IMG/VR virus record: IMGVR_UViG_3300047560_001018 | Coordinates: 1-50,914 of that record | DNA: 50,914 nt | Source of the DNA: a virus | Lineage: Duplodnaviria > Caudoviricetes | Reading direction: 5' to 3' (one strand) | Shown: positions 1 through 50,914 of the stretch, piece after piece | Position numbering within the stretch: position 1 is the stretch's first letter | How the letters are laid out: each line of letters starts with the position of its first letter | The notes under the pieces: model-generated | The model's input: only the letters and a program-made list of their open reading frames with translations | Told to the model about the DNA's origin: nothing | Database searches by the model: none | Translations under genes and position numbers: made by a program

Positions 1-102
1 CTAATATGTTGAGACATAATATGTATTGACATATCACAATGGAATCAAATATGGTTAAATAGAATCATATATGGTCACACACAAAAAAAAGGAGATCCAC
101 CC

Positions 103-402
103 ATGAACCGCGTTTCAACCTTTAACGAGATCAAAGCTTTAATCCTCGAAGCTTATCCAGACTTCGCGGACTACGACTACGCAGAGATCTGCCACGCCGT
201 AGCTGATAGCTTGAACCCGATCTACTACGCTAAGATCGTGGAGATCTGGGACACGCTTGCCATGGATGATCGCAACCGCTGGATGGACTTCGGCTACGAG
301 CGCGGGCAGACTATCTTCGACCTTATGGCTACCGACATCTACCACTACCACTTCGACCTTGCCCACGCCGTATTCAAGTCGCTTAAGAAGGAGCTAGACT
401 AG
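103..402 (+). CDS. Ocr (T7 gp0.3)-like DNA-mimic anti-restriction protein
   Basis: Acidic 99 aa. ICHAVADSLNPIYYAKI resembles Ocr AIHMAADNAVPHYYADI, and TIFDLMATDIY resembles DVIRILQARIY (alignment from memory). AAAGGAG RBS. Confidence 0.65.
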   Translation: MNRVSTFNEIKALILEAYPDFADYDYAEICHAVADSLNPIYYAKIVEIWDTLAMDDRNRWMDFGYERGQTIFDLMATDIYHYHFDLAHAVFKSLKKELD

Positions 403-506
403 TGTGGACTTCTGCCCGTTGCGCGGAATGCGACCGCGTGTTTGACTTTAACAACCCGATAGACGCCGAAGAATTTATTTACGGACATGATTGCGAAGGA
501 GCTTAA
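402..506 (+). CDS. small putative Zn-finger protein (MWTSARCAECDRVFDFNNPIDAEEFIYGHDCEGA)
   Basis: Hand-translated. GTG overlaps the upstream stop, AAGGAG RBS, CxxC...HxC motif. Confidence 0.6.
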   Translation: MWTSARCAECDRVFDFNNPIDAEEFIYGHDCEGA

Positions 507-509
507 CCT

Positions 510-713
510 ATGCCACACAAGCGACTAAAGAAGCTAGAAGCCAAAGCTATGGACAACCTACTCGACCCTAGCACAACGATTTGGTTTGACGCACGAAACG
601 CTGAAGTGCCAATTTCAATTGCCATTGACTTTGTTAGGGATCTATTGGTAATATTTGATACCGAATACGGAGACCGCATTGAGACCAGCTACATTGAATT
701 GAAGGAGATCTAA
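510..713 (+). CDS. hypothetical protein
   Basis: ORF with AAGGAG RBS in a tightly packed operon. Confidence 0.7.
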   Translation: MPHKRLKKLEAKAMDNLLDPSTTIWFDARNAEVPISIAIDFVRDLLVIFDTEYGDRIETSYIELKEI

Positions 714-715
714 GA

Positions 716-1003
716 ATGTTTAACAAGAGCGCACTAGAGACACGCAACGACCTAGCTAAGTATTTCAACGCGGTAGACCAGCTGATCACGATCTGGTGGA
801 GCGAAGAAGATATGCACCTACTGGTAGAGAATCAAGATCTACCGACCGACACCGAAGATTGGCTACACGAGAACGCGGCGCGTGTCTGGCTTGAATTTAC
901 CCAAAGCGGCACTTACGATTGGGTGCTAGACCGCGCCATGGATCTAATGCGCGAGACCTTGATTGAATATGTTCGAGACGCACACAAAGGAGAGACCAAC
1001 TAA
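716..1003 (+). CDS. acidic hypothetical protein
   Basis: ORF with AAGGAG RBS. Confidence 0.75.
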   Translation: MFNKSALETRNDLAKYFNAVDQLITIWWSEEDMHLLVENQDLPTDTEDWLHENAARVWLEFTQSGTYDWVLDRAMDLMRETLIEYVRDAHKGETN

Positions 1004-1173
1004 TGAAGAGCTACAACACACACTGGGTCGCTGATCTGGCGGTCATGACGATTACGATTGACGAATGCCAGAGCGAGGAAGAAGCCGAACAGCGATCGTT
1101 TGAGATCTTGGAAGCTTACCTAGGCGAGAGCCACGATCTGTTTCACCTTGACGAAGTAGAGGAGTATAACTAA
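1003..1173 (+). CDS. small acidic hypothetical protein (56 aa, MKSYNTHW...DEVEEYN)
   Basis: Hand-translated. TAATG coupling at both ends, AAAGGAG RBS. Confidence 0.7.
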   Translation: MKSYNTHWVADLAVMTITIDECQSEEEAEQRSFEILEAYLGESHDLFHLDEVEEYN

Positions 1174-1388
1174 TGCTGAAGCCAATTGGATCTTGGACTT
1201 GCGAATCCTGTGGAGCTGGAGCTGACGCTAAAGCAAAGGATTGTTGCGACTACTGTATTCTCACGATCTTTAGTGGCTACCACGCACTAGAGCTTAACGA
1301 AGCTTTTGAGAATTACAACAACACAAACGATTGGAACAACGACACTTGCGACTATTCGCCAGACGGAGACAAAGGAGACACTAACTAA
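1173..1388 (+). CDS. hypothetical Cys-rich (Zn-ribbon-like) protein
   Basis: CESC...CDYC motifs, coupled start, GAGGAG RBS. Confidence 0.65.
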   Translation: MLKPIGSWTCESCGAGADAKAKDCCDYCILTIFSGYHALELNEAFENYNNTNDWNNDTCDYSPDGDKGDTN

Positions 1389-1672
1389 TGGGCTACACTA
1401 CCACCGAAGGAATCATTGACAGCCACGCGGCACTAGAGCAACAGCTGGCATGGCACTTAACCTATAACCACTTCCCACCTGTGCCAACGAGTATGATCCC
1501 CGTTTGCATTGAAGCGATTGAAGCTGGTCACGATGAAGACTGGGATCGCCTGATCTCACTACCCATGGGAATTGGGTATAAAGGTTTGACAGTAGCACCG
1601 GCTATTGCTATCATTGAATCACACCACCTAGACAGCTGGTTGAACAGCGATGAAGATTACGAGGAAGACTAA
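1388..1672 (+). CDS. hypothetical protein
   Basis: Coupled ORF, AAAGGAG RBS. Confidence 0.75.
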   Translation: MGYTTTEGIIDSHAALEQQLAWHLTYNHFPPVPTSMIPVCIEAIEAGHDEDWDRLISLPMGIGYKGLTVAPAIAIIESHHLDSWLNSDEDYEED

Positions 1673-1854
1673 TGGATATGCCAGAGAACGCACAGTATGT
1701 CATTGACGACTATTTGACCGCTTGCTGGTCGGATGATCCACGAGCGGAGAAGCTGGCCGAACAGCGCATGGAGAACCTACGCGGACAATTCGATGAAGCC
1801 ACGATCTTGGAGTGGACTAAGCAACGATCGGAAGCGATCTACGGGACACGATGA
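1672..1854 (+). CDS. hypothetical protein
   Basis: TAATG-coupled ORF. Confidence 0.65.
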   Translation: MDMPENAQYVIDDYLTACWSDDPRAEKLAEQRMENLRGQFDEATILEWTKQRSEAIYGTR

Positions 1855-2081
1855 AACACACGACCATGACCATTCGCGGCTTGATCAATTACCTTCAGAC
1901 CATTGAAGATAAAGAGCAAGCGGTGATCTGGCAGATGTATTTAGCCAGACACTTCCCAATCCCACCCAATAAGCGAGACCGCTTTCCACTAATAGCGGAA
2001 CGCGTTAATAGTGATGATTCAGTATGGGCAAGCGCCTATTGGTTAATTGATTCGATAGTAGAGGATGTAGTAAATGGTTAA
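1851..2081 (+). CDS. hypothetical protein
   Basis: ATGA-coupled ORF. Confidence 0.65.
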   Translation: MKHTTMTIRGLINYLQTIEDKEQAVIWQMYLARHFPIPPNKRDRFPLIAERVNSDDSVWASAYWLIDSIVEDVVNG

Positions 2082-2232
2082 TGAAGTTTTGGTTAAGAAG
2101 GGATCTACGATTGTGATCCGCGCAAAGAATGTAGGACACGCAATTAAGATCTTTGAAGGTAAGTTTGGCCACGATCTACAGTGGGCAATTGAGAACGAAG
2201 GATACACACTAGAAATGGCAGGAGAAAACTAA
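2074..2232 (+). CDS. hypothetical protein (52 aa, MVNEVLVKKG...MAGEN)
   Basis: Hand-translated. GAGGA RBS, fills the gap exactly. Confidence 0.6.
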   Translation: MVNEVLVKKGSTIVIRAKNVGHAIKIFEGKFGHDLQWAIENEGYTLEMAGEN

Positions 2233-2739
2233 ATGGGTCTGGATCAGTTGTTGGAAGCGCGTCAATATGTATCGCGCAAGGTTTACAACAAGGAAGCACA
2301 GGACTACGAAGCTAACCCACACTACGAGACGCTGGTAGCTGACAACTTCCCGAAGGACTTGAACAAGTTTGCAGAATTCGCTGGCGGCACTATCGCTATG
2401 AATGTGGCACAGTGGCGCAAAGCTAACCAGATCCACCGCTGGTTTGTTGAGAACATTCAAGATGGCGAGGATGATTGCGACGAGTATATGGTCACGCAGG
2501 AAGAGCTGGGCGAGCTGGGTTTGATCATTGACCAGATCTTGGATGTTCCAGCTGGCACAGAGGAACGTATCACTGTAGCTGAAGAGCTACTGCCGGTCGA
2601 ACAGGGCTTCTTCTTTAGAAGCTACGAGTATGATGAATACTACTTTGAGCAATTGGAATACACGCTGAAGGTAATCAAGCACTTGGCACAGAGCGAAGAC
2701 TTTGATAAGCTATCGTTCTACTATTCATCGAGCTGGTAA
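2233..2739 (+). CDS. conserved acidic phage protein (MGLD...WRKANQIHRWF family)
   Basis: Motif recurrent in phage hypotheticals, AGGAG RBS. Confidence 0.8.
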   Translation: MGLDQLLEARQYVSRKVYNKEAQDYEANPHYETLVADNFPKDLNKFAEFAGGTIAMNVAQWRKANQIHRWFVENIQDGEDDCDEYMVTQEELGELGLIIDQILDVPAGTEERITVAEELLPVEQGFFFRSYEYDEYYFEQLEYTLKVIKHLAQSEDFDKLSFYYSSSW

Positions 2740-2748
2740 GGAGACACC

Positions 2749-3090
2749 ATGAACAAGAAGACACGCGACTACGACCTAAATATGTGGTATACTCACGAAG
2801 GGAACGAGCTAGTATTCTCGCTCTATCACCTTGAGATAAGTATCAACGGCACGATTCAGACCATGACTGACGAGCTATACGATAGCTTCACTGTGCCACA
2901 GGTAGAGCGCGAGATCGTAGACCAGTGGATCTTGGACACTTATGGCATTGCCATTGATGAGACCGAAGACGCATGGGTTGAGCTGAAGCCAACCCACGAG
3001 CGACCACTAGCGTTGCTAGCACCGAAGACCGCTGGCCGTCTAGCTGACCTACCAGAGTATGAGATTTACGATTGGAGAGAACGCGTATGA
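2749..3090 (+). CDS. hypothetical protein
   Basis: AAGGAG RBS. Confidence 0.75.
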   Translation: MNKKTRDYDLNMWYTHEGNELVFSLYHLEISINGTIQTMTDELYDSFTVPQVEREIVDQWILDTYGIAIDETEDAWVELKPTHERPLALLAPKTAGRLADLPEYEIYDWRERV

Positions 3091-3293
3091 TCTACGCCGT
3101 ATACGAGAAGACCGGCTTTCGGCCAGTGTTCACGAGCAAGTCGAAGGCCAAGCTGGATGAATACCGACCAGCTAACGCCACCGAAGATGTGAGAACGTTT
3201 CAAGAACTGACCGAACGGCAGGTGCTGGCACTCACGCTAACGCAAGCTACCTTCATGGAGATGTTGATCTCTGAAGGGAGTAAGGCGGATTAA
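3087..3293 (+). CDS. hypothetical protein
   Basis: ATGA-coupled start at 3087 with GGAG RBS. Confidence 0.65.
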   Translation: MIYAVYEKTGFRPVFTSKSKAKLDEYRPANATEDVRTFQELTERQVLALTLTQATFMEMLISEGSKAD

Positions 3294-3303
3294 CATTGTA
3301 TAT

Positions 3304-3507
3304 GTGAACGTAGTTGAGAAGACGGGGCAATTCATGGGAGTATATGAGAGCAAGGACTTGGCATTCTCTGCCATGGCACACGCCATGGACATTAGCAAAG
3401 ATCCAGAGTTTAGCGCATTGACCATTGAATATCCGCTGATCTCTGGTAAGATTGATAAGCACCAAATTACAGTAGAGGATATTTTAAATGGCAAGAACGA
3501 AGAATAG
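3304..3507 (+). CDS. hypothetical protein (true start possibly ATT at 3289)
   Basis: ORF shares VxEKTG with the preceding gene; the RBS fits 3289 better. Confidence 0.6.
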   Translation: MNVVEKTGQFMGVYESKDLAFSAMAHAMDISKDPEFSALTIEYPLISGKIDKHQITVEDILNGKNEE

Positions 3508-3985
3508 CGTAGACGTAGAACCGATCGCGAAGGCTAGGCTACGAGAGAAGGCGCGAATCGAGGAAGCAAAGATCAGGGCGAAGGCTTTCATTGCAGAGCA
3601 GACCGCAGACGCTAGGGCTTCTGTGCTAGCGGCCGTTCGCGACGCATACCTTAGCGGAGCGAGCAAGCGATCAATTGCTTCAGCGTATGGCACTAGTGAT
3701 CCGCACACGATCAACACGCTGATCCAGCAGTCGCTGGCAGACGTGAGTGTATCAGAGGATAGCACCGGCGGTTCAAGCTGGAAGATCGCCGCGCTAGAAG
3801 ACGGTAGCTACTATCTACAGGTATGGAACTTGGGTGACGATAAGCGCACTGGTGAGACTACCATTACGCTAGATGAAGACGGCGTGAACTTTACCGCCAT
3901 TGACGGAGACTTGTGGGTTGCCACTCTGGTATACCGACTTGGCCTTGTGCAGGAAATTATGAAGGAGATTCGTGGACGAGCTTGA
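3488..3985 (+). CDS. putative HTH DNA-binding protein
   Basis: AVRDAYLSGASKRSIASAYGTS is HTH-like and follows a coiled coil. Confidence 0.55.
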   Translation: MARTKNSVDVEPIAKARLREKARIEEAKIRAKAFIAEQTADARASVLAAVRDAYLSGASKRSIASAYGTSDPHTINTLIQQSLADVSVSEDSTGGSSWKIAALEDGSYYLQVWNLGDDKRTGETTITLDEDGVNFTAIDGDLWVATLVYRLGLVQEIMKEIRGRA

Positions 3986-4196
3986 GCTGATTGACCTAGC
4001 TGAATACTACAGCACTGAGCTGGGATCTAATATTCTAATGGGTGTCGAGGACGGGGATGCGTGGCTGGATTGCGGCCGAACGAATGGCCGTGAATACTTC
4101 GAGAGTATTAATGATCTTGAGGATCGCGTCAAGCGGTTGTATCAGGAAAAGCTGCCGGACTACGACTACACCGATCCACTAGAGGGTTGGATTTGA
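3972..4196 (+). CDS. acidic hypothetical protein
   Basis: AAGGAG RBS, GTG start. Confidence 0.7.
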   Translation: MDELELIDLAEYYSTELGSNILMGVEDGDAWLDCGRTNGREYFESINDLEDRVKRLYQEKLPDYDYTDPLEGWI

Positions 4197-4268
4197 TCAT
4201 ACTAATGTTTGCATTAGTTGCGTTCTACACGCTACTGGTGAATAGGAACTTGAAGAAGGAGCAGACTA

Positions 4269-5642
4269 ATGAGACCACAGCTACCAAAGCTTACACTGGA
4301 AGCCGAGCAGCTAGCGGTATGCGAGAGGATTATCTCAGAGGATACTATGTCAGCCCTCAACGCCAGCCTAATGGGCTCTGGCAAGACTCTAATGGCTACC
4401 GAAGTCGCATTGAGGACAGCTTCTGAAGTCGTGCTGATCATCGGTCCACTGAATACCTTCTGGGGTTGGTATGACACAATCATGCGCCAGACGGATTACT
4501 TTGCCAGAGTAGTGAAGATTGACTCGAGCAAGAATGGCAAGATCGCCATGGAAGAATTGCAGACCGGAAAGCATGGATGGTATTTCATTGGTCGCGAATA
4601 CTTCCGCACTAAGGAGTGGAGCAAGTTTACCAAGATTGACTATGCCATGGTTGATGAAGTGCAGTCATTCCAGAACCGAACCAGCAAGGGATTCAAAGCA
4701 CTTAAGTCGCTGAATGCCAAGCGCAAACTGGCCATGTCAGGAACGCCGTTTGGCAACCGTTTTGAAGGTGCATGGGCAGTTACCAAGTGGCTCTGGAAAG
4801 AGCAAGTTCCTAATTCATTTTGGAATTGGGCGCACGAGTGGTGTGACATGGGCTGGTCGCCGTTTACTAAGTATGAGATCCTAGGCGAAAAGAATCCCGG
4901 AATGTATGCAGCGAACCTGCCATGCTATGTTCGTATCGAACCAAACCACAACCTTGAGGTAATCGAGGAGACGATCTTCGTTGATCTAGCACCGGCACAG
5001 AAGAAGATCTATGACAAGTTCCAGAAGGATCTGGTAGTGTGGCTAAAGGACAATCCGCTGGTCGCTGAAGTTCCAGTAGCTGCGCGTATTAGACTTCGCC
5101 AGATGACCCTAGCTGTGCCAAGCATTGGCGATGAAGGCGAGATCTACTTCGAGGATGACGCAGTATCTACCAAGTGGAACGCGCTACATGATCTAGTTAG
5201 CGATAACCCAACTGACAAGATGTTGATCTTGACAGATAGCCAAAAGTATGCTAAGATTGTGACTAACAGATTGAATGCCAAGTCGGCAGTAGCGTTTGAG
5301 TGGTCTGGCCAAGCCAACCAGAAGCAACGCGAGACGGCTAAGCAAGCGTTTATCAACGGCGATCTGCAGTATATCGTCGCTGTTATTCCGGCGATTGCAG
5401 AAGGCGTGGACGGGCTGCAGGAGTCATGCTCTACTGTCGTGTGGCTATCGCACAGCGACAACAACCTGATGAACCAGCAGGTGTTGGATCGCATTCGACG
5501 CCGTGGCCAGAAGGAAGCTGTTAAGGTTTACGATATCGTAGCCCGTGATACTTACGATGAAGGCCAGCTAGACACACTACTTAAGCGTCAGCTTGAGATG
5601 AATGGAACACTACGAGGAGGACAAGTTGTCGAAGATGAATGA
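4269..5642 (+). CDS. SF2 (SNF2-like) DNA helicase
   Basis: MGSGKT Walker A, VDEVQ Walker B, SGTP motif III, EGVDGLQ, QVLDRIRRRGQ motif VI. Confidence 0.92.
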   Translation: MRPQLPKLTLEAEQLAVCERIISEDTMSALNASLMGSGKTLMATEVALRTASEVVLIIGPLNTFWGWYDTIMRQTDYFARVVKIDSSKNGKIAMEELQTGKHGWYFIGREYFRTKEWSKFTKIDYAMVDEVQSFQNRTSKGFKALKSLNAKRKLAMSGTPFGNRFEGAWAVTKWLWKEQVPNSFWNWAHEWCDMGWSPFTKYEILGEKNPGMYAANLPCYVRIEPNHNLEVIEETIFVDLAPAQKKIYDKFQKDLVVWLKDNPLVAEVPVAARIRLRQMTLAVPSIGDEGEIYFEDDAVSTKWNALHDLVSDNPTDKMLILTDSQKYAKIVTNRLNAKSAVAFEWSGQANQKQRETAKQAFINGDLQYIVAVIPAIAEGVDGLQESCSTVVWLSHSDNNLMNQQVLDRIRRRGQKEAVKVYDIVARDTYDEGQLDTLLKRQLEMNGTLRGGQVVEDE

Positions 5643-5739
5643 GCTATGGTTGCAGGAGATGTATGGAGACTTTGAAGAAGGCGTGGCTTGGCTGGTGCCT
5701 GACAGCCCAGTGCAACCTGTGTCCAACCCAGATAACTAA
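5626..5739 (+). CDS. small hypothetical protein
   Basis: Hand-translated. GGAGG RBS before TTG 5626; in-frame ATG at 5635. Confidence 0.45.
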   Translation: MSKMNELWLQEMYGDFEEGVAWLVPDSPVQPVSNPDN

Positions 5740-5778
5740 TTATAGCTGCAAGTGTAGCTGCCACGAGAAGGAGAAGAA

Positions 5779-5934
5779 ATGATTAAGATCACTAGCCGAG
5801 GCCTTGAGATTGACAACCCAAGTATGGAAGAGCTCAAGCAGCTCGACAAGATCATGGAGTCGATCCGCGCTGAAGAGCGCGACCAGATCATCGCACGAAT
5901 CGAAGAGAAAAGCGAGTGCGTATGCGGGTGCTAG
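5779..5934 (+). CDS. hypothetical protein (51 aa, MIKITSRG...ECVCGC)
   Basis: Hand-translated, AAGGAG RBS. Confidence 0.6.
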   Translation: MIKITSRGLEIDNPSMEELKQLDKIMESIRAEERDQIIARIEEKSECVCGC

Positions 5935-6509
5935 TAGCGTGTGAGTATAGCGGCAAGGTTCGAGACGCTTTCATCGCGGCCGGCCACGACGCAATGAGTT
6001 GCGATCTGTTGCCTACCGATTCGCCGGGGCCACATTACCAAGGTGATGTATTCGATATCATCGACGACGGTTGGGATCTGATGATCGCACATCCGCCATG
6101 CACCTACTTGACTAATGCCGGAGTTAGCTGGCTATACCGCAAGGAAGGTCGCTGGGAACAAATGCGCGAAGGTGCAGAGTTCTTTAAGCGATTGCTTGAA
6201 GCTGATATCCCAAAGATCGCAGTTGAGAATCCTGTCATGCACAAGTATGCAAAAGAGATCATTGGCCAGAGTCAGGCGCAGGTAGTCCAGCCATGGATGT
6301 TCGGACACTTGGAGCAGAAGGGCACCGGCTTGTGGCTAAAGGGATTACCACTACTCGTGCCAACCAATAATGTTAAGGAGGAAACCATGCAGCTGCCATA
6401 CAGCGAGCGACAGCGAATCTTGAGCCTATCGCCTAGTGCAGATCGCTGGAAGATCCGTAGTGAAACTTACAGTGGCATTGCACAAGCAATGGCAGAGCAA
6501 TGGGGATAG
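5922..6509 (+). CDS. short phage-type DNA cytosine (C5) methyltransferase-like protein
   Basis: VLVACEYSG (variant motif I), AHPPCT (catalytic PC), ENPV (motif VI). Confidence 0.8.
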   Translation: MRVLVACEYSGKVRDAFIAAGHDAMSCDLLPTDSPGPHYQGDVFDIIDDGWDLMIAHPPCTYLTNAGVSWLYRKEGRWEQMREGAEFFKRLLEADIPKIAVENPVMHKYAKEIIGQSQAQVVQPWMFGHLEQKGTGLWLKGLPLLVPTNNVKEETMQLPYSERQRILSLSPSADRWKIRSETYSGIAQAMAEQWG

Positions 6510-6519
6510 GAGAGAACAA

Positions 6520-6798
6520 GTGACTAACCAAGAAAATAACCTAGAGGCTTTGCACATCCACATTGAGGGACTGCAAGCCACGCTCACTAAACGCAACGCC
6601 CGTATCACTCAACTAGAAGCACAGGTTTCAGAGTTGAAGATGAATCCTGAAGCAGGGGCTAAAGAAACTAAGGCTTACAAGGCTGGTTGGAAAGCCTGTG
6701 CCAATCATCTACAAGATGCGGCTCGTAAAATGGCCTATGAACTTCGTGAAATTGATAAGGAAGCGTTCAAAATCTGGTTAGAGGGAGAGAACAAGTGA
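6520..6798 (+). CDS. coiled-coil hypothetical protein
   Basis: AGGAG RBS before GTG 6520. Confidence 0.65.
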   Translation: MTNQENNLEALHIHIEGLQATLTKRNARITQLEAQVSELKMNPEAGAKETKAYKAGWKACANHLQDAARKMAYELREIDKEAFKIWLEGENK

Positions 6799-6983
6799 GC
6801 TGCAACCACTCACAAGAAACTGCTTACATCGCCTGCATTGATTGCGACATTGAACACGCAACATTGACGGAGCGTGAACGCATCAATGGCATCATTGAGC
6901 AATTTATTGAAAATAGCGACTATCCAGAGGTTGTAAGTAGTCTTCAATGGTTGCAGGATGTTATCAAGGGAGAGAGCAAGTGA
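6795..6983 (+). CDS. hypothetical protein
   Basis: GTGA coupling, GGGAG RBS. Confidence 0.65.
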   Translation: MSCNHSQETAYIACIDCDIEHATLTERERINGIIEQFIENSDYPEVVSSLQWLQDVIKGESK

Positions 6984-7207
6984 AGAACGCAGTAGAGAAG
7001 CTAAGCTTTACTCAGCAGTATGTTGAATGGAAGCGAGCAAAGGAATGGGTATCACACCAGTGGACGCCGGAGGAGTTTTTGCGAGAGGCTATCCTGCTAG
7101 AGAAGGAAGAGGTATACAACCAGATCTATGACATTCTAATGGAGGAAGATGATTGCACACCAGAAGTTGCGCTAGCCAAGATTCGCGACCTAGTATTCGA
7201 TGAGTAA
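6980..7207 (+). CDS. hypothetical protein
   Basis: GTGA coupling, GGGAG RBS. Confidence 0.65.
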   Translation: MKNAVEKLSFTQQYVEWKRAKEWVSHQWTPEEFLREAILLEKEEVYNQIYDILMEEDDCTPEVALAKIRDLVFDE

Positions 7208-7730
7208 ATACGAGTGGGAGGAAGCGGAGAACCATAATCCGTGGGGCAAGAAGCGCAAGCGAGGGACACACTGCTCTAAGGGCCATGAGTTTACGCCAGA
7301 GAATACATTCATTCGAGCGTATGACAAGGCCCGCGTATGCCGAGAATGCCGCAAGCAGTATGCTCGTGAGAAGTATCAGCGCAACAAGGAGCTAACCGGA
7401 GCGTCACGCCAGAAGAAGATCCGGCAGGTGATCATCGAGTATGAGAACACGCTATCAGCTAATGCTATTGACAAGTGGCGAGAGCTGCAGTATGCTATTA
7501 GTGAGAATGATCCAAAGTGCAAAGGTGCTGAATCTGTCTATGCAGATAGACAATATCCAGTACCAGAGGATAAAGCCGAGGAGATGTGCCATGGCTGCCC
7601 ACTGATCAAGCTGTGCTACGACTATGCAGTAGCGGCCGAAGTCAACCAAGGCATTTGGGGTGGCATTGATTTTACACAGGAGGAGGAATATGACCTTATT
7701 GAAACGCTCTATCAAGGATCTTACAGTTGA
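7200..7730 (+). CDS. whiB: WhiB-family transcription factor with N-terminal Zn-binding domain
   Basis: C-terminal C...CxxC-x5-C plus GIWGG; N-terminal THCSKGHEFTPENT...CREC. Confidence 0.85.
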   Translation: MSKYEWEEAENHNPWGKKRKRGTHCSKGHEFTPENTFIRAYDKARVCRECRKQYAREKYQRNKELTGASRQKKIRQVIIEYENTLSANAIDKWRELQYAISENDPKCKGAESVYADRQYPVPEDKAEEMCHGCPLIKLCYDYAVAAEVNQGIWGGIDFTQEEEYDLIETLYQGSYS

Positions 7731-8391
7731 TCTGTTTCTACAGGAATCGGAACGAGATAAGCAACGCAAAGTTGGAGCGAGTCAGATCTCCGATCCATGC
7801 ACTAGACACTTAGCAAAAGCGCTGGTTGGTGAGAAAGAACAGCCGGCAAAGTATTGGTTGGGAGGTAAGATTGGAACAGCTATCCATAGCTTTATTGAAA
7901 ACGCTATTGATACTAGCACAGAGCATATCTTTAGCGATGCTATTGTTGAGCGTAAGATTGAACTGGGTCATATCGATGGTTACGGTGGCATTAGCAGCAA
8001 GCCTGACCTCGTTCTTCCTAGCATTAATCATCTAATCGACTGGAAGACCAGCAGCCGCAAGAAGGTTAAGCTGATCAAAGATCTAGTCGACGGCATTAAG
8101 CAGAGCCCAGCTTCGGAGTATACGCTTCAGAAGTATATCGGCCAAACCCAGCTGTATGCTTGGGGATTGAATCAGGCAGGAACTAAGATCGATGATATCA
8201 CGATCGTGTTTATCAATCGCGACGGCACATACGCCGAAGATATCTGGACCTATTCTATTCCATATCAGGAAGATATCGCGGTTGCACTATGGGATCGACT
8301 AGTTGCCCTGTGGAACGAGCTACAAGATGGAGCTCACCCAGACAACTATCCACCCAATGAGCATTGCTTTAAATGTTCTATGGGAATTTAG
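7690..8391 (+). CDS. Cas4-like PD-(D/E)XK exonuclease
   Basis: GASQISDPC, GTAIH, PD...IDWKT, QTQLYA, C-terminal CFKC; AGGAGG RBS before ATG 7690. Confidence 0.88.
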   Translation: MTLLKRSIKDLTVDLFLQESERDKQRKVGASQISDPCTRHLAKALVGEKEQPAKYWLGGKIGTAIHSFIENAIDTSTEHIFSDAIVERKIELGHIDGYGGISSKPDLVLPSINHLIDWKTSSRKKVKLIKDLVDGIKQSPASEYTLQKYIGQTQLYAWGLNQAGTKIDDITIVFINRDGTYAEDIWTYSIPYQEDIAVALWDRLVALWNELQDGAHPDNYPPNEHCFKCSMGI

Positions 8392-8392
8392 C

Positions 8393-8439
8393 GACACGCC
8401 GTAACATATTTGACTACAATTGGTTAAATGTGGTATAAT
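8393..8439 (+). promoter_or_regulatory. sigma-A-type promoter for the replication operon, with upstream GACAC box
   Basis: TTGACT(8410)-18 nt-TATAAT(8434) with extended TG; GACAC at 8393. Confidence 0.75.
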
Positions 8440-8468
8440 GTATTTACACACAAATAGAGGAGGAATTA

Positions 8469-9200
8469 ATGTCGGCAACCGACTTTCCGGGCTTCTCATT
8501 CCAGAAGCTCATCCACAAGGCAGAACAGCTTAATAAGCCAAACTCGATCTTACTATTCGCAGATCCGGGCAAGGGCAAGACTTGGCTGGCCGCTTCGATC
8601 TCAGAGGTCGAGGGCTATGACAAGGTTCTTTTGATCGACGTTGAGGGTGGCGCGTCAGCGATCGCTCGAGACTGGAAGAACGTAGACGTTATCAGCGTGA
8701 AGACTCACGAGGGTTTCGTCAAGGTTATCGAAGAGCTACTTGCTAACCCTGACTACTACAACGCAGTGATCATCGACACCATTGGTGTTGTCATGGACCG
8801 AGCTGAGAAGTTCTTTGGCGAGAAGCCAGAGAACAAGAACAATAAGTTCGGCCGCTGGGGTGACCTGAAGAACTGGGCTAACCAAGTCTTCCGTGATCTT
8901 CACACTGCTTCGTTCACATCGATCATTATTGCACACGCACTTGACGACAAGGACGAATCAACGGGAGCAGTGAAGACTACTGCAATGCTTCCGGGCTCAT
9001 TCAAGGGAACGCTTCCGGGCATCCCCGATATCGTTGGCTACATGACGTTCGAGATGGGCGATGAGGGACCACAGCGTGTTCTAGTCACCGGAAACTCGGA
9101 TCGACTAGTAACCAAGAACCGCTTCGGTTTGCCACCGAAGATTTACGCACCAACCATGAAGAAGATCTTTGATCTCATTAACGAAGGAGGAAACAACTAA
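8469..9200 (+). CDS. AAA_24/Sak4-like ATPase (RecA-fold recombinase)
   Basis: ADPGKGKT Walker A, IIDTI Walker B, TKNRF C-terminal motif; between Cas4 and SSB. Confidence 0.88.
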   Translation: MSATDFPGFSFQKLIHKAEQLNKPNSILLFADPGKGKTWLAASISEVEGYDKVLLIDVEGGASAIARDWKNVDVISVKTHEGFVKVIEELLANPDYYNAVIIDTIGVVMDRAEKFFGEKPENKNNKFGRWGDLKNWANQVFRDLHTASFTSIIIAHALDDKDESTGAVKTTAMLPGSFKGTLPGIPDIVGYMTFEMGDEGPQRVLVTGNSDRLVTKNRFGLPPKIYAPTMKKIFDLINEGGNN

Positions 9201-9667
9201 TGACTAACATTTCATTCGACATCACCGAGGAAGCCCTAGCGGCTGCCAATTCATCGAGCTACGAGCCAGTTCCAGCAGGTTCGTATAATGCAACCATCTT
9301 CGACGTCAAGTCGGAGCAGGTAAAGTCGGGTCCAAACGAGGGCAAGCCGCGCTTCAACATCCAGTTCCGTCTCGGTGGTCAGGGCGTTGAGAACCGTCGC
9401 GTGTTCGGTTACGTCTCACTCTACGCTGCTGGTGACTTCTGGAAGACCAAGGCGTTCTTCTCGGCGCTTGGCTACGACATGAAGTCTGGCAAGTTCACCG
9501 TTCCAGAGACAACCGAGTTGCTCGGTAAGCCAATCGGTGTCACTGTCAAGATCGGCACTGATCAGAACGGCCAGCCTCGAAACGAGATCGGCGGCTTCGA
9601 CAAGCCAGACGGCGCAGCAACCCTCGCTGCTGCTTTGGGCGCAAAGCCAGTAGGCGACGTCTTCTAG
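9200..9667 (+). CDS. ssDNA-binding protein (DUF669-like)
   Basis: YEPVPAGSYNATI, L.GKP..VTV, RNEI motifs; acidic/aromatic C-terminus; synteny. Confidence 0.75.
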   Translation: MTNISFDITEEALAAANSSSYEPVPAGSYNATIFDVKSEQVKSGPNEGKPRFNIQFRLGGQGVENRRVFGYVSLYAAGDFWKTKAFFSALGYDMKSGKFTVPETTELLGKPIGVTVKIGTDQNGQPRNEIGGFDKPDGAATLAAALGAKPVGDVF

Positions 9668-9709
9668 TCGAAAACAAAATCCTAGGTCATGATTTAAAAC
9701 TGACCCCAC

Positions 9710-9793
9710 GCCCGGACTGGTGTTAAAGCTTTGGTGTCTTCCTTTCTTTCTCCTTTCTGTTAGCTGATGCAAGTTCGATTCTTGCTCCGGGCA
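9710..9793 (+). ncRNA. tRNA-like RNA with anti-Shine-Dalgarno polypyrimidine tract replacing the anticodon arm
   Basis: 7-bp acceptor stem GCCCGGA/TCCGGGC plus A; perfect T arm GCAAG-TTCGATT-CTTGC; no D stem or anticodon stem-loop; central TCTTCCTTTCTTTCTCCTTTCT. Confidence 0.75.
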
Positions 9794-9865
9794 CAAACTG
9801 CATGCTCTCCGTAAGTGGCCGGCATGTGGGTCCTGTAGTGTAGCCAAGGCAGCTGCAGGATATTT

Positions 9866-9937
9866 TGCCCCTTAGCTCAATGGCAGAGCAGGAAGCTGTT
9901 AACTTCAAGGTTGTTGGTTCGAGTCCAGCAGGGGCAG
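9866..9937 (+). tRNA. tRNA-Asn (GTT)
   Basis: Acceptor TGCCCCT/AGGGGCA, D arm GCTC/GAGC, anticodon loop CTGTTAA, T arm GTTGG-TTCGAGT-CCAGC, discriminator G; CCA not encoded. Confidence 0.92.
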
Positions 9938-9965
9938 CGGGAGAAACATACATAAAGGAGGATAC

Positions 9966-12161
9966 ATGAAGACAGCGGATTTCTTTTCTGCAGTATTTGG
10001 CGATGGCCGTGGACTAGCAACTATCGTAACCAAAGGTGCTACTGGCGAACTAACTGAGCAGCGGTTCTACGAGTATCCAGAGCGCAAAGATGAGATGATC
10101 GCATACTGCAATCTGCACACTCGCGAAGATGTTTACTTCTCACCAATTCTTTTCAACTCGCCACGTCGCATTAAAGAAAATGCTAAGACTGTATCAGTTA
10201 TCTATTCCGATGCAGATACTTGCGAGCCAGACAACTTCTTGATCGAGCCTTCGATCGTCGTGCAGACCTCGCCAGATCGCTGGCACACATACTGGATGCT
10301 GACTGAAGAGACAGATCCACAGGTAGCTGCACTTCTATCCAAGAAGATCGCACACGCCCATGCCCACCAAGGCTGTGACAAATCAGGCTGGAATACCACT
10401 AAGCTTCTCCGTGTGCCAAACTCGATGAACCTGAAGCGTGAACCATTTAGCGTTACGGCCGTTAGCAACGGATCACTATACACGCTTGATGATATCGAGC
10501 TGCACTATGGTGATGTTGAAGTTGAACCAATTCGGGAACTGACAATCTCAGAATTCCCACCAGAATTCCCAGACCTCATGACTACACTGAATAAGGTCCA
10601 GAGTAATCCGGAAGTGCTTGGCTTGTATATCAACGAGCCTTCTCCGAATGCAGACTGGTCCAAACTTCTGTGGAAGCTAGAGATCGCCTTGTATCGCCAA
10701 GGCCTAAGTGAGCGAGAGGTATTTGTTGTATGTCGCGGTGCGAAGTGCAACAAGTATCACTCACCGCTACGACCAAAGCGTATGGATGCAGATGGCGATC
10801 TATGGCGTGAAGTGCAGCGAGCGCACCAGTCGTTTGTTGCAGAGGGCGGAATGCTTGAGCCAGTGCGTATCGAGCCACTCGACACCATTGTTATCTCGCA
10901 GGAGCCCGAACGAGCTGTATTCTTAAGCGACGACGAGCGTTCTTTGGTCATGGAGACGCCCACGTTCGTGGATGAATATCTAGGATGGGCCACATCGAAG
11001 ACGGACGGTGCGATCAGTTATCAGATCGCTAGTGCATTTACTGCGCTATCGTGCGTATTCTCCGACATTGGTTATGCTGTGCCGAAGTACGGACGTATGG
11101 GCCTGAATCTGTGGTTTATGGTGCTAGGTGAAACAACTCTTACTCGTAAGTCAACTAGCCGCAACCTTATGTTGCGACTGATTCGCGAGTATGAAAAGTT
11201 CTCTGGCTACCAGATCGACATTGGTTCGGATGCAACGCCGGAAGGTGTTACATCTATCCTTTCTGAGCGAGACGGAAAGACTTCCCTATTGCACAGAGAT
11301 GAAGTCCAAGGTATGTTTAAGGACTTCATGAACAAAACCTACATGGCCTCAGCAGCCGAGCGATTCACTGAATTGTATGACGGCCATGTTCCGGTTGTAA
11401 TCCGATCAGGCAAGGGCAAGTCCCAGACTGAGCGAGCAACCACAAACTTCGTGATGTATCTTATGGGTATCGGATCGAAGACAGCTGATGTTCTCACTAC
11501 TGAGTACTTTAAGTCTGGCTTCTTGGCACGTTTCATTTATGTTACAGCCAAGACGCCAGACCGTACTCGTGAGATGGAGGATATCCAACAGGCAGAAGAG
11601 CATGAAGCGATCATTAAAGATGGTAAGCTAGACTCTTTGGTTAAGTCCCTTTATGGCGCAGTTACCTACTGGCAGAAGAAGGGCTCGCCAATGCCGCGAC
11701 CGATCCGATTGGATCACTCGGCACTGGAGCGGTTCAACCGATTCAAGTGGGAGATGGGCAACTTTGCTGAGTCTCACCCAGAATACGAATCGATCGAACC
11801 TAGCCGACAGCGACTAGCACTATCTGTTTGGAAGTGTGCAATCCTGTTGGCCATGTATGATCAGTCAGATGAAGTAAGACTTAAGCATATGCTTATTGCT
11901 ATTTACTATTCTGAAGACTGGTTTGCCAACCTAACTGAGATGGCTAGCGCTATCTCAAACTCTGAATGGCAGCGCGACGTCGACAAGCTCGAAGCGTTGG
12001 TCATGGATAAGGGTGGGCGAATTCGTTATGAAGAAGCGTATCGCAAGTTTAACAACAAGCGCAAGCGCGAATTCGACGAAATGGTACAGGCCCTGCAATC
12101 GCAGGCGCGTGTGCAGCAAGTAATAGAAAACCAGAAAACGTATTTGGAGGTGATTGGATAA
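9966..12161 (+). CDS. DNA primase (RepB-like/prim-pol N-terminus) fused to a DUF3987-like P-loop domain
   Basis: YSDAD, VQTSPDRWHTYW, LLRVPNSMN primase motifs; C-terminal GETTLTRKST, RDE, SGFLARF. Confidence 0.85.
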   Translation: MKTADFFSAVFGDGRGLATIVTKGATGELTEQRFYEYPERKDEMIAYCNLHTREDVYFSPILFNSPRRIKENAKTVSVIYSDADTCEPDNFLIEPSIVVQTSPDRWHTYWMLTEETDPQVAALLSKKIAHAHAHQGCDKSGWNTTKLLRVPNSMNLKREPFSVTAVSNGSLYTLDDIELHYGDVEVEPIRELTISEFPPEFPDLMTTLNKVQSNPEVLGLYINEPSPNADWSKLLWKLEIALYRQGLSEREVFVVCRGAKCNKYHSPLRPKRMDADGDLWREVQRAHQSFVAEGGMLEPVRIEPLDTIVISQEPERAVFLSDDERSLVMETPTFVDEYLGWATSKTDGAISYQIASAFTALSCVFSDIGYAVPKYGRMGLNLWFMVLGETTLTRKSTSRNLMLRLIREYEKFSGYQIDIGSDATPEGVTSILSERDGKTSLLHRDEVQGMFKDFMNKTYMASAAERFTELYDGHVPVVIRSGKGKSQTERATTNFVMYLMGIGSKTADVLTTEYFKSGFLARFIYVTAKTPDRTREMEDIQQAEEHEAIIKDGKLDSLVKSLYGAVTYWQKKGSPMPRPIRLDHSALERFNRFKWEMGNFAESHPEYESIEPSRQRLALSVWKCAILLAMYDQSDEVRLKHMLIAIYYSEDWFANLTEMASAISNSEWQRDVDKLEALVMDKGGRIRYEEAYRKFNNKRKREFDEMVQALQSQARVQQVIENQKTYLEVIG

Positions 12162-12565
12162 TGGATCGTAACGAAGCATTGAAGGTAGCATCAGCACTGA
12201 ATGAAGCTATCTGGCTGAGAGATAACATCCACCTGCTATCCCGCGTGGATGTCGAGGATGGTGTAAAGCGGCTAGCTGTGTTCGGTGTGTTCTCCAACCG
12301 CCAGATACAAGCTATTACAGCGGGCCGGGTAAGCCATCAGTCAGTTGCTCGCATAACAGGCAAGAGCAACAAGTCTGGTGGCAGCCTGAACCCGGGCTCA
12401 CTAGAGCTACTACGTTCTGTGCTATACCGCCGAGCAGAATCAGAGTCAGACTTTGACCTGATCTCACAGGCGGTAGAGCTCGGAACATCACAACACATGG
12501 TTGCAAAGCTAACCGGCGTAAGCCAAAGCACAATTAGCAAGAAACTTAAGGAGGACAATGGCTGA
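12161..12565 (+). CDS. double-HTH DNA-binding protein
   Basis: SNRQIQAITAGRVSHQSVAR and SQHMVAKLTGVSQSTISK. Confidence 0.75.
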   Translation: MDRNEALKVASALNEAIWLRDNIHLLSRVDVEDGVKRLAVFGVFSNRQIQAITAGRVSHQSVARITGKSNKSGGSLNPGSLELLRSVLYRRAESESDFDLISQAVELGTSQHMVAKLTGVSQSTISKKLKEDNG

Positions 12566-12725
12566 TCTAATGTCACGCAAAGCCAAGTTTGAGGAAGTAA
12601 AGCAAGATACAAAGGCTCTGCGATTCCACTGCGATCGCTATGAGTCTGGAGCTACTGACAAGCTGGCAAAGCAGTGCTATCAGTATCTACGAATCCTGAA
12701 GGAGGCCTACGGTGTGGAAGTCTAG
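12558..12725 (+). CDS. hypothetical protein (55 aa, MADLMSRK...YGVEV)
   Basis: Hand-translated, AAGGAGG RBS. Confidence 0.65.
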   Translation: MADLMSRKAKFEEVKQDTKALRFHCDRYESGATDKLAKQCYQYLRILKEAYGVEV

Positions 12726-13158
12726 ACTGCTATGCCTCGATCCGGGTGGCACAACTGGTGTTGCCCTGCTAGAGTATGATGAAGAAACTGCGCCAAGCAT
12801 TATTTGGCACAAGCAGATCGAAGGCGGCCTGCAGGGCTTCCTAAATTTTCACTGGGATCAGTTGCAAGACTGGCTCTATAGTGAGATCATCTGCGAGTCA
12901 TTCACTCTCCGTGAAGGAGTCTACGGTGTAGACCTATCGCCAACGTACATAATCGGGGCACTAGAGGCCTTACACGAGTTGGATGATATTATCTATCAGG
13001 AACCGTCAATGAAGCCTCTATGCGACGATGAGCGCCTTAAGAAGATGGGTCTATATACACCGGGCCGAGGACATGCAATGGATGCTGTTCGTCATGGTGT
13101 TATCTACCTCCGCAACAAAAAGCACAAGCCTACGCTGGAAGCTGGGTGGAAGGAGTAA
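12712..13158 (+). CDS. RuvC-like Holliday junction resolvase
   Basis: CLDPGGTTGVA, ICESF, HAMDAVRH. Confidence 0.85.
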   Translation: MWKSRLLCLDPGGTTGVALLEYDEETAPSIIWHKQIEGGLQGFLNFHWDQLQDWLYSEIICESFTLREGVYGVDLSPTYIIGALEALHELDDIIYQEPSMKPLCDDERLKKMGLYTPGRGHAMDAVRHGVIYLRNKKHKPTLEAGWKE

Positions 13159-13159
13159 T

Positions 13160-13897
13160 ATGAAGATTCTATTCTTGGATCTGGAGACAAGCCCCAACAT
13201 GGCATATGTTTGGGGATTGTTCAACCAGAATGTGTCTATCAACCAAATGGTAAAGTCAACCGAAGTGATCTGCTTCGGAGCAAGGTGGAATGGTGAAAAG
13301 AAAGTTACCTTCAAGTCTGTACACCATGACGGTAAAGAAGCGATGCTTGATTCGCTTTGGGAACTTGTTAATGAGGCTGATGTACTTGTGGGCTGGAATA
13401 GCCAAAGCTTTGACTCTAAGCACATTAAGCGAGAGCTCCTTGAAAATGGCTACACCCCACCGTCACCGTACAAAGAGCTTGATCTCATGCGTGTTGTGCG
13501 TTCACAGTTTAAGTTCCCGTCAAACAAACTCGATTATGTGGCGCAAAAGCTTGGAGTTGGTGCTAAAGTTAAGCACTCGGGTTTTGATCTATGGGTCGCT
13601 TGCATGGCAGGAGACAACAAAGCATGGGCGGAAATGAAGAAGTATCAGATTCAGGACGTAGACCTGCTGATCGACCTTTACGATAAGCTGCTACCTTGGA
13701 TCAAGAACCACCCGAATCGAGCACTACACGACGATGTTCCAGATGGCTGCCCAAACTGTGCGTCAACCAACATGGAGCGACGCGGCTTTAGCTACACTAC
13801 CGTAGCTAAATACCAGCGCTACCAGTGCAAGAACTGTGGGAAGTGGACGCGTGGCGGTACTGCGGTATCTAACGTCGCTCTTCGCTCGGCTGTTTAA
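13160..13897 (+). CDS. DnaQ/RNase H-like 3'-5' exonuclease with C-terminal Zn ribbon
   Basis: LDLET (ExoI), WNSQSFD (ExoII), YQIQDV (ExoIII), CPNC...CKNC; AAGGAG RBS before 13160. Confidence 0.88.
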   Translation: MKILFLDLETSPNMAYVWGLFNQNVSINQMVKSTEVICFGARWNGEKKVTFKSVHHDGKEAMLDSLWELVNEADVLVGWNSQSFDSKHIKRELLENGYTPPSPYKELDLMRVVRSQFKFPSNKLDYVAQKLGVGAKVKHSGFDLWVACMAGDNKAWAEMKKYQIQDVDLLIDLYDKLLPWIKNHPNRALHDDVPDGCPNCASTNMERRGFSYTTVAKYQRYQCKNCGKWTRGGTAVSNVALRSAV

Positions 13898-14198
13898 GCG
13901 CAACTATGTGGAGGTGGGCTTGTTAAAAGAGCTCCCTCCACTTGTTGTTCCAGCGGGATATGAGGAGCATGTGTTGCATATGTACAGCGAAGAGATGGAC
14001 GCGAATGTTATTGTCCATCTAGTGTGCGCCTGTGACGCTCCATCATTCAAGAAGATTGATCGAGATGAATATACCTGTATCCATTGCGATAATCCATGCA
14101 ATGTGGTAGACTGCATCAGATGTAAAGCATTGGATGAATTCGATAACTACGAATTCCCAGCAGATGAGATCGGTGGTGAAGAAGATTCCGACGTATGA
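13851..14198 (+). CDS. Cys-rich hypothetical protein (start uncertain)
   Basis: CAC, CIHC, C...CIRC motifs. Confidence 0.55.
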   Translation: MAVLRYLTSLFARLFKRNYVEVGLLKELPPLVVPAGYEEHVLHMYSEEMDANVIVHLVCACDAPSFKKIDRDEYTCIHCDNPCNVVDCIRCKALDEFDNYEFPADEIGGEEDSDV

Positions 14199-14376
14199 TT
14201 ATGAATGCAAAGATTGCAAAACCAAGCTGTCAATCGTCGCAAACATTAAGGATACAGTTACTGAACCGGCTTGTGAAGATTGTAAAAAAGCAATGACTCG
14301 CAAGTATAACTTTGGCGCAGTGACATTTAAGGGTTCAGGTTTCTACCGGACCGACAGAAATAAGAAGGAGGAGTAA
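14176..14376 (+). CDS. FmdB-family zinc ribbon protein
   Basis: PTYDYECKDC...CEDC...FKGSGFYRTD signature. Confidence 0.85.
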   Translation: MKKIPTYDYECKDCKTKLSIVANIKDTVTEPACEDCKKAMTRKYNFGAVTFKGSGFYRTDRNKKEE

Positions 14377-14561
14377 TGCCGTATTACATTAGCAAGACAC
14401 AAAAAGATTGCAAAGGCCGTTGGGCTGTGATCAGTTCGGATAAGAAGATTCATGGCTGTCACCCAAACAAGCAGGCAGCGATTGCACAGATGGTTGCCAT
14501 CTCGATTGCTCAGAAGATGGATCCGGGTGGCACTTGGCCGGGCGACAAGAAGGCTAAATAA
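14376..14561 (+). CDS. conserved small phage protein (MPY...GCH...AIAQ family)
   Basis: AAGGAGGAG RBS, coupled start. Confidence 0.75.
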   Translation: MPYYISKTQKDCKGRWAVISSDKKIHGCHPNKQAAIAQMVAISIAQKMDPGGTWPGDKKAK

Positions 14562-14944
14562 TGCAGGCCTACGATCTAGTTGACACACTCGTAAAGATCG
14601 ACTACTCAGTCCACAATACTGCACAAATGGTAGCTAACATTAAAGAAGCAAAGGTCATTCATCGGCCGACTGGTAACTTTATTATTATCACTGCTCAGCC
14701 AGATATCCCAGCTGTGCATAGTGCCGTTAGCGCAATGGTTAATGACAATTTTCCAAACTGCCAGCGAGTAGTATTTGTTAGTGGATCAGAAGCTCAAGTT
14801 GCAGAGAAAAAGGCTGGAGTTATTAAGCGTAATAACATCACTGACTTCACCGATAACAATCGTGCGATTCTAGCGAAGATCAAAGAGCTGGTTCCAGATG
14901 TAACCCTATGGGTTATGACTGGTTCTGGCAAGAAGAAATATTAG
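14561..14944 (+). CDS. degenerate HAD-fold-like protein
   Basis: AYDLVDTL resembles HAD motif I; IITAQ, K and FTDNN resemble motifs II-IV. Confidence 0.5.
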   Translation: MQAYDLVDTLVKIDYSVHNTAQMVANIKEAKVIHRPTGNFIIITAQPDIPAVHSAVSAMVNDNFPNCQRVVFVSGSEAQVAEKKAGVIKRNNITDFTDNNRAILAKIKELVPDVTLWVMTGSGKKKY

Positions 14945-14951
14945 GAGGAAC

Positions 14952-15368
14952 ATGGCAAAGATTAATGTGATTGGGAATGTTCCAGCGTATGCACAGATTG
15001 GTGACGCAGGGGCTGATCTAGTCTCAACCGAGGAGCTAACGCTTACTCCGGGACAGACAAAGCTTGTAAAGACTGGAACGTCAATTGCAATTCCAGAGAG
15101 TATGGTCGGTATGGTCTGCTCACGATCAGGGCTATCGCTGAAGAACAGTATCTTTGTGCTTAACGCACCGGGAATCATCGACTCTGGATACCGTGGAGAG
15201 ATCGGCGTTATCTTGCACAATGCAAGCGAAGACTGGTTCCCGATTAAACCGGGCGACCGTATTGCTCAGCTAGTATTTGTACGACACGTTGTTGCGGAAT
15301 TCAACGAGGTTAATTCGCTGGATGCAACTGAGCGTGGAGACAGCGGCTTTGGATCGACGGGAGTATAG
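14952..15368 (+). CDS. dut: trimeric dUTPase
   Basis: AGADL, RSGL, GIIDSGYRGE, RIAQL, RGDSGFGSTG (motifs I-V). Confidence 0.97.
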   Translation: MAKINVIGNVPAYAQIGDAGADLVSTEELTLTPGQTKLVKTGTSIAIPESMVGMVCSRSGLSLKNSIFVLNAPGIIDSGYRGEIGVILHNASEDWFPIKPGDRIAQLVFVRHVVAEFNEVNSLDATERGDSGFGSTGV

Positions 15369-16054
15369 TGAAGTACAGGACCGATGTTACAGTTGATCTT
15401 ATTGATGCTATGGCTTCTGACGATATCATCGTCAAGGCGGCTCGAGTTTCTACTGGTGCTAGTGACAATAAAGATCGTGACGCTGGGCTCATTAACTATC
15501 TAATGCGTGACCGCCACGGCTCACCATTCGAACACGCCGTGTTCACGTTCCGCATCGAAGCACCAATCTTCGTGTTCCGTGAGTTTATGCGTCACCGCAT
15601 GGCCTCGTATAATGAGGAGAGCGGCCGATACAAGGAGCTCGAGCCCGTGTTCTACGTTCCGGGTGGTAAGCGTAATCTGATTCAGATTGGCAAGCCGGGA
15701 GCTTATGAGTTCATTCCGGGCACAGAAGAGCAGCATGACCTAGTTGTTGAGTCAATCATCAGTGCGTCAAAGGAAGCATACAATCGCTACGAGAGTATGC
15801 TGGCAGCTGGCATTGCGCGTGAGGTTGCTCGTGTTGTACTACCAGTCAATATTTATTCATCGATGTATGTAACAATGAACGCACGATCGCTGATGAATTT
15901 CTTGAGTCTTCGCACCAAGGATGATAATAGCGCATTCCCTTCGTTCCCGCAGCGTGAGATCGAGATGGTTGCCGAAAAGATGGAAGCAATCTTCTCTGGC
16001 TGGATGCCAGCTACTCATGCTTCATTTGTAAAGAATCGGAGGGTTGCACCATAA
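15368..16054 (+). CDS. thyX: flavin-dependent thymidylate synthase
   Basis: HGSPFEH, RHRMASYNEESGRY, AREVARVVLP. Confidence 0.97.
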   Translation: MKYRTDVTVDLIDAMASDDIIVKAARVSTGASDNKDRDAGLINYLMRDRHGSPFEHAVFTFRIEAPIFVFREFMRHRMASYNEESGRYKELEPVFYVPGGKRNLIQIGKPGAYEFIPGTEEQHDLVVESIISASKEAYNRYESMLAAGIAREVARVVLPVNIYSSMYVTMNARSLMNFLSLRTKDDNSAFPSFPQREIEMVAEKMEAIFSGWMPATHASFVKNRRVAP

Positions 16055-16263
16055 TGACAGATGCAGTAAATCATCCGCCGCATTACACTAGCGATCCAAG
16101 TGGAGTGGAGTGCATTACCATTGTGCGACATAGAAACTTTGCAATCGGCAATGCGATTAAGTATCTATGGCGAGCTGGACTAAAAGACGGCAACTCTGAT
16201 ATTCAAGATTTGCGTAAAGCAATCTGGTATATTGAAGACGAGATCAAACGACTCGAAAATTAA
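16054..16263 (+). CDS. DUF3310 protein
   Basis: VNHPPHY...GNAIKYLWRAG.K...DLRKAIWY. Confidence 0.9.
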   Translation: MTDAVNHPPHYTSDPSGVECITIVRHRNFAIGNAIKYLWRAGLKDGNSDIQDLRKAIWYIEDEIKRLEN

Positions 16264-16269
16264 ATAAAG

Positions 16270-16304
16270 CAAAAGGACCAGCTCACCTCGGGCTGGTCCT
16301 TTTG
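16270..16304. terminator. bidirectional intrinsic terminator between the two convergent arms
   Basis: AAAAGGACCAGCT-loop-GGCTGGTCCTTTT. Confidence 0.9.
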
Positions 16305-16325
16305 TCTTGTCGGGTTACTTCCAAC

Positions 16326-16589
16326 CTACATTAGTAGGAGGCCTACAACCATTGCCGCAACTGAGATGATCGACAATGCTAGGGCAACACTGCCCTTAGC
16401 CGAGGTGCGCTGAGTCTTGAGCTCACGCACATCCATTTCAAGCTCACGAATGTCTTTCTTGACATCGTTAATTTCTTCTTTTTGAGCGTTCTGGTTTTGC
16501 TCCAGACGCTCCATTCCCTCACGCAAGAAGCGAACCCCTTCTTCAATGCGCCCAATAGCTACTAATACTTCAGTGTAGTCGTCCGGCAT
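16326..16589 (-). CDS. coiled-coil protein with C-terminal TM helix (lysis cassette)
   Basis: Heptad repeats then a hydrophobic C-terminus; follows holin and endolysin. Confidence 0.7.
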   Translation of the reverse strand: MPDDYTEVLVAIGRIEEGVRFLREGMERLEQNQNAQKEEINDVKKDIRELEMDVRELKTQRTSAKGSVALALSIISVAAMVVGLLLM

Positions 16590-16939
16590 TAGCGCAGGTC
16601 GTCCCCGTCAAGCAACTCTTCAAGATCGCCAAATACATCCTCGATCTCCAGAGTCTTCTTAGCTGAAGTTTCAACTGCTCCAGCTACATCCTTATTATCA
16701 GCTGCCTGCTTGGCAACTGCAGCCCGGAAGCCCTTCTCAATGTCTTCTTGTGATACGTTAGCATCCCATGCCAGCTGAACGCCAAAGAAGATAATGATCG
16801 ACGAGAATACGGTAGCTACACCATTAAGCGCACCAAGCAGCGGGCCAATGCCAGTTGCTGCGCCAGTAGCCATTCCGGGAATAGCGGCAAACATGATCAC
16901 ACCAAGTGATCGAGTCAGTAGTTCCTTAAGCTTCTTCAT
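16589..16939 (-). CDS. putative holin
   Basis: Two hydrophobic segments, charged C-terminus, adjacent to endolysin. Confidence 0.6.
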   Translation of the reverse strand: MKKLKELLTRSLGVIMFAAIPGMATGAATGIGPLLGALNGVATVFSSIIIFFGVQLAWDANVSQEDIEKGFRAAVAKQAADNKDVAGAVETSAKKTLEIEDVFGDLEELLDGDDLR

Positions 16940-17385
16940 TACTTAGCTGCCTTTGCTCTTGCGAGCTGAGCGGCAATTACCTTCTTAAGGAAGCCGTCAG
17001 CGTCATATACTTTACCACCGAATACGCCATTCACATTGAGTGAAAGCGTAAGGTGAAGATGAACGCCCGATGATGCAGATCCAGTTGTTCCGGCAAAACC
17101 GATAACCTGACCCGACTTTACTTTAGTCCCCACTTTAAGCGCACAAGGCAGCTGCATGTGGCAGTAGCCAAAGAAGTGCTTGCCAATCTGAAGCACAACA
17201 ACATTGCCCAAGATAGCGCTTTCCTTAACGATGGCGATCACGCCATCGTTAACGGCCAGCAGCGGGGTACCAGCCTTGAAACCATTATAGTCACAACCAC
17301 GGTGGCCGTTTGGATGCCAGTCGTCGACAACACCGAATGCTGGACCGCGGTTAAACTTACCCTTAAGAGGCATTACCCAAGTCAT
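16939..17385 (-). CDS. endolysin, M23 peptidase
   Basis: HRGCD, YCHM, HLH Zn-binding motifs; G.TG.SSGVHLH. Confidence 0.9.
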   Translation of the reverse strand: MTWVMPLKGKFNRGPAFGVVDDWHPNGHRGCDYNGFKAGTPLLAVNDGVIAIVKESAILGNVVVLQIGKHFFGYCHMQLPCALKVGTKVKSGQVIGFAGTTGSASSGVHLHLTLSLNVNGVFGGKVYDADGFLKKVIAAQLARAKAAK

Positions 17386-17386
17386 A

Positions 17387-17746
17387 TTACGCTCCCACCG
17401 TGATCCAGTTTAGATACAGATTCTCGGCAGTGCTGCCAGCGACACGATATACAACTGCGCTAAAGCCAGTCGTAGTAACGCTGTGGATCGTAGTTACATA
17501 TGGACTTGACACTGAAGTTCCCTCAACTGATGCATTGATCAGCGGGATTGAAGTGTATGGAGTGTCAAAGGTGACCGCCACGGCCACAGTTCCAGCAGCT
17601 GCAGCTGGTCCAGTAAATGCCTTACGACCCGACATTGCTAGGCGATCGCTTACCGAAGATGCGAGTAGCGCAAAGTGTGTCTCGAGCGGTGCAATCGAGT
17701 CAGTAGAAGTGGGGTGATAGATCCCCCGGTTAGTGGTAGTTGCCAT
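17387..17746 (-). CDS. minor tail protein (H-type lectin-like C-terminus)
   Basis: VTFDTPY..P...SVTTTGF...NWITVG. Confidence 0.65.
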   Translation of the reverse strand: MATTTNRGIYHPTSTDSIAPLETHFALLASSVSDRLAMSGRKAFTGPAAAAGTVAVAVTFDTPYTSIPLINASVEGTSVSSPYVTTIHSVTTTGFSAVVYRVAGSTAENLYLNWITVGA

Positions 17747-17773
17747 GTTAAACCTCTTTACTATTGTATCTGG

Positions 17774-18487
17774 TTATGACCAAGTTGCTGATAGATTGAT
17801 CGTCGCATCCAGCGTTGCATACTCACTAGGGAGAGCACTTGAATTAACATACAAATATAGTGTCTTTGAGCCGCCAGTAGTGTAGCTCTTAGTGTATGAC
17901 TGCGAGTAACTATTGGTCTTTGGATAGCTGCCAGATCCAGTAGGCATAGCCCATGACGTGCTGCTATTTGCGGTAACACCATCAGTCAAGTAGAATGCAC
18001 CAGATGCTGCCTGTGCGGTAACTTCGGCTGTAGCGTGGAAGATAACGCTAGCAGAGATATCTGCATTGGTATACGATCCCGGATTGCTAACAGTCACAGC
18101 AAGAACCTGAGTGCTTCCAAACGATCCAGAAGGGCCACCAATACTCCATGAGCCGCTATTGCTAGTAGTTGGTGGAGCTGGTTCCTGCAGAATTCCAAGG
18201 ATATACTGAATCTGCGTAATTGCCTCGTTCGCCAGGACTAGGCTAGCCTGTGCGTCAGCAGCCGCACTAGCAGCCGAGTTTGCGGTAATGACAGCTTGAC
18301 CAGCTAGTTCTGAGATAGAGGTTACTTGAGCCGCTAGGCGTTGCTGTGCAGCATTCAATTGCTCATCGCGAGCTTTATTATTTACCTCATTGCTAGTAAC
18401 CTTAGACTGCAAAGCCTCTAGATCACGCTGGATTGCCTTGCCCCATGGCTGTGATGCAGTTGGAAGATTGTTATTTGGGTATACCAT
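17774..18487 (-). CDS. minor tail protein (coiled coil plus beta-rich C-terminus)
   Basis: Position in tail module and composition. Confidence 0.7.
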   Translation of the reverse strand: MVYPNNNLPTASQPWGKAIQRDLEALQSKVTSNEVNNKARDEQLNAAQQRLAAQVTSISELAGQAVITANSAASAAADAQASLVLANEAITQIQYILGILQEPAPPTTSNSGSWSIGGPSGSFGSTQVLAVTVSNPGSYTNADISASVIFHATAEVTAQAASGAFYLTDGVTANSSTSWAMPTGSGSYPKTNSYSQSYTKSYTTGGSKTLYLYVNSSALPSEYATLDATINLSATWS

Positions 18488-18488
18488 G

Positions 18489-20069
18489 TTAGCCCTTCAT
18501 CAATGGTACTACTGTGAATTCATTAAACTGCAATGCCTGTGGCACGTTCGGAGCATCTGGCTCTCCAGCTAGGCTAGTGAACAAAGCAAAGTCACCAGTA
18601 TTCACGGCGTTAAAGTTGCCAAATGTTGCACAAGGGGTGGCAGTCATGGATACTTCAGCTGGCCCGTAATTTGCCGATACGATTCGATAGCGGTTAAAGT
18701 CACGCTCAATTACCGAGCCGATCGCCTGACCAAATGGAATGTCGCCCGGAGCTGTGATATTCATCTCGATCAGCGGACCACATGCCTTCTGTGCAGATAG
18801 CGCAGCCTTGCTCCAAAAGCTATCCTCAGACATAATGAATGGAGAGGTTACTCCAGTACTTGAATCTTTTGAGTCAAAGCTACCGGAGCCAGTTGGGATA
18901 GTTCGCTGTTCGGTGTAATAGAATACGCCAGTACCAACGATCCAAAGCGCAGGATAGTCTGCATCACCTGAAGACTCGACACCAATTGAATATGGGGCAA
19001 GACCATTGCCACCAGACTCGCGCTCAAGTTCGCTAAGCGGTGGTGCAGTTACGGTAAGCTCAAGCTCGCCAGGGTTCTCAGTCAGAGTCACGCTAAGCGA
19101 TCCACCGAGGCCAATCCATTGTGCTGGCTTGATCGGCAGGTTATCGCTACCAACGATCACATACTCGCCAGTAGAGCCAGCATATGGTGCGGGCGGAGTA
19201 CGAGTGATAGTGCTAACACATACCGGTTGTTGCACACTAGTGAGTGTGGCATTTACTTGGAAACGCTTGGTTACAGTGGCCCCAGCTTCAACCTGCATCG
19301 AGTCAGTGATGCTGGCCAGGAAACGTTCCTTAACTGGAGTAGTTGGGTCATAGCTTGAGGCCTCATATACCGGCTGGTCAACACCATACCATGAGTGCGT
19401 AATTGGCACAGAGATAGTCTGAGCGGCATCAAATGAATCGATCGACAAAGTGTAATCAGACATGCGGTTGTCTAGCTTAGAGGTGGAGCCATCAATAGCT
19501 TTGCGGAAGTACATTCCCTCGAAGTTAGCAATCACTTCAATGCTGTATCCATTAACCGTGATGGATGAGCATAGCAGCTTCATCTGATCCCACAGGTTGC
19601 CAGTCCACGCTGGGATATTAACTACTAGACTCTCTACATCAGACAAGATGTAGCCATCTACCACGGCTGATACGTTAGCAAGATCGCAATACTGATTAAT
19701 AGCATCAATCAGGTGACCATGCACAGGTGGTGCGCTTACCACTTTGTTTAGACGGCCCATAGCGGTGTCAGCAGTGATCGATACATTGCCTCCGGCGATC
19801 GATACCTTGTTAACGGTTGCACTGAGTGAGCCGTTAAGCTGATCAGTTACAGTTACTTCATTATTAATCAGGAGGCGGCTATCCATAAATCGGTTAGTAG
19901 TAGAGTTCTTAAACTCGTCAACTAATCCAGCGGTCATGGTAAGCTGCGAGATTCCGCCAGAACTATCAGATGGCTCTAGCGGTGGAACGCTCTCTGAGTA
20001 GGAAAACTCACTAAGCGAATCAGGCTGGATTGATCCCGATCCGCTATTGAATGTGATCTTATAAGTCAT
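18489..20069 (-). CDS. minor tail (hub/Tal-like) protein
   Basis: Second gene after tape measure, 526 aa. Confidence 0.7.
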   Translation of the reverse strand: MTYKITFNSGSGSIQPDSLSEFSYSESVPPLEPSDSSGGISQLTMTAGLVDEFKNSTTNRFMDSRLLINNEVTVTDQLNGSLSATVNKVSIAGGNVSITADTAMGRLNKVVSAPPVHGHLIDAINQYCDLANVSAVVDGYILSDVESLVVNIPAWTGNLWDQMKLLCSSITVNGYSIEVIANFEGMYFRKAIDGSTSKLDNRMSDYTLSIDSFDAAQTISVPITHSWYGVDQPVYEASSYDPTTPVKERFLASITDSMQVEAGATVTKRFQVNATLTSVQQPVCVSTITRTPPAPYAGSTGEYVIVGSDNLPIKPAQWIGLGGSLSVTLTENPGELELTVTAPPLSELERESGGNGLAPYSIGVESSGDADYPALWIVGTGVFYYTEQRTIPTGSGSFDSKDSSTGVTSPFIMSEDSFWSKAALSAQKACGPLIEMNITAPGDIPFGQAIGSVIERDFNRYRIVSANYGPAEVSMTATPCATFGNFNAVNTGDFALFTSLAGEPDAPNVPQALQFNEFTVVPLMKG

Positions 20070-20939
20070 TTATACCTCTACCCAGACTGCTGCCATTCCA
20101 ATCTGACCGTCATTAATCTCCGAAGAGTAGTAGTCAATGTCGGGAGCGCTTAGGAATTCTAGTCCACTAGTTCCCTTACCAACGATAAAGCCGCCGGTTT
20201 CTGGAACCTGATCTTCAGGGAGAACCTGTGCGATCATTGCGGTAATATCAACATCTGCAAACTCATCAAGTGCAAGGAAGATCTCGACGTAGGAGTAGGT
20301 ATTTCCATTTACGGAAACATTGGTACGTCGAGTTCCTCCTGCATTTAGCCTAGTCGGGTTAATCGCAGTTGCAGCTTCTCCAGTTGAGCGGAGATGTGGC
20401 ACAATACGGATACCTAGGCTGCCACTAGTAGCTGGGCCATGCCAGCCGAAGTGAAGCTTGTATCCTTCAGGGATGATTACAATCTGTCGCTTCTGCGACT
20501 CGTAAAGATCAGTGGTGATTGAAAACTTGGCATAGCTTGAAGGATAGTCGTTAGCAACAGTTGCGCTGTGATAAGTCACAGTGACGTCATCATCCAGCTG
20601 CGGCCAGTCCTTATCGCCAAGCATCGGTGCAGACCAGTGCTCTGGTAGGACATTCTGGTTAAGCGAGAATGGGTCAAGGAAATAGAATGGGCCATCGCCA
20701 TAGATACCAGTAGCGAAGTTGCGGATCTTCTGCAGCGAAGCATCATCAGCACTATTCATTGAGCCACGCCAGCTGGGTTCAAACCTGCGGTGAGAAGCCC
20801 CTGAGCGGCGCACAGAGGCCCTTCCATTGAGGAGCTGGGTCTCTGCTGACCAACTGACGCTTGAGGCCTTCATGCCCGAAGCAGGGGCTTTAATCCATGC
20901 TTGCGTATCCTTATTGCCAAAGTAGATAGTGCCTGCCAT
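20070..20939 (-). CDS. minor tail (distal-tail-like) protein
   Basis: First gene after tape measure. Confidence 0.7.
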   Translation of the reverse strand: MAGTIYFGNKDTQAWIKAPASGMKASSVSWSAETQLLNGRASVRRSGASHRRFEPSWRGSMNSADDASLQKIRNFATGIYGDGPFYFLDPFSLNQNVLPEHWSAPMLGDKDWPQLDDDVTVTYHSATVANDYPSSYAKFSITTDLYESQKRQIVIIPEGYKLHFGWHGPATSGSLGIRIVPHLRSTGEAATAINPTRLNAGGTRRTNVSVNGNTYSYVEIFLALDEFADVDITAMIAQVLPEDQVPETGGFIVGKGTSGLEFLSAPDIDYYSSEINDGQIGMAAVWVEV

Positions 20940-23900
20940 TACTTCATGCCCCTTCGTGCGAGCACAATGTTGCCTTCATTAGCCGATTGTGCAATCTTTG
21001 TGGTCTCAGTGTAAAGGTTCACTGGACGGTCAATGGCAGCTCGCAAAAGCGCCCGATCTTCTGGACTCAAGTATACCATGGTCGAGCCGGATCCGGCTGC
21101 TGTTGAGCCGCCTTGGTAGCTTGGTCGAGCCAATTGCATCTGGTTAAGGGCATTCATGAAGTCTGCGCCATAGGTTCGCACAGCTGCAGCCTTCATGACA
21201 AATTCACCATTGCTCAGTCGAGCGTTAATCGAGTCGCTAGTTCCAGTTCCCGGACCGCTTACATAGCCACCAGTCGCATAGCCATAGCCATAGGTTGCAT
21301 AGTAGCTCTTGATTGAGTCATACAGCATCTTAACGTTAGCATCATGCCCAGCCTTCTGCTGCTTTTTCTGCGCTGGAGTATATGACAGCCACTTGGCCAT
21401 CTCGTTGTTCAGTGCAGTTTCACGGGCAGTAAGAGTAGTCTGGGCTGCCGAACTTGGAATTGGTCGTCCACTGCGGCTGATCTTAATAGTGTTATCAGAG
21501 ATTGCTACCCAGTTAGGGTCTAGCTCAGGAGTGCTTGGATCATCACGGAGCATCGACTTGCGAGCATATAGAGACGGCGACAAGATCATTCCATTACCGA
21601 GATCAATTGATCCAGTATTATTCGGAGTTGCCGTCGATGGCATTCCTCCATTTGGAGTAATCGGAGCTCCACTAGTGCTAGTTCCTCCACTGAATACAGT
21701 AGTAGCCTTTGCTCCAGTTTGTGGCGCACCGCCAGCAACTGGTGTAACAGTAGGAGTAATGTTAGTCTTAATGGTTGCTAGTGTAGCATTTGCCTTTACA
21801 GCAAAGCTCTTCAGAGCCTGAATGATAGCTGAATCGCCGGTCAACTTCAAGGTAATGTTAGTTGGAATTTCCTTGATTGCAGTAACAAAGTCACTGCTGA
21901 TCGAATCTGCATATTCCTTGATATCACTTGGTAGGAAGCCAAGAGCCTTTGCCTGCGATTCAAACTCACCACGAAGCTTCTCAGCTTCATTCTTGAGTTT
22001 AGTCTGGTCAGTAGTAGTCTTAGCTAGGGTTACCAAGTAAGCCTGATACTTTCCAACCATATCAAGTAGCGCACCGCGATTGCGGATTGCGGCGTCAGAG
22101 TTGTCGGTCAGCGATGTACTTTGCTTGGCTTGTGCATCAGCCAGATCCTTGGTTGCTTTTGCAGCATCCGAGTTAGCCTTACTAATCTGCGCCTGCAGGG
22201 CATTTGCACGAAGGGTGTCGCCATACTTGATTGCAATCCCAAGCTGATAACTGAGCACATCTTTATTGGCATTGATCTCGTCAAGCGACTGCTTAGCTGA
22301 GTCAACTGCATCAGCTGCATCGCGAGCAGCGTCCGCCATACTACGCCAGCCACTAGTGATTGCATCCTGTGCGGTGCCACTGCGGAAGCGGATATCAAGT
22401 GCATCCTTAATCACACCGGCAACTTCATCAGCCCAGTCATTGATAGTACGAGCTTGATCTTGAGTTGATCCGGTAAGCCCAGCAGCTAGCTGCTTGAAGT
22501 AAGTAGTTACATCCTTAGCAGAAACTTTAGCCTTCTTGCCAGTCGCAGAGATTGCCTTATCAATCATGATGTATGCTGAGCGTGAAGTAACGCCAACCTG
22601 CCAGAGGGCCTTACGAAGAGCACCTAGCTGGTTTGCAGCATTTTGTGGATTCTCATTTGCATTAGTTACAATCTGCTCGATCGAAGAGTTAAGCGAGTCA
22701 AATGCAGCTGAACCTTCATTGGTCATGGTGCTGAAACTCTTGCCAATGCCTGTGATTGAGCTGCCAAGATCGCGAAGCGCTGCATACATAGACGACGCAT
22801 TGTTCATACTCTTGAGCGCCTGTTGCACAACCTCAAGGAGGGTCTTGACGTCAGCCGCTGCTCCGCGAGCCGCTGCTCCAGTATCTTTCATGCCAGCAGT
22901 GATCTGCTCGAATGGCACCTTTAGCGATGAAGCATTGACACCCTGAAGCGCACCATTGATAATGCCATTAAGCATGTCAATTGCACCCTGAGTAGCAATA
23001 CCAGTCTTCTGGATAAATGCCAAATACTGGATCAGGTACGCCTTGAGGTTAGAGGTATTGTCACCATACATGGCGACAGCTGCAGAGATAACTCCACTAA
23101 CAGTGTCTTCATAGTCGCGAACGGCTTGTGAGTTTACTCCAAACTGTCCGGCTACATCCTTAGCTGCACGACCAGTCGAGTAAAGTGCGTTATCCAGCTT
23201 GCGTGAGTTCGTTGCGCCAACAGTATAAGCATCAAACAGATCTTGCAGCTCTGATTTTAGGGTGGATGCTTCCTTGCTAGCATCCTTCATTGCCTGCTGG
23301 GCTCCATTAAGTCCACCATTGGCAGCACTAGTGGCAGCATCATCAACACTCATGAAGCCTTCAGCGATTGCAAGGATTGCATATAGCGCAATTCCAATAA
23401 GGCTGCTAGCGATTACCGTTTTGAATGCCTTGGTAGCTACAGTAGCTGCCTTAATTCCGGTAGATGCAACCTCGCCACCAACGCCAACGGCAGCAAGTGC
23501 TGCTGCCTCCTTTTCGGCAGCAATCTTAGCAGCTTGCGCTGACACAATTGTGTCGATCTGCGTTTTATTAAAGCCAAGCATAGTCGCAATGATACGCATC
23601 AAAGTGCCATTGAATGAAACACCAGCCTGTGCCGCATTGGCAAATGCAGTACGCATCGCTAGCATCGATCCAGCTCCAACAAGCAGCATCGATCCAAGCA
23701 CACCGATAGCACCAATAATTGCAGCCAACGATACAGCGATAGCCGTCATTGCGGACCCAAAGCCATTGGAGCTAAATTTCTGCAATCCAATTAGTAGCGC
23801 ATTAATGACATCAAGAAGTCCACCAAGAATATTTTTCATTGGCGAATTATCGGTGCCAACAGCCATGAGTGCTTCAAAGCTATTCTTAATCTTGGTCAAC

Positions 23901-25441
23901 TTTGAATTAATATCATCTGCGATAACGCCATACGCTTTATCAAGGAAGGTTCCCTCAAGACCGTTCTGGCGAGCAATATCAATTTGCTGCTGTAGTCCAG
24001 CAAAGCCACCGGCAAGCGCAGTAATGCCCTTGCTAGTGCGAACGCCATCAAGGCCAATCTTCTTAAGGATGTTCTGAACGTCATAGCCCTTGCCTAGACC
24101 AGCAATGAATTCCTCAAAAGCGTAGGTGGCACCATTCATGGCAATTTTGCTAGCATTAGCACCTTCGCCAATAGTACGGAAGTAATTCTGCGAAGACTTG
24201 TCTTTCCAAGCCGCAGCAAATTCTTTTTGCGACATACCAGCAACTTCAGCAAATACGCGAAGTCGCTCACTGCCAGAGTCAAGACCCTTGTATAGTGAAT
24301 TGGCTGCCTTGTTAATCTCGCTAAAGAGCTGCACAGTAACGCCACGAGCTTCTTCTGGGGCGATTGCAAGCGAAGCCAGTGCGCTAGAAAGGGCGATGGT
24401 ATCAGTAGCGCTAATACCAGCAGCGGTAGAGATTGCACCAATTTGCTTTGCGGTAGCAATGATCTGTGATTCAGTGGCTGCTGCGTTGTAACCAACTGCA
24501 ACAATTGCAGAACCAAGGTACTTCATAGCGTCACCGCTGATCTTGCCCTGTGCGTCTACAAGCCCAAGAACATTAGCTATCTTACCAAAGCCCATAGCTG
24601 ATTCCTCAGCCGACATCCCAGACAGCGTTGAGAATTTAGCTACCGTATCGGTAAAGCCAATCAGTTGATCCTGTGCAACGTTAAGCTGCGAACCAAGCAT
24701 AGCAATGTTTGATACATCAGCGAAGGCAACTGGGATAGTCTGCGATAGCTTAATTAGGCCATCTTTAAGTTTTTGCACACCATTGGCATCTACGCCCTCA
24801 AGAGTCTTTTCAACCTGAGTGAATGCGCTCTCCTGCTTTGCGCCAGCCATAACCATTGCGGTGGCAAACTGTAGGAAGTTAGTTCCAACATTGCGTGATA
24901 CAGCTGATAGATCGTAAAGCGCATAACGAAGGCTGATAGCGTGTTGCGAGAAGTCAACAACTTCACCATTGCCTCGGTGCATAATGTAGAATAGACGCTC
25001 AAGCTCTGTGCCAGTATTGCGAGCCTTCTCGCGAGCATCAGTAAGCTGCATATTGTAGAGCTTCTGCTCTTCAGCAGCCTTCTTAGCAATATCCTTGTCG
25101 ACACCAGCGGCGTTAAGATTGAGACCCTTGTTCAGGTTCTTACTAATAGCAGTCAGTCCACCATATATGCTTGCTCGGCGGAGTGGAGTAGCTTCTGATA
25201 GGTTCTTGACGCCGGCCTTCTTAAGGCGGTCGACCTCCTTTATTTGGCGAGTGATATCTGCGCGTACTGCCTGGACGTTCTTGTTACTATTTGCGGTAGC
25301 ACTATTTCCGATGCTCTTATAGGTGTCAGTAAGAGCCTTACGCAAATCAGTGAGGTCACCTTTAGCTTTAGTGACCCCTTTCTTTAGATCGCCTGCAGAA
25401 AATTGAAGTCGAGCTTCAAGGTTCAGGATGTTAGTAGCCAA
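20939..25441 (-). CDS. tape measure protein
   Basis: 1500 aa, Ala-rich helical; ESAFTQVEKT core; C-terminal ATGGYVSGPGTGTSDSI..LSNGEFV. Confidence 0.95.
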   Translation of the reverse strand: MATNILNLEARLQFSAGDLKKGVTKAKGDLTDLRKALTDTYKSIGNSATANSNKNVQAVRADITRQIKEVDRLKKAGVKNLSEATPLRRASIYGGLTAISKNLNKGLNLNAAGVDKDIAKKAAEEQKLYNMQLTDAREKARNTGTELERLFYIMHRGNGEVVDFSQHAISLRYALYDLSAVSRNVGTNFLQFATAMVMAGAKQESAFTQVEKTLEGVDANGVQKLKDGLIKLSQTIPVAFADVSNIAMLGSQLNVAQDQLIGFTDTVAKFSTLSGMSAEESAMGFGKIANVLGLVDAQGKISGDAMKYLGSAIVAVGYNAAATESQIIATAKQIGAISTAAGISATDTIALSSALASLAIAPEEARGVTVQLFSEINKAANSLYKGLDSGSERLRVFAEVAGMSQKEFAAAWKDKSSQNYFRTIGEGANASKIAMNGATYAFEEFIAGLGKGYDVQNILKKIGLDGVRTSKGITALAGGFAGLQQQIDIARQNGLEGTFLDKAYGVIADDINSKLTKIKNSFEALMAVGTDNSPMKNILGGLLDVINALLIGLQKFSSNGFGSAMTAIAVSLAAIIGAIGVLGSMLLVGAGSMLAMRTAFANAAQAGVSFNGTLMRIIATMLGFNKTQIDTIVSAQAAKIAAEKEAAALAAVGVGGEVASTGIKAATVATKAFKTVIASSLIGIALYAILAIAEGFMSVDDAATSAANGGLNGAQQAMKDASKEASTLKSELQDLFDAYTVGATNSRKLDNALYSTGRAAKDVAGQFGVNSQAVRDYEDTVSGVISAAVAMYGDNTSNLKAYLIQYLAFIQKTGIATQGAIDMLNGIINGALQGVNASSLKVPFEQITAGMKDTGAAARGAAADVKTLLEVVQQALKSMNNASSMYAALRDLGSSITGIGKSFSTMTNEGSAAFDSLNSSIEQIVTNANENPQNAANQLGALRKALWQVGVTSRSAYIMIDKAISATGKKAKVSAKDVTTYFKQLAAGLTGSTQDQARTINDWADEVAGVIKDALDIRFRSGTAQDAITSGWRSMADAARDAADAVDSAKQSLDEINANKDVLSYQLGIAIKYGDTLRANALQAQISKANSDAAKATKDLADAQAKQSTSLTDNSDAAIRNRGALLDMVGKYQAYLVTLAKTTTDQTKLKNEAEKLRGEFESQAKALGFLPSDIKEYADSISSDFVTAIKEIPTNITLKLTGDSAIIQALKSFAVKANATLATIKTNITPTVTPVAGGAPQTGAKATTVFSGGTSTSGAPITPNGGMPSTATPNNTGSIDLGNGMILSPSLYARKSMLRDDPSTPELDPNWVAISDNTIKISRSGRPIPSSAAQTTLTARETALNNEMAKWLSYTPAQKKQQKAGHDANVKMLYDSIKSYYATYGYGYATGGYVSGPGTGTSDSINARLSNGEFVMKAAAVRTYGADFMNALNQMQLARPSYQGGSTAAGSGSTMVYLSPEDRALLRAAIDRPVNLYTETTKIAQSANEGNIVLARRGMK

Positions 25442-25471
25442 AGCAAACCGCCGTATCGTAGAAACTTTATA

Positions 25472-25888
25472 CTATTCTATCTTATCGGATAGGCCCTCGT
25501 AGAATGACATGCGTGTTGGCATATCGCTTCCGTCGTATGTGTATGCAACGATATAAGGAGCTTCGCCAGGGCCAAGTTCCTTCTTGCGCTTCTTGTTTGA
25601 TTCACTCCAGCGATCTAGTTCAGCCTTAGCAAAGCAAGTTGAAACCTTAATTTTAAACCCAACATTGGATGCGTCTTCATTGCGACAGATCCAGATCGGG
25701 TTACCGCAGTCTGAACAGGTTTCATCTTCCAAGATCTGCATTGCCTCTACCAGTAGGAAGTCAAATTCATTCCATGGATCAGTCGGCTGCTCGTGAAACA
25801 GCATTGAGACCGGACGAATGCCGGCCTTCAATGCTGCACGAATTTTAGTTATGTAGGCGCGGTTATATTCCCAAGTTAGGACTTCGGT
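25472..25888 (-). CDS. tail assembly chaperone, -1 frameshift extension (gpGT-like)
   Basis: Open -1 frame (FTEVLTWEYNRAYITKIRAALKAGIRP...) from the slippery site to 25472. Confidence 0.8.
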   Translation of the reverse strand, partial: TEVLTWEYNRAYITKIRAALKAGIRPVSMLFHEQPTDPWNEFDFLLVEAMQILEDETCSDCGNPIWICRNEDASNVGFKIKVSTCFAKAELDRWSESNKKRKKELGPGEAPYIVAYTYDGSDMPTRMSFYEGLSDKIE

Positions 25889-26445
25889 AAAAAACCTGCG
25901 TCAGTCAGCCCCTTGAAGTAACCGGTAGCTAGAGTTAGTCCCTGCATGGTCTGGACAATCTTGTTCCATGACTCAACTGGCATTACGTTACGAACGTTGG
26001 CGATCTCTCTGCCAGTGTACACATGCTCGTCTAGGTTACCGTCTGCATCCTCAACGCTAACGATGTTGGCTGCTACAAGTTCGCACAAGTAGCTGACCAT
26101 GATCTCTTCTTCATCGTCAATGTCTTCAAACTTTGCACGAACACGCTTCTCAATGAGCTCAGTCTCGCGCTGATCAATTCCACGCATGTGGAAGATAACC
26201 TTTGACTGCTGGATCTTCTCTACCAGCTTGTCGGCTTCTGCCTTAAGTTTGTCGGCTAGCTCTGGATCTGGCTGACCAATAAGTTCTTCATTAAGCTTGA
26301 TCAGCTCATAAGCTGTCTCTGCGTCGAGGTATACCTCAACATCATCCTTTGGGTTTGCCTTGCCCTGAATCGCATCTGCGAGGCTAAAGGTTCCCTTTTT
26401 TTGTGCGGCCTCAACGAGGCTAATTACGTTATCGATTTCATCCAT
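25876..26445 (-). CDS. tail assembly chaperone (gpG-like)
   Basis: Between major tail and tape measure genes; has a slippery site. Confidence 0.85.
   Translation of the reverse strand: MDEIDNVISLVEAAQKKGTFSLADAIQGKANPKDDVEVYLDAETAYELIKLNEELIGQPDPELADKLKAEADKLVEKIQQSKVIFHMRGIDQRETELIEKRVRAKFEDIDDEEEIMVSYLCELVAANIVSVEDADGNLDEHVYTGREIANVRNVMPVESWNKIVQTMQGLTLATGYFKGLTDAGFLPKS
25888..25894 (-). other. programmed -1 frameshift slippery heptamer T TTT TTA
   Basis: GGT TTT TTA CCG near the chaperone 3' end; frames are consistent with a -1 shift. Confidence 0.8.
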
Positions 26446-26449
26446 TTGA

Positions 26450-26527
26450 TTGCGCCTTCCGATGGAAAATCGCCCATTGAGAGTTTAAGGTCGGGAGAGG
26501 GCAACGGGCGCAAACCCTCTCCCGACC
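26450..26527 (-). promoter_or_regulatory. 13-bp hairpin/pseudoknot in the chaperone leader
   Basis: GGTCGGGAGAGGG/CCCTCTCCCGACC stem; loop is complementary to two downstream segments. Confidence 0.65.
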
Positions 26528-26536
26528 AGTCTTTTG

Positions 26537-27607
26537 TTAGGCTACAGTCTTGTTGATTGCCATCTGTCCCTGTGGCTGGAACTTGACGGTAAACTTGACC
26601 GAGTCTTCGCCTTCGGTGTTGTCGCTAGCTGCGTCAGCTACGAACTTGAAGATCGAAACTACGTCGTCAGCAGCGACTGCACCTGCACCTGCGCCAATAC
26701 GCGATACAAGGAAGCCCTCTGGGCGAACGTCAGTTGCAGCCTTGAAAGTATCGAATGCGTTTGCATAAGCAGTACCCGACTCCGAGGTGATGCCACGGAA
26801 GAAGGTAAGCGAGCCAGTGAACTGAGCAAAGCCACGGTTCTGTGCGTTCGATGCGTCAGCAATACCCTTGTCGTCAACCTTGTTCGACTCAGCTGCACCG
26901 AGCTCGTAGCCATCCCATGCAATTGCATCGGTAAGGTTAACGCCACCAGTAATGTCAGCCTCAGCTGGGCCGGCAAGGAATGCAGCCTCATCAGTGATAT
27001 CAGCCTTTGGAACCCAGTAAACAGCGAGATTGCCATTTGACTGAATCTTAGTACCAACAGTTGCCTTGGTGAGTGGGCCTGCACCAGCAGTACCAGCTGC
27101 TACTGCAACGTTAACTGCAACCTGACCAGTAGTGAGGAAGCGAGCACCAGTCATGATCATTGCGCCATCGGCAACAATGTCAATTGGGTAGTCGGTGGTT
27201 ACGCCGTAAACGCTAACAAGGTCACCAGCAGCGAAGGCCGCATCGTGCGACTTGCCGATACGCTTGATCAGGAAGTACTTGGTACCAACAGTAGCTGCTG
27301 CAAACTTGCTGTAGAACAGGTTGTAAGCTGAGTCAGCTGCTGGGTTAGCGTCACGGAAGCCGTCAAGCGAGGCCTCGTAGTTGTACATGGTTGGGGTCGA
27401 AACCGAAGCGTTGTCAACAATCGCAAGCGAGTTGTCAACGTCCGAGTCGGTCATGTTCAGGGTGTAAGCATCGGTTACAGCCTGTGAAATGTTAAAGACC
27501 TTGGTGGCATTGGTAATCTCAGTGAGAGTCGGAGCTGCCCAGTTTGCAAAAGCGTCTGCAGCAGCAACGTAGATACCAACATTAGGTCGAAGCAGCTTAG
27601 TTGCCAT
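26537..27607 (-). CDS. major tail tube protein (tandem duplicated domain)
   Basis: Synteny; two similar halves of about 170 aa. Confidence 0.85.
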   Translation of the reverse strand: MATKLLRPNVGIYVAAADAFANWAAPTLTEITNATKVFNISQAVTDAYTLNMTDSDVDNSLAIVDNASVSTPTMYNYEASLDGFRDANPAADSAYNLFYSKFAAATVGTKYFLIKRIGKSHDAAFAAGDLVSVYGVTTDYPIDIVADGAMIMTGARFLTTGQVAVNVAVAAGTAGAGPLTKATVGTKIQSNGNLAVYWVPKADITDEAAFLAGPAEADITGGVNLTDAIAWDGYELGAAESNKVDDKGIADASNAQNRGFAQFTGSLTFFRGITSESGTAYANAFDTFKAATDVRPEGFLVSRIGAGAGAVAADDVVSIFKFVADAASDNTEGEDSVKFTVKFQPQGQMAINKTVA

Positions 27608-27821
27608 CTTCTAGTTCCTCATTTTCGTTGATGATTGGTTCTGGTTCAGCTACTACTAGCTCAACCTCCGGAGCTGGCTGCTCCTTTTTCTTTTCTTTCT
27701 TTGGTGCAGCCGGAGCCTCAGTGCCAACAGCAACGAGGTTCTTGCCCAAAACTGGGTGTCCCAGATAGTGCGCTGGAACGGTGACCGTTTCACCGGTCTT
27801 GGTATTCTTAGCGAGAGCCAT
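27597..27821 (-). CDS. hypothetical virion-module protein
   Basis: GGAAGGA RBS; TGE...VP.HYL.HP motif. Confidence 0.7.
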   Translation of the reverse strand: MALAKNTKTGETVTVPAHYLGHPVLGKNLVAVGTEAPAAPKKEKKKEQPAPEVELVVAEPEPIINENEELEDGN

Positions 27822-27847
27822 CAGAATCCTTCCATTTACCTTCTATT

Positions 27848-28270
27848 TTACCATACAGTGTTAACTGGGAACGCGAATGAGATCTCAGCAGAATAACGGT
27901 TTGGCTTATTGTCTTTTGCAGCATATGCTGTGCCGCCTTCTAGCCTAAGTTCACCAGCATCGCTAGGAACAAAGCCAAGAAGTTTATCTCGGACTACATT
28001 GGACACCTGTCGAGCTGATCGCTCAGTTGGACCAACGCAGATAACATCTGCATACGAAACCTTAGTGTCATAGCGAGTGCTAAGAATACCATTCGAGTCA
28101 GTGTTCTCGTACATGTCAGTGTAGGTGATAACGATGTATGGTAGCACGTTACCCAATCCATCAAAACGCAGTTTGCTATCATCCGGTGCAGTGGTCTCGT
28201 ATACGTCCTGTGGTAGCTCACGGAGCTTTGCCGTTATCTGATCATGCACAGCTAGTAGGTCTAGGCTCAC
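27848..28270 (-). CDS. putative tail terminator
   Basis: Synteny; PYIVI and VRDKLLG motifs. Confidence 0.7.
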   Translation of the reverse strand: MSLDLLAVHDQITAKLRELPQDVYETTAPDDSKLRFDGLGNVLPYIVITYTDMYENTDSNGILSTRYDTKVSYADVICVGPTERSARQVSNVVRDKLLGFVPSDAGELRLEGGTAYAAKDNKPNRYSAEISFAFPVNTVW

Positions 28271-29010
28271 TTGTCATACCTTCCTGAGAAGCCAGTCTTC
28301 TTCGAGTAGTTTGCAAAATAACGTGACATAAGGTTGTATGCCTTTGGCAGCGTTCTACGGTATCCGCCTTGAATGGCGTTCATAGGACCAACAAGGAACG
28401 TTCCTCGCTCTTGGTAGTCAAAGTATTTGCGGAATGTTCTGTTCCAGCCAATTTGCACAGTAGTGCTATTTTGATTATATCGGATGCGTTGGTCAACGCT
28501 GTTATACATGAGGCCAGTATCGTATCGAGCACTTCGTGGGCGGCCTTCAGGATTACGGATTCCATGCTGGATCTCACTGATGCCGATTGCACCAATATCA
28601 TTTAGCAGCTCACGAGCAGCATTGATCGGAAAATGCTGGAGAGCTAGGAATGGATCGATAGTAGCTTTATCAATGTTCTTCTTTTCTTTGCTCTTAAAAG
28701 ACATTGTAATAGATTCACCAAAATTACCGCGAGGAACCTGAAGTCTTTCAGATTCCAGACTGCTGAAGAACTTCTGAACATTACCTAGGTTCTGATCAAT
28801 GATACGCTTTGCCGCCGCAACTGTATTACCCCAGTCACCATGCTCGATTGAGATCTCAAAGTGAGTGCGTGAATCGCCGCGATTAGTCGAGTAACCCTCA
28901 CCAGACTGCTGGCGACTAGTGCTAGCGCGTCTAGTTCCAGCCCTATGAGCCTTGCTAGGGTTGCTCTCTCCGCGTCTAATGCGGCGAACACCCGGTACAC
29001 TTCTAGTCAT
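28267..29010 (-). CDS. HK97 gp10-like neck protein with basic N-terminal extension
   Basis: R.DTGLMYNSV and Y..YQERGT motifs; synteny. Confidence 0.65.
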   Translation of the reverse strand: MTRSVPGVRRIRRGESNPSKAHRAGTRRASTSRQQSGEGYSTNRGDSRTHFEISIEHGDWGNTVAAAKRIIDQNLGNVQKFFSSLESERLQVPRGNFGESITMSFKSKEKKNIDKATIDPFLALQHFPINAARELLNDIGAIGISEIQHGIRNPEGRPRSARYDTGLMYNSVDQRIRYNQNSTTVQIGWNRTFRKYFDYQERGTFLVGPMNAIQGGYRRTLPKAYNLMSRYFANYSKKTGFSGRYDK

Positions 29011-29477
29011 TAGCTATTCGTTGGGTCCAGTTCAGTATCGACTCTGCACAGAAGTGTGCGCTCCCAAGCATTGCTTGAGTTGATTACGCCAACAACGCTG
29101 AATACAAATTTAGTAAGAACGTCATTATACGGTGACGAAGTGACGATAAGTCGATCGTTCGGGCGAATGTCCGGAACGACTCCGTTACTACCGGCAAGCG
29201 TGTTCTTGCCAAATGGTAGCTCAACGCGAACGTTCTGGAATAACGTTGGGTTATAGGTATCACCAGCATCGCCGGCATTCCCAATCTGCTGCACACGAGC
29301 AGGGCCAGTGTAGCTGATCAGCTTGTCTCCAGTCCATGTGTTCGTGGTTGGATCATACGTCTGGCCAGTGCTATCTGGGTTGTAGACTTCAACCTGAGCA
29401 AGCTGAAGCCCATAACCGACTGATCGGTTATGGGTTAGCCAGCGAGGATCAATTGATCCGCGAGAGTTTAGAGCCAA
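29010..29477 (-). CDS. head-to-tail stopper (DUF6093-like)
   Basis: YDPTT...YTGPARVQ motif; synteny. Confidence 0.7.
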   Translation of the reverse strand: MALNSRGSIDPRWLTHNRSVGYGLQLAQVEVYNPDSTGQTYDPTTNTWTGDKLISYTGPARVQQIGNAGDAGDTYNPTLFQNVRVELPFGKNTLAGSNGVVPDIRPNDRLIVTSSPYNDVLTKFVFSVVGVINSSNAWERTLLCRVDTELDPTNS

Positions 29478-29872
29478 GAGTTATCCCACTTAGTAGTATA
29501 TCCAACAACTAGGAAGCTGTCAGCTGAATCAAGAGCGTCGTCCTGAGCGGCTTCATCCTGCAGCATCTTTGCCTGTGCGCGAAGCTCAGCACCCAGCTTA
29601 GCACCATCAGTAGTGTAGTCCGTAGTGCGGATCACCTTATTGATCAGGGCTTCGCTAGTTGCCAAAACGAGCTTTGCCTGAGCGGCTGCTCGCTTGATGT
29701 TATCCGAGTACATCGAAACGAATGCTTGAATCTGTGCATCGTTGAATAGGTACTCGCCAGTGCCGAGCGGATTGGCCGGATCGACCAACTGCTCAACATC
29801 TGGAATCAGTAGGCGGACCTGACCAATAGCTGTGCTGTAATCGGGTGGATAAATGTCTGGTACGGTAGGCAT
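29468..29872 (-). CDS. head-to-tail adaptor
   Basis: TAIGQVRLLIPD...YLFNDAQI motif. Confidence 0.8.
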   Translation of the reverse strand: MPTVPDIYPPDYSTAIGQVRLLIPDVEQLVDPANPLGTGEYLFNDAQIQAFVSMYSDNIKRAAAQAKLVLATSEALINKVIRTTDYTTDGAKLGAELRAQAKMLQDEAAQDDALDSADSFLVVGYTTKWDNSWL

Positions 29873-29890
29873 GATTCTATTTTACCTGAT

Positions 29891-30148
29891 CTAATTATTT
29901 TCTTTATCTTCTATGGCATCCCACTTGCCAATTGGGCAACTTGAGTGAGGCAAACTTGCTTTCCAAGGCATATGGCAACCACACTTACGGCACTGCTTTG
30001 AAATTTTGAAAAGGAATGGACAGCCCTGACAGACCGCCAAACGCTCCTCTAGTTGCTCCTCAGTAACTCGACCGATGTTCGGGTTGAGCATGTCCCACGG
30101 CTTCGCCAGTTTCGGCACTTTCGGCAGTGAAGAATTGTCCGTCGACAT
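29891..30148 (-). CDS. small Cys-rich protein (DUF6171-like)
   Basis: RLAVCQGCP...QCRKCGC...K...SCPIGKW; GAAGGA RBS before ATG 30148. Confidence 0.75.
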   Translation of the reverse strand: MSTDNSSLPKVPKLAKPWDMLNPNIGRVTEEQLEERLAVCQGCPFLFKISKQCRKCGCHMPWKASLPHSSCPIGKWDAIEDKENN

Positions 30149-30458
30149 AATCGGTCCTTCCTGGGTGAACATGATCTTCATCAGTGAATTCAACAAATTT
30201 TGGTTGCGATAGCAGGATGTCAGCAAGGCGCTCATTAACACGCAATACATCGTGAACATGGTCATCCAGAACAATTGCCAGCTTGTAAACCTTTGGGTCT
30301 TCAAACTGGACAACTTTGCCTTGCTCAATCTTATACTTCTTCTGCTGCTTGAAAATAATTCGCTCGACCAGCGCAATCTTGAAGAACTGACGCAAGGTCA
30401 TCTCAATTAGGTCTGGGTTACGGTCGAGAACAATCTTCTCGCGCTTGAGAGTTTTCAA
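30060..30458 (-). CDS. hypothetical protein, paralog of 31171-31395
   Basis: LAIVLDDHVHDVL...LLSQPKFV. Confidence 0.65.
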   Translation of the reverse strand: MKTLKREKIVLDRNPDLIEMTLRQFFKIALVERIIFKQQKKYKIEQGKVVQFEDPKVYKLAIVLDDHVHDVLRVNERLADILLSQPKFVEFTDEDHVHPGRTDYVDGQFFTAESAETGEAVGHAQPEHRSSY

Positions 30459-31150
30459 TTGTATTCCTTACGGTGCCACATAGTGCGCTTGTACGAACGC
30501 TTCTCATCACGGACAATCTGAGCATGCGCCTCTAGGGTTCCGGCGAGGCCCTGATCGTTCTCCACCATCATCCATGACTCACGCTTCAATGGGATTACCT
30601 GAGCAAAAGGAGTGCCTTCCTTTATTGTGCCCTCCCAGCCTTCACGGATGAAGAACGGAATGTTGCCCGCGCCCCAGAACTCGTCCGAGTCCATGATTGC
30701 AGTGACCGTATAAAATGGCAACTCAACCTGATTCAGTGGGTGAGTCACGATAGTTGACCAACCCTTTGGAGTGCGCCATCCCCACATGCCGGCAAAGACT
30801 AGATGGTTTGGAGCAAAACCAAACGGACGAGGCATAGTGTGCCCCATCTCTTTTGGTCGCTCATTGATAATCTGACCAACCTTATCTGACTCCCAAGTAA
30901 TATCCAGTGAACCGTCTTCAGTAATCTTGACGTGGACGTCACAAGGCCACACTAGGTAATATCCAGTGATCATGGCATCCATGTATGGCTTGCATTCCTT
31001 TAGGCCAGGTCGCAATTCCTCACCAGTCTCGGCAGTTTTGTAAAATGACTCAGCCATCTTGAACCACTCTGGGAAAATGCGCTTTGCTGGCACAGGCTGC
31101 CCTGCGCCGCCATGCGCCGCAAGGTTTGTTACAAATCTAATTAGTTTCAT
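30455..31150 (-). CDS. DUF6065-like (dUTPase-like beta-clip) protein
   Basis: PEWFK, LKECKPYMDAMITGY, HPLN, I.EGTPFAQVIP.KRE.W. Confidence 0.6.
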   Translation of the reverse strand: MKLIRFVTNLAAHGGAGQPVPAKRIFPEWFKMAESFYKTAETGEELRPGLKECKPYMDAMITGYYLVWPCDVHVKITEDGSLDITWESDKVGQIINERPKEMGHTMPRPFGFAPNHLVFAGMWGWRTPKGWSTIVTHPLNQVELPFYTVTAIMDSDEFWGAGNIPFFIREGWEGTIKEGTPFAQVIPLKRESWMMVENDQGLAGTLEAHAQIVRDEKRSYKRTMWHRKEYN

Positions 31151-31170
31151 TTCGCCCTTTATTTATTTTG

Positions 31171-31395
31171 TTACTGGTTTGAGAATGTTCCAGATTCTGG
31201 ATCATACTTCATTCCAGGCTGGACCTCGTTGCGGTCTACCTGCACAAAGGTTGGCTGAGCCAAGAACTGCGCAGCTGACTGTCCATCGGTCGAGATGACC
31301 TGATAAACAGTGTCATTGATTACGACAGCAATGCTGTAGATCGCTTCCGATGCGCCATCAAGGACTGATAGTCCAGGTACTTCTGGGAGTGACAT
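31171..31395 (-). CDS. putative fibre assembly chaperone
   Basis: IAVVINDTVYQVI...FLAQPTFV...PGMKYD...F; directly follows the fibre-tip gene. Confidence 0.55.
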   Translation of the reverse strand: MSLPEVPGLSVLDGASEAIYSIAVVINDTVYQVISTDGQSAAQFLAQPTFVQVDRNEVQPGMKYDPESGTFSNQ

Positions 31396-31403
31396 TTTAT
31401 TCC

Positions 31404-32303
31404 TTAATTTGGATTGATTGTGATTCCGTTAATTGTGGTACTTTGATTATAAGTTGCTGGTGCCACGTTGAGTCCGTACTTTTTAGTCTTCGTTGGTGAG
31501 CTGGCGTCATAGGTTATCTCTGAATCAATGATCGAAGTTCCAGCTGAATCCGAATAGGTACTAAGCTTGATCTGATCGCCCTTGGTCTTTACCCTAAGCG
31601 CACTAGCGGCGGTACTAAGAGTCCATTGACCGATCGATGAAATGGTTCCAGCAACCGACTGAAGGATGCGGATTGAGCGAGGATAGCAGGTCTGACAAGT
31701 CTGCCCCTGCGAATAGCCAGTGCAACCATAAGTAGTGCATCCATAGCCAGTACAACCGTAGCCCGAGCAAGAATAGCCATTGCAGGCATAGGCAATGCAA
31801 CCATAGCCAGCATAAAGAGCACAGCCATAGGCAATACAGTTACCACGCGAGTACTGCGAGCAGCCGTAGCCAAGGCAGCCATAGGCGACACAGATGTAGC
31901 TGGAGCAGGTGTAGGACGTGCAACCGGTTGCAGTACAACCGTAGCCAGTGCAGCCAGTTGACGAGCAGTAGTAGTAGTAACTGCAGTTGCAGCTCACGGT
32001 TGTCTGCTCTAAGCCAGCAGCCCACCAGTTGTTGCTATCCGTTACCCAGAATGAGCCGCCAGTGCCGTTGCCCCCGGTTGCAATCAGCATGTCAGCATCC
32101 TGATAAGGCATTTCCTGAACAGCAATCGGATAGTTCGTATCGGTAGACGTAGCAGTCGTAGGTGTGACATTGAATGAACCGCGCACAGTAGTCCATTGCG
32201 AGCCATCAGTTGCGGTGCCAATGCCAGTGCTAGTGCGGTTGAAAGTATCCACAAAGCGCTTTCGCACCGATGCCATCTGTGCGGATATAGATAAACGGGA
32301 CAT
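31404..32303 (-). CDS. fibre-tip/lectin-fold protein with inserted 20-Cys (CxxYG)n ladder
   Basis: FVDTFNR...G.ATDGSQW...G is a beta-sandwich-type start; 102-aa Cys repeat insert; coupled to the fibre gene. Confidence 0.75.
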   Translation of the reverse strand: MSRLSISAQMASVRKRFVDTFNRTSTGIGTATDGSQWTTVRGSFNVTPTTATSTDTNYPIAVQEMPYQDADMLIATGGNGTGGSFWVTDSNNWWAAGLEQTTVSCNCSYYYYCSSTGCTGYGCTATGCTSYTCSSYICVAYGCLGYGCSQYSRGNCIAYGCALYAGYGCIAYACNGYSCSGYGCTGYGCTTYGCTGYSQGQTCQTCYPRSIRILQSVAGTISSIGQWTLSTAASALRVKTKGDQIKLSTYSDSAGTSIIDSEITYDASSPTKTKKYGLNVAPATYNQSTTINGITINPN

Positions 32304-33484
32304 TAGATTGCCAAGTCTCCAATCAGAACCCATGAGTCAGTTGCGCGCTTAATTAGCGTTGCTGATGACCACTGCGTACGCAGTTTATTTCCCGGAGTCT
32401 TATCAAGGGTAACGCCGCCAGCACCTGAAACAGTTACCTGACCTGCGCCAGTCTGAAGTAGGGTTATGGTTGCGCCAACAGGAAATGCAGTTGTTGCATT
32501 GGTTGGTACAGTTACCGAAATTGCAGCGGCGTTATTTAGTTCAACCATCCTGTTGTGGTCAGTCAATGCGACAGTGTAAGTAGTTCCAGTCTGCGCATTA
32601 ATTGATGTGATAGTTGGGTCAACTGGTGTTTTGTTTTTCCAGAGGCCACTTGAAGCCTCATAAGTAATTACTTGACCATCAACTTTGGTGCCGATAAGCA
32701 CGTCATGTAGCTCATCAACCTCGTAACCATTTTGTACGGTTACAAATATAGAACCCTGAGTTGCATGTGAACGAGTACAGTAACCAATCTGCACAGTGTG
32801 TGCTGGAGCAACTGGCTTAGTCGTAGTCATACCACCAGCAACAGTGCTAGATAGCCATACAGTTGCGCCTTCAGTAAGCGTAGATGTATCGATGTTGCGA
32901 ACTAGACCGAAGGTTGTACACGGTGCTTTTGAACCGCCAGAAGCGTCATCGGTCATAACGCCAAGTGTTTTAGCTGAAGTGGTATCGCTAGTAGCAATGG
33001 AGTAATCGACGAGCATATTTGCGCCGTCAGAGCCGACTACATAGACAACCTTGCCGTTAGTCAAGCCAGACGAGTCAAAACGCTTTACGTTCTGTGCAAG
33101 TTCTTGACCAAGCTGATAAGTAATACCCGGAGCCTGCAGGTCAAGCGTGTTATCAACAGTATTCCAAGACAGTGTTCCAGTAGCAGTAGGTACACCAGTT
33201 GGGGTTGTATCAAAGCCGATCGAATTTACAGCAGATAGATCATTAGTCCACTGCGTTGCAAAATCAGTACTGCTACTCTTTGCAAGTAGTTGTCCTGCAG
33301 TGCCACCGGTTGGAACACCAGTATTCTGGTATGCAAGTGAAACCCATGCAGTAGCGCCATCACCATGCTTTACAAGCTTAGTATCGGTTTCTACACCAGC
33401 CTCACCAACTGCTAGGACTGGATTTGTTGAGGTCCAGTTTGCTGCAGTATCGTGACGCAGCTGAATTCGAGTTTGGACTGGCAT
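32303..33484 (-). CDS. fibre protein with Mtd/hyaluronidase-type N-terminal domain
   Basis: IQLRHDTAANW...NPVLAVGE.GVETDT..K.GDG..W; C-terminal INAQTGTTYT...QWSSATLIK..WVL.GDL. Confidence 0.85.
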   Translation of the reverse strand: MPVQTRIQLRHDTAANWTSTNPVLAVGEAGVETDTKLVKHGDGATAWVSLAYQNTGVPTGGTAGQLLAKSSSTDFATQWTNDLSAVNSIGFDTTPTGVPTATGTLSWNTVDNTLDLQAPGITYQLGQELAQNVKRFDSSGLTNGKVVYVVGSDGANMLVDYSIATSDTTSAKTLGVMTDDASGGSKAPCTTFGLVRNIDTSTLTEGATVWLSSTVAGGMTTTKPVAPAHTVQIGYCTRSHATQGSIFVTVQNGYEVDELHDVLIGTKVDGQVITYEASSGLWKNKTPVDPTITSINAQTGTTYTVALTDHNRMVELNNAAAISVTVPTNATTAFPVGATITLLQTGAGQVTVSGAGGVTLDKTPGNKLRTQWSSATLIKRATDSWVLIGDLAI

Positions 33485-34254
33485 TACGCCGTTCCTCCAT
33501 TAATAAATGTGACATAAGTAGGGTCAAATGTCAAAGTCGATGTACTACTATTATACACGATAGGGTCTGTTGCGTTCAGATTATCAAGGGATCCCGGTGG
33601 GCCTTGAATACCCTGTTCACCCTGTATACCTTGGATGCCTTGAGGTCCAGTATCTCCAGTGTCTCCCTTGTCGCCCTTAATGCCCTGGATACCCTGAATA
33701 CCCTGATCGCCAGTGTCACCCTTCTCGCCTTGGATACCTTGAATACCTTGGATGCCCTGAATACCTTGGATTCCCTGTTCACCCTGTGGACCGGTTGCGC
33801 CTACGGTGTAGAACGTTCCGTCAGCTCCTGGCACAGGAGAGAGCGCGGTGAGGTCAACGGTTGTGCCGGATGGCAGGCTGAAACTGTATGGCTCAATGTT
33901 GACTGGAGTATCAGTCTGGTCGGTAAGACGGAAGCTCACCTCCCAAGTCCAGTTGACTGGGTTGGCCTGCGGATCGTCAGTAGCAAGCAGGCGAATGCCG
34001 CGAGTTGTTCCATAACCGCACAGGTAGCCATCTGCATCTAGAGTTGCCTCAACTGTAGCTGGAACAACAGTGACTGGATCTGGGCTAGCAGTAGCATCTA
34101 GCAAGTAAGCTGGCGATGGCGTAAAGAAGATCGAGCCCTTGGCTGCTTGGCCATCTGGGTATACATCGCCATCAACGCTATCAGCGTATGCTAGCAGGAA
34201 GCGGCCAGTTACGGTTCCGTAGCTTAGGTTTGAAGGTAGATCAATGATCGGCAT
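33484..34254 (-). CDS. collagen-like fibre protein
   Basis: (G-X-Y)n repeats (GIQ/GEQ/GDT); C-terminal INGGTA. Confidence 0.85.
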   Translation of the reverse strand: MPIIDLPSNLSYGTVTGRFLLAYADSVDGDVYPDGQAAKGSIFFTPSPAYLLDATASPDPVTVVPATVEATLDADGYLCGYGTTRGIRLLATDDPQANPVNWTWEVSFRLTDQTDTPVNIEPYSFSLPSGTTVDLTALSPVPGADGTFYTVGATGPQGEQGIQGIQGIQGIQGIQGEKGDTGDQGIQGIQGIKGDKGDTGDTGPQGIQGIQGEQGIQGPPGSLDNLNATDPIVYNSSTSTLTFDPTYVTFINGGTA

Positions 34255-34261
34255 TATTATC

Positions 34262-34678
34262 CTATACCAGAGTCAAGTCTAGGGTCTCGCCGCCAGACAG
34301 GGTTAGCATCTTATTGTCGAGCCCATTGAGTGGAGTTCCACCCTGATCGGTAAGCTTGAACTTTACGGTCCAGTACCAATTGTTTGGGATGGTATCAGGA
34401 TCATCAGTGGCAATCAGTCTCACACCTCGACCGCCCTGCGGGCCATAGAGGTAGCCTTCTGCGTCGAGAGTGCATTCCACAGTGGCTGGCATGATCGTTA
34501 CCGGAGCTGGACTGGCGGTAGGGTTTTTGACTGCGTTTACAGATGGCACAAAGAAGACGCTGCCTACGGCTGCAATACCGTCTGGCTCATTACCAGCATC
34601 TGCGCTGTCTGCGTAAGCCAAAAGGAAGCGGCCAATCACTGTGCCATAGCCTAGGTTAGTTGGAAGATCAGTAGTCAT
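34262..34678 (-). CDS. paralog of the N-terminal domain of 33484-34254
   Basis: DLP.NL.YGTV.GRFLLAYADS.D and PATVE.TLDA.GYL shared. Confidence 0.8.
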   Translation of the reverse strand: MTTDLPTNLGYGTVIGRFLLAYADSADAGNEPDGIAAVGSVFFVPSVNAVKNPTASPAPVTIMPATVECTLDAEGYLYGPQGGRGVRLIATDDPDTIPNNWYWTVKFKLTDQGGTPLNGLDNKMLTLSGGETLDLTLV

Positions 34679-35556
34679 TATGCCGTACCGCCATTGATGA
34701 TAAGTAGATTATAGTTAAGCGAGATAGTCTGAGTGCCGGAGTTATACTCAACTGGCGATGTTGCATAGGCTACGCCAGATGGTCCCTGTGGACCAGTGGC
34801 TCCAGTGAGGCCCTGTATGCCCTGTATGCCCTGTGAGCCAGTTAAACCGGTGTCACCTTTAGGGCCGGCGGGTCCTTGGATTCCAGCGTCACCTTGAGGT
34901 CCCTGTGGGCCAGTAGCACCATCTGCGCCAACTAGCGATGCTAGCCAGTCTTGCTCAGTTCCATTGAAGCCATTTAGCTGTGCAATCTGATAGGCCGAGA
35001 GACCAGTTAGTCCCTGATATCCTTGAAGGCCTTGATCTCCCTTTGCCCCAGAAGGACCCATAGGCCCCATAGAACCCGTGAGACCAGTGTCACCTTGTGG
35101 ACCAGTAGGACCAGTTTCGCCTTGTATGCCTTGTGGTCCTTGAGGACCAGCAATACCTTGGATTCCTTGCGGTCCAGTATTGCCGTCTGCGCCTGGGAGG
35201 CCCTGCACTCCTTGAGGACCCTGCGGTCCCATAGGTCCAGTTTCGCCCTGTGGACCTTGGATACCTTGCGGACCTTCAGGCCCCTCAAGTCCTTGAGCTC
35301 CTTGAGGTCCGACCTCACCTTGGATACCCTGTATTCCTTGTTCGCCTTGGATACCTTGCGGTCCAACGAGGCCCTCTGGCCCTTGCTCTCCTTGTACACC
35401 CTGCTCGCCCTGTTCGCCCTTTGGTCCCGGAACTCCATCGCTTCCGGGTGCGCCAGATCCACCAGACTTCTTGTCTAGTTTCTTTATTTCATTCTCAACC
35501 TTATCAGCCCAATCTTGCGACTGCTGAGGGAGATTGTTATCTGGGAAAATGATCAT
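34678..35556 (-). CDS. collagen triple-helix fibre protein
   Basis: Long G-X-Y tracts, [22 protein letters not shown] interruption, C-terminal INGGTA. Confidence 0.9.
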
Positions 35557-35578
35557 TGTACGTCTATTCTATCGTGAA

Positions 35579-35626
35579 CAAAAGAAAAGACCCCCTCGGA
35601 GCAAGAAGGCTCAACAAGGGGGTCTT
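35579..35626 (-). terminator. intrinsic terminator (nrdHEF and sRNA)
   Basis: AAGACCCCCT...AGGGGGTCTT followed by TTCTTTT. Confidence 0.85.
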
Positions 35627-35660
35627 GTAACACACACACGCGGAAAGGAGGTATCCGCGT
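35579..35660 (-). ncRNA. putative sRNA mimicking the 16S rRNA 3' tail (anti-SD loop)
   Basis: Extended -10 TGATATAAT (35673-35665), hairpin ACGCGGA-TACCTCCTT-TCCGCGT, GU-repeat linker, then terminator. Confidence 0.65.
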
Positions 35661-35690
35661 ATATATTATATCATGTTATTCAGTTGTGGA

Positions 35691-36653
<963 letters not shown>

Positions 36654-38771
36654 TTACAACATGCAGCTGACGCATTGTTCAACGTCAGTACCATCCAAAG
36701 CCATTTGGCGAATGCGGATATAGTAAATAGTTTTGATGCCCTTCTTCCAAGCGTAGATCTGTGCTCGGTTAACATCTCGGGTCGTTGCAGTGTCCTTGAA
36801 GAACAGGGTCAACGAGAGGCCCTGGTCGACGTGCTGAGTTGCCGCAGCATAGGTGTCGATGATAGCCTCTGGGTCAACCTCGTAGGCATCCTGGAAGTAC
36901 TCCATCGTGTCATCGCTGAGGTACGGAGCCGGGTAGTAAACGCGGCCCAGCTTGCCCTCCTTGCGAGTCTCGATCTTTGAAGCAATCGGGTGAATCGATG
37001 AGGTCGAGTTGTTGATGTAGCTGATCGAACCGGTTGGTGGTACGGCCTGCAGGTTCTGGTTATAGATACCGTGTGCCTTGACTGACTTCTTCAGAAGCTC
37101 CCAGTCATGCACAGTAGGTAGCTCGATACCAAACTTGGCAAACAGATCTTCAACCTTCTTGGTAGCCGGCTTCCATTCCTGCTGAGTGTACTTGTCAAAG
37201 AACTCACCAGTGGCGTACTTCGAGTTATTAAATCCAGCAAAGGTTTCGCCGCGTTCCTTAGCAATCTTATTGCTTGCCTTGATTGCGTGATAAGCCACTG
37301 CATAGAAGTACATGTTCGTAAAATCTACGCCTTCTTCCGATCCGTAGTGGATATGCTCACGAGCTAGGAATCCATGTAGGTTCATCTGCCCTAGACCGAT
37401 CGCGTGAGCCCTCTTATTACCGTCCCTGATAGATGGGACCGACTCGATGCTGCTGAGGTCTGAGACGGCCGTCAGAGCCCGAATTGAGGTATCTACGGTC
37501 TGAGCTAGGTTGCCACCATCCATTACCTTGGCAATGTTGAGCGATCCGAGGTTACAGCTAATGTCAGTTCCAATTTCAGCGTATGACAGATCTTCGTTGT
37601 AAACAGATGGGCTGTTCACCTGCAGGATCTCTGAGCACAGGTTCGACATGTTGATGCGACCGGCGATCGGGTTAGCGTTGTTGACGGTGTCCTCATACAT
37701 GATGTACGGGTAGCCCGACTCAAACTGCAGCTCGGCGATACGCTCGAATAGCACACGAGCCTTGATCTTGGTCTTCTTGATTCGCGAGTCGTCGACCATC
37801 TCCTGGTACTTCTCGGTGACCGAGATGTCGCCGAATGGCACACCGTAAACCTTCTCGACGTCGTATGGCGAGAACAGGTACATGTCTTCGTTGGTGCGAG
37901 CCAGCTCGAGGGTCACGTCTGGCACAACCACACCGATCGAGAGCGACTTGATGCGGATCTTCTCGTCGGCATTCTCGCGCTTGGTGTCGAGGAACTTCAT
38001 GATGTCTGGGTGGTGTGCGTTCAAGTAGACGGCACCGGCACCCTGGCGTGCACCAAGCTGGTTGGCGTAGCTGAAGCTGTCTTCGAGAAGCTTCATAACC
38101 GGGATGATGCCCGAGCTTTGGCCCTCGATCTTCTTGATCGGTGCACCCGACTCGCGGATGTTTGATAGGTTAAGTGCAACACCGCCACCGCGCTTCGACA
38201 GCTGCAGCGACGAGTTGATTGCACGAGAGATCGACTCCATGTTATCCTCGGTACGGAGCAGGAAGCACGAGACAAACTCACCACGCTGCTTCTTGCCTGC
38301 GTTCAGGAACGTCGGAGTTGCTGGCTGGAAGCGACCCGAGATTATCTCGTCGATCAGCTTCTTGGCAACCTTAATGTCACCCTGTGCTAGCACCAAAGCG
38401 TTCATGACAACGCGATCCTCGAAACGCTCTAGGTAGCGAGTGCCATCGAAGGTCTTCAGGGCATACGAGGTATAGAACTTGTATGCGCCCATGAATGCCT
38501 CAAAGCGGTGCTTGTGAGCGTAAGCCTGCTGGAATGCCGCCTTGATATCCTCAAAGCCATACTGGTCCAGCACAGACTGGTCGTAGTAGTCGTGTTCAAC
38601 TAGGTAGTTGAGCTTCTCCTCCAGACTGTGGAAGAAGACGGTGTTCTGGTTAACGTGGTCAAGGAAGTATGATCGTGCTGCTTCCTTATCCTTGTGCAAC
38701 TGCAACTTGCCCTCTGAGTCCCAGAGGTTGATCATTGCGTTTAATTCATGATAGTTATAGTTGTTTTCCAT
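36654..38771 (-). CDS. nrdE: class Ib ribonucleotide reductase alpha subunit
   Basis: [40 protein letters not shown]-terminal CVSC. Confidence 0.98.
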
Positions 38772-38790
38772 TTGGCTCCTTTGTGTGTGG

Positions 38791-39015
38791 TTACTTTACA
38801 AGCTGCATGATCTGATCCATGCGGAATCCGCTCCAGTGCTTGTCGCCAGCAATGACTACTGGTGCAGCCTGGTAGCCAAGCGATCGAACGAGCTCCATTG
38901 CTGCTGCATCCTCCGAAAGATCCACCTCGTTAAAGGCAATGTTCTCTCGCTTGAGCAGACGCTTGGTGCTGTCGCACTGAACGCACGATGGTAGTGAATA
39001 TACGGTTACATCCAT
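38791..39015 (-). CDS. nrdH: glutaredoxin-like NrdH
   Basis: CVQC, APVV, WSGFR; AAAGGAG RBS before ATG 39015. Confidence 0.95.
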
Positions 39016-39049
39016 GATTTTCTCCTTTGCTAAATTTTGACGGAAGAAC

Positions 39050-39060
39050 ATTATAGCACA
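39050..39060 (-). promoter_or_regulatory. extended -10 promoter of nrdHEF
   Basis: TGTGCTATAAT just downstream of the capsid terminator. Confidence 0.7.
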
Positions 39061-39070
39061 ACATCAGCAC

Positions 39071-39113
39071 AAAAGAAAACCCCCCGACCGGAAGGTCGAG
39101 GGGTAATTCTTTG
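39071..39113 (-). terminator. intrinsic terminator after the major capsid gene
   Basis: ACCCCTCGACC-TTCC-GGTCGGGGGGT followed by TTTCTTTT. Confidence 0.88.
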
Positions 39114-39123
39114 GGCTTAGTTA

Positions 39124-40224
39124 TTAAGCGCCAGCACCAGTCGAAGCGATGGTACCGGTTGGCATGATCATGCCACCAGTTGCGATGTGACGGATTCGCA
39201 TCTCGAAGTCGTCGTTGTCGAACGAACCTTCGCGGGCAGGAACCTGACCGCCACCGATGTAGAGACCGCCGTTAGCCTTAACGCGGAGCTCTGGCGACTC
39301 GTAACCACGGAGGAAACCAAGAACAACACCTGGGTTGAGGGTGTCCGAAGGAACCGGAATCAGGAACCAGTAGTTGTCCGAGCTAGCGTTGATCTTCTTC
39401 AGCCATGGGTTGACAACAACCTGGATGTTTGCGGCAATTGGGTTGCCCGAAACAGTCGAGGTTACGGTGTCGCCCGAGGTGACCTCAGTGCGAACCTGCT
39501 GGATAGCAAGGATCTTCTTAGCGGTCATTTCAAGACCAGCGTTAACAACCAGTACGAAACGGCTGAACGGAGTGATGGTCTTGCCATTGTAGGTCTGGAC
39601 GTTAGCTGCAACGATAGCTGCCTCAAGCGACTCTAGGGTCAGAGCTGGGTTGCCAGCCAGAAGGTTCTGGTTACCCGACTTGAAGTTGCCAGTGTTAAGG
39701 CCAGTTGCCGAAACGAGCTGCTTGGTAGCCTCTTCGTCTTCCTTGCCAGCAGCCTTGCGAGCAAGCTCAAGAGGCAGACGCTCAAGAATCGAGATGTTGT
39801 TGTCGTTAACGATCGACTCCCACGAGAAGCGGATGCGCGAACCCGACTTCTTAACTGCGAACTCGGCCTCTGAGAACGAGAACCAACCAGCAGTTGGGTA
39901 CTCGTCGTACTCGCCAACGGTAGGCAGCGAGCCCTCGCGGAACTTGTCACCCATGTTGTCAACACCGTCGTCCTCGTAAGCGAGGTTCATGTAGTTGACT
40001 GGGCGGAAGTCGTCAACAACAAGCTTCTGAGCGAACGAACCCCAGACCTTTGGCTGGTCTGCGTAGTTCTGAAGCATGATCTTGTTGATGGTTGGGGCCA
40101 GCTGCACAGGGAGGTCGCTGGTTGCAATGCCTTCGCGGAGCTTGAGCTGGTCGCTCTTGTCACCACGGATTGCGCCTTCGAGGAGCTTAGCTGCCTCGAC
40201 CTGACGTGAAGTAATGTTTTCCAT
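39124..40224 (-). CDS. major capsid protein
   Basis: 366 aa; EGIATSDLP, DFRP, LP.VGE..EY, GSFDNDDFEMRIRH; strong codon bias; synteny. Confidence 0.92.
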   Translation of the reverse strand: MENITSRQVEAAKLLEGAIRGDKSDQLKLREGIATSDLPVQLAPTINKIMLQNYADQPKVWGSFAQKLVVDDFRPVNYMNLAYEDDGVDNMGDKFREGSLPTVGEYDEYPTAGWFSFSEAEFAVKKSGSRIRFSWESIVNDNNISILERLPLELARKAAGKEDEEATKQLVSATGLNTGNFKSGNQNLLAGNPALTLESLEAAIVAANVQTYNGKTITPFSRFVLVVNAGLEMTAKKILAIQQVRTEVTSGDTVTSTVSGNPIAANIQVVVNPWLKKINASSDNYWFLIPVPSDTLNPGVVLGFLRGYESPELRVKANGGLYIGGGQVPAREGSFDNDDFEMRIRHIATGGMIMPTGTIASTGAGA

Positions 40225-40233
40225 AATTTATCC

Positions 40234-40578
40234 TTACGCTGCTGCCGATACCAGGCGGACGAGAACATCGCCAGCAGTGGTCGTCGACTTCGCCTTGATA
40301 GCGTGACCGATGAACTTGTTACCCGAAGCGGTAGCGTTAACAACGCCGGCCGAGGTCAGGTAAACGTTTGCGCCAACGGTGAATGCAGCCGACGAGGTCA
40401 GCTTGAAAACGCCATCGAGCTTGAGGGTTGCGTAGGTGTTGCCATCCTCGCCAGTCACAGCGTCCTGCTGTGCTACGCCAACAACCTGACCGACCTGTAC
40501 CAAGTCGCCCGAAACAACGGTGCTCGCTACAGGGAAGACCAGCTCACTGGCTACTTTGTAAATCTCGTTAAGAGCCAT
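40234..40578 (-). CDS. capsid decoration/cement protein (DUF2190-like)
   Basis: SGDLVQVG..VGVA..D...G.F...G..VY; directly precedes the capsid gene. Confidence 0.8.
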   Translation of the reverse strand: MALNEIYKVASELVFPVASTVVSGDLVQVGQVVGVAQQDAVTGEDGNTYATLKLDGVFKLTSSAAFTVGANVYLTSAGVVNATASGNKFIGHAIKAKSTTTAGDVLVRLVSAAA

Positions 40579-40594
40579 TTACTTTTTCCTTTTC

Positions 40595-41590
40595 TTACTT
40601 ACCAGCGATACGGCCGACGATAGCGTCAAGCTCGTTTGCAGGGGTGTTGGTGGTCGAAGCTTCCTCGATCTTGCCGAAAGTGGCACCGGTCGAAGTAGCA
40701 ACAGCAGCCGACTCGCTAACCGAGGTGACATATGCCTTCTCGTCTGCGATGATCTCGTCTGCGGTCTTGGTGTTTGCCTCTGCCTTGAGAGCCTCTACTA
40801 CGCGAGCGAGGGCAACCTTTGGCAGGCCCGACTCGTTAAGCTTAGCAGCGAGGTCGACTGGGTCGATCTCTGGCTCAGCCTCAACGGCCTCGCCCTCTAT
40901 ACCCTCTTCAGCCTCAGCAGGCTTGGCAGCTTCTGCCAGAACCGACACAGACTCAATTACAGGCGAGAGTGCCTCAACGAAGGCGGTCTTGAGGTCAGCG
41001 ATTGCAGCCTCAAACTCTTCCTTGGTAATGGACATTCCATTTCCTTCCGATAGGGATTCTGCAACCTGTTCGGTTTCAGTATCGTTCCTGGTGTAACTCT
41101 CAAGCAGTGACAAGAACTTGCCACCAGCTCCGGCTACGGTAACAACATCTACGCTGGTCAATGGATCTGTGACTAGCGACTCGATGATTGGGCCTTGGCG
41201 ACCCTCTGCCTCACCCATTACGGCAGAGCCCATGGCGTGAATAGACAGACCTACATCGCCAGCCATCTCCTTGATAATCGGAGCGTAGTGGGAGTAGAAT
41301 TCGATATCGGCAACAAGGCCGTTTTCAGTAAAATAAGCGTCCGAAACAAGCTTTCCAGCAAGCTTCTCAACGTTGCGCTCTGGGCGATCGCTGGCTTCCG
41401 AAACTGAAGGGTGGTTCATAAAAACCTTAGTACCCTTGGTAAATACGTTTGGACCGTAGTGTGCGAGCATATCAGCACCGTAGTAGCCCGAGCTACCCCA
41501 GCCAGCTTCAATAACCTTCACCTTCCACTTGTTGCCCTTAGTGGGTGCAGCAAGCGAGAAGTCCAGACTCTCAGTGAGTTGAGTGGTCAT
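40595..41590 (-). CDS. capsid maturation protease-scaffold fusion
   Basis: IEAGWGSSGYY, MNHP, GLSI, SVDVVTVAGAGG; acidic helical C-terminal half. Confidence 0.85.
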   Translation of the reverse strand: MTTQLTESLDFSLAAPTKGNKWKVKVIEAGWGSSGYYGADMLAHYGPNVFTKGTKVFMNHPSVSEASDRPERNVEKLAGKLVSDAYFTENGLVADIEFYSHYAPIIKEMAGDVGLSIHAMGSAVMGEAEGRQGPIIESLVTDPLTSVDVVTVAGAGGKFLSLLESYTRNDTETEQVAESLSEGNGMSITKEEFEAAIADLKTAFVEALSPVIESVSVLAEAAKPAEAEEGIEGEAVEAEPEIDPVDLAAKLNESGLPKVALARVVEALKAEANTKTADEIIADEKAYVTSVSESAAVATSTGATFGKIEEASTTNTPANELDAIVGRIAGK

Positions 41591-41622
41591 AAATTCTCCA
41601 TAGCGTTGTAATGCTAGGTTTA

Positions 41623-41633
41623 AGTATACCACA
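41623..41633 (-). promoter_or_regulatory. extended -10 promoter of the head operon
   Basis: TGTGGTATACT. Confidence 0.6.
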
Positions 41634-41641
41634 CACAAGAA

Positions 41642-43066
41642 TTAAGCGATCGGCTTAGCGTCAGCCTTGCGAGTTGCATTCGTGTTGCTCTGGGTAGAGC
41701 CAACTGCTCCGCTATTGCCCTGTGATGGCACAACGCTGCTGCCAGTAGCTGCTGCACCGTTCTTGGTACCGTTAGCAGTAGGCAGGTCAGCTCGCATCTT
41801 CTTGATATCGAGAGCCTCAACGATTGCATCGCGGAGCTCGTCTTCCCAGATCGAACCAGCCTCGTAAGCAAGGATCAGTGACTGTGCGACTCGCTGCGAA
41901 GGCTCAGTCTCGATCTTTGGCCAGTTAATGTCAACATCCTTGACACCCATGAAGTTAAGAATACGCTGGTAGAACAGCGTCCAAACGTGCTGGCGAGCTT
42001 CCATTGCCTTGAGTGTCGGGACATCAAGGGTCTGTGCAGTGCCGTAAGCACCCGATGAACCCGGATCAGATAGCAGTGCAACTACCGAGACCTCAAGTGC
42101 TGAGGCAACCATTGAGCCAAGTGGGCGACCATCACCAAGATCTACTGATCCTGCACGAGGTAGCGATGAAAGCTCCATGTTGTCGCCCATGACAGCAGTT
42201 GATCCGGCAGTTCCACCATTTGCAATTGCTGCTGCAGCTGCCTGACCGGCAGTCTTAGTCTTTGACTTGAGCTGCCATGCAAACATACTGAGAGCCTTGA
42301 GCATACGCGAGCCATCCTTGAGGAACTCGTTGTATGCGTGAGCCCATGGTAGGGCTGGGAATGCGTCAGGGATGCCCCATACGTTGCCAGCTCGGCGGTT
42401 AACGCGGCTAGCAAATAGGCGGAAGTTAATGTCTACAGGCTGGTCCTGGATGCGGCCAACATAACGGCCATTCTCCGGAGCGTAGGTGTCAGCAGGATAC
42501 CAGACGTTCATCTGCTGTTCTTTTGCACTAGTGCCGCCAAGGTCCTGTGCCTTGCGAGTCCAAGTGCGACGGAAGTACCATACGTCTTCGTTGTCGTCTG
42601 GATTGGTTACGATTGCGGTGATCTGATCAAATGGCACACGCTGGAAAGCCTTGGTTGATACATTGCCAAGCACAAAGAACTGGCCATCAGTGAAGTGGCT
42701 ACGCTCGTTAATGACCTGCGCCTCTGGGCTGAACAGAACGTCTTGGTTCTGTGGCAGGTCGAAGACCTTCTGAAAGCGAGGCTGCAGATTACCAAACTCA
42801 ACTCCGCGCCCGAAGATGTAGCTGGTTCGTAGGCCGCAGCCTCGCTTGAGAAGTGGATTGCCCTCGCTAGTCTCGCGAATGCGAGCTGCAGCTTTCTGCA
42901 ATTCGTCGAGGGTGAAGCTTCCATTTGAGGTAGCACTGCTAACCGTGTTCCATCCAGCATCATCAAATGCCAGAATAGCAGTTGCCATGCTTGAGTAAGA
43001 CTCCTTGAGCAATTCATTCTCTTGGCTCATAGCAGCGAACTCTTCTGACAGCTTCTTAAAATCCAT
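41642..43066 (-). CDS. portal protein
   Basis: 474 aa between terminase and protease; NPL.KRG..LR..Y.FG.G and G.PD motifs. Confidence 0.88.
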   Translation of the reverse strand: MDFKKLSEEFAAMSQENELLKESYSSMATAILAFDDAGWNTVSSATSNGSFTLDELQKAAARIRETSEGNPLLKRGCGLRTSYIFGRGVEFGNLQPRFQKVFDLPQNQDVLFSPEAQVINERSHFTDGQFFVLGNVSTKAFQRVPFDQITAIVTNPDDNEDVWYFRRTWTRKAQDLGGTSAKEQQMNVWYPADTYAPENGRYVGRIQDQPVDINFRLFASRVNRRAGNVWGIPDAFPALPWAHAYNEFLKDGSRMLKALSMFAWQLKSKTKTAGQAAAAAIANGGTAGSTAVMGDNMELSSLPRAGSVDLGDGRPLGSMVASALEVSVVALLSDPGSSGAYGTAQTLDVPTLKAMEARQHVWTLFYQRILNFMGVKDVDINWPKIETEPSQRVAQSLILAYEAGSIWEDELRDAIVEALDIKKMRADLPTANGTKNGAAATGSSVVPSQGNSGAVGSTQSNTNATRKADAKPIA

Positions 43067-43083
43067 GTTATACCTTTCGATTA

Positions 43084-43215
43084 TTAAAGTATACCATGAT
43101 CGTGCATATATTTAATTAATTTATGCATATTTTGTGGATCATTTTTAAACAAACCCTCTGCAATGTTGCATCTTTTGCATAATACGCCACGAGCACATTT
43201 TCCACACGTTATGGC
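43084..43215 (-). pseudogene. C-terminal remnant of an endonuclease VII-family homing endonuclease
   Basis: Hand translation AITCGKCARGVLCKRCNIAEGLFKNDPQNMHKLIKYMHDHGIL*; AT-rich; no N-terminal CxxC or DH.H. Confidence 0.7.
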
Positions 43216-44726
43216 TACCAGCTCCACCCCGAGAGGAAGGGGTCTCTTGAGTCGAGCTCAAGATGGTCGAATGTCACCAGATCACCGGGCTTTTTATCTG
43301 CGTATGGTGATTCAATGATTCGGCTTAGATCTGCAGTGGCGTAAACCAGCGCATCCAAGTGGTCCGGAGACTTAACTCCGCGTGATCTCATATCGTCCTT
43401 TGACTCAATCTGAATCGCACCCTTCTGAGTGAACTTATATTGAATCATCAGCAGTTCTTCTAGAAGAACCTTGTCATCCGGATCAAGATCAACCTTGCCT
43501 GAAGATAGACCTTCTTTGAGGTTGTCATAATTCGCTGCACGAGCGTTAAGCCAGCGCATTTTGTCAGGAGACGCAGCAGAGCCGAGCATAGAGATAACCA
43601 GATAACGGTCCCCAGCAAGGCTAGCAACCAGATCCACAACAGGACCACCAAGGCCAGCAGCGTCAATACGAACTTCACTGGCCCCGTTGTCGATCGCAAG
43701 GTGGTGAATACGGTTCGCAGTTTCAATAGCTGTTGCTTTATTCCAGTGATCAACTTTTCGGCACCTTCCGCCTCGATTAATGTAAACTACAGAGTCGTCC
43801 TCACCAAAGCGAGCGACGTCCACGCCGAGCACACACTGGTATTCCATGTCCTCTGGGATGTCAGTGTCAATACCAGAGTCGATGTTGCTCTGTGTGAAGA
43901 ATGTATTGTCAGCTTCGTCCGGGAACTCAGCTAACACCTTGGAGCGGAATCGCGCAGAATCCTCACCCCATGAGATCTTCTGCTTCTCAACCCATGCAGG
44001 CTGAATCAGTAGTGGTAGCAGATCTTCCGGAACTTCATCCTTTTCATCGGTGAAGTTTGGAGTATCATATGCCGAGATCTTCAGCTTGTTCCACGTTGGG
44101 TCATCGCGGAAGATCTTGTGGAATGGAGTGCCTCGGTTATCCGGGTTTCCAATCGCAAGTACTCGCGCACCTTCAGTGTTGGTGACTGCTTCAGTAGCGG
44201 TATACAGGTCTTCTGGAATACCACCAGCCTCGTCAAGGATAACCATGACGTATCGGCGGTGGATACCCTGAAACGCACTAACAATGTCCTTATCGGCCGG
44301 TCTACGACCGAACGCGATCACTGTACCATCGTCAAGCTTCCATTCCTGACCCTGCGTGATATAGCCGGGCATCGGGTGGCCGTTCTGCTTCGCAAGCTTA
44401 AAGTTATCTCCCAGCTCGCGGAACAGCACTCGGGCGATCTGTACATACGTTGGAGCTGAACAGATCAGCGCAACGTCATACGGATCATGGGTAGCAATCC
44501 ACCATACGCCAAGCATTCCAGCAAGACCAGACTTGCCAGCACCGTTGCAAGAGACCACAGCAGTGTGGGAATGGTGTACCACACTCTGTGCAATCTCACG
44601 CTGCTTAGACCACATGTGCTTGCCTAGCACCTCTTTAGCCCATAGTGCTGGGTCAGTGAGGTACTCAGCCTTCTTGGAGCGCTTTCGCAAGTCCGCGATC
44701 ACATTGTCAAATACGTTATCTATCAA
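43215..44726 (-). CDS. terL: terminase large subunit
   Basis: SCNGAGKS Walker A, ILDEA Walker B, AIGNP, GVDVARFGED, SPDHLDA nuclease motifs. Confidence 0.95.
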   Translation of the reverse strand: MIDNVFDNVIADLRKRSKKAEYLTDPALWAKEVLGKHMWSKQREIAQSVVHHSHTAVVSCNGAGKSGLAGMLGVWWIATHDPYDVALICSAPTYVQIARVLFRELGDNFKLAKQNGHPMPGYITQGQEWKLDDGTVIAFGRRPADKDIVSAFQGIHRRYVMVILDEAGGIPEDLYTATEAVTNTEGARVLAIGNPDNRGTPFHKIFRDDPTWNKLKISAYDTPNFTDEKDEVPEDLLPLLIQPAWVEKQKISWGEDSARFRSKVLAEFPDEADNTFFTQSNIDSGIDTDIPEDMEYQCVLGVDVARFGEDDSVVYINRGGRCRKVDHWNKATAIETANRIHHLAIDNGASEVRIDAAGLGGPVVDLVASLAGDRYLVISMLGSAASPDKMRWLNARAANYDNLKEGLSSGKVDLDPDDKVLLEELLMIQYKFTQKGAIQIESKDDMRSRGVKSPDHLDALVYATADLSRIIESPYADKKPGDLVTFDHLELDSRDPFLSGWSW

Positions 44727-45226
44727 GCTGACTCTTCCTCAAGAATCTCATACTTTGCTCGCACAAGGCCGTCAGCCACCAGTTCATCCAGCTCATAGCT
44801 TGGGATATCAGGGTACTTAGCTGCCAGTTCCTTTTTAGCAAAGTTCAGCGCAGAGTCCATGGCTCGCAGCAAGATGCGCTCCTGAAAGCGAGTTAGCTTT
44901 AGCAGGTTCTCGTCGATCTCAACCTTCTGGGAATCAAGTCGCTTGCCAATGAGCTCAAGCGTCTTTAGCAGCAGTCGTGCAGACTCCGGGTCACCATTCT
45001 TAATGGCGGCTCCCTGCAGCGACTCCTTAAGCTCCTGTAGCTCCTGCAAAAGCAGCAATCGCTGTTCGTGCTCGGTCCAAATGTCCCGGCTTGCTAGTAG
45101 CTGCTTAACGTGCTGTACGGCCTGATCTGCAGGAATGCCGGTCAGTCGCTCAATCTCTACACCAGACTTACCACCTGCTGCTGATCGCAGCAGTAGATCG
45201 TCTAGTACTGATATCTCTTTGCCCAT
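44723..45226 (-). CDS. putative terminase small subunit
   Basis: N-terminal HTH, helical, directly upstream of TerL. Confidence 0.7.
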   Translation of the reverse strand: MGKEISVLDDLLLRSAAGGKSGVEIERLTGIPADQAVQHVKQLLASRDIWTEHEQRLLLLQELQELKESLQGAAIKNGDPESARLLLKTLELIGKRLDSQKVEIDENLLKLTRFQERILLRAMDSALNFAKKELAAKYPDIPSYELDELVADGLVRAKYEILEEESA

Positions 45227-45423
45227 TACAAGCCCTTCAAATGGTTATCTCGTTTGGCGGTTCCGATCGATGCGCCGATAATGTCCTTCAGCGTAGTAAT
45301 CTGCGACTGCAGGTCGTTCACAACCTCGAATAGCTGTGCGATTGCTTGGTCCATCTCTTGCACAGTGGGGAGGTAGTCATTGCCTTGCTGCTGTGGGATC
45401 GGATCAGTTAGACCCCGGCTCAC
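45226..45423 (-). CDS. hypothetical coiled-coil protein
   Basis: Coupled ORF. Confidence 0.6.
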   Translation of the reverse strand: MSRGLTDPIPQQQGNDYLPTVQEMDQAIAQLFEVVNDLQSQITTLKDIIGASIGTAKRDNHLKGL

Positions 45424-45656
45424 GCGATCAGTCCTTCATTGGTTGCTCGCCACTGTGATGGGGTGTGGTTGTCCTCGATCTGAGTCTTCATCTCAACGTC
45501 CTCGTATAGGCGAATGACGTGCATACATGGGTCATTGCCGTCTTCGAACTCCTGGAACTCAAGATCGGACATTGGCAGTCCGTCGTGAGTGTAGCAGACC
45601 GATGGTCCGCACCAGCCATTGTCGTATCCTTGTTGTAGCCATTCTTTAAATGTCAT
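45420..45656 (-). CDS. conserved hypothetical protein (W.C.P.VC.THDG.P...DPC.H..R)
   Basis: GGAGG RBS; putative metal-binding Cys/His residues. Confidence 0.75.
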   Translation of the reverse strand: MTFKEWLQQGYDNGWCGPSVCYTHDGLPMSDLEFQEFEDGNDPCMHVIRLYEDVEMKTQIEDNHTPSQWRATNEGLIA

Positions 45657-45895
45657 TGTATTGCCTCCGCTTCAGTTTTGTATGTGTAAATTGCTTCATT
45701 AATAATATCCCAGATCTCAAATTCTGTTGATGGATCCATCTCAAAATAGACCTCCCAGAGTGTCTCTGGTGCATCATTGTCTTCTTTGAATACGCCACGC
45801 CAAACCTCGATCTCGTTTTCGCCAGCTGCGTCAATTAGATCAAGGGATAGGGTTGCTTTGCCGTATCCTTCTAGGGTGATAAGTATTTCGCTCAT
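45653..45895 (-). CDS. acidic hypothetical protein, probably leaderless
   Basis: TGTGGTAGGAT -10 ends 7 nt before ATG 45895. Confidence 0.7.
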   Translation of the reverse strand: MSEILITLEGYGKATLSLDLIDAAGENEIEVWRGVFKEDNDAPETLWEVYFEMDPSTEFEIWDIINEAIYTYKTEAEAIQ

Positions 45896-46184
45896 GAGAT
45901 ACATCCTACCACAAGATTGCTACAAAGTCCAAAAGATTTAAAAATACCGGCGAAAAATTTTTTATAGGTCATTTTGATCGTTAAAGAAATGGATGGAATT
46001 TTTTACAGATCAGCTTGGAATTTTTGCGCGGTTGTGCGCCGCCCAGGATCCGCCTAGCTGCTGGAATAAAAAGATTTGTTTCCCCTGGTTTTTTGATTGC
46101 GCGGATCTAAATTGCCATGCTAACTTTGTTCTTGTCGCCGAGGATGACGGGTTAGCCCGAAGGATTCCGAGAGCCGACTTGAAA

Positions 46185-46200
46185 CTTGAAAACTCAACAG
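46185..46200 (+). promoter_or_regulatory. boxA-like antitermination element
   Basis: CTTGAAAACTCAACAG resembles the actinobacterial rrn-leader boxA region (TTGAGAACTCAAYAG). Confidence 0.6.
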
Positions 46201-46297
46201 AGATACACGAAGCGCCTAATCGGATTCTAGGCCTAGGGATTAAATGCCCTAGGTTTAGTGGCTGGATTAGCCGAACAACCTAGAGAAAGAAAGACCT

Positions 46298-46459
46298 ATG
46301 TTCACGAAGCCCGACTTGCGAGACGGCCTTTTTTACTGCGAGACCTGCGGTGAAGTCGAATTTACCGACAACTGCGGCGCATGGAATCGAATCCTTGACC
46401 CAATTTGTCCAACTTGCTTCGATGAATTGACCGAAGCCGAACAGGAAGACCGCTACTAA
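46298..46459 (+). CDS. small Zn-finger protein (CETC...CPTC), first gene of the + arm
   Basis: Hand-translated 53 aa, AGAAAG RBS. Confidence 0.7.
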   Translation: MFTKPDLRDGLFYCETCGEVEFTDNCGAWNRILDPICPTCFDELTEAEQEDRY

Positions 46460-46734
46460 TGAGCAAGCGCAACGCAACAACCGACTTTGTGCCAGTGCTT
46501 GGCATGACCTACGCAAACGAATACTTTGTTGGCGTAATCACCGAAGTTAGCGAGCGTCACACTGCCGCTAACGGCAAAGAACTTATCCGCTTCCAGATTG
46601 AGATTCAGGCAATCACAGACACCGCTCAGGCTATGGCTTTGAGCCTCGAGCCAGGGCAACGTGTCTGGCGTCAAGCAACCCCAACACACGCCGCAAACGG
46701 CCGCTGGAATGTAATGCGCAACGCTGGCCAGTAG
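46459..46734 (+). CDS. hypothetical protein
   Basis: TAATG-coupled ORF. Confidence 0.7.
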   Translation: MSKRNATTDFVPVLGMTYANEYFVGVITEVSERHTAANGKELIRFQIEIQAITDTAQAMALSLEPGQRVWRQATPTHAANGRWNVMRNAGQ

Positions 46735-46801
46735 GCTAGACTTAGACCTAGGCAAGTCTCTAAAAGGCCTATCCACAACCCAACAGAAAGAAAGAAAGAA
46801 C

Positions 46802-47044
46802 ATGACGCAAGCAACCGTGAATCATGCAATTGCCCGCTCGATTGCCGACCTAGTGACGGCCGCGATGACCGAGGCCCGAGACGGCTGGGAATACGAAGAC
46901 ACGCTGGCCCGTGTTGAGATGGCCGGATACCTCGATGGCATGACCCAGATGGCAATCCTTCTAGGCTTCGAAGTAGTAACGAAGGGCTCGGAAGAATTGA
47001 CCCTACTCGGCCGCGGCTACATCGAGAAGCTCGCCAACGCATAA
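46802..47044 (+). CDS. hypothetical protein
   Basis: AGAAAGAAAG leader. Confidence 0.75.
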   Translation: MTQATVNHAIARSIADLVTAAMTEARDGWEYEDTLARVEMAGYLDGMTQMAILLGFEVVTKGSEELTLLGRGYIEKLANA

Positions 47045-47116
47045 TAGCGACAACCAGCACCTACCGCCCTAGGCATGGCCTCTAAACTGCCTACACCTTC
47101 AAACAGAAAGACAATC

Positions 47117-47422
47117 ATGCACCCCGCAATCATCCACGCAATCAAGCGCCGCCAGGATTTTTCACTTGATCTATCGGCCGCCCGTATCGAAGGCCGAAGC
47201 CGTGACCTAATCACGCAAGACGGCCACGCCTACACGACCTACACCGTGTTTTATGACGGCGAAAAGGTTCTCTACTCGGCCGGCTACAGCACCCGCTTTA
47301 ACGATTTCGTGGCTATGCACTACACCGTTACCGACGAAGTGTTCGCCAGCGACTTCATGCTGAACCGATACCAGCGCGTTAACGCCGTGTCGGACGCGCT
47401 GGCCGAAGCTCTCGGCCTGTAG
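47117..47422 (+). CDS. hypothetical protein
   Basis: AGAAAG RBS before ATG 47117. Confidence 0.7.
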   Translation: MHPAIIHAIKRRQDFSLDLSAARIEGRSRDLITQDGHAYTTYTVFYDGEKVLYSAGYSTRFNDFVAMHYTVTDEVFASDFMLNRYQRVNAVSDALAEALGL

Positions 47423-47721
47423 CAAGTCGTGTAGGTTCAACTCTGGTTTTTTGCTAGAGTTGTTCCTAGGCAACTTGCCTAACCCAACTAGAGAAAGAAA
47501 GAAACATGGCAACCTTCACCGTAGTCGAGACCTACGTTTACAAGATTGAAGCCGAGTCGGCCAGCCAGGCCGAGGAATTGTTCGCGACCTACATGGCTGA
47601 GGATGACGACCGCCTACAGCTGATTGACAACCAGCTAGAAGTCGAGACCAACTAGCTCGAATCGTGTAGTTCAGCCCTAGACTTGTGCTAGGGTTGTTCT
47701 AGGCAATTCGCCTAACCCAAC
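47422..47721 (+). repeat. two copies (47422-47488, 47658-47721) of a long imperfect hairpin with covariation
   Basis: Shared CGTG/GGCA and TT/TT internal loops with compensatory stem changes, followed by GCCTAACCCAAC. Confidence 0.8.
47506..47655 (+). CDS. small acidic hypothetical protein (49 aa)
   Basis: Hand-translated MATFTVVETY...EVETN; GAGAAAGAAAG leader. Confidence 0.7.
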   Translation: MATFTVVETYVYKIEAESASQAEELFATYMAEDDDRLQLIDNQLEVETN

Positions 47722-47737
47722 AACAGAAAGAAAGAAT

Positions 47738-47962
47738 ATGAAGCACACACTTCGCCGCGCGATTGCTTCGGCTATCGCCATCCCATTCATCGCCGGGGCT
47801 AACGTCTTCGCCTACATGACGGCCGCGAGCCTGTTCCCTAGCGTGGACTCAATTGCCCGCCTAGTCGATTCCTACAACAGCGGCCTAGCGATTGCCGTTT
47901 CGGTCGCCGTCACCTTCACCTTCGGCCCGCAACTCAGCCGCGTCTTCGGATTCAACAAGTAG
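47738..47962 (+). CDS. two-TM membrane protein
   Basis: Two hydrophobic segments; AGAAAG leader. Confidence 0.7.
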   Translation: MKHTLRRAIASAIAIPFIAGANVFAYMTAASLFPSVDSIARLVDSYNSGLAIAVSVAVTFTFGPQLSRVFGFNK

Positions 47963-47974
47963 AGAGGATTCAAA

Positions 47975-48334
47975 GTGCCTGCACTAATTCAGATGGATGT
48001 AACAACCGAATACGCTTACAACAAGCGTCAAGCATGGGACAAAATCAAGCGCGAAAATCCTGAATGGTTCTCGCCTGAGAGTGTCGAGTTCTGGGGCACT
48101 CAGTGCCTATTTGACGCAATCCACCCAGTGGGTGCCGAGAATTACCTGTTCATTACCAGCGAGGATAACTTCGACCGCACGAAGAAGCTTTACTCGGTTC
48201 GCGAAGCATTCAATGGCGGCGGAATTCACACGCATGCATTTCAGGAATTCTCGGGCATCGAAACAGCATGGATCTATCTAGCGGCACTGGTTTACGAAGA
48301 ACAGACCGCTAGCGGAATCGAACAACGCTGGTAA
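47975..48334 (+). CDS. conserved phage hypothetical protein (WFS...FWG...FITSE...YSVR)
   Basis: GAGGA RBS, GTG start. Confidence 0.75.
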   Translation: MPALIQMDVTTEYAYNKRQAWDKIKRENPEWFSPESVEFWGTQCLFDAIHPVGAENYLFITSEDNFDRTKKLYSVREAFNGGGIHTHAFQEFSGIETAWIYLAALVYEEQTASGIEQRW

Positions 48335-48424
48335 ACGTGTCGTATAGTTGGGGCATAGCGTACGAAAGTGTGCTATGCTTCTTCTAGGCAACACGCCTAC
48401 ACAAAACACACAGAAGGAAAAAAC

Positions 48425-48622
48425 ATGGCATACACCGACATGAACACGGCATTCGTTAGCGCGGAGGGGGACTACTCGGCTTACCAGCGCGTGATTGTAT
48501 TCAACCCTCACGACCTATCAGACGACCAGTGGGAGACCCTCTCGGGCGTCTCAGACCGCGAGCGCATTCACTTCATCGAAGCTTGCCTGAACGGCCGCGA
48601 CACCAGCGAATGGGAGGGCTAG
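48425..48622 (+). CDS. hypothetical protein
   Basis: GAAGGA RBS; TGTGCTATGCT promoter upstream. Confidence 0.7.
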   Translation: MAYTDMNTAFVSAEGDYSAYQRVIVFNPHDLSDDQWETLSGVSDRERIHFIEACLNGRDTSEWEG

Positions 48623-48625
48623 AAC

Positions 48626-48727
48626 ATGGCCCGCCCAGACTCGAAGCGCACCATTCACGCGAAGGCTCGAGCAATCGACCTGCGCAAAGCCCGCACCCGC
48701 AAAGCTGTCTTCGGCACAAGCAAGTAG
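48626..48727 (+). CDS. small basic peptide (MARPDSKRTIHAKARAIDLRKARTRKAVFGTSK)
   Basis: Hand-translated, GGAGG RBS. Confidence 0.55.
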   Translation: MARPDSKRTIHAKARAIDLRKARTRKAVFGTSK

Positions 48728-49158
48728 GTGCAACCGGCCGACCCGTGGGAATCCGCCTTCGGGTTCGGCCAGGCCACCGATCTACGGCCGGCTAGCTTGA
48801 GATAACAATTCGATAACGGCACTTGACAAGCTGCACAAGCTCGGCTAAGCTAGAGCTACAAATAAAAAACGATCTATGGGTTTGGTCCGAAATGCCCGGT
48901 AATGCAACGGTTCAAAATCCACCCTACCCAAAATTGGAATATAACAATTTGGTAACATCGCTTGACACGGCGAGCGCTTTTCGCTAGGCTAGTTTTGATA
49001 CCCGTTTTGGAATATAACAATCCGGTAACAAAGCTTGACAACCGGCCGAGCTTATGCTATGCATCCGGCCGGCCAGGGCAATGTAACAATTTGGTAACGA
49101 AGCTTGACACAAAGCTAGATCCATGCTTAACTATTACTAACCAAACGAAAGGTATCTC

Positions 49159-49299
49159 ATGCACGTTTTCTATCGCGCTACTTTTAGCGATGGCGTTACT
49201 CGCAAAATCGAGCTAAACCAATTCCACCGCGTTGTATTTGCCCTTGAAAAGCAAGGCATTACTTGCACCCATTCGTGGGTTGACATCGAGCTAAACTAG
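49159..49299 (+). CDS. hypothetical protein (46 aa, MHVFYRATFSDG...)
   Basis: Hand-translated, GAAAGGT RBS. Confidence 0.6.
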   Translation: MHVFYRATFSDGVTRKIELNQFHRVVFALEKQGITCTHSWVDIELN

Positions 49300-49314
49300 A
49301 GATAGGCTAGAGAC

Positions 49315-50049
49315 ATGACTACTACACAACTAACCCTTAAGCGTTCTAAGGATCGCAAAGTCGCTAACGCCATCACGCCTAATGGCAAAGCGCCAGCGAT
49401 CGCCAACACCTTTGGATTGCCTAGCGGCAAAGCTTTCTCATGCCCGGGCGCGACAACCGTTTGCGAGAAGATCTGCTACGCGGGCAACCTTGAGAGGATC
49501 TACAAAGGTGTGAAGGATGTACTTTTGCACAATTGGCAAGCTCTCGAGAATGCCACCGAATCAGAAGCCACCGAGCTACTAGCCGCGATGATCGATGAAT
49601 TCCGCAAGGATTGCGACAAGCGCAACGCCGAGAAGCTATTCCGAATCCATTGGGATGGCGACTTTTTTAATGAGACTTACACGATCGCGTGGCGTAATGT
49701 AATCGAAGCTAACGCCGATATCCAATTTTGGGCATACACCCGAAGCGACTTCGCCGTTCCGCTATTGATCAATATTGACAACTTGAGCTTGTATTTCTCG
49801 ACCGACATGGCTAACCGCGTGTTGGGTATCAAGCTAAAGAAGCAATACGGCGTGAAGCTAGCTTACCTAGCCAACACTTTCGCCGAAGGTAAGTCCGACT
49901 TTGAGACCATTCAGGATAAGTCGCCGATTCCATGCCCTGAAAACAACCGCAAGCTAGCTTTGATCACCGACAAGGGATCGGCTTGCGTCACTTGCTCGCA
50001 GTGCGTGTTCAACCGCAACGACATTCTGTTTAGCGCAACCAAGAAATAA
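49315..50049 (+). CDS. GP88-family protein (radical-SAM-like Cys cluster), leaderless
   Basis: FGLP.G..SCPGAT..C...CYA, FRIHWDGDF, FWAYTR, CP...C..C..C; TTGACA-17-TAGGCT-6-ATG. Confidence 0.8.
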   Translation: MTTTQLTLKRSKDRKVANAITPNGKAPAIANTFGLPSGKAFSCPGATTVCEKICYAGNLERIYKGVKDVLLHNWQALENATESEATELLAAMIDEFRKDCDKRNAEKLFRIHWDGDFFNETYTIAWRNVIEANADIQFWAYTRSDFAVPLLINIDNLSLYFSTDMANRVLGIKLKKQYGVKLAYLANTFAEGKSDFETIQDKSPIPCPENNRKLALITDKGSACVTCSQCVFNRNDILFSATKK

Positions 50050-50587
50050 CAAGTTGATAACGGGGGTTGACAAGCTGGTTGATCCCCGTTAAACTTGTTT
50101 CATAATTTAAAAAGCGATAACAAAGTTTGGCCCGATAAGCTTAGTAAACACACGGGAGATAACCGGCCCTACCCTGTGCAACAACATAACGATTCGATAA
50201 CAACACTTGACAACCGACAACCTATCCACTAAGCTAGATCTGATACCCAATTCCAACATAACGAAACGATAACGGGCATTCTACAGGCTCGCATCCACTT
50301 TGTCAAGCCCGAAACGATAACAATCAGATCACAATCAACGAAGCCACCAGCGGCCGCTAGCGGGCTTTTCAGCTATTGGTTGGTATGATTCCCCATTCTA
50401 ATGGCTTCGTGGCTTCTACGGGCGTTTTACGGCGTTTTTGGATCTTTTGCCCTAGCTCTATAGATCATGGCACAGGCTTGCCGTTATCAATCCGTTATAA
50501 AAAAGTTTGGAAAAACACTTGACAAGCGTTTCGGCTGTGCTAGATTAGAGATATCAGGAAGCAAACAACACGAAAGGAATTCCCGAT

Positions 50588-50848
50588 ATGTATACGATCA
50601 ACGATCAAGCAACCGCCGAAAAGCTAGCCGCGTCTCAAGGTATCTGGAGCGTCTACTACTTGCTCGACAGCTACCGCGACCAGAGCGCACCGCTTGTTCT
50701 CATGAACGCTATGGGTCGTTGCTACCCACTGGGCGCAGATCTGGGCAACATGGACTTGAAGACGATTCAGATTCTGGGTCTCGCGCTTCAGACCTACGCG
50801 CTCTCACCCGATGAAGTCCACGACTTCGTGGATCGGTTTGTTGAGTAG
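50588..50848 (+). CDS. hypothetical protein
   Basis: GAAAGGA RBS, own promoter. Confidence 0.75.
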   Translation: MYTINDQATAEKLAASQGIWSVYYLLDSYRDQSAPLVLMNAMGRCYPLGADLGNMDLKTIQILGLALQTYALSPDEVHDFVDRFVE

Positions 50849-50859
50849 CCCCTACTCTC

Positions 50860-50914
50860 TTCTAATTACTATATTATATTATAATAATATATATATTAAT
50901 ATATAAGATAATAA
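50860..50914. other. extremely AT-rich low-complexity tract, continuing at positions 1-70 if the genome is circular
   Basis: Almost only A/T in a genome of roughly balanced GC. Confidence 0.6.

Follow-up and report, generated by a model that had tools for sequence, protein, structure and literature searches.

Two conserved RNAs with anti-Shine-Dalgarno-like loops as candidate repressors of SD-led genes in freshwater actinobacterial phages

The window, i.e. the whole 50,914-nt stretch that was analysed (IMGVR_UViG_3300047560_001018, Caudoviricetes), belongs to a freshwater actinobacterial phage and is organised in three arms (Table 1). The middle-arm genes include SNF2 helicase, WhiB, AAA_24, DUF669, primase/helicase, exonuclease, dUTPase and ThyX, and the late arm encodes terminase, portal, capsid, an nrdHEF insert, a collagen-like protein and the tape measure. 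Two structured RNAs, RNA1 and RNA2, were located in the middle and the late arm, respectively.

Table 1. Positions of the genome arms, the RNAs with their parts, and selected leaders in the window
Feature	Position	Strand	Details
Middle arm	103..16263	+	replication/nucleotide metabolism; strong GGAG-type SDs
Hairpin GGUCA/UGACC	9685..9705	+	loop UGAUUUAAAAC; directly upstream of RNA1; compared by eye across loci
RNA1	9710..9793	+	tRNA-like RNA without D arm; fold, covariance model, covariation
RNA1 pyrimidine tract	9737..9758	+	22 nt, pure pyrimidine, UCUUCCUUUCUUUCUCCUUUCU
tRNA-Asn (GUU)	9866..9938	+	between RNA1 and primase gene
DUF3987 primase/helicase, leader and gene	9939..12161	+	leader GGGAGAAACAUACAUAAAGGAGGAUAC
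Late arm	16326..45904	-	SDs mostly weak or absent
RNA2	about 35580..35659	-	~80 nt
RNA2 U tract	35580-35588	-	
RNA2 terminator hairpin	35589-35624	-	conserved core GUUGAGC..GCUCCG, after spacer
RNA2 5' hairpin CGCGGA/UCCGCG	35639-35659	-	loop UACCUCCUU at 35645-35653
RNA2 extended -10 box	35665..35673	-	TGATATAAT
Putative early arm	45993..50848	+	small genes, TTGACA-type promoters, repeated intergenic cassettes, weak AGAAAG-type RBS
Early leader	46283..46297	+	AGAGAAAGAAAGACCU; precedes ATG at 46298
Early leader	46785..46801	+	AGAAAGAAAGAAAGAAC; precedes ATG at 46802
Early leader	47102..47116	+	CAGAAAGACAAUC; precedes ATG at 47117
Early leader	47491..47505	+	AGAGAAAGAAAGAAAC; precedes ATG at 47506
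Early leader	47725..47737	+	AGAAAGAAAGAAU; precedes ATG at 47738

Ribosome-binding site (RBS) motifs were scored at -22 to -4 relative to the start in our own set of 81 gene calls, in which ORFs below ~35 aa (e.g., 48626-48727) were left out; for the counts, genes at 46.3–50.6 kb were taken as early, those at 0.1–16.3 kb as middle and those of the minus strand as late. With gene starts picked partly via complementarity to an assumed 16S tail and not to a sequence read from the host, GAAAG leaders preceded 7/11 early, 0/34 middle and 1/36 late genes (Fisher p = 7e-7), and GGAG or GAGG leaders 1/11, 28/34 and 11/36, respectively (middle vs late p = 1.4e-5). Copies of a single repeated intergenic cassette contain five GAAAG leaders, which are, therefore, not independent of one another. 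These counts bear out the regional partition of RBS types proposed in a preliminary description of this DNA. The exceptions named there were all recovered (the portal gene with GAAAGG, the sole late GAAAG leader; GAGG at 47975; GGGAGGG at 48626), the GGAG-type leaders of nrdH/nrdE were seen as AAAGGAG, and several late genes had, as described for structural genes, a weak SD, or else a -10-like box 4–9 nt before the ATG.

RNA1 is the first member of the tRNA cluster that immediately precedes the primase/helicase gene, with 0–4 tRNAs at the site between the two in relatives. Its acceptor stem of 7 bp (GCCCGGA/TCCGGGC, discriminator A) encloses a short linker CUGG.., a weak anticodon-like stem with a long CU-rich single-stranded region, and the T arm GCAAG-UUCGAUU-CUUGC. 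Positions 9742-9752 are complementary to GAGAAAGAAAG in early leaders, and positions 9749-9758 match in 9/10 bases what we take to be the actinobacterial 16S 3' tail, a motif not derived from the host. Compared by eye, the hairpin directly upstream has a covarying stem and a loop that many relatives keep; a role as a -10-like promoter or in processing is possible. ARAGORN called RNA1 neither tRNA nor tmRNA, tRNA-Asn being its only call, and the Rfam tRNA model (RF00005) did not match RNA1. No Rfam family matched RNA1 or RNA2 at the gathering score across the window, and at a permissive threshold RNA1 received just tRNA-Sec (15.5 bits, E = 1.9). The RNA1 family has the acceptor stem, T stem, UUCRANY loop and discriminator base of tRNAs; a canonical tRNA was nevertheless rejected, given the missing D stem and a loop of 11–25 nt against the 7-nt anticodon loop, and so was a tmRNA, given a length of 66–84 nt against ~300 nt or more and the negative ARAGORN result.

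A covariance model (R1) found exactly one RNA1 in 60 of 67 sources, which are all those that include the region, since the loci of the remaining seven start inside or beside the primase gene; each of the 10 complete genomes gave one match, and 70 unrelated loci gave none. The RNA1 of the window scored 47.5 bits (E = 4e-8), the third lowest among distinct sequences, with a weak anticodon-like stem, and is thus the least typical member. Among 44 distinct homologs compensatory changes on both sides were present in 17/20 base pairs, 89.7% of cells were paired vs 30–44% with the partners slid, and the covariation score was reached by 0/500 shuffles. The T stem was paired in 99.5% and acceptor pairs 1–5 in 100% of cells, acceptor pairs 6–7 were often unpaired, and the T loop GUUCGAUUC was almost invariant; folded without guidance, 9/16 representatives formed the three helices and left the loop single-stranded. 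The unique loop sequences, with a mean pyrimidine content of 0.89, contained CUCCU in 40/40 and CUCCUUU in 31/40 cases. On this comparative evidence RNA1 is a genuine conserved structured RNA gene present in single copy. The loop is an ordinary anti-SD in 58/60 sources, and the extension CUUUCUUUC is confined, among the same 60, to the window and a near-identical strain, L042.

RNA2 lies downstream of the capsid gene. Its loop contains CCUCCUU, its fold was not equalled in stability by any of 200 shuffles (z = -7.5), and its terminator was also found by a terminator scan. RNA2 was present in 10/10 genomes whose contig includes the site, plus 3 additional contigs, always between the capsid gene on one side and the collagen-like gene on the other. 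In 11/11 aligned homologs a -10 box stands 6–8 nt ahead of the hairpin, the stem sequences being unrelated yet complementary and CUCCU being retained in the loops. RNA2 thereby has what is expected of an independent terminator-ended sRNA gene, namely a putative promoter, a structured body, a terminator, conservation and no ORF. Its match to the 23S-methyl motif (RF01065; 27.9 bits, E = 0.008, 35580-35667) was rejected, being below the 50-bit gathering threshold. Judged from its homologs, RNA2 is likewise a genuine conserved structured RNA gene.

The 10-mer AGAAAGAAAG occurs six times in the window, five of these copies being in four early leaders and the sixth, in complementary form, in RNA1, against a chance expectation of 0.16 (six copies were reached in 0/100 shuffles). 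The preliminary description had assigned the two RNAs to the GAAAG and GGAG classes, respectively, and proposed a cascade in which RNA1, made in the middle phase, silences only the GAAAG early genes, late RNA2 silences the GGAG middle genes, and both might also stop SD-led translation of the host. Points in its favour are that, in the window, RNA1 is perfectly complementary over 10–11 nt to four early cassette leaders (-12.2 to -15.5 kcal/mol, against about -5.7 for a modelled 16S tail); that RNA2 pairs only with the GGAG class (-9 to -12.6), the GAAAG leaders giving -4.7; that RNA1 and RNA2 are encoded in the replication and the late arm, respectively; and that late genes have the lowest complementarity, pairing poorly with both loops. 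The assignment held for RNA2, which is selective, but not for RNA1, which pairs with both classes alike: its loop averaged -12.0 kcal/mol with early and -11.4 with middle GGAG leaders, several of the latter reaching -14 to -16.6. Moreover, early genes across relatives are mostly GGAG-type (57/88, first eight genes per genome), the CUUUCUUUC extension is limited as described above, genomes G001 and G005 have AGAAAG-type early leaders yet ordinary anti-SD loops, and both RNAs have promoters with host-type (extended) -10 boxes, like others throughout the genome. One RNA per class, with relatives' loops being ordinary anti-SDs, is not supported by this comparison, and a strict cascade is unlikely.

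An anti-SD-like loop matches any strong SD, so much raw complementarity is unavoidable. In favour of pairing, 26 of the 52 non-self sites that were perfectly complementary over 9 nt or more to the loop of the same genome were at called RBSs, 24 in the plus block and 2 late. RNA1 loops of 11 genomes fitted their own early (p = 0.006), middle (p = 0.0003) and primase leaders (p = 0.0014) better than those of others, and late leaders showed no such preference (p = 0.79); with one representative per loop type the p values were 0.0004, 0.025 and 0.010. When each of 33 distinct loops was matched with its own primase leader, 0/20000 permutations were as good. The effect is modest, ~0.6–0.7 kcal/mol for the gene sets and 1.7–3.4 kcal/mol for the primase leader, with perhaps 5–9 independent lineages behind it. 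In L036/L062 the loop ACCCUCCUCCCUG faces the primase leader CAGGGAGGAGGAU, and in L044 the loop CUUCUUCUCC faces GGAGAAGAAG, the extensions of these loops falling beyond any possible pairing by the 16S tail. Some loop types fitted their own primase leader poorly (rank 21/33 for L007, 33/33 for L050 and 32/33 for L051). The primase/helicase leader just downstream, and not the early genes, appears to be the strongest co-varying candidate target of RNA1.

Such proximity may also be read in cis: the RNA1 loop would sequester the SD of the downstream primase/helicase gene until cleavage by RNase P or a 3' nuclease, so that processing sets translation with no diffusible RNA involved. RNA1 and the primase gene indeed always share a strand, with RNA1 upstream, its co-variation is strongest with that leader, and in 13/33 distinct loop types its end is 26–44 nt from the start codon with no intervening terminator. 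Elsewhere, however, 1–4 tRNAs (115–643 nt) separate RNA1 from the gene, and processing would uncouple them; the own-vs-other fit extends to other early and middle leaders, and the window loop matches leaders 36 kb away. We consider this reading improbable to the same degree as the strict cascade.

The loops might instead be decoys, which by mimicking the 16S tail would soak up a factor that recognises it; candidates are a MazF-type nuclease of a defence or toxin system that cuts the anti-SD, an RNase acting on 3' ends, and a protein of the ribosome or of initiation. The same motif is displayed on two unrelated scaffolds, in the window RNA2 sharing 10 nt and RNA1 9/10 nt with the assumed tail motif, and UCCUU is present in 31/40 RNA1 loops. 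But it is missing from the other 9/40, no candidate partner protein was identified, and a fixed protein target would not call for the co-variation seen between loop extensions and leaders of the same phage, making a decoy quite improbable. Least probable is that SD complementarity has no regulatory role, RNA1 being a decayed tRNA kept for processing of the cluster in which it lies and RNA2 an insulator between late units, flanked as it is by a terminator and a promoter: CUCCU is invariant in 40/40 RNA1 and all 11 RNA2 loops while the stems vary freely, and a decaying tRNA would not retain a pyrimidine loop of 11–25 nt across primases that are 57–80% identical.

The reading we favour, with a probability somewhat better than even, is that RNA1 and RNA2 are antisense, 16S-tail-like phage RNAs repressing SD-led phage genes. 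Processing, pairing in vivo, repression, its timing and any effect on host mRNAs are what we infer from the observed structure and conservation of the RNAs and from the complementarity and co-variation of loops and leaders. The whole family of freshwater actinobacterial phages encodes both RNAs, with exposed CU-rich loops imitating the anti-SD tail of 16S rRNA. RNA1 is a tRNA-shaped scaffold of acceptor stem and T arm, with a GG linker replacing the D arm and the "anticodon" hairpin carrying the loop; it would be excised by the enzymes that process tRNAs, namely RNase P and a 3' nuclease. RNA2 is a separate promoter-hairpin-terminator unit. Both would base-pair with SD-led mRNAs of the phage plus strand, at the SD and the leader, and keep 30S subunits off the message. 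The main target of RNA1 appears to be the primase/helicase mRNA; in the window, the AGAAAGAAAG leaders of four early genes would be targets as well because its loop gained the CUUUCUUUC extension. Late mRNAs, with weak SDs or nearly no leader, would be spared. A stoichiometric SD sponge would require very high RNA levels; a search for RNA runs containing the phage listed none.

The phage antisense RNA c4 and the genes under its control share one transcript. In P1 and P7 its loops pair around the target RBS and block translation, as outlined in PMC12197685, and its precursor is given as an RNase P substrate in PMC11143913 (citing Hartmann et al. 1995). The tRNA-like body of RNA1 and its complementarity to a downstream leader seem to fit this pattern, although c4 was absent from the Rfam matches at E <= 10 (9650-9960) and at the gathering score (window). 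Unlike c4, RNA1 has nearly the whole of a tRNA body, T arm included, its seed is generic anti-SD and not gene-specific, and it occurs in lytic-looking actinophages, its RNase P cleavage being predicted. The T4 nuclease RegB is described as cutting within GGAG and inactivating early T4 mRNAs (PMC1702504; PMC3014915). The proposed temporal shut-off of a phage mRNA class defined by its SD would be similar, but RegB is a protein, a nuclease that acts with the help of ribosomal protein S1, whereas the effector proposed here is a pairing RNA; no RegB-like domain was detected among 20 window proteins scanned against Pfam. C-rich hairpin loops, as in the 6C RNA of Mycobacterium/Streptomyces, the staphylococcal Rsa RNAs and RNAIII, are reported to pair with the G-rich SD of several mRNAs without a chaperone (PMC6486639; PMC2837412). 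RNA2 resembles them in having a loop followed by a terminator; they are, however, host RNAs, whereas RNA1 and RNA2 are phage-encoded, and the RNA2 loop reproduces the anti-SD core letter for letter in place of a C-run. The 6C Rfam model had no match across the window, the RNA1 region or the RNA2 region.

Other tRNA-derived scaffolds include the stable RNAs C and D of the T4 tRNA cluster, D-armless mitochondrial tRNAs, the tRNA-like domain of tmRNA, and engineered "tRNA scaffold" RNAs. In such a scaffold, as presented in PMC3753655, the acceptor/T-arm body serves processing and stability and the anticodon arm another function. RNA1 differs from them in lacking a 7-nt anticodon loop, a D stem, a tag reading frame and a G3:U70 pair, its cargo being an anti-SD-like loop; a literature search found no report of a natural tRNA-scaffold RNA carrying such a loop. 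This phage and all its known relatives thus have two RNA genes, one of them tRNA-like in build, with exposed loops that resemble the mRNA-docking tail of the ribosome and match start regions of early and replication genes in the same phage, a combination suggesting that translation is controlled by RNA.

Both small RNAs of the phage, the tRNA-like RNA1 and the hairpin-terminator RNA2, are real and conserved RNAs that had no counterpart in the databases searchable here. The core idea of the preliminary description, namely phage RNAs that resemble the ribosomal anti-Shine-Dalgarno (anti-SD) sequence and are matched to the phage's own ribosome-binding sites (RBS), gained support from the comparison with related phages.

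Spanning 50914 nt, the window is a complete virus record organized in three arms; the genes of the small-gene arm, the replication arm and the minus strand are referred to below as early, middle and late, respectively. The nearest terminases (40–46% identity) came from Arthrobacter, Curtobacterium, Clavibacter and Microbacterium phages, and this, together with the presence of a WhiB-like gene, typical of actinobacteriophages, points to an actinobacterial host. The public runs holding the window sequence were DNA runs only, all labelled as freshwater metagenome, and the sole Megablast match of positions 9000–17000 to cultured phages was a 50-nt stretch in ThyX. Both ends of the record are AT-rich and could represent either the genome terminus or an assembly edge.

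Coordinates of the features discussed in the text (nt positions in the window)
Feature	Position	Strand	Remarks
Left end	1-60		AT-rich
Replication/nucleotide-metabolism arm	103-16263	+	SNF2 helicase, WhiB, AAA_24, DUF669, DUF3987 primase/helicase, exonuclease, dUTPase, ThyX
WhiB-like transcription factor gene	7200-7730		
Hairpin before RNA1	9685-9705		loop UGAYUUAAAACU
RNA1	9710-9793	+	tRNA-like
Complement of AGAAAGAAAG	9742-9751		
RNA1 to tRNA-Asn spacer	9798-9860		two hairpins
HTH-like 134-aa gene	12130-12565		after primase; SD UGGAGGUGAUU
Late arm	45904 down to 16326	-	terminase, portal, capsid, nrdH/E/F insert, collagen-like protein, tape measure
RNA2	about 35580-35659	-	hairpin and terminator
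nrdH-nrdE-nrdF module	35691-39015		inserted between capsid gene and RNA2
Late starts with -10-like boxes	34678, 33484, 29468, 45653	-	e.g. CGATAGAAT, AGGTAAAAT
Small-gene arm	45993-50848	+	TTGACA-type promoters
Cassette copies	46215-48427		AGAAAG leaders
CCTAGG cluster	46232-47465		5 of 11 occurrences in the window
ATAACAATTYGGTAAC-like motif	48798-50334		six to seven copies of 18-20 nt
Right end	50850-50914		odd AT-only stretch (TATATTATATTATAATAATATATATATTAATATATAAGATAATAA)

The earlier observation that the RBS type is partitioned by region was largely right, and every exception listed with it was found in the window. Among 81 genes from our own calls (ORFs below about 35 aa excluded, start codons picked with complementarity to an assumed 16S tail motif as one criterion), with motifs scored at -22 to -4 relative to the start, GAAAG leaders preceded 7/11 early, 0/34 middle and 1/36 late genes, the last being the portal gene (Fisher p = 7e-7). 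GGAG or GAGG leaders were present in 1/11 early, 28/34 middle and 11/36 late genes (middle vs. late p = 1.4e-5). Five of the GAAAG leaders sit in copies of a single early intergenic cassette with the order hairpin, CCTAGGCAA..GCCTAACCCAAC and AGAAAGAAAGAA, and are therefore not independent events. The window contains six copies of the 10-mer AGAAAGAAAG, five of them within four early leaders and the sixth as the complement (chance expectation 0.16; six reached in 0/100 shuffles). The cassette hairpin has no U tract and is followed by a small palindrome CTAGGCAAnnnGCCTA, CCCAAC and the AGAAAG leader, and a cluster of CCTAGG sites lies within the stretch of cassette copies. Each copy of the ATAACAATTYGGTAAC-like motif lies directly upstream of an early-arm TTGACA promoter; these copies resemble operators of a regulator encoded by the phage or the host.

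Four late genes had a -10-like box ending 4–9 nt upstream of the ATG, which suggests leaderless or near-leaderless late mRNAs and agrees with the leaderless starts described previously. Relatives carry TGGTAGAAT at the matching position of late gene starts. The SD of the HTH-like gene pairs at -17.5 kcal/mol with the 5' part of the assumed anti-SD tail, far stronger than with RNA1 or RNA2, and its leader is conserved in the relatives' genomes G001 and G005. The gene might lie beyond the reach of any anti-SD RNA.

RNA1 combines a 7-bp acceptor stem, a T arm with the loop UUCGAUU and a discriminator A, with a short GG-containing linker and a 22-nt pure pyrimidine tract between the acceptor stem and the T arm. 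Neither ARAGORN nor Rfam called it a tRNA or a member of any other family (best Rfam match tRNA-Sec, 15.5 bits, E = 1.9), and the RNA1 of a relative had no meaningful blastn match in cultured phages. An IMG/VR scan with the downstream primase/helicase recovered 66 related loci (57–80% protein identity) and one near-identical strain. A covariance model of 18 homologs, based on a model-guided alignment since MAFFT misaligned the anticodon-like stems, matched exactly once in 60/67 sources, the other seven loci starting within or next to the primase gene. It also gave a single match per genome in 10 relatives with complete or near-complete sequences and no match in 70 unrelated loci. In 44 distinct sequences 89.7% of the pair cells were standard pairs vs. 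30–44% with slid partners, both sides had changed in 17/20 pairs, and the covariation score was reached by 0/500 shuffles.

Throughout the RNA1 family the acceptor stem is followed by a linker of 5–9 nt with an invariant GG, taken as a putative substitute for the D arm, and then by a 5–9 bp hairpin with an 11–25 nt loop directly adjoining the T arm. The loop was on average 89% pyrimidine, with CUCCU in 40/40 and CUCCUUU in 31/40 unique sequences, counts that leave out the loci L033, L034, L010, L011, L018 and L028, all six of which were placed correctly by the covariance model. Nine of 16 representatives folded standalone into the family shape with an open loop. The window RNA1 is the family outlier: its loop is the longest and alone carries the CUUUCUUUC extension, and its hairpin stem is weak.

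The hairpin preceding RNA1 by 4–8 nt recurs in relatives (L003, L005, L048 and others), where its stem covaries and its loop is conserved. In the remaining relatives this site is taken by another hairpin (GUGCG../..CGCAC) or by a TGTATAAT box. Between RNA1 and tRNA-Asn are two more hairpins, one with CUCUCC in the stem-loop, which were not kept in the relatives, where other spacers or additional tRNAs are found.

Several identities of RNA1 were rejected. A true tRNA or tmRNA is ruled out by the ARAGORN and Rfam results, and an intron-bearing tRNA by an insert that is too short and by the lack of any known route excising the loop. An attP core copying the 3' half of a host tRNA is contradicted by the covariation of the 5' acceptor strand, and the proteins scanned included no integrase. 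A DNA inverted repeat serving as replication origin is contradicted by genomes in which tRNA genes spanning up to 640 nt separate the loop from the leader.

RNA2, on the late strand, consists in order of the extended -10 box TGATATAAT at 35665-35673, the hairpin CGCGGA-UACCUCCUU-UCCGCG, a GU-rich spacer and a strong terminator (fold z = -7.5; 0/200 shuffles as good). The unit was present in 10/10 genomes (G001–G009 and the window) and in at least three further contigs; the G010 contig stops at the capsid gene and does not include the site. In 11 aligned sequences the -10 box lies 6–8 nt upstream of the hairpin, the loop kept CUCCU (CCUCC in 9/11) and the terminator kept its unusual core GUUGAGC..GCUCCG. 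The hairpin stems differ in sequence with complementarity kept, according to our own parsing, the alignment being one column out of register for some stems. The position between the capsid and collagen-like genes is constant, with the nrd module inserted on the capsid side in the window. RNA2 directly follows the capsid gene in G003, G004, G006, G008 and G009, and a different gene of 569–677 aa intervenes in G001 and G005. No Rfam family scored above threshold (best 23S-methyl, 27.9 bits vs. a gathering score of 50). Most matches listed in a terminator-motif scan of viral contigs were unrelated to RNA2; among all those listed, L107/L171, L138 and L174 had a C-rich loop hairpin (CCCUCCCUCC-like) followed by the same terminator core CCCCGUUGAGC..GCUCCGGGG, and from these contigs RNA2-like units may extend beyond this phage family.

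The loop of the window RNA1 formed duplexes of -12.2 to -15.5 kcal/mol with the four cassette leaders (early mean -12.0), with means of -11.4 for middle leaders (single values to -16.6) and -7.3 for late leaders. The modelled 16S tail gave about -5.7 kcal/mol with the cassette leaders and means of -9.4 and -7.0 with middle and late leaders. The RNA2 loop gave -4.7 kcal/mol with early GAAAG leaders, -9 to -12.6 with middle GGAG leaders and -3.7 to -11.1 with late leaders, a profile resembling that of the 16S tail. The earlier claim that the two RNAs are complementary to the two leader classes respectively held for RNA2 and not for RNA1, whose energies are alike for early and middle leaders: only RNA2 is class-specific.

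These energies bear on a strict cascade, a minority reading, in which RNA1 acts on a single leader class and would spare GGAG leaders: the window RNA1 pairs with the middle leaders almost as well as with the early ones. The two-step, class-for-class form proposed initially gains no support from the relatives either: their RNA1 loop is an ordinary anti-SD (CUCUCCUCCUUUG in one of them), AGAAAGAAAG and its complement occur together only in the window's lineage, AGAAAG-type early leaders exist in G001 and G005 without a complementary loop, and in the rest of the family GGAG-type leaders predominate among early genes.

The RNA1 loop co-varies with early, middle and primase leaders. In 11 genomes the phage's own RNA1 loop fitted its plus-strand leaders better than the loops of other phages did (early p = 0.006, middle p = 0.0003, primase p = 0.0014, row and column means removed); late leaders showed no such effect (p = 0.79). 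The fit of 33 distinct loops to their own primase leader was matched by 0/20000 permutations, and with one representative for each of nine loop types, in three alternative sets, p was 0.0004, 0.025 and 0.010. The loops of L007, L050 and L051 were misfits, ranking 21, 33 and 32 of 33 on their own primase leader. Extended matches fall beyond the reach of 16S tail pairing: for example, ACCCUCCUCCCUG matches CAGGGAGGAGGAU, CUUCUUCUCC matches GGAGAAGAAG, and in many loops the UUUG end matches CAAAGGAG leaders.

The best-supported RNA1 target, the adjoining primase/helicase gene, is not the early class of the cascade, and a rival account makes the role of RNA1 purely cis, within the primase transcript; the own-loop fit was found for early and middle leaders as well. 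Another rival regards the 16S tail mimic as a protein decoy, to be weighed beside the extended loop-leader matches. That the RNAs have no regulatory role at all is the weakest rival. Regulation by pairing is likely.

In the most likely mechanism, regulation by pairing, RNA1 would be transcribed as the leading member of the tRNA cluster, presumably freed by tRNA-processing enzymes and stabilized by its tRNA body, and RNA2 would be a free-standing sRNA. By base pairing with the SD leaders of plus-strand mRNAs, their open loops would prevent initiation, and late mRNAs, with weak or minimal leaders, would escape both. In the window phage, loop expansion would bring four early genes within reach of RNA1: AGAAAGAAAG leaders are expected to be repressed by the window RNA1 alone and AAAGGAGG leaders by both the window RNA1 and that of a relative with the CUCUCCUCCUUUG loop.

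A broader reading, which is put forward tentatively and is rather unlikely, is a family-wide, RNA-only translational programme, in which two mimics of the 16S rRNA 3' tail sequester phage and host SD leaders, ribosomes shift to late mRNAs and the seed co-evolves. One mimic would descend from a tRNA through loss of the D arm and conversion of the anticodon loop into an anti-SD seed. SD leaders would be sequestered both on host mRNAs and on those of the phage's early and replication genes, and ribosomes would pass to weak-SD or nearly leaderless late mRNAs. Seed and leaders would evolve jointly, the window phage having gained a second specificity for AGAAAG-type early leaders. Host shut-off by RNA1 or RNA2, as also envisaged in the preliminary description, is purely conjectural.

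Phage translation control is known mainly through proteins, such as RegB, RegA and gp32 of T4, and the phage antisense RNAs known to us so far are gene-specific. Among known systems the P1/P7 c4 antisense RNA comes closest, an RNase P substrate whose loops bind around the RBS of the target mRNA (PMC11143913, PMC12197685). The nearest functional analogue of an SD-class shut-off is T4 RegB, which cuts GGAG in early mRNAs (PMC1702504), and RNA2 is like the Gram-positive C-rich-loop sRNAs such as 6C (PMC6486639). By the tests run, RNA1 and RNA2 did not belong to the c4 or 6C families. No tRNA-shaped anti-SD RNA came up in full-text literature searches, and the word 'tRNA' is absent from a 2025 review of phage sRNAs.

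The present case differs from known control in having two conserved RNAs, one on a tRNA scaffold, both bearing the ribosome's own mRNA-docking sequence, with a loop sequence that follows the phage gene leaders. Both elements are absent from Rfam, and the family is abundant in freshwater metagenomes, as judged from the related loci of a single scan. If the RNAs act by pairing, they would represent a natural 'tRNA-scaffold' antisense RNA, a simple and portable repression of SD-dependent initiation in Actinobacteria, and an example of a tRNA gene turned regulator.

What the first reader, a model, noticed from the sequence alone, without database searches (positions are those of the whole stretch)
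9710..9793. tRNA-shaped RNA carrying an anti-Shine-Dalgarno tract instead of an anticodon arm
Seen: a perfect 7-bp acceptor stem, discriminator A and perfect T arm. There is no D stem, and an AGCT/AGCT helix encloses GTCTTCCTTTCTTTCTCCTTTCTGTT. The reverse complement of that tract (AACAGAAAGGAGAAAGAAAGGAAGAC) contains the canonical AGAAAGGAG SD. It also matches the phage's early leaders: GAGAAAGAAAG (11 nt; before 46298 and 47506), AACAGAAAG (before 46802, 47117, 47738), AGGAAGAC (before 46459) and GAAAGGAA (before 50588). Known: actinobacterial 16S rRNA ends ...ACCUCCUUUCU, and acceptor/T-arm elbows are processed by RNase P and tRNA maturation enzymes, as in tmRNA. Inference: a stable tRNA-scaffolded antisense RNA, made in the middle phase, that silences early phage and/or host RBSs. 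Decay alone would be unlikely to preserve both stems while creating this tract.
Basis: partly seen in the sequence, partly recalled or inferred. Interest (0 to 1): 0.92.

Follow-up and report, generated by a model that had tools for sequence, protein, structure and literature searches.

The report
Phage tRNA-shaped RNA with anti-Shine-Dalgarno loop
A group of uncultured actinobacterial phages carries a conserved, undescribed tRNA-shaped RNA whose enlarged loop copies the ribosome's mRNA-binding sequence and probably masks the ribosome-binding site of the neighbouring primase-helicase gene.

Summary
Window 9710-9793 (+) has a perfect 7-bp acceptor stem, discriminator A, a perfect T arm, no D stem and a CU-rich loop. 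ARAGORN and Rfam do not call it.

It is not a decayed tRNA. A covariance model finds one copy in 60 of 60 related phage loci, always between a DUF669 gene and a DUF3987 primase-helicase gene. Across 49 distinct sequences, 17 of 18 base pairs show compensatory changes. G.U cells outnumber A.C cells 25 to 0, so the RNA is read from the + strand. Every loop carries CCUCC or UCUCC. An H-type pseudoknot (window 9677-9705) lies directly upstream in most members.

What does co-vary with the loop is the primase leader: permutation p of about 5e-5, with no such effect for other leaders. The signal rests largely on about three clade-level differences. In the window the loop pairs with 12 + 8 bp covering the primase Shine-Dalgarno site.

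Best reading (about 0.5): a tRNA-scaffolded RNA that masks this site, in cis or after excision. No expression data were obtained. No match in Rfam or in the literature searches run.

The parts
9200..9667 (+). Upstream gene, DUF669 family protein. It is the last gene before the RNA module; stop codon TAG at 9665-9667.
   Evidence: ORF list. Pfam PF05037, E 3.2e-7. The same gene sits upstream in related loci.
9677..9705 (+). H-type pseudoknot. S1 is AAATC (9677-9681) with GATTT (9691-9695). S2 is GGTCA (9685-9689) with TGACC (9701-9705). L1 is CTA, L2 is T, and L3 is the A-rich AAAAC (9696-9700). A 4-nt spacer CCAC (9706-9709) separates it from the tRNA-like 5' end.
   Evidence: An alignment-free parse finds this a-b-a'-b' layout in 39 of 44 distinct upstream sequences and in 6 of 880 shuffles. 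S1 is 97.9% paired with compensatory changes at 2 of 4 positions in 24 class-A sequences; slid controls give 5-35%.
9710..9793 (+). The tRNA-like RNA of the finding. Acceptor 5' strand 9710-9716; linker 9717-9726 with invariant GG at 9719-9720; central stem 9727-9730 with 9762-9765; loop 9731-9761; variable GAT 9766-9768; T stem 9769-9773 with 9781-9785; T loop 9774-9780; acceptor 3' strand 9786-9792; discriminator A 9793.
   Evidence: Sequence. Model R1 hit 45.8 bits, E 1.1e-7. Covariation. G.U 25 vs A.C 0 cells marks + as the RNA strand.
9731..9761 (+). Pyrimidine-rich loop with two anti-SD-like repeats. Segment 9734-9745 (GTGTCTTCCTTT) and segment 9747-9754 (TTTCTCCT) are the predicted pairing segments.
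   Evidence: RNAduplex. CCTCC or TCTCC occurs in 49 of 49 distinct family loops.
9794..9865 (+). Spacer that folds into two hairpins. The second (around 9839-9857 and flanks) is followed by a T-run and is terminator-like. Its role is unknown and it was seen only in this lineage (window and L043).
   Evidence: Fold: -31.3 kcal/mol, z -3.46, 1 of 200 shuffles as good. One terminator-like site against 0.8 expected.
9866..9938 (+). Ordinary tRNA-Asn (GTT), lying between the tRNA-like RNA and the primase leader.
   Evidence: ARAGORN. Rfam RF00005 61.8 bits.
9939..9965 (+). Primase-helicase leader, the predicted target. The upstream purine tract GGGAGAAA (9939-9946) pairs 8 bp with loop 9747-9754. 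The SD tract AAAGGAGGATAC (9954-9965) pairs 12 bp, 2 of them G.U, with loop 9734-9745. The ATG is at 9966.
   Evidence: RNAduplex gives -23.6 kcal/mol against -15.2 +/- 3.0 for shuffled loops; 23 of 2000 shuffles reach it. This leader ranks 1 of 97 predicted leaders with the -35..+3 window and 6 of 97 with -22..+3.
9966..12161 (+). DUF3987 primase-helicase-type gene (731 aa), the first gene downstream.
   Evidence: Pfam PF13148, E 4.8e-20. 66 related loci at 57-100% amino-acid identity.

Best explanation
Window 9710-9793 is one member of a conserved, previously undescribed family of phage RNAs. It is transcribed on the + strand inside the replication-gene operon.

The RNA keeps the parts of a tRNA that processing enzymes and the L-shaped elbow need: the acceptor stem, discriminator A, the T arm with a TTCGATT loop, and an invariant GG in place of the D arm. 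The anticodon arm is replaced by a variable stem. That stem presents an 11-33-nt pyrimidine loop carrying the anti-Shine-Dalgarno core CCUCC or UCUCC.

The most likely function is to mask purine-rich ribosome-binding sites by base pairing. The foremost target is the site of the primase-helicase gene directly downstream. In the window the loop can form 12 + 8 bp with 9954-9965 and 9939-9946, ending 1 nt before the start codon.

In 21 of 60 loci the RNA is the immediate 5' UTR of that gene, so pairing would be in cis. Where 1-4 tRNA genes have been inserted between them, as with tRNA-Asn in the window, pairing would occur in the unprocessed precursor. Alternatively it would occur in trans after excision by RNase P at the 5' end and by RNase Z or exonucleases at the 3' end, with CCA addition.

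Shown here: the structure, its conservation, the strand, the position and the loop-leader complementarity. Inferred: transcription, processing, stability, and repression of primase translation.
For: (1) Family and structure.
- Model R1 finds 67 hits at E<=0.001 in 520,161 bases, one per locus, all on the primase strand. True tRNAs score at most 25.3 bits.
- 60 of 60 loci with at least 340 nt upstream of the primase start carry the element.
- 91.5% of cells are paired, against 68.5% in shuffles and 30-45% in slid controls. 17 of 18 pairs have double changes.
- RNAalifold independently returns the same three helices with the loop open.

(2) Strand: G.U 25 vs A.C 0 cells.

(3) Loop: CCTCC in 37 and TCTCC only in 12 of 49 distinct loops.

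(4) 3' end: discriminator A in 46 of 48, the next base C in 48 of 48, and genome-encoded CCA in 7 of 48.

(5) Loop-primase leader co-variation.
- With 24 cluster representatives, own pairs give -16.35 against -14.38 kcal/mol overall. The double-centred residual is -1.97, 21 of 24 residuals are negative, and p = 5e-5 (1.5e-4 with the -22..+3 window).
- The same test on other + strand leaders of the same loci gives -0.25 (p 0.09) and -0.29 (p 0.22).
- An enlarged set of 26 representatives with an independent loop parse gives a residual of -2.55, 22 of 26 negative, and 0 of 20,000 permutations as low.

(6) Complementarity beyond what the 16S tail could offer: CCUCCUCCCUG with CAGGGAGGAGG (L037) and CUUCUUCUCC with GGAGAAGAAG (L045, L138).

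(7) Window: see the leader entry under parts. The primase leader ranks 1/97, 6/79, 1/81, 3/82, 14/76 and 3/79 for the own loop in six complete genomes.

(8) Precedent read in passages: M. smegmatis YrlA has a tRNA-like module with a 7-bp acceptor stem. It is cut by RNase P RNA in vitro and receives CCA in vivo (PMC4201824). [quoted passage not shown]
Against: - No expression or end-mapping data. The only RNA run found covers parts of the DUF669 gene at low depth and gives nothing on the element.
- When permutation is restricted to within the three major loop groups, the loop-leader signal falls to p = 0.053. It therefore rests on few independent evolutionary events.
- Other leaders in the window pair as well or better in the -22..+3 window (2749: -22.1; 1388: -20.7; primase -16.6, rank 6 of 97). 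In G004 the primase leader ranks only 14 of 76.
- Mismatches in the loop:leader alignments are G.U-compatible 8 times and A.C-type 8 times. RNA-level pairing is therefore not shown over a DNA-level inverted repeat.
- tRNA genes inserted between the RNA and the leader in 39 of 60 loci would sever a cis element once they are processed.
- The window's central stem is only 4 bp, and RNAfold does not predict it.
- The primase SD is one of the strongest in each genome, so part of the affinity is generic.
Confidence: 0.5

Rival explanations
1. Global anti-SD competitor. After excision the stable tRNA-like RNA accumulates and binds many purine-rich leaders, of early phage genes and/or host genes. This would shift or shut down SD-dependent initiation generally, with no privileged target.
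For: - The loop is a generic anti-SD. It pairs with + arm (replication) leaders at a mean of -13.1 kcal/mol against -9.8 for - arm (structural) leaders.
- Several non-primase leaders pair as well as the primase leader.
- The cited leader matches exist.
Against: - The cited matches are at chance level for a CU-rich tract.
- No own-genome preference appears over five other phage genomes.
- Co-variation is seen with the primase leader but not with other leaders of the same loci.
- The phage's own genes depend on the same SDs.
Confidence: 0.17
2. Mimic or decoy of the 16S rRNA 3' tail. The loop would imitate the ...CCUCCUUUCU end of actinobacterial 16S rRNA on a stable tRNA body. It would occupy a protein or nuclease that recognises that tail, such as an anti-SD-cleaving toxin, a maturation enzyme, or S1/S21-type binders, rather than pairing with mRNA.
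For: The longest string shared with a 16-nt 16S 3'-end motif is 8 nt (CCTCCTTT) in 23 of 49 loops and 9-10 nt in 7 more. The U-rich 3' flank of the core is conserved.
Against: - The 5' flank of the core is pyrimidine-rich (CUCU...), unlike the rRNA.
- 12 of 49 loops have UCUCC, not CCUCC.
- One subgroup has CCUCCUCC with no UUU after it.
- Loop variants are complementary to their own primase leaders in ways unrelated to the rRNA tail.
- No candidate partner gene was seen in the replication arm.
Confidence: 0.12
3. A pure processing and stability module. The tRNA-like fold serves only as an RNase P/RNase Z punctuation mark that cuts the operon mRNA between the recombination genes and the primase gene. 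The pseudoknot would then cap the upstream mRNA's 3' end. The loop sequence would be conserved for some other reason, such as protein binding.
For: - The position is always intercistronic, in 60 of 60 loci.
- It is accompanied by a variable tRNA array of 0-4 genes, so tRNA processing occurs there anyway.
- The pseudoknot ends 3-4 nt before the predicted RNase P site.
- No promoter-like site lies nearby.
Against: A punctuation mark needs no conserved loop, yet the anti-SD core is present in 49 of 49 loops while the enclosing stem changes freely. The loop co-varies with the primase leader.
Confidence: 0.13
4. A decayed tRNA pseudogene, or a working tRNA with an odd anticodon loop or intron.
For: - It lies in a tRNA cluster.
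- The acceptor stem resembles that of the neighbouring tRNA-Thr and tRNA-Asn.
- One weak outlier (L144, 27.4 bits) is called tRNA-Glu by ARAGORN.
Against: - 49 distinct sequences keep three helices through compensatory changes.
- The D stem is absent in all, and loops are 11-33 nt.
- ARAGORN calls none of them in 61 upstream stretches.
- The Rfam tRNA model gives no hit at E<=10 in the window or E<=5 in L004.
- The 1:72 pair is C:G in 8 of 48 distinct sequences counted at that pair, so no single aminoacylation identity is kept.
Confidence: 0.03

Closest known systems
C-rich-loop small RNAs that pair with Shine-Dalgarno sequences (RoxS, FsrA of Bacillus subtilis; RsaE of Staphylococcus)
   Same: An unpaired C-rich motif in a hairpin loop is the seed that pairs with the SD of target mRNAs. 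RoxS pairs extensively with the ppnKB SD (passages of PMC8216469; other papers seen only in the listing).
   Different: Those are chromosomal sRNAs with their own promoter and terminator, and they have no tRNA-like body. This RNA is phage-encoded, intercistronic and tRNA-shaped. It carries the full CCUCC(UUU) anti-SD and sits next to its likely target.
Bacterial Y RNA-like YrlA (Rfam RF02553)
   Same: A non-tRNA RNA with a tRNA-like module (T arm, acceptor-like stem). Members occur in phages. M. smegmatis YrlA, with a 7-bp acceptor stem, is cut by RNase P RNA in vitro and gains CCA in vivo (passages of PMC4201824).
   Different: YrlA is encoded next to Ro60/Rsr and has a Ro-binding stem. This phage has no TROVE gene. 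The YrlA model scores 19.2 bits against a 69-bit cut-off, and only over the T arm. YrlA has no anti-SD loop.
tRNA-like domain of tmRNA
   Same: An acceptor stem and T arm, with a D-arm analogue reduced to a loop with GG and no stem. This comparison is recalled knowledge.
   Different: There is no tag reading frame and no G3:U70 (C3:G70 here). ARAGORN's tmRNA search finds nothing. The pseudoknot lies outside the tRNA-like part, 5' of it.
Cis-acting SD-sequestering leaders (riboswitch expression platforms, translational-operator pseudoknots)
   Same: A hairpin loop upstream pairs with the SD of the next gene. In 21 of 60 loci the element lies 25-62 nt before the primase ATG.
   Different: No ligand-binding aptamer family matches. 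The scaffold is a tRNA mimic. Whole tRNA genes are tolerated between the element and the SD in 39 of 60 loci.
Stable small RNAs in the T4 tRNA gene cluster (species 1 and 2 RNAs); plant-virus tRNA-like structures with an upstream pseudoknot
   Same: These are virus-encoded RNAs with tRNA-like ends processed along with tRNAs (T4), or a tRNA-like fold preceded by a pseudoknot (tymoviruses). Both are recalled only. The search found 0 papers.
   Different: Neither is known to carry an anti-SD loop. Plant-virus structures sit at the 3' end of RNA genomes.

Membership tests
tRNA (Rfam RF00005 / ARAGORN) | 7-bp acceptor stem with a discriminator base | tested here: met
   The window has 7 perfect bp plus A. 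In the family, pairs 1-5 are always paired, but 6:67 is unpaired in 21 of 49 and 7:66 in 35 of 49.
tRNA (Rfam RF00005 / ARAGORN) | T arm: 5-bp stem and a 7-nt loop of TTCRANY type | tested here: met
   GCAAG-TTCGATT-CTTGC. The T stem is 99.6% paired, with 4 of 5 pairs compensatory.
tRNA (Rfam RF00005 / ARAGORN) | D stem-loop | tested here: not met
   Only an 8-10-nt linker with invariant GG is present, and no stem in any of the 49 distinct sequences.
tRNA (Rfam RF00005 / ARAGORN) | 5-bp anticodon stem with a 7-nt loop | tested here: not met
   Loops are 11-33 nt, median 19. The window's loop is 31 nt.
tRNA (Rfam RF00005 / ARAGORN) | Recognised by tRNA detectors | tested here: not met
   ARAGORN makes no call in the window or in 61 upstream stretches. 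RF00005 gives no hit at E<=10 or E<=5 in L004.
tmRNA | Tag-peptide reading frame with resume codon, pseudoknots inside the molecule, G3:U70 | tested here: not met
   ARAGORN's tmRNA mode finds none. The loop is too short for a tag. Pair 3:70 is C:G in 44 and U:A in 4 of the 48 distinct sequences counted at that pair.
YrlA / bacterial Y RNA (RF02553) | Encoded next to a Ro60 (TROVE) gene; Ro-binding stem; reaches the model's gathering score | tested here: not met
   No TROVE match in the 50,914-bp record. The model scores 19.2 bits against 69 and gives no hit in the window.
SD-targeting C-rich-loop regulatory RNAs (functional class) | Unpaired C-rich motif in a loop | tested here: met
   CCTCC or TCTCC in 49 of 49 loops. 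The loop is open in the consensus fold.
SD-targeting C-rich-loop regulatory RNAs (functional class) | Pairs with the SD of a target mRNA and represses it | tested here: inconclusive
   Pairing is predicted, and the loop co-varies with the primase leader. Within-group p is only 0.053. No experiment was done.
SD-targeting C-rich-loop regulatory RNAs (functional class) | Discrete stable transcript | not testable with these tools
   The one RNA run found gave no cover on the element.
RNase P / tRNA-maturation substrates | Coaxial acceptor and T-stem helix of about 12 bp, T loop-D loop elbow, cleavage at +1, CCA at the 3' end | not testable with these tools
   The sequence features are present. CCA is encoded in 7 of 48. 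Cleavage and CCA addition are inferred from the YrlA precedent.

The most novel reading that the evidence does not exclude
The phage makes a free-standing copy of the ribosome's anti-Shine-Dalgarno tail mounted on a tRNA body. It would be excised, given CCA and stabilised by the host's own tRNA machinery. It would then accumulate through infection and act on translation initiation as a whole, either by out-competing 30S subunits for SD leaders as a timer that shuts off replication genes, or by decoying a factor aimed at the 16S 3' end. That would be a new way for a virus to reprogram initiation with an RNA instead of a protein. The upstream pseudoknot would be part of the same device.
Probability: 0.15. 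Interest if true: 0.95.

Novelty: new variant of a known kind. Interest (0 to 1): 0.8.

Why it matters
tRNA mimics and SD-masking RNAs are each known, but none of the papers found describes them joined: a tRNA-shaped scaffold that displays the anti-Shine-Dalgarno sequence. Four full-text searches returned nothing on such an RNA, and Rfam 15 has no matching family.

The RNA is universal in a sizeable group of uncultured, WhiB-encoding phages of about 50 kb (60 of 60 loci). It is more constant than the true tRNA genes beside it, which suggests a core function in the replication module.

If the mechanism holds, it would show three things:
- How a phage sets or times the level of its primase-helicase at the RNA level.
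- Why tRNA genes gather at this locus.
- That host tRNA-processing enzymes can be used to manufacture a regulatory RNA.

It also offers a compact natural design, a tRNA scaffold plus a programmable loop, for RNA tools. The covariance model can be used to annotate the family in viral metagenomes.

Tried and rejected
- blastn of the region against 50,697 deposited phage records: of the 361-nt and 6-kb window regions only the tRNA-Asn part matched, and a typical family member (L004, pseudoknot plus element) gave no match. No cultured relative was found.
- Pattern scan of 185,579 species-representative genomes gave 21 stretches. None is a family member by model R1; the single 27.9-bit hit lies elsewhere in its locus and looks like an ordinary tRNA. 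The pattern covers only part of the family.
- One metatranscriptome run (X1) held 0.06 of the words. Its two contigs lie on the DUF669 gene (9200-9261, 9421-9622). There is no cover on the element, which is uninformative.
- Own-genome versus other-genome leader matching, by >=8/9-mers and by duplex energies, shows no diagonal. Phage-wide co-evolution of loop and leaders is rejected.
- G.U versus A.C asymmetry in loop:leader mismatches is 8 against 8, which is uninformative.
- Reading the conserved AATGGGCA motif before the pseudoknot as the start of a mini-ORF fails. By eye the frame length varies from 6 to 27 codons between loci.
- Pseudoknot as a known aptamer: no Rfam hit at E<=10 or E<=5.
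- Promoter scan of 9300-10100: 0 sites.
- Y RNA, tmRNA and true tRNA memberships were tested and not met (see the membership table).
Supplementary files of papers were not consulted.
Full report
**Where the window comes from.** The window is a whole virus record of 50,914 bp, estimated complete, at about 49% G+C. Genes run on the + strand from about 46 kb, through the record's end and start, to 16.2 kb. They run on the - strand from 45.9 kb down to 16.3 kb.

The + arm is a replication and nucleotide-metabolism module. It holds:
- an SNF2 helicase
- a WhiB-domain protein (7200-7730), which points to an actinobacterial host
- a weak PD-(D/E)XK nuclease match (19.8 bits against a cut-off of 22)
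- an AAA_24 ATPase
- DUF669 (9200-9667)
- a DUF3987 primase-helicase-type protein (9966-12161)
- an RNase H-like exonuclease, dUTPase and ThyX

The finding lies between DUF669 and DUF3987, next to tRNA-Asn (9866-9938).

**The observation.**
- The enclosed stretch is 31 nt (9731-9761), not 26.
- This 4-bp helix is marginal. RNAfold predicts the acceptor and T arms but not it.
- ARAGORN and Rfam do not call the element.

**It is a conserved RNA family.** The primase protein retrieved 66 related viral-contig loci at 57-100% amino-acid identity. The DUF669 protein retrieved 22. The element is visible by eye in many of them, with different stem sequences.

I built covariance model R1 from 16 sequences (75 positions, 18 pairs).
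- It found 67 hits at E<=0.001 (29.6-92.5 bits) in 75 sources totalling 520,161 bases, one per locus, all on the primase strand.
- The window scores 45.8 bits (E 1.1e-7). Genuine tRNAs score at most 25.3 bits.
- All 60 loci with at least 340 nt upstream of the primase start have it.
- True tRNA genes at the locus vary from none to four (Asn, Thr, Gln, Trp). No tRNA was found in 30 of the 61 upstream stretches scanned with ARAGORN.
- Five complete relatives have exactly one copy each.

On the 49 distinct sequences:
- 91.5% of cells are standard pairs, against 68.5% in shuffles (0 of 500 reach it) and 30-45% when partners are slid.
- 17 of 18 pairs have changes on both sides.
- The central stem is 94.5% paired with 6 of 6 pairs compensatory. 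The T stem is 99.6% paired.
- The alignment was fitted to the model, which favours the structure. RNAalifold nevertheless predicts the same three helices on its own, and 14 of its 15 pairs have compensatory changes.

Excluding the two often-unpaired acceptor positions, there are 25 G.U cells and 0 A.C cells. The functional strand is therefore the + strand, the sense of the flanking genes.

Invariant features are GG in the linker (a D-loop analogue), GTTC at the T stem-loop junction, and a CTCC core in the loop.

At the 3' end, the discriminator is A in 46 of 48, the next base is C in 48 of 48, and CCA is encoded in 7 of 48.

**The loop.** All 49 loops carry CCTCC (37) or TCTCC only (12). They are 11-33 nt long. 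The window's loop is among the longest and holds two anti-SD-like repeats. It was not verified by a call.

**An upstream pseudoknot.** Three to four nt before the 5' end lies an H-type pseudoknot (window 9677-9705).
- An alignment-free search for the a-L1-b-L2-a'-L3-b' layout succeeds in 39 of 44 distinct upstream sequences and in 6 of 880 shuffles.
- There are two sequence classes, and both stems change in compensating ways.
- On 24 class-A sequences, S1 is 97.9% paired against 5-35% when slid. The outer S2 pairs could not be counted on that MAFFT alignment because of gap placement.
- Five of the 44 lack the parse. Three of them have a different upstream region, and two have one S1 mismatch.
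- Its role is unknown. It may cap the upstream mRNA after RNase P cleavage, or it may be part of the device.

**Breadth.** Two pattern scans of viral contigs gave 88 stretches, of which 82 were new loci. Model R1 was positive in 55 of the 82.
- Of 24 positives I examined from contigs not seen before, 22 showed the DUF669 and/or primase neighbours.
- The other two are L169, a clear member in a 103.9-kb contig, and L144, a weak 27.4-bit hit that ARAGORN calls tRNA-Glu.
- No member was found in species-representative bacterial genomes with one pattern, nor in deposited phage genomes by blastn.

**What the loop pairs with.**
- Shuffled tracts give 3.7 +/- 2.4 sites against 6 observed, and 210 of 1000 shuffles reach 6.
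- Each of six loops matches the leaders of the other five genomes as well as its own.

The primase leader behaves differently.
- In 21 of 60 loci the element ends only 25-62 nt before the primase start codon.
- For 24 cluster representatives, a loop pairs with its own primase leader more stably than with the others. The figures are -16.35 against -14.38 kcal/mol, a double-centred residual of -1.97, 21 of 24 residuals negative, and p = 5e-5. With a -22..+3 window that excludes the element's own 3' strand, p = 1.5e-4.
- The same test on the other + strand leaders of the same loci gives -0.25 (p 0.09) and -0.29 (p 0.22).
- A set of 26 representatives with added loci and an independent loop parse gives -2.55, 22 of 26 negative, 0 of 20,000 permutations as low, and the own leader in the top 3 of 26 for 11 loops. 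Five sequences were dropped because no central stem was parsed.
- The complementarity often goes beyond anything the 16S tail could pair with, as in CCUCCUCCCUG/CAGGGAGGAGG and CUUCUUCUCC/GGAGAAGAAG.
- Loops with repeated CCUCC face leaders with repeated GGAGG.

There is an important caveat. When permutation is restricted to within three major loop groups, p rises to 0.053. The signal therefore rests largely on a few clade-level events. Two start sites (L061, L009) were also mis-set.

In the window, loop 9734-9745 pairs 12 bp (2 G.U) with 9954-9965, which is the SD up to 1 nt before the ATG. Loop 9747-9754 pairs 8 bp with 9939-9946. The energy is -23.6 kcal/mol against -15.2 +/- 3.0 for shuffled loops, and 23 of 2000 shuffles reach it.

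Among all predicted leaders, the primase leader ranks 1/97, 6/79, 1/81, 3/82, 14/76 and 3/79 for the own loop in six genomes. Gene starts in these analyses come from a crude caller of my own.

**Mechanism.** The best-supported reading is an SD-masking RNA on a tRNA scaffold, aimed chiefly at the primase-helicase start site.
- The scaffold plausibly provides RNase P and 3'-end processing, CCA addition and stability. This is inferred from the sequence features and from the YrlA precedent.
- The loop works like the C-rich seed regions of RoxS-type sRNAs.
- Whether it acts in cis, in trans, or both is open.
- A stable RNA made 1:1 with an unstable target mRNA would act as an accumulating brake. 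That is inference only.

Rivals are a global anti-SD competitor, a 16S-tail decoy, a pure processing mark, and a decayed or odd tRNA. The last is effectively excluded.

**Novelty.** No Rfam 15 family matches the element or the pseudoknot in the window or in seven other members. Full-text searches found nothing describing such an RNA:
- 'tRNA-like' + 'anti-Shine-Dalgarno' + 'phage' gave 3 unrelated papers.
- 'tRNA-like' + 'actinophage' gave 5 unrelated papers.
- 'phage-encoded' + 'tRNA-like' + 'small RNA' + 'Shine-Dalgarno' gave 1 unrelated paper.
- The search held 36 papers, of which 10 were listed; none of those describes it.

Noticed in passing
window 9677-9705 and the same place in related loci: A conserved H-type pseudoknot lies 3-4 nt before the tRNA-like RNA's 5' end. 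It comes in two sequence classes, both stems co-vary, and loop 3 is A-rich. No Rfam match. In most loci, but not in the window, it is preceded by a conserved AATGGGCA motif of unknown role.
   Followed up: yes
L007:1539-1618; L051:2892-2971 (= L125:3726): A second kind of 80-nt tRNA-like RNA lies downstream of the first. It has a 7-bp acceptor stem, a T arm, (A/G)TGG in place of the D arm, and a central loop with CAAAGCC. It was seen in only 2 distinct sequences.
   Followed up: partly
window 9794-9865: The spacer between the tRNA-like RNA and tRNA-Asn folds into two strong hairpins (-31.3 kcal/mol, z -3.46). The second is followed by a T-run and resembles an intrinsic terminator. If it is functional, the tRNA-like RNA would end a transcript in this lineage. 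It was seen only in the window and its 98%-identical relative L043.
   Followed up: partly
related loci L002-L067, the 500 nt before the primase start: The tRNA gene content at this one locus varies from 0 to 4 (Asn, Thr, Gln, Trp) among close relatives, while the tRNA-like RNA is constant. One tRNA-Gln call (L014 and L041) is unusually long at 82 nt.
   Followed up: partly
window 46280-47740 (+): The first small genes of the + arm use purine-repeat leaders of the AGAAAGAAAG type, with no GGAGG core. These could pair only with the last six bases of the 16S tail.
   Followed up: partly
primase leaders of many loci, e.g. window 9939-9946: Besides the SD, the primase leader usually carries a second purine tract (GGGAGAAAC, GAGAGATAAA, GGAGAGCAAA) 20-30 nt before the start codon. 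It is also complementary to the 5' half of the loop.
   Followed up: partly
L169:354-426: A clear family member sits in a 103.9-kb viral contig without the DUF669/primase neighbours. A simple hairpin and AATGGCA precede it instead of the pseudoknot, which suggests the RNA occurs in other phage lineages.
   Followed up: partly

Follow-up and report, generated by a model that had tools for sequence, protein, structure and literature searches.

A conserved, structured RNA unit with an anti-Shine-Dalgarno loop precedes the tail-fibre gene in phages from freshwater metagenomes

In Firmicutes, the small RNAs (sRNAs) RsaE/RoxS and SprD, the latter carried on a mobile element, and the hairpins of RNAIII use C/U-rich loops to pair with Shine-Dalgarno (SD) regions and block initiation. 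Phages P1 and P7 encode the c4 antisense RNA, a small RNA that masks a ribosome-binding site (RBS). In phage T4, RegB and RegA shut off earlier mRNAs by way of the GGAG SD sequence, and later mRNAs with other sites escape. Phage lambda makes the 6S RNA, a short terminated transcript, at PR'-tR' just upstream of its late structural genes, which lack their own promoter and rely on antitermination by Q; a promoter-proximal stop overcome by antitermination is known both from this region and from HK022 put. The actinobacterial sRNA 6C (B11 in mycobacteria), a short sRNA of high-GC Gram-positives, is described as binding mRNAs independently of a chaperone, with C-rich hairpin loops that pair with purine-rich single-stranded mRNA sites (PMC6486639).

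Here we describe a phage element that is similar to 6C in its C-rich hairpin loop. Unlike 6C, which is host-encoded and has several loops with C runs, it has one CCUCCUU loop and a different terminator, and it gave no match to the 6C model in Rfam either at the gathering score or at E values up to 10. Whereas the C-rich-seed sRNAs of Firmicutes have specific targets and extended pairing, the phage element conserves only a generic anti-SD core. The c4 RNA acts on one neighbouring operon via two defined complementary boxes, and the phage element has no Rfam match that would place it with c4. RegB and RegA are proteins (a nuclease and a repressor), whereas the agent proposed here is an RNA, with a function that we infer. 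The titles and abstract openings that we searched for anti-SD RNAs encoded by phages, mimics of 16S rRNA and small RNAs of actinophages contained no description of such an element.

The window, by which we mean the whole stretch of DNA analysed, is a complete virus record of 50,914 bp, and matching DNA came from freshwater metagenomes. Its minus strand carries the structural genes from ~45.2 to 16.3 kb (large terminase, portal, a match to a head-maturation-protease family and capsid, then tail-fibre, tail and lysis genes), and the portal protein is nearest to the portals of Clavibacter, Microbacterium and Arthrobacter phages (33-46% identity). The element and the features around it are listed in Table 1.

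Table 1. Positions of the element, its parts and the neighbouring features in the window
Feature	Position	Strand	Remarks
Replication and nucleotide-metabolism block	103-16263	+	SNF2 helicase, PD-(D/E)XK nuclease, AAA_24, DUF669, DUF3987 primase-like protein, exonuclease, dUTPase, ThyX
Capsid gene	39124-40224	-	structural block
Capsid terminator	39104-39079	-	terminator scan
nrdH-nrdE-nrdF cassette	35691-39058	-	between capsid terminator and sRNA module in the window phage
Promoter of the nrd cassette, TGCTATAAT	39058-39050	-	promoter-like box
nrdE leader, GTAACCACACACAAAGGAG	38794-38776	-	19-bp complementarity to loop and linker
nrdF stop	35691	-	precedes sRNA module
P1, extended -10 box TGATATAAT	35673-35665	-	consensus match; no -35-like hexamer
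5' hairpin, ACGCGGA-UACCUCCUU-UCCGCGU	35660-35638	-	7-bp stem, extendable to 9 bp
Hairpin loop, UACCUCCUU, 9 nt	35653-35645	-	contains anti-SD core CCUCCUU
UG-rich linker, GUGUGUGUUACAA	35637-35625	-	single-stranded; sequence and fold
Intrinsic terminator, GACCCCC...GGGGGUC and U tract	35626-35577	-	fold and terminator scan
P2, -10 box TAGAAT	35571-35566	-	9 nt upstream of tail-fibre ATG (35556)
Collagen-like tail-fibre gene	34678-35556	-	292 aa, MIIFPD...; Pfam Collagen 2.2e-36; PHROG tail-fibre families

The promoter-like box, the hairpin and the terminator lie at the coordinates that a preliminary description of this DNA had given them, and its proposal of a self-contained unit is borne out, as a putative promoter, a hairpin and a terminator without a conserved open reading frame (ORF), by the anatomy, the fold and checks of the reading frames. 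The predicted 5' end of the sRNA is at ~35660-35658. Two hairpins make up the predicted fold of the 85-nt RNA (-39.7 kcal/mol; z = -7.5; 0/200 shuffles fold equally well), the minimum free energy (MFE) structure is also the centroid structure, giving a single well-defined fold, and the loop stays open at a cost of just 0.05 kcal/mol. A terminator scan returned a terminator-like site at 35610-35590; the upper stem of the terminator is YGUUGAG(C)...(G)CUCCRG with a UU bulge, followed by the U tract. The tail-fibre mRNA starting at P2 is predicted to be leaderless or near-leaderless. By itself, ACCTCCTT is about as frequent in the window as chance predicts (2 occurrences versus 1.18 expected); it is the unit as a whole that stands out from chance, by its conservation and its covariation.

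Extended -10 boxes of similar type occur in both the replication and the structural block and were seen at 8431, 27853, 35673 and 39058. A second candidate leaderless late gene is 29468-29872, with GGTAAAAT 6 nt before its ATG (29872-29890, minus strand). At 48780-50100 (plus strand), TTGACA stands just upstream of the starts at 48823, 48962, 49315 and 50095, a -35-type promoter style unlike that of the extended -10 boxes. Three metatranscriptomes contained 6-13% of the sampled words, as contigs of relatives, over the capsid gene and parts of nrd; none of these contigs, which come from relatives only and cannot show ends or levels, spans 35578-35662, and one of them, 162 nt in length, stops at 35539, 17 nt into the tail-fibre gene.

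A capsid-based search of IMG/VR yielded 73 related loci (68-99% capsid identity), giving 74 sources together with the window. The N-terminus of the tail-fibre protein (first 45 residues) was found in 56/74 sources, leaving out as spurious a 57th match (L073, E = 7.9); in the other 18 loci, L073 included, at most 3.3 kb of DNA lies past the capsid gene. All 56 sources with the tail-fibre start have the module directly upstream of it, in the order -10 box, CUCCU-loop hairpin, linker of variable length, terminator, second -10 box and tail-fibre ATG, predicted to be leaderless (54 modules were parsed automatically, and the identical pair L020/L021, with a bulged stem, was read by eye). Nearly all relatives have a P1-like -10 hexamer 4-8 nt upstream of the hairpin. 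Among 39 unique variants, TAGAAT or TATAAT lies mostly 4-9 nt upstream of the ATG (one was scored at 0 nt), and the terminator-to-P2 distance is variable, at roughly 9-35 nt. Roughly half of the variants have a linker that reads GUGUGUG or GUGUUGUGU, and the others almost lack one.

The tail-fibre gene is the constant downstream neighbour of the module, whereas the upstream neighbour is the capsid terminator in some phages and nrdH, nrdF, a different reductase or a small basic ORF in others. This variation shows that the module goes with the tail-fibre gene and that insertions recur at a hot spot ahead of P1. Across L003-L075, the interval between the capsid terminator and P1 holds nothing, nrdH alone, nrdHEF, a reductase (MFSFKLSDDF...), a lysine-rich small ORF or other genes, and in relatives without the cassette the module is found 144-220 nt past the capsid gene. 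The linkage to nrdF that the preliminary description had suggested as the place to look for homologues does not hold, given that the module travels with the tail-fibre gene and is also present in phages without an adjacent nrd cassette.

A covariance model (R1), built from nine well-aligned sequences, gave exactly one forward match in each of the 56 sources; in the window the single match is 35580-35659 on the minus strand (38.2 bits, E = 5.5e-7), and the model detected no second copy there. With Rfam 15, the whole window matched only tRNA at the gathering score, the region 35500-35750 gave seven chance-level matches at E values up to 10 (the best, PyrR, with 20.6 bits against a gathering score of 54), and nine related or look-alike loci had no match. 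A degenerate pattern scan of IMG/VR returned 62 stretches, including ~14 further contigs with the tail-fibre-linked module. The same kind of scan of bacterial genomes returned 38 stretches: one had a good model score (36 bits) and lies on a contig of a metagenome-assembled genome (MAG) labelled Rhodoluna, two were weak (E = 0.007 and 0.04) and 35 had no match at E values up to 0.1. The good match (L233, 3966-4043, minus strand) is a family member with the loop CACCUCCUU, on a 9.5-kb phage-like contig binned with an uncultured Rhodoluna sp. MAG, and this binning is a weak pointer to Rhodoluna as the host genus. Among GenBank phages no record had the element, and only the coding part of nrdF was matched (70-75% identity). 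An exact 15-mer scan of viral contigs was set aside: only one of its 63 stretches, from a near-identical phage, was relevant, and the others resemble ordinary RBSs on the opposite strand. One locus departs from the leaderless layout, with ~40 nt between a P2-like box and the tail-fibre-like ATG, so that its mRNA would have a leader (L189, 3820-3960, plus strand). Other units running from promoter to terminator, with stretches rich in CU (CUCCUUCAGGGGAAUCCUCCCUCCCCUC, for example), were seen on seven unrelated-looking viral contigs (L159, L161, L167, L168, L171, L184 and L214); they have the same CCCYGUUGAG...CUCCRGGG terminator stem, with no tail-fibre start after it and no Rfam match, and there may be a wider group of phage small RNAs with this common stem.

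The secondary structure is conserved under selection. MAFFT alignments A1 and A2 misplaced the 3' arm of the first hairpin, and covariation was therefore assessed on a model-based alignment of 43 distinct rows, which is fitted to the model structure and so favours structure. On this alignment, 95.9% of cells pair, as compared to 71.4% in shuffles, both partners vary in 16/20 pairs, and sliding the partners by 1-3 columns lowers the covariation score from 0.656 to no more than 0.112; 0/500 shuffles reached the observed pairing and covariation values. In the first hairpin, all six model stem pairs change on both sides, with four to six pair types each. In the terminator, both partners vary in 8/9 pairs of helix 3, and the pairs of the upper stem show little or no variation; the lower stem covaries and the upper stem (YGUUGAG...CUCCRG with the UU bulge) is conserved in sequence. 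Independently of the fitted alignment, a plain listing contains some twenty different stem sequences, all of which are still complementary. We conclude that the element is very probably a real, conserved, structured RNA unit.

The preliminary description had also stated that the loop copies the 3' tail of 16S rRNA. In the window the hairpin has ACCUCCUUUC, 10 nt, in common with the 16S tail GGAUCACCUCCUUUCU, and among 31 distinct hairpins 27 have CCUCCUU (at least 7 nt of the 16S tail) and four have only CUCCU. Identity of 10-11 nt is found in 5/31 hairpins and is confined to few lineages; the flanks of the loop core are variable and lie partly within the covarying stem. Because CCUCCUU or CUCCU is kept while extended identity is rare, the anti-SD core is the conserved feature: single-stranded display of CCUCCUU holds for the family, extended identity to GGAUCACCUCCUUUCU does not, and the near-complete tail copy in the window is lineage-specific. 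GGAUCACCUCCUUUCU itself was read at the SSU rRNA 3' end in two of 26 genomes (L254 and L255) from the genus of the Rhodoluna-labelled MAG; the other 24 had no match, which in an incomplete genome does not show absence, and neither did the Rhodoluna-labelled MAG itself.

The loop thus offers an accessible, conserved seed (CUCCU in 39/39 unique variants) complementary to GGAG(G)-type RBSs, and these are unevenly distributed. GGAG is found at -20 to -4 in 21/35 genes of the replication block and in 2/32 structural genes of the window (Fisher p = 2.4e-6), as well as in 2/3 nrd genes and 0/16 right-arm small genes. The structural genes either use sites that are AAGGA-like or weaker or have their ATG immediately after a -10 box. 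On crude ORF calls for five complete relatives (G001-G005), the share is 33-52% in replication runs and 7-22% in structural runs (12/23 and 4/10 versus 9/41 in G001, 15/36 versus 4/30 and 1/9 in G002, 15/46 versus 6/29 in G003, 15/35 versus 2/21 and 2/20 in G004, and 12/24 versus 5/29 and 1/14 in G005). Because these relatives are mutually related, they show one pattern repeatedly rather than providing five independent tests, and something else, for instance translational coupling in structural operons, could account for the partition. A third RBS class, purine leaders of the type AGAAAGAAAGAA without GGAG, is seen in four small genes of the right arm, at 46298, 46802, 47506 and 47738, in the region 46285-47726 on the plus strand.

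Predicted targets were ranked by duplex energy plus opening energies; a ranking by RNAcofold was dropped because this program cannot place intermolecular pairs within a hairpin loop. In the accessibility-aware ranking, the top interactions are loop-SD pairings, mostly with genes of the replication block, and in 11-17 of the top 20 predictions the gene and the sRNA lie on opposite strands. Orthologues of 9200-9667 rank in the top eight in 5/6 genomes, and those of 9966-12161 and of 7660-8391 in three each. The predictions track SD strength and therefore say little more than the complementarity does; they point to no specific conserved target, and by eye we saw no co-variation of the loop flanks with the flanks of recurrent predicted targets. 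In keeping with the GGAG-type targets that had been suggested at the outset, the best complementarity is to the GGAG(G) sites of the plus-strand replication block.

Our preferred reading, a tentative one with a little less than even confidence, is that the element encodes an sRNA that acts in trans, masking strong SD sites and sparing leaderless or weak-SD late mRNAs. Transcription would start from P1 at the foot of the 5' hairpin and produce an independent small RNA of ~75-85 nt, with a hairpin loop displaying CCUCCUU, the core of the 16S anti-SD sequence. The intrinsic terminator would end the sRNA just ahead of P2, from which a leaderless tail-fibre mRNA would be made. The exposed loop would pair in trans with GGAG(G)-type SD sequences and block binding of the 30S subunit, the targets being phage mRNAs for replication and nucleotide metabolism and presumably host mRNAs too. 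Because structural mRNAs have weak, non-GGAG sites or no leader, they would escape masking. We infer from sequence that P1 is active, that the RNA accumulates and that it may affect translation. A loop with this specificity would also match strong SD sites of the phage's own nrdH and nrdE and of some structural genes (for example 32303-33484), and a trans-acting sRNA would need very high abundance to matter.

A more far-reaching version, which we regard as speculative and rather unlikely, is a whole RNA-based programme. A highly expressed anti-SD sRNA would mask GGAG(G) on host and replication-stage mRNAs, handing ribosomes to the leaderless or weak non-GGAG late mRNAs, and a second CU-rich RNA (9737-9758, plus strand) may do likewise to the right-arm AGAAAGAAAG leaders, each stage silencing the previous one. 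The region in question is a 22-nt CU run, TCTTCCTTTCTTTCTCCTTTCT, in a 298-nt gap that precedes tRNA-Asn and the primase-like gene, with the T-arm-like GCAAGTTCGATTCTTGC after it. Within the run lies an exact complement of AGAAAGAAAG, the motif in the leaders of the right-arm small genes, and the other 'anti-SD RNA' of the preliminary description is probably this run. G004 has a similar CU run and T-arm-like stem just upstream of the primase orthologue, and no GAAAGAAAG leaders were found in G001-G005.

The constant place of the module beside the tail-fibre promoter is equally expected of an element acting in cis, and the best surviving alternative, though an unlikely one, is that the unit is a leader, attenuator or insulator of the tail operon. 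In that case, the late promoter would be P1, with hairpin and terminator forming a stop that is lifted by antitermination, or the unit would simply shield P2, with the short RNA as a by-product. The module is directly upstream of the tail-fibre gene in 56/56 sources whatever precedes it; however, the gap between terminator and ATG is very short, so that constant linkage is expected anyway. The sequence conservation of the upper stem of the terminator suggests recognition by a factor, and a promoter and a terminator within ~80 nt ahead of late genes is the layout of the lambdoid late leader. Unlike the late genes of lambda, which lack a promoter of their own, the tail-fibre gene has a conserved TAGAAT or TATAAT directly before its ATG, as judged by sequence. 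Because this -10 box mostly lies 4-9 nt before the ATG, the tail-fibre gene would have its own promoter, and a read-through RNA would carry an internal AUG without an SD. Against action in cis stand also the variable distance between terminator and P2 and the single two-hairpin fold, which offers no competing antiterminator, and the invariant CUCCU loop is left unexplained.

The loop could also serve as a decoy of the 16S 3' tail that binds or absorbs a protein recognizing the anti-SD sequence, whether a host toxin endoribonuclease in phage defence or a ribosome maturation or initiation factor, a proposal that we consider improbable. Its core is that of the 16S anti-SD sequence, the identity reaches 10-11 nt in a minority of hairpins, and genomes of the candidate host genus yielded the 16S tail. 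Some actinobacterial toxins remove the anti-SD, and late genes that do not rely on a strong SD would tolerate its loss. The actinobacterial toxin RelE1 reportedly cuts the anti-SD region. MazF-mt11 is described as cutting C/ACCU just before the anti-SD (PMC12274833); the CACCU context is present in only two loop types, whereas CUCCU alone is invariant. In addition, no such toxin is known for the host, and a cleavable decoy would be consumed unless in large excess.

Still less probable, in our assessment, is the model of the preliminary description, in which the RNA specifically regulates nrdE and other CACAC-GGAG leaders through joint pairing of loop and UG-rich linker. The complementarity to the nrdE leader is present as claimed, with 4-nt and 1-nt bulges on the sRNA side and a hybrid energy of -23.9 kcal/mol; yet the duplex uses the 3' arm of the hairpin, the opening of which costs 12.75 kcal/mol, leaving a net -7.5 to -8.2 kcal/mol and only rank 4 to 8 among phage leaders, and the pairing is lineage-specific. 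Leaders with CACAC and GGAG do precede 103, 1003 and 8469, and CACAC occurs in the leaders of five window genes (7 occurrences versus 2.35 expected), a weak enrichment that is not conserved: complete relatives that keep the UG-rich linker have such leaders in no gene (G003) or one gene (G004), and the idea was rejected as a general explanation. The near absence of a linker in about half of the variants and the presence of the module in phages without an adjacent nrd cassette also argue against it. Linker pairing may matter in the lineage of the window; it is not the conserved function.

It is barely credible that the feature is coding or fortuitous, that is, a small opposite-strand ORF with an AAGGAGG RBS or a chance hairpin beside the nrdF terminator: a mechanical 67-aa plus-strand ORF (35534-35737) spans the element and 24/44 unique modules have some stop-free antisense frame, but this ORF is not conserved, 19/44 modules have no start codon 4-13 nt past any opposite-strand GGAG and the other peptides are short and unrelated, all antisense frames are interrupted by stops in 20/44, module lengths differ by amounts that are not multiples of three, and the covariation keeps base pairs rather than codons.

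Conserved, structurally supported phage small RNAs are rare, and the phages of freshwater Actinobacteria are almost unstudied. Returning to the masking of SD sites in trans, a generic anti-SD loop, an adjoining leaderless late operon and the concentration of GGAG in the replication block together form a concrete, testable hypothesis, namely that a phage sRNA may redirect translation during infection. Even with another mechanism, the element would be a new RNA motif, one that has over 40 sequence variants, covaries clearly and has a terminator stem with unexplained conservation of sequence. If the hypothesis is true, the phage would reprogramme the mRNA choice of the ribosome by means of RNA, where T4 uses the proteins RegA and RegB.
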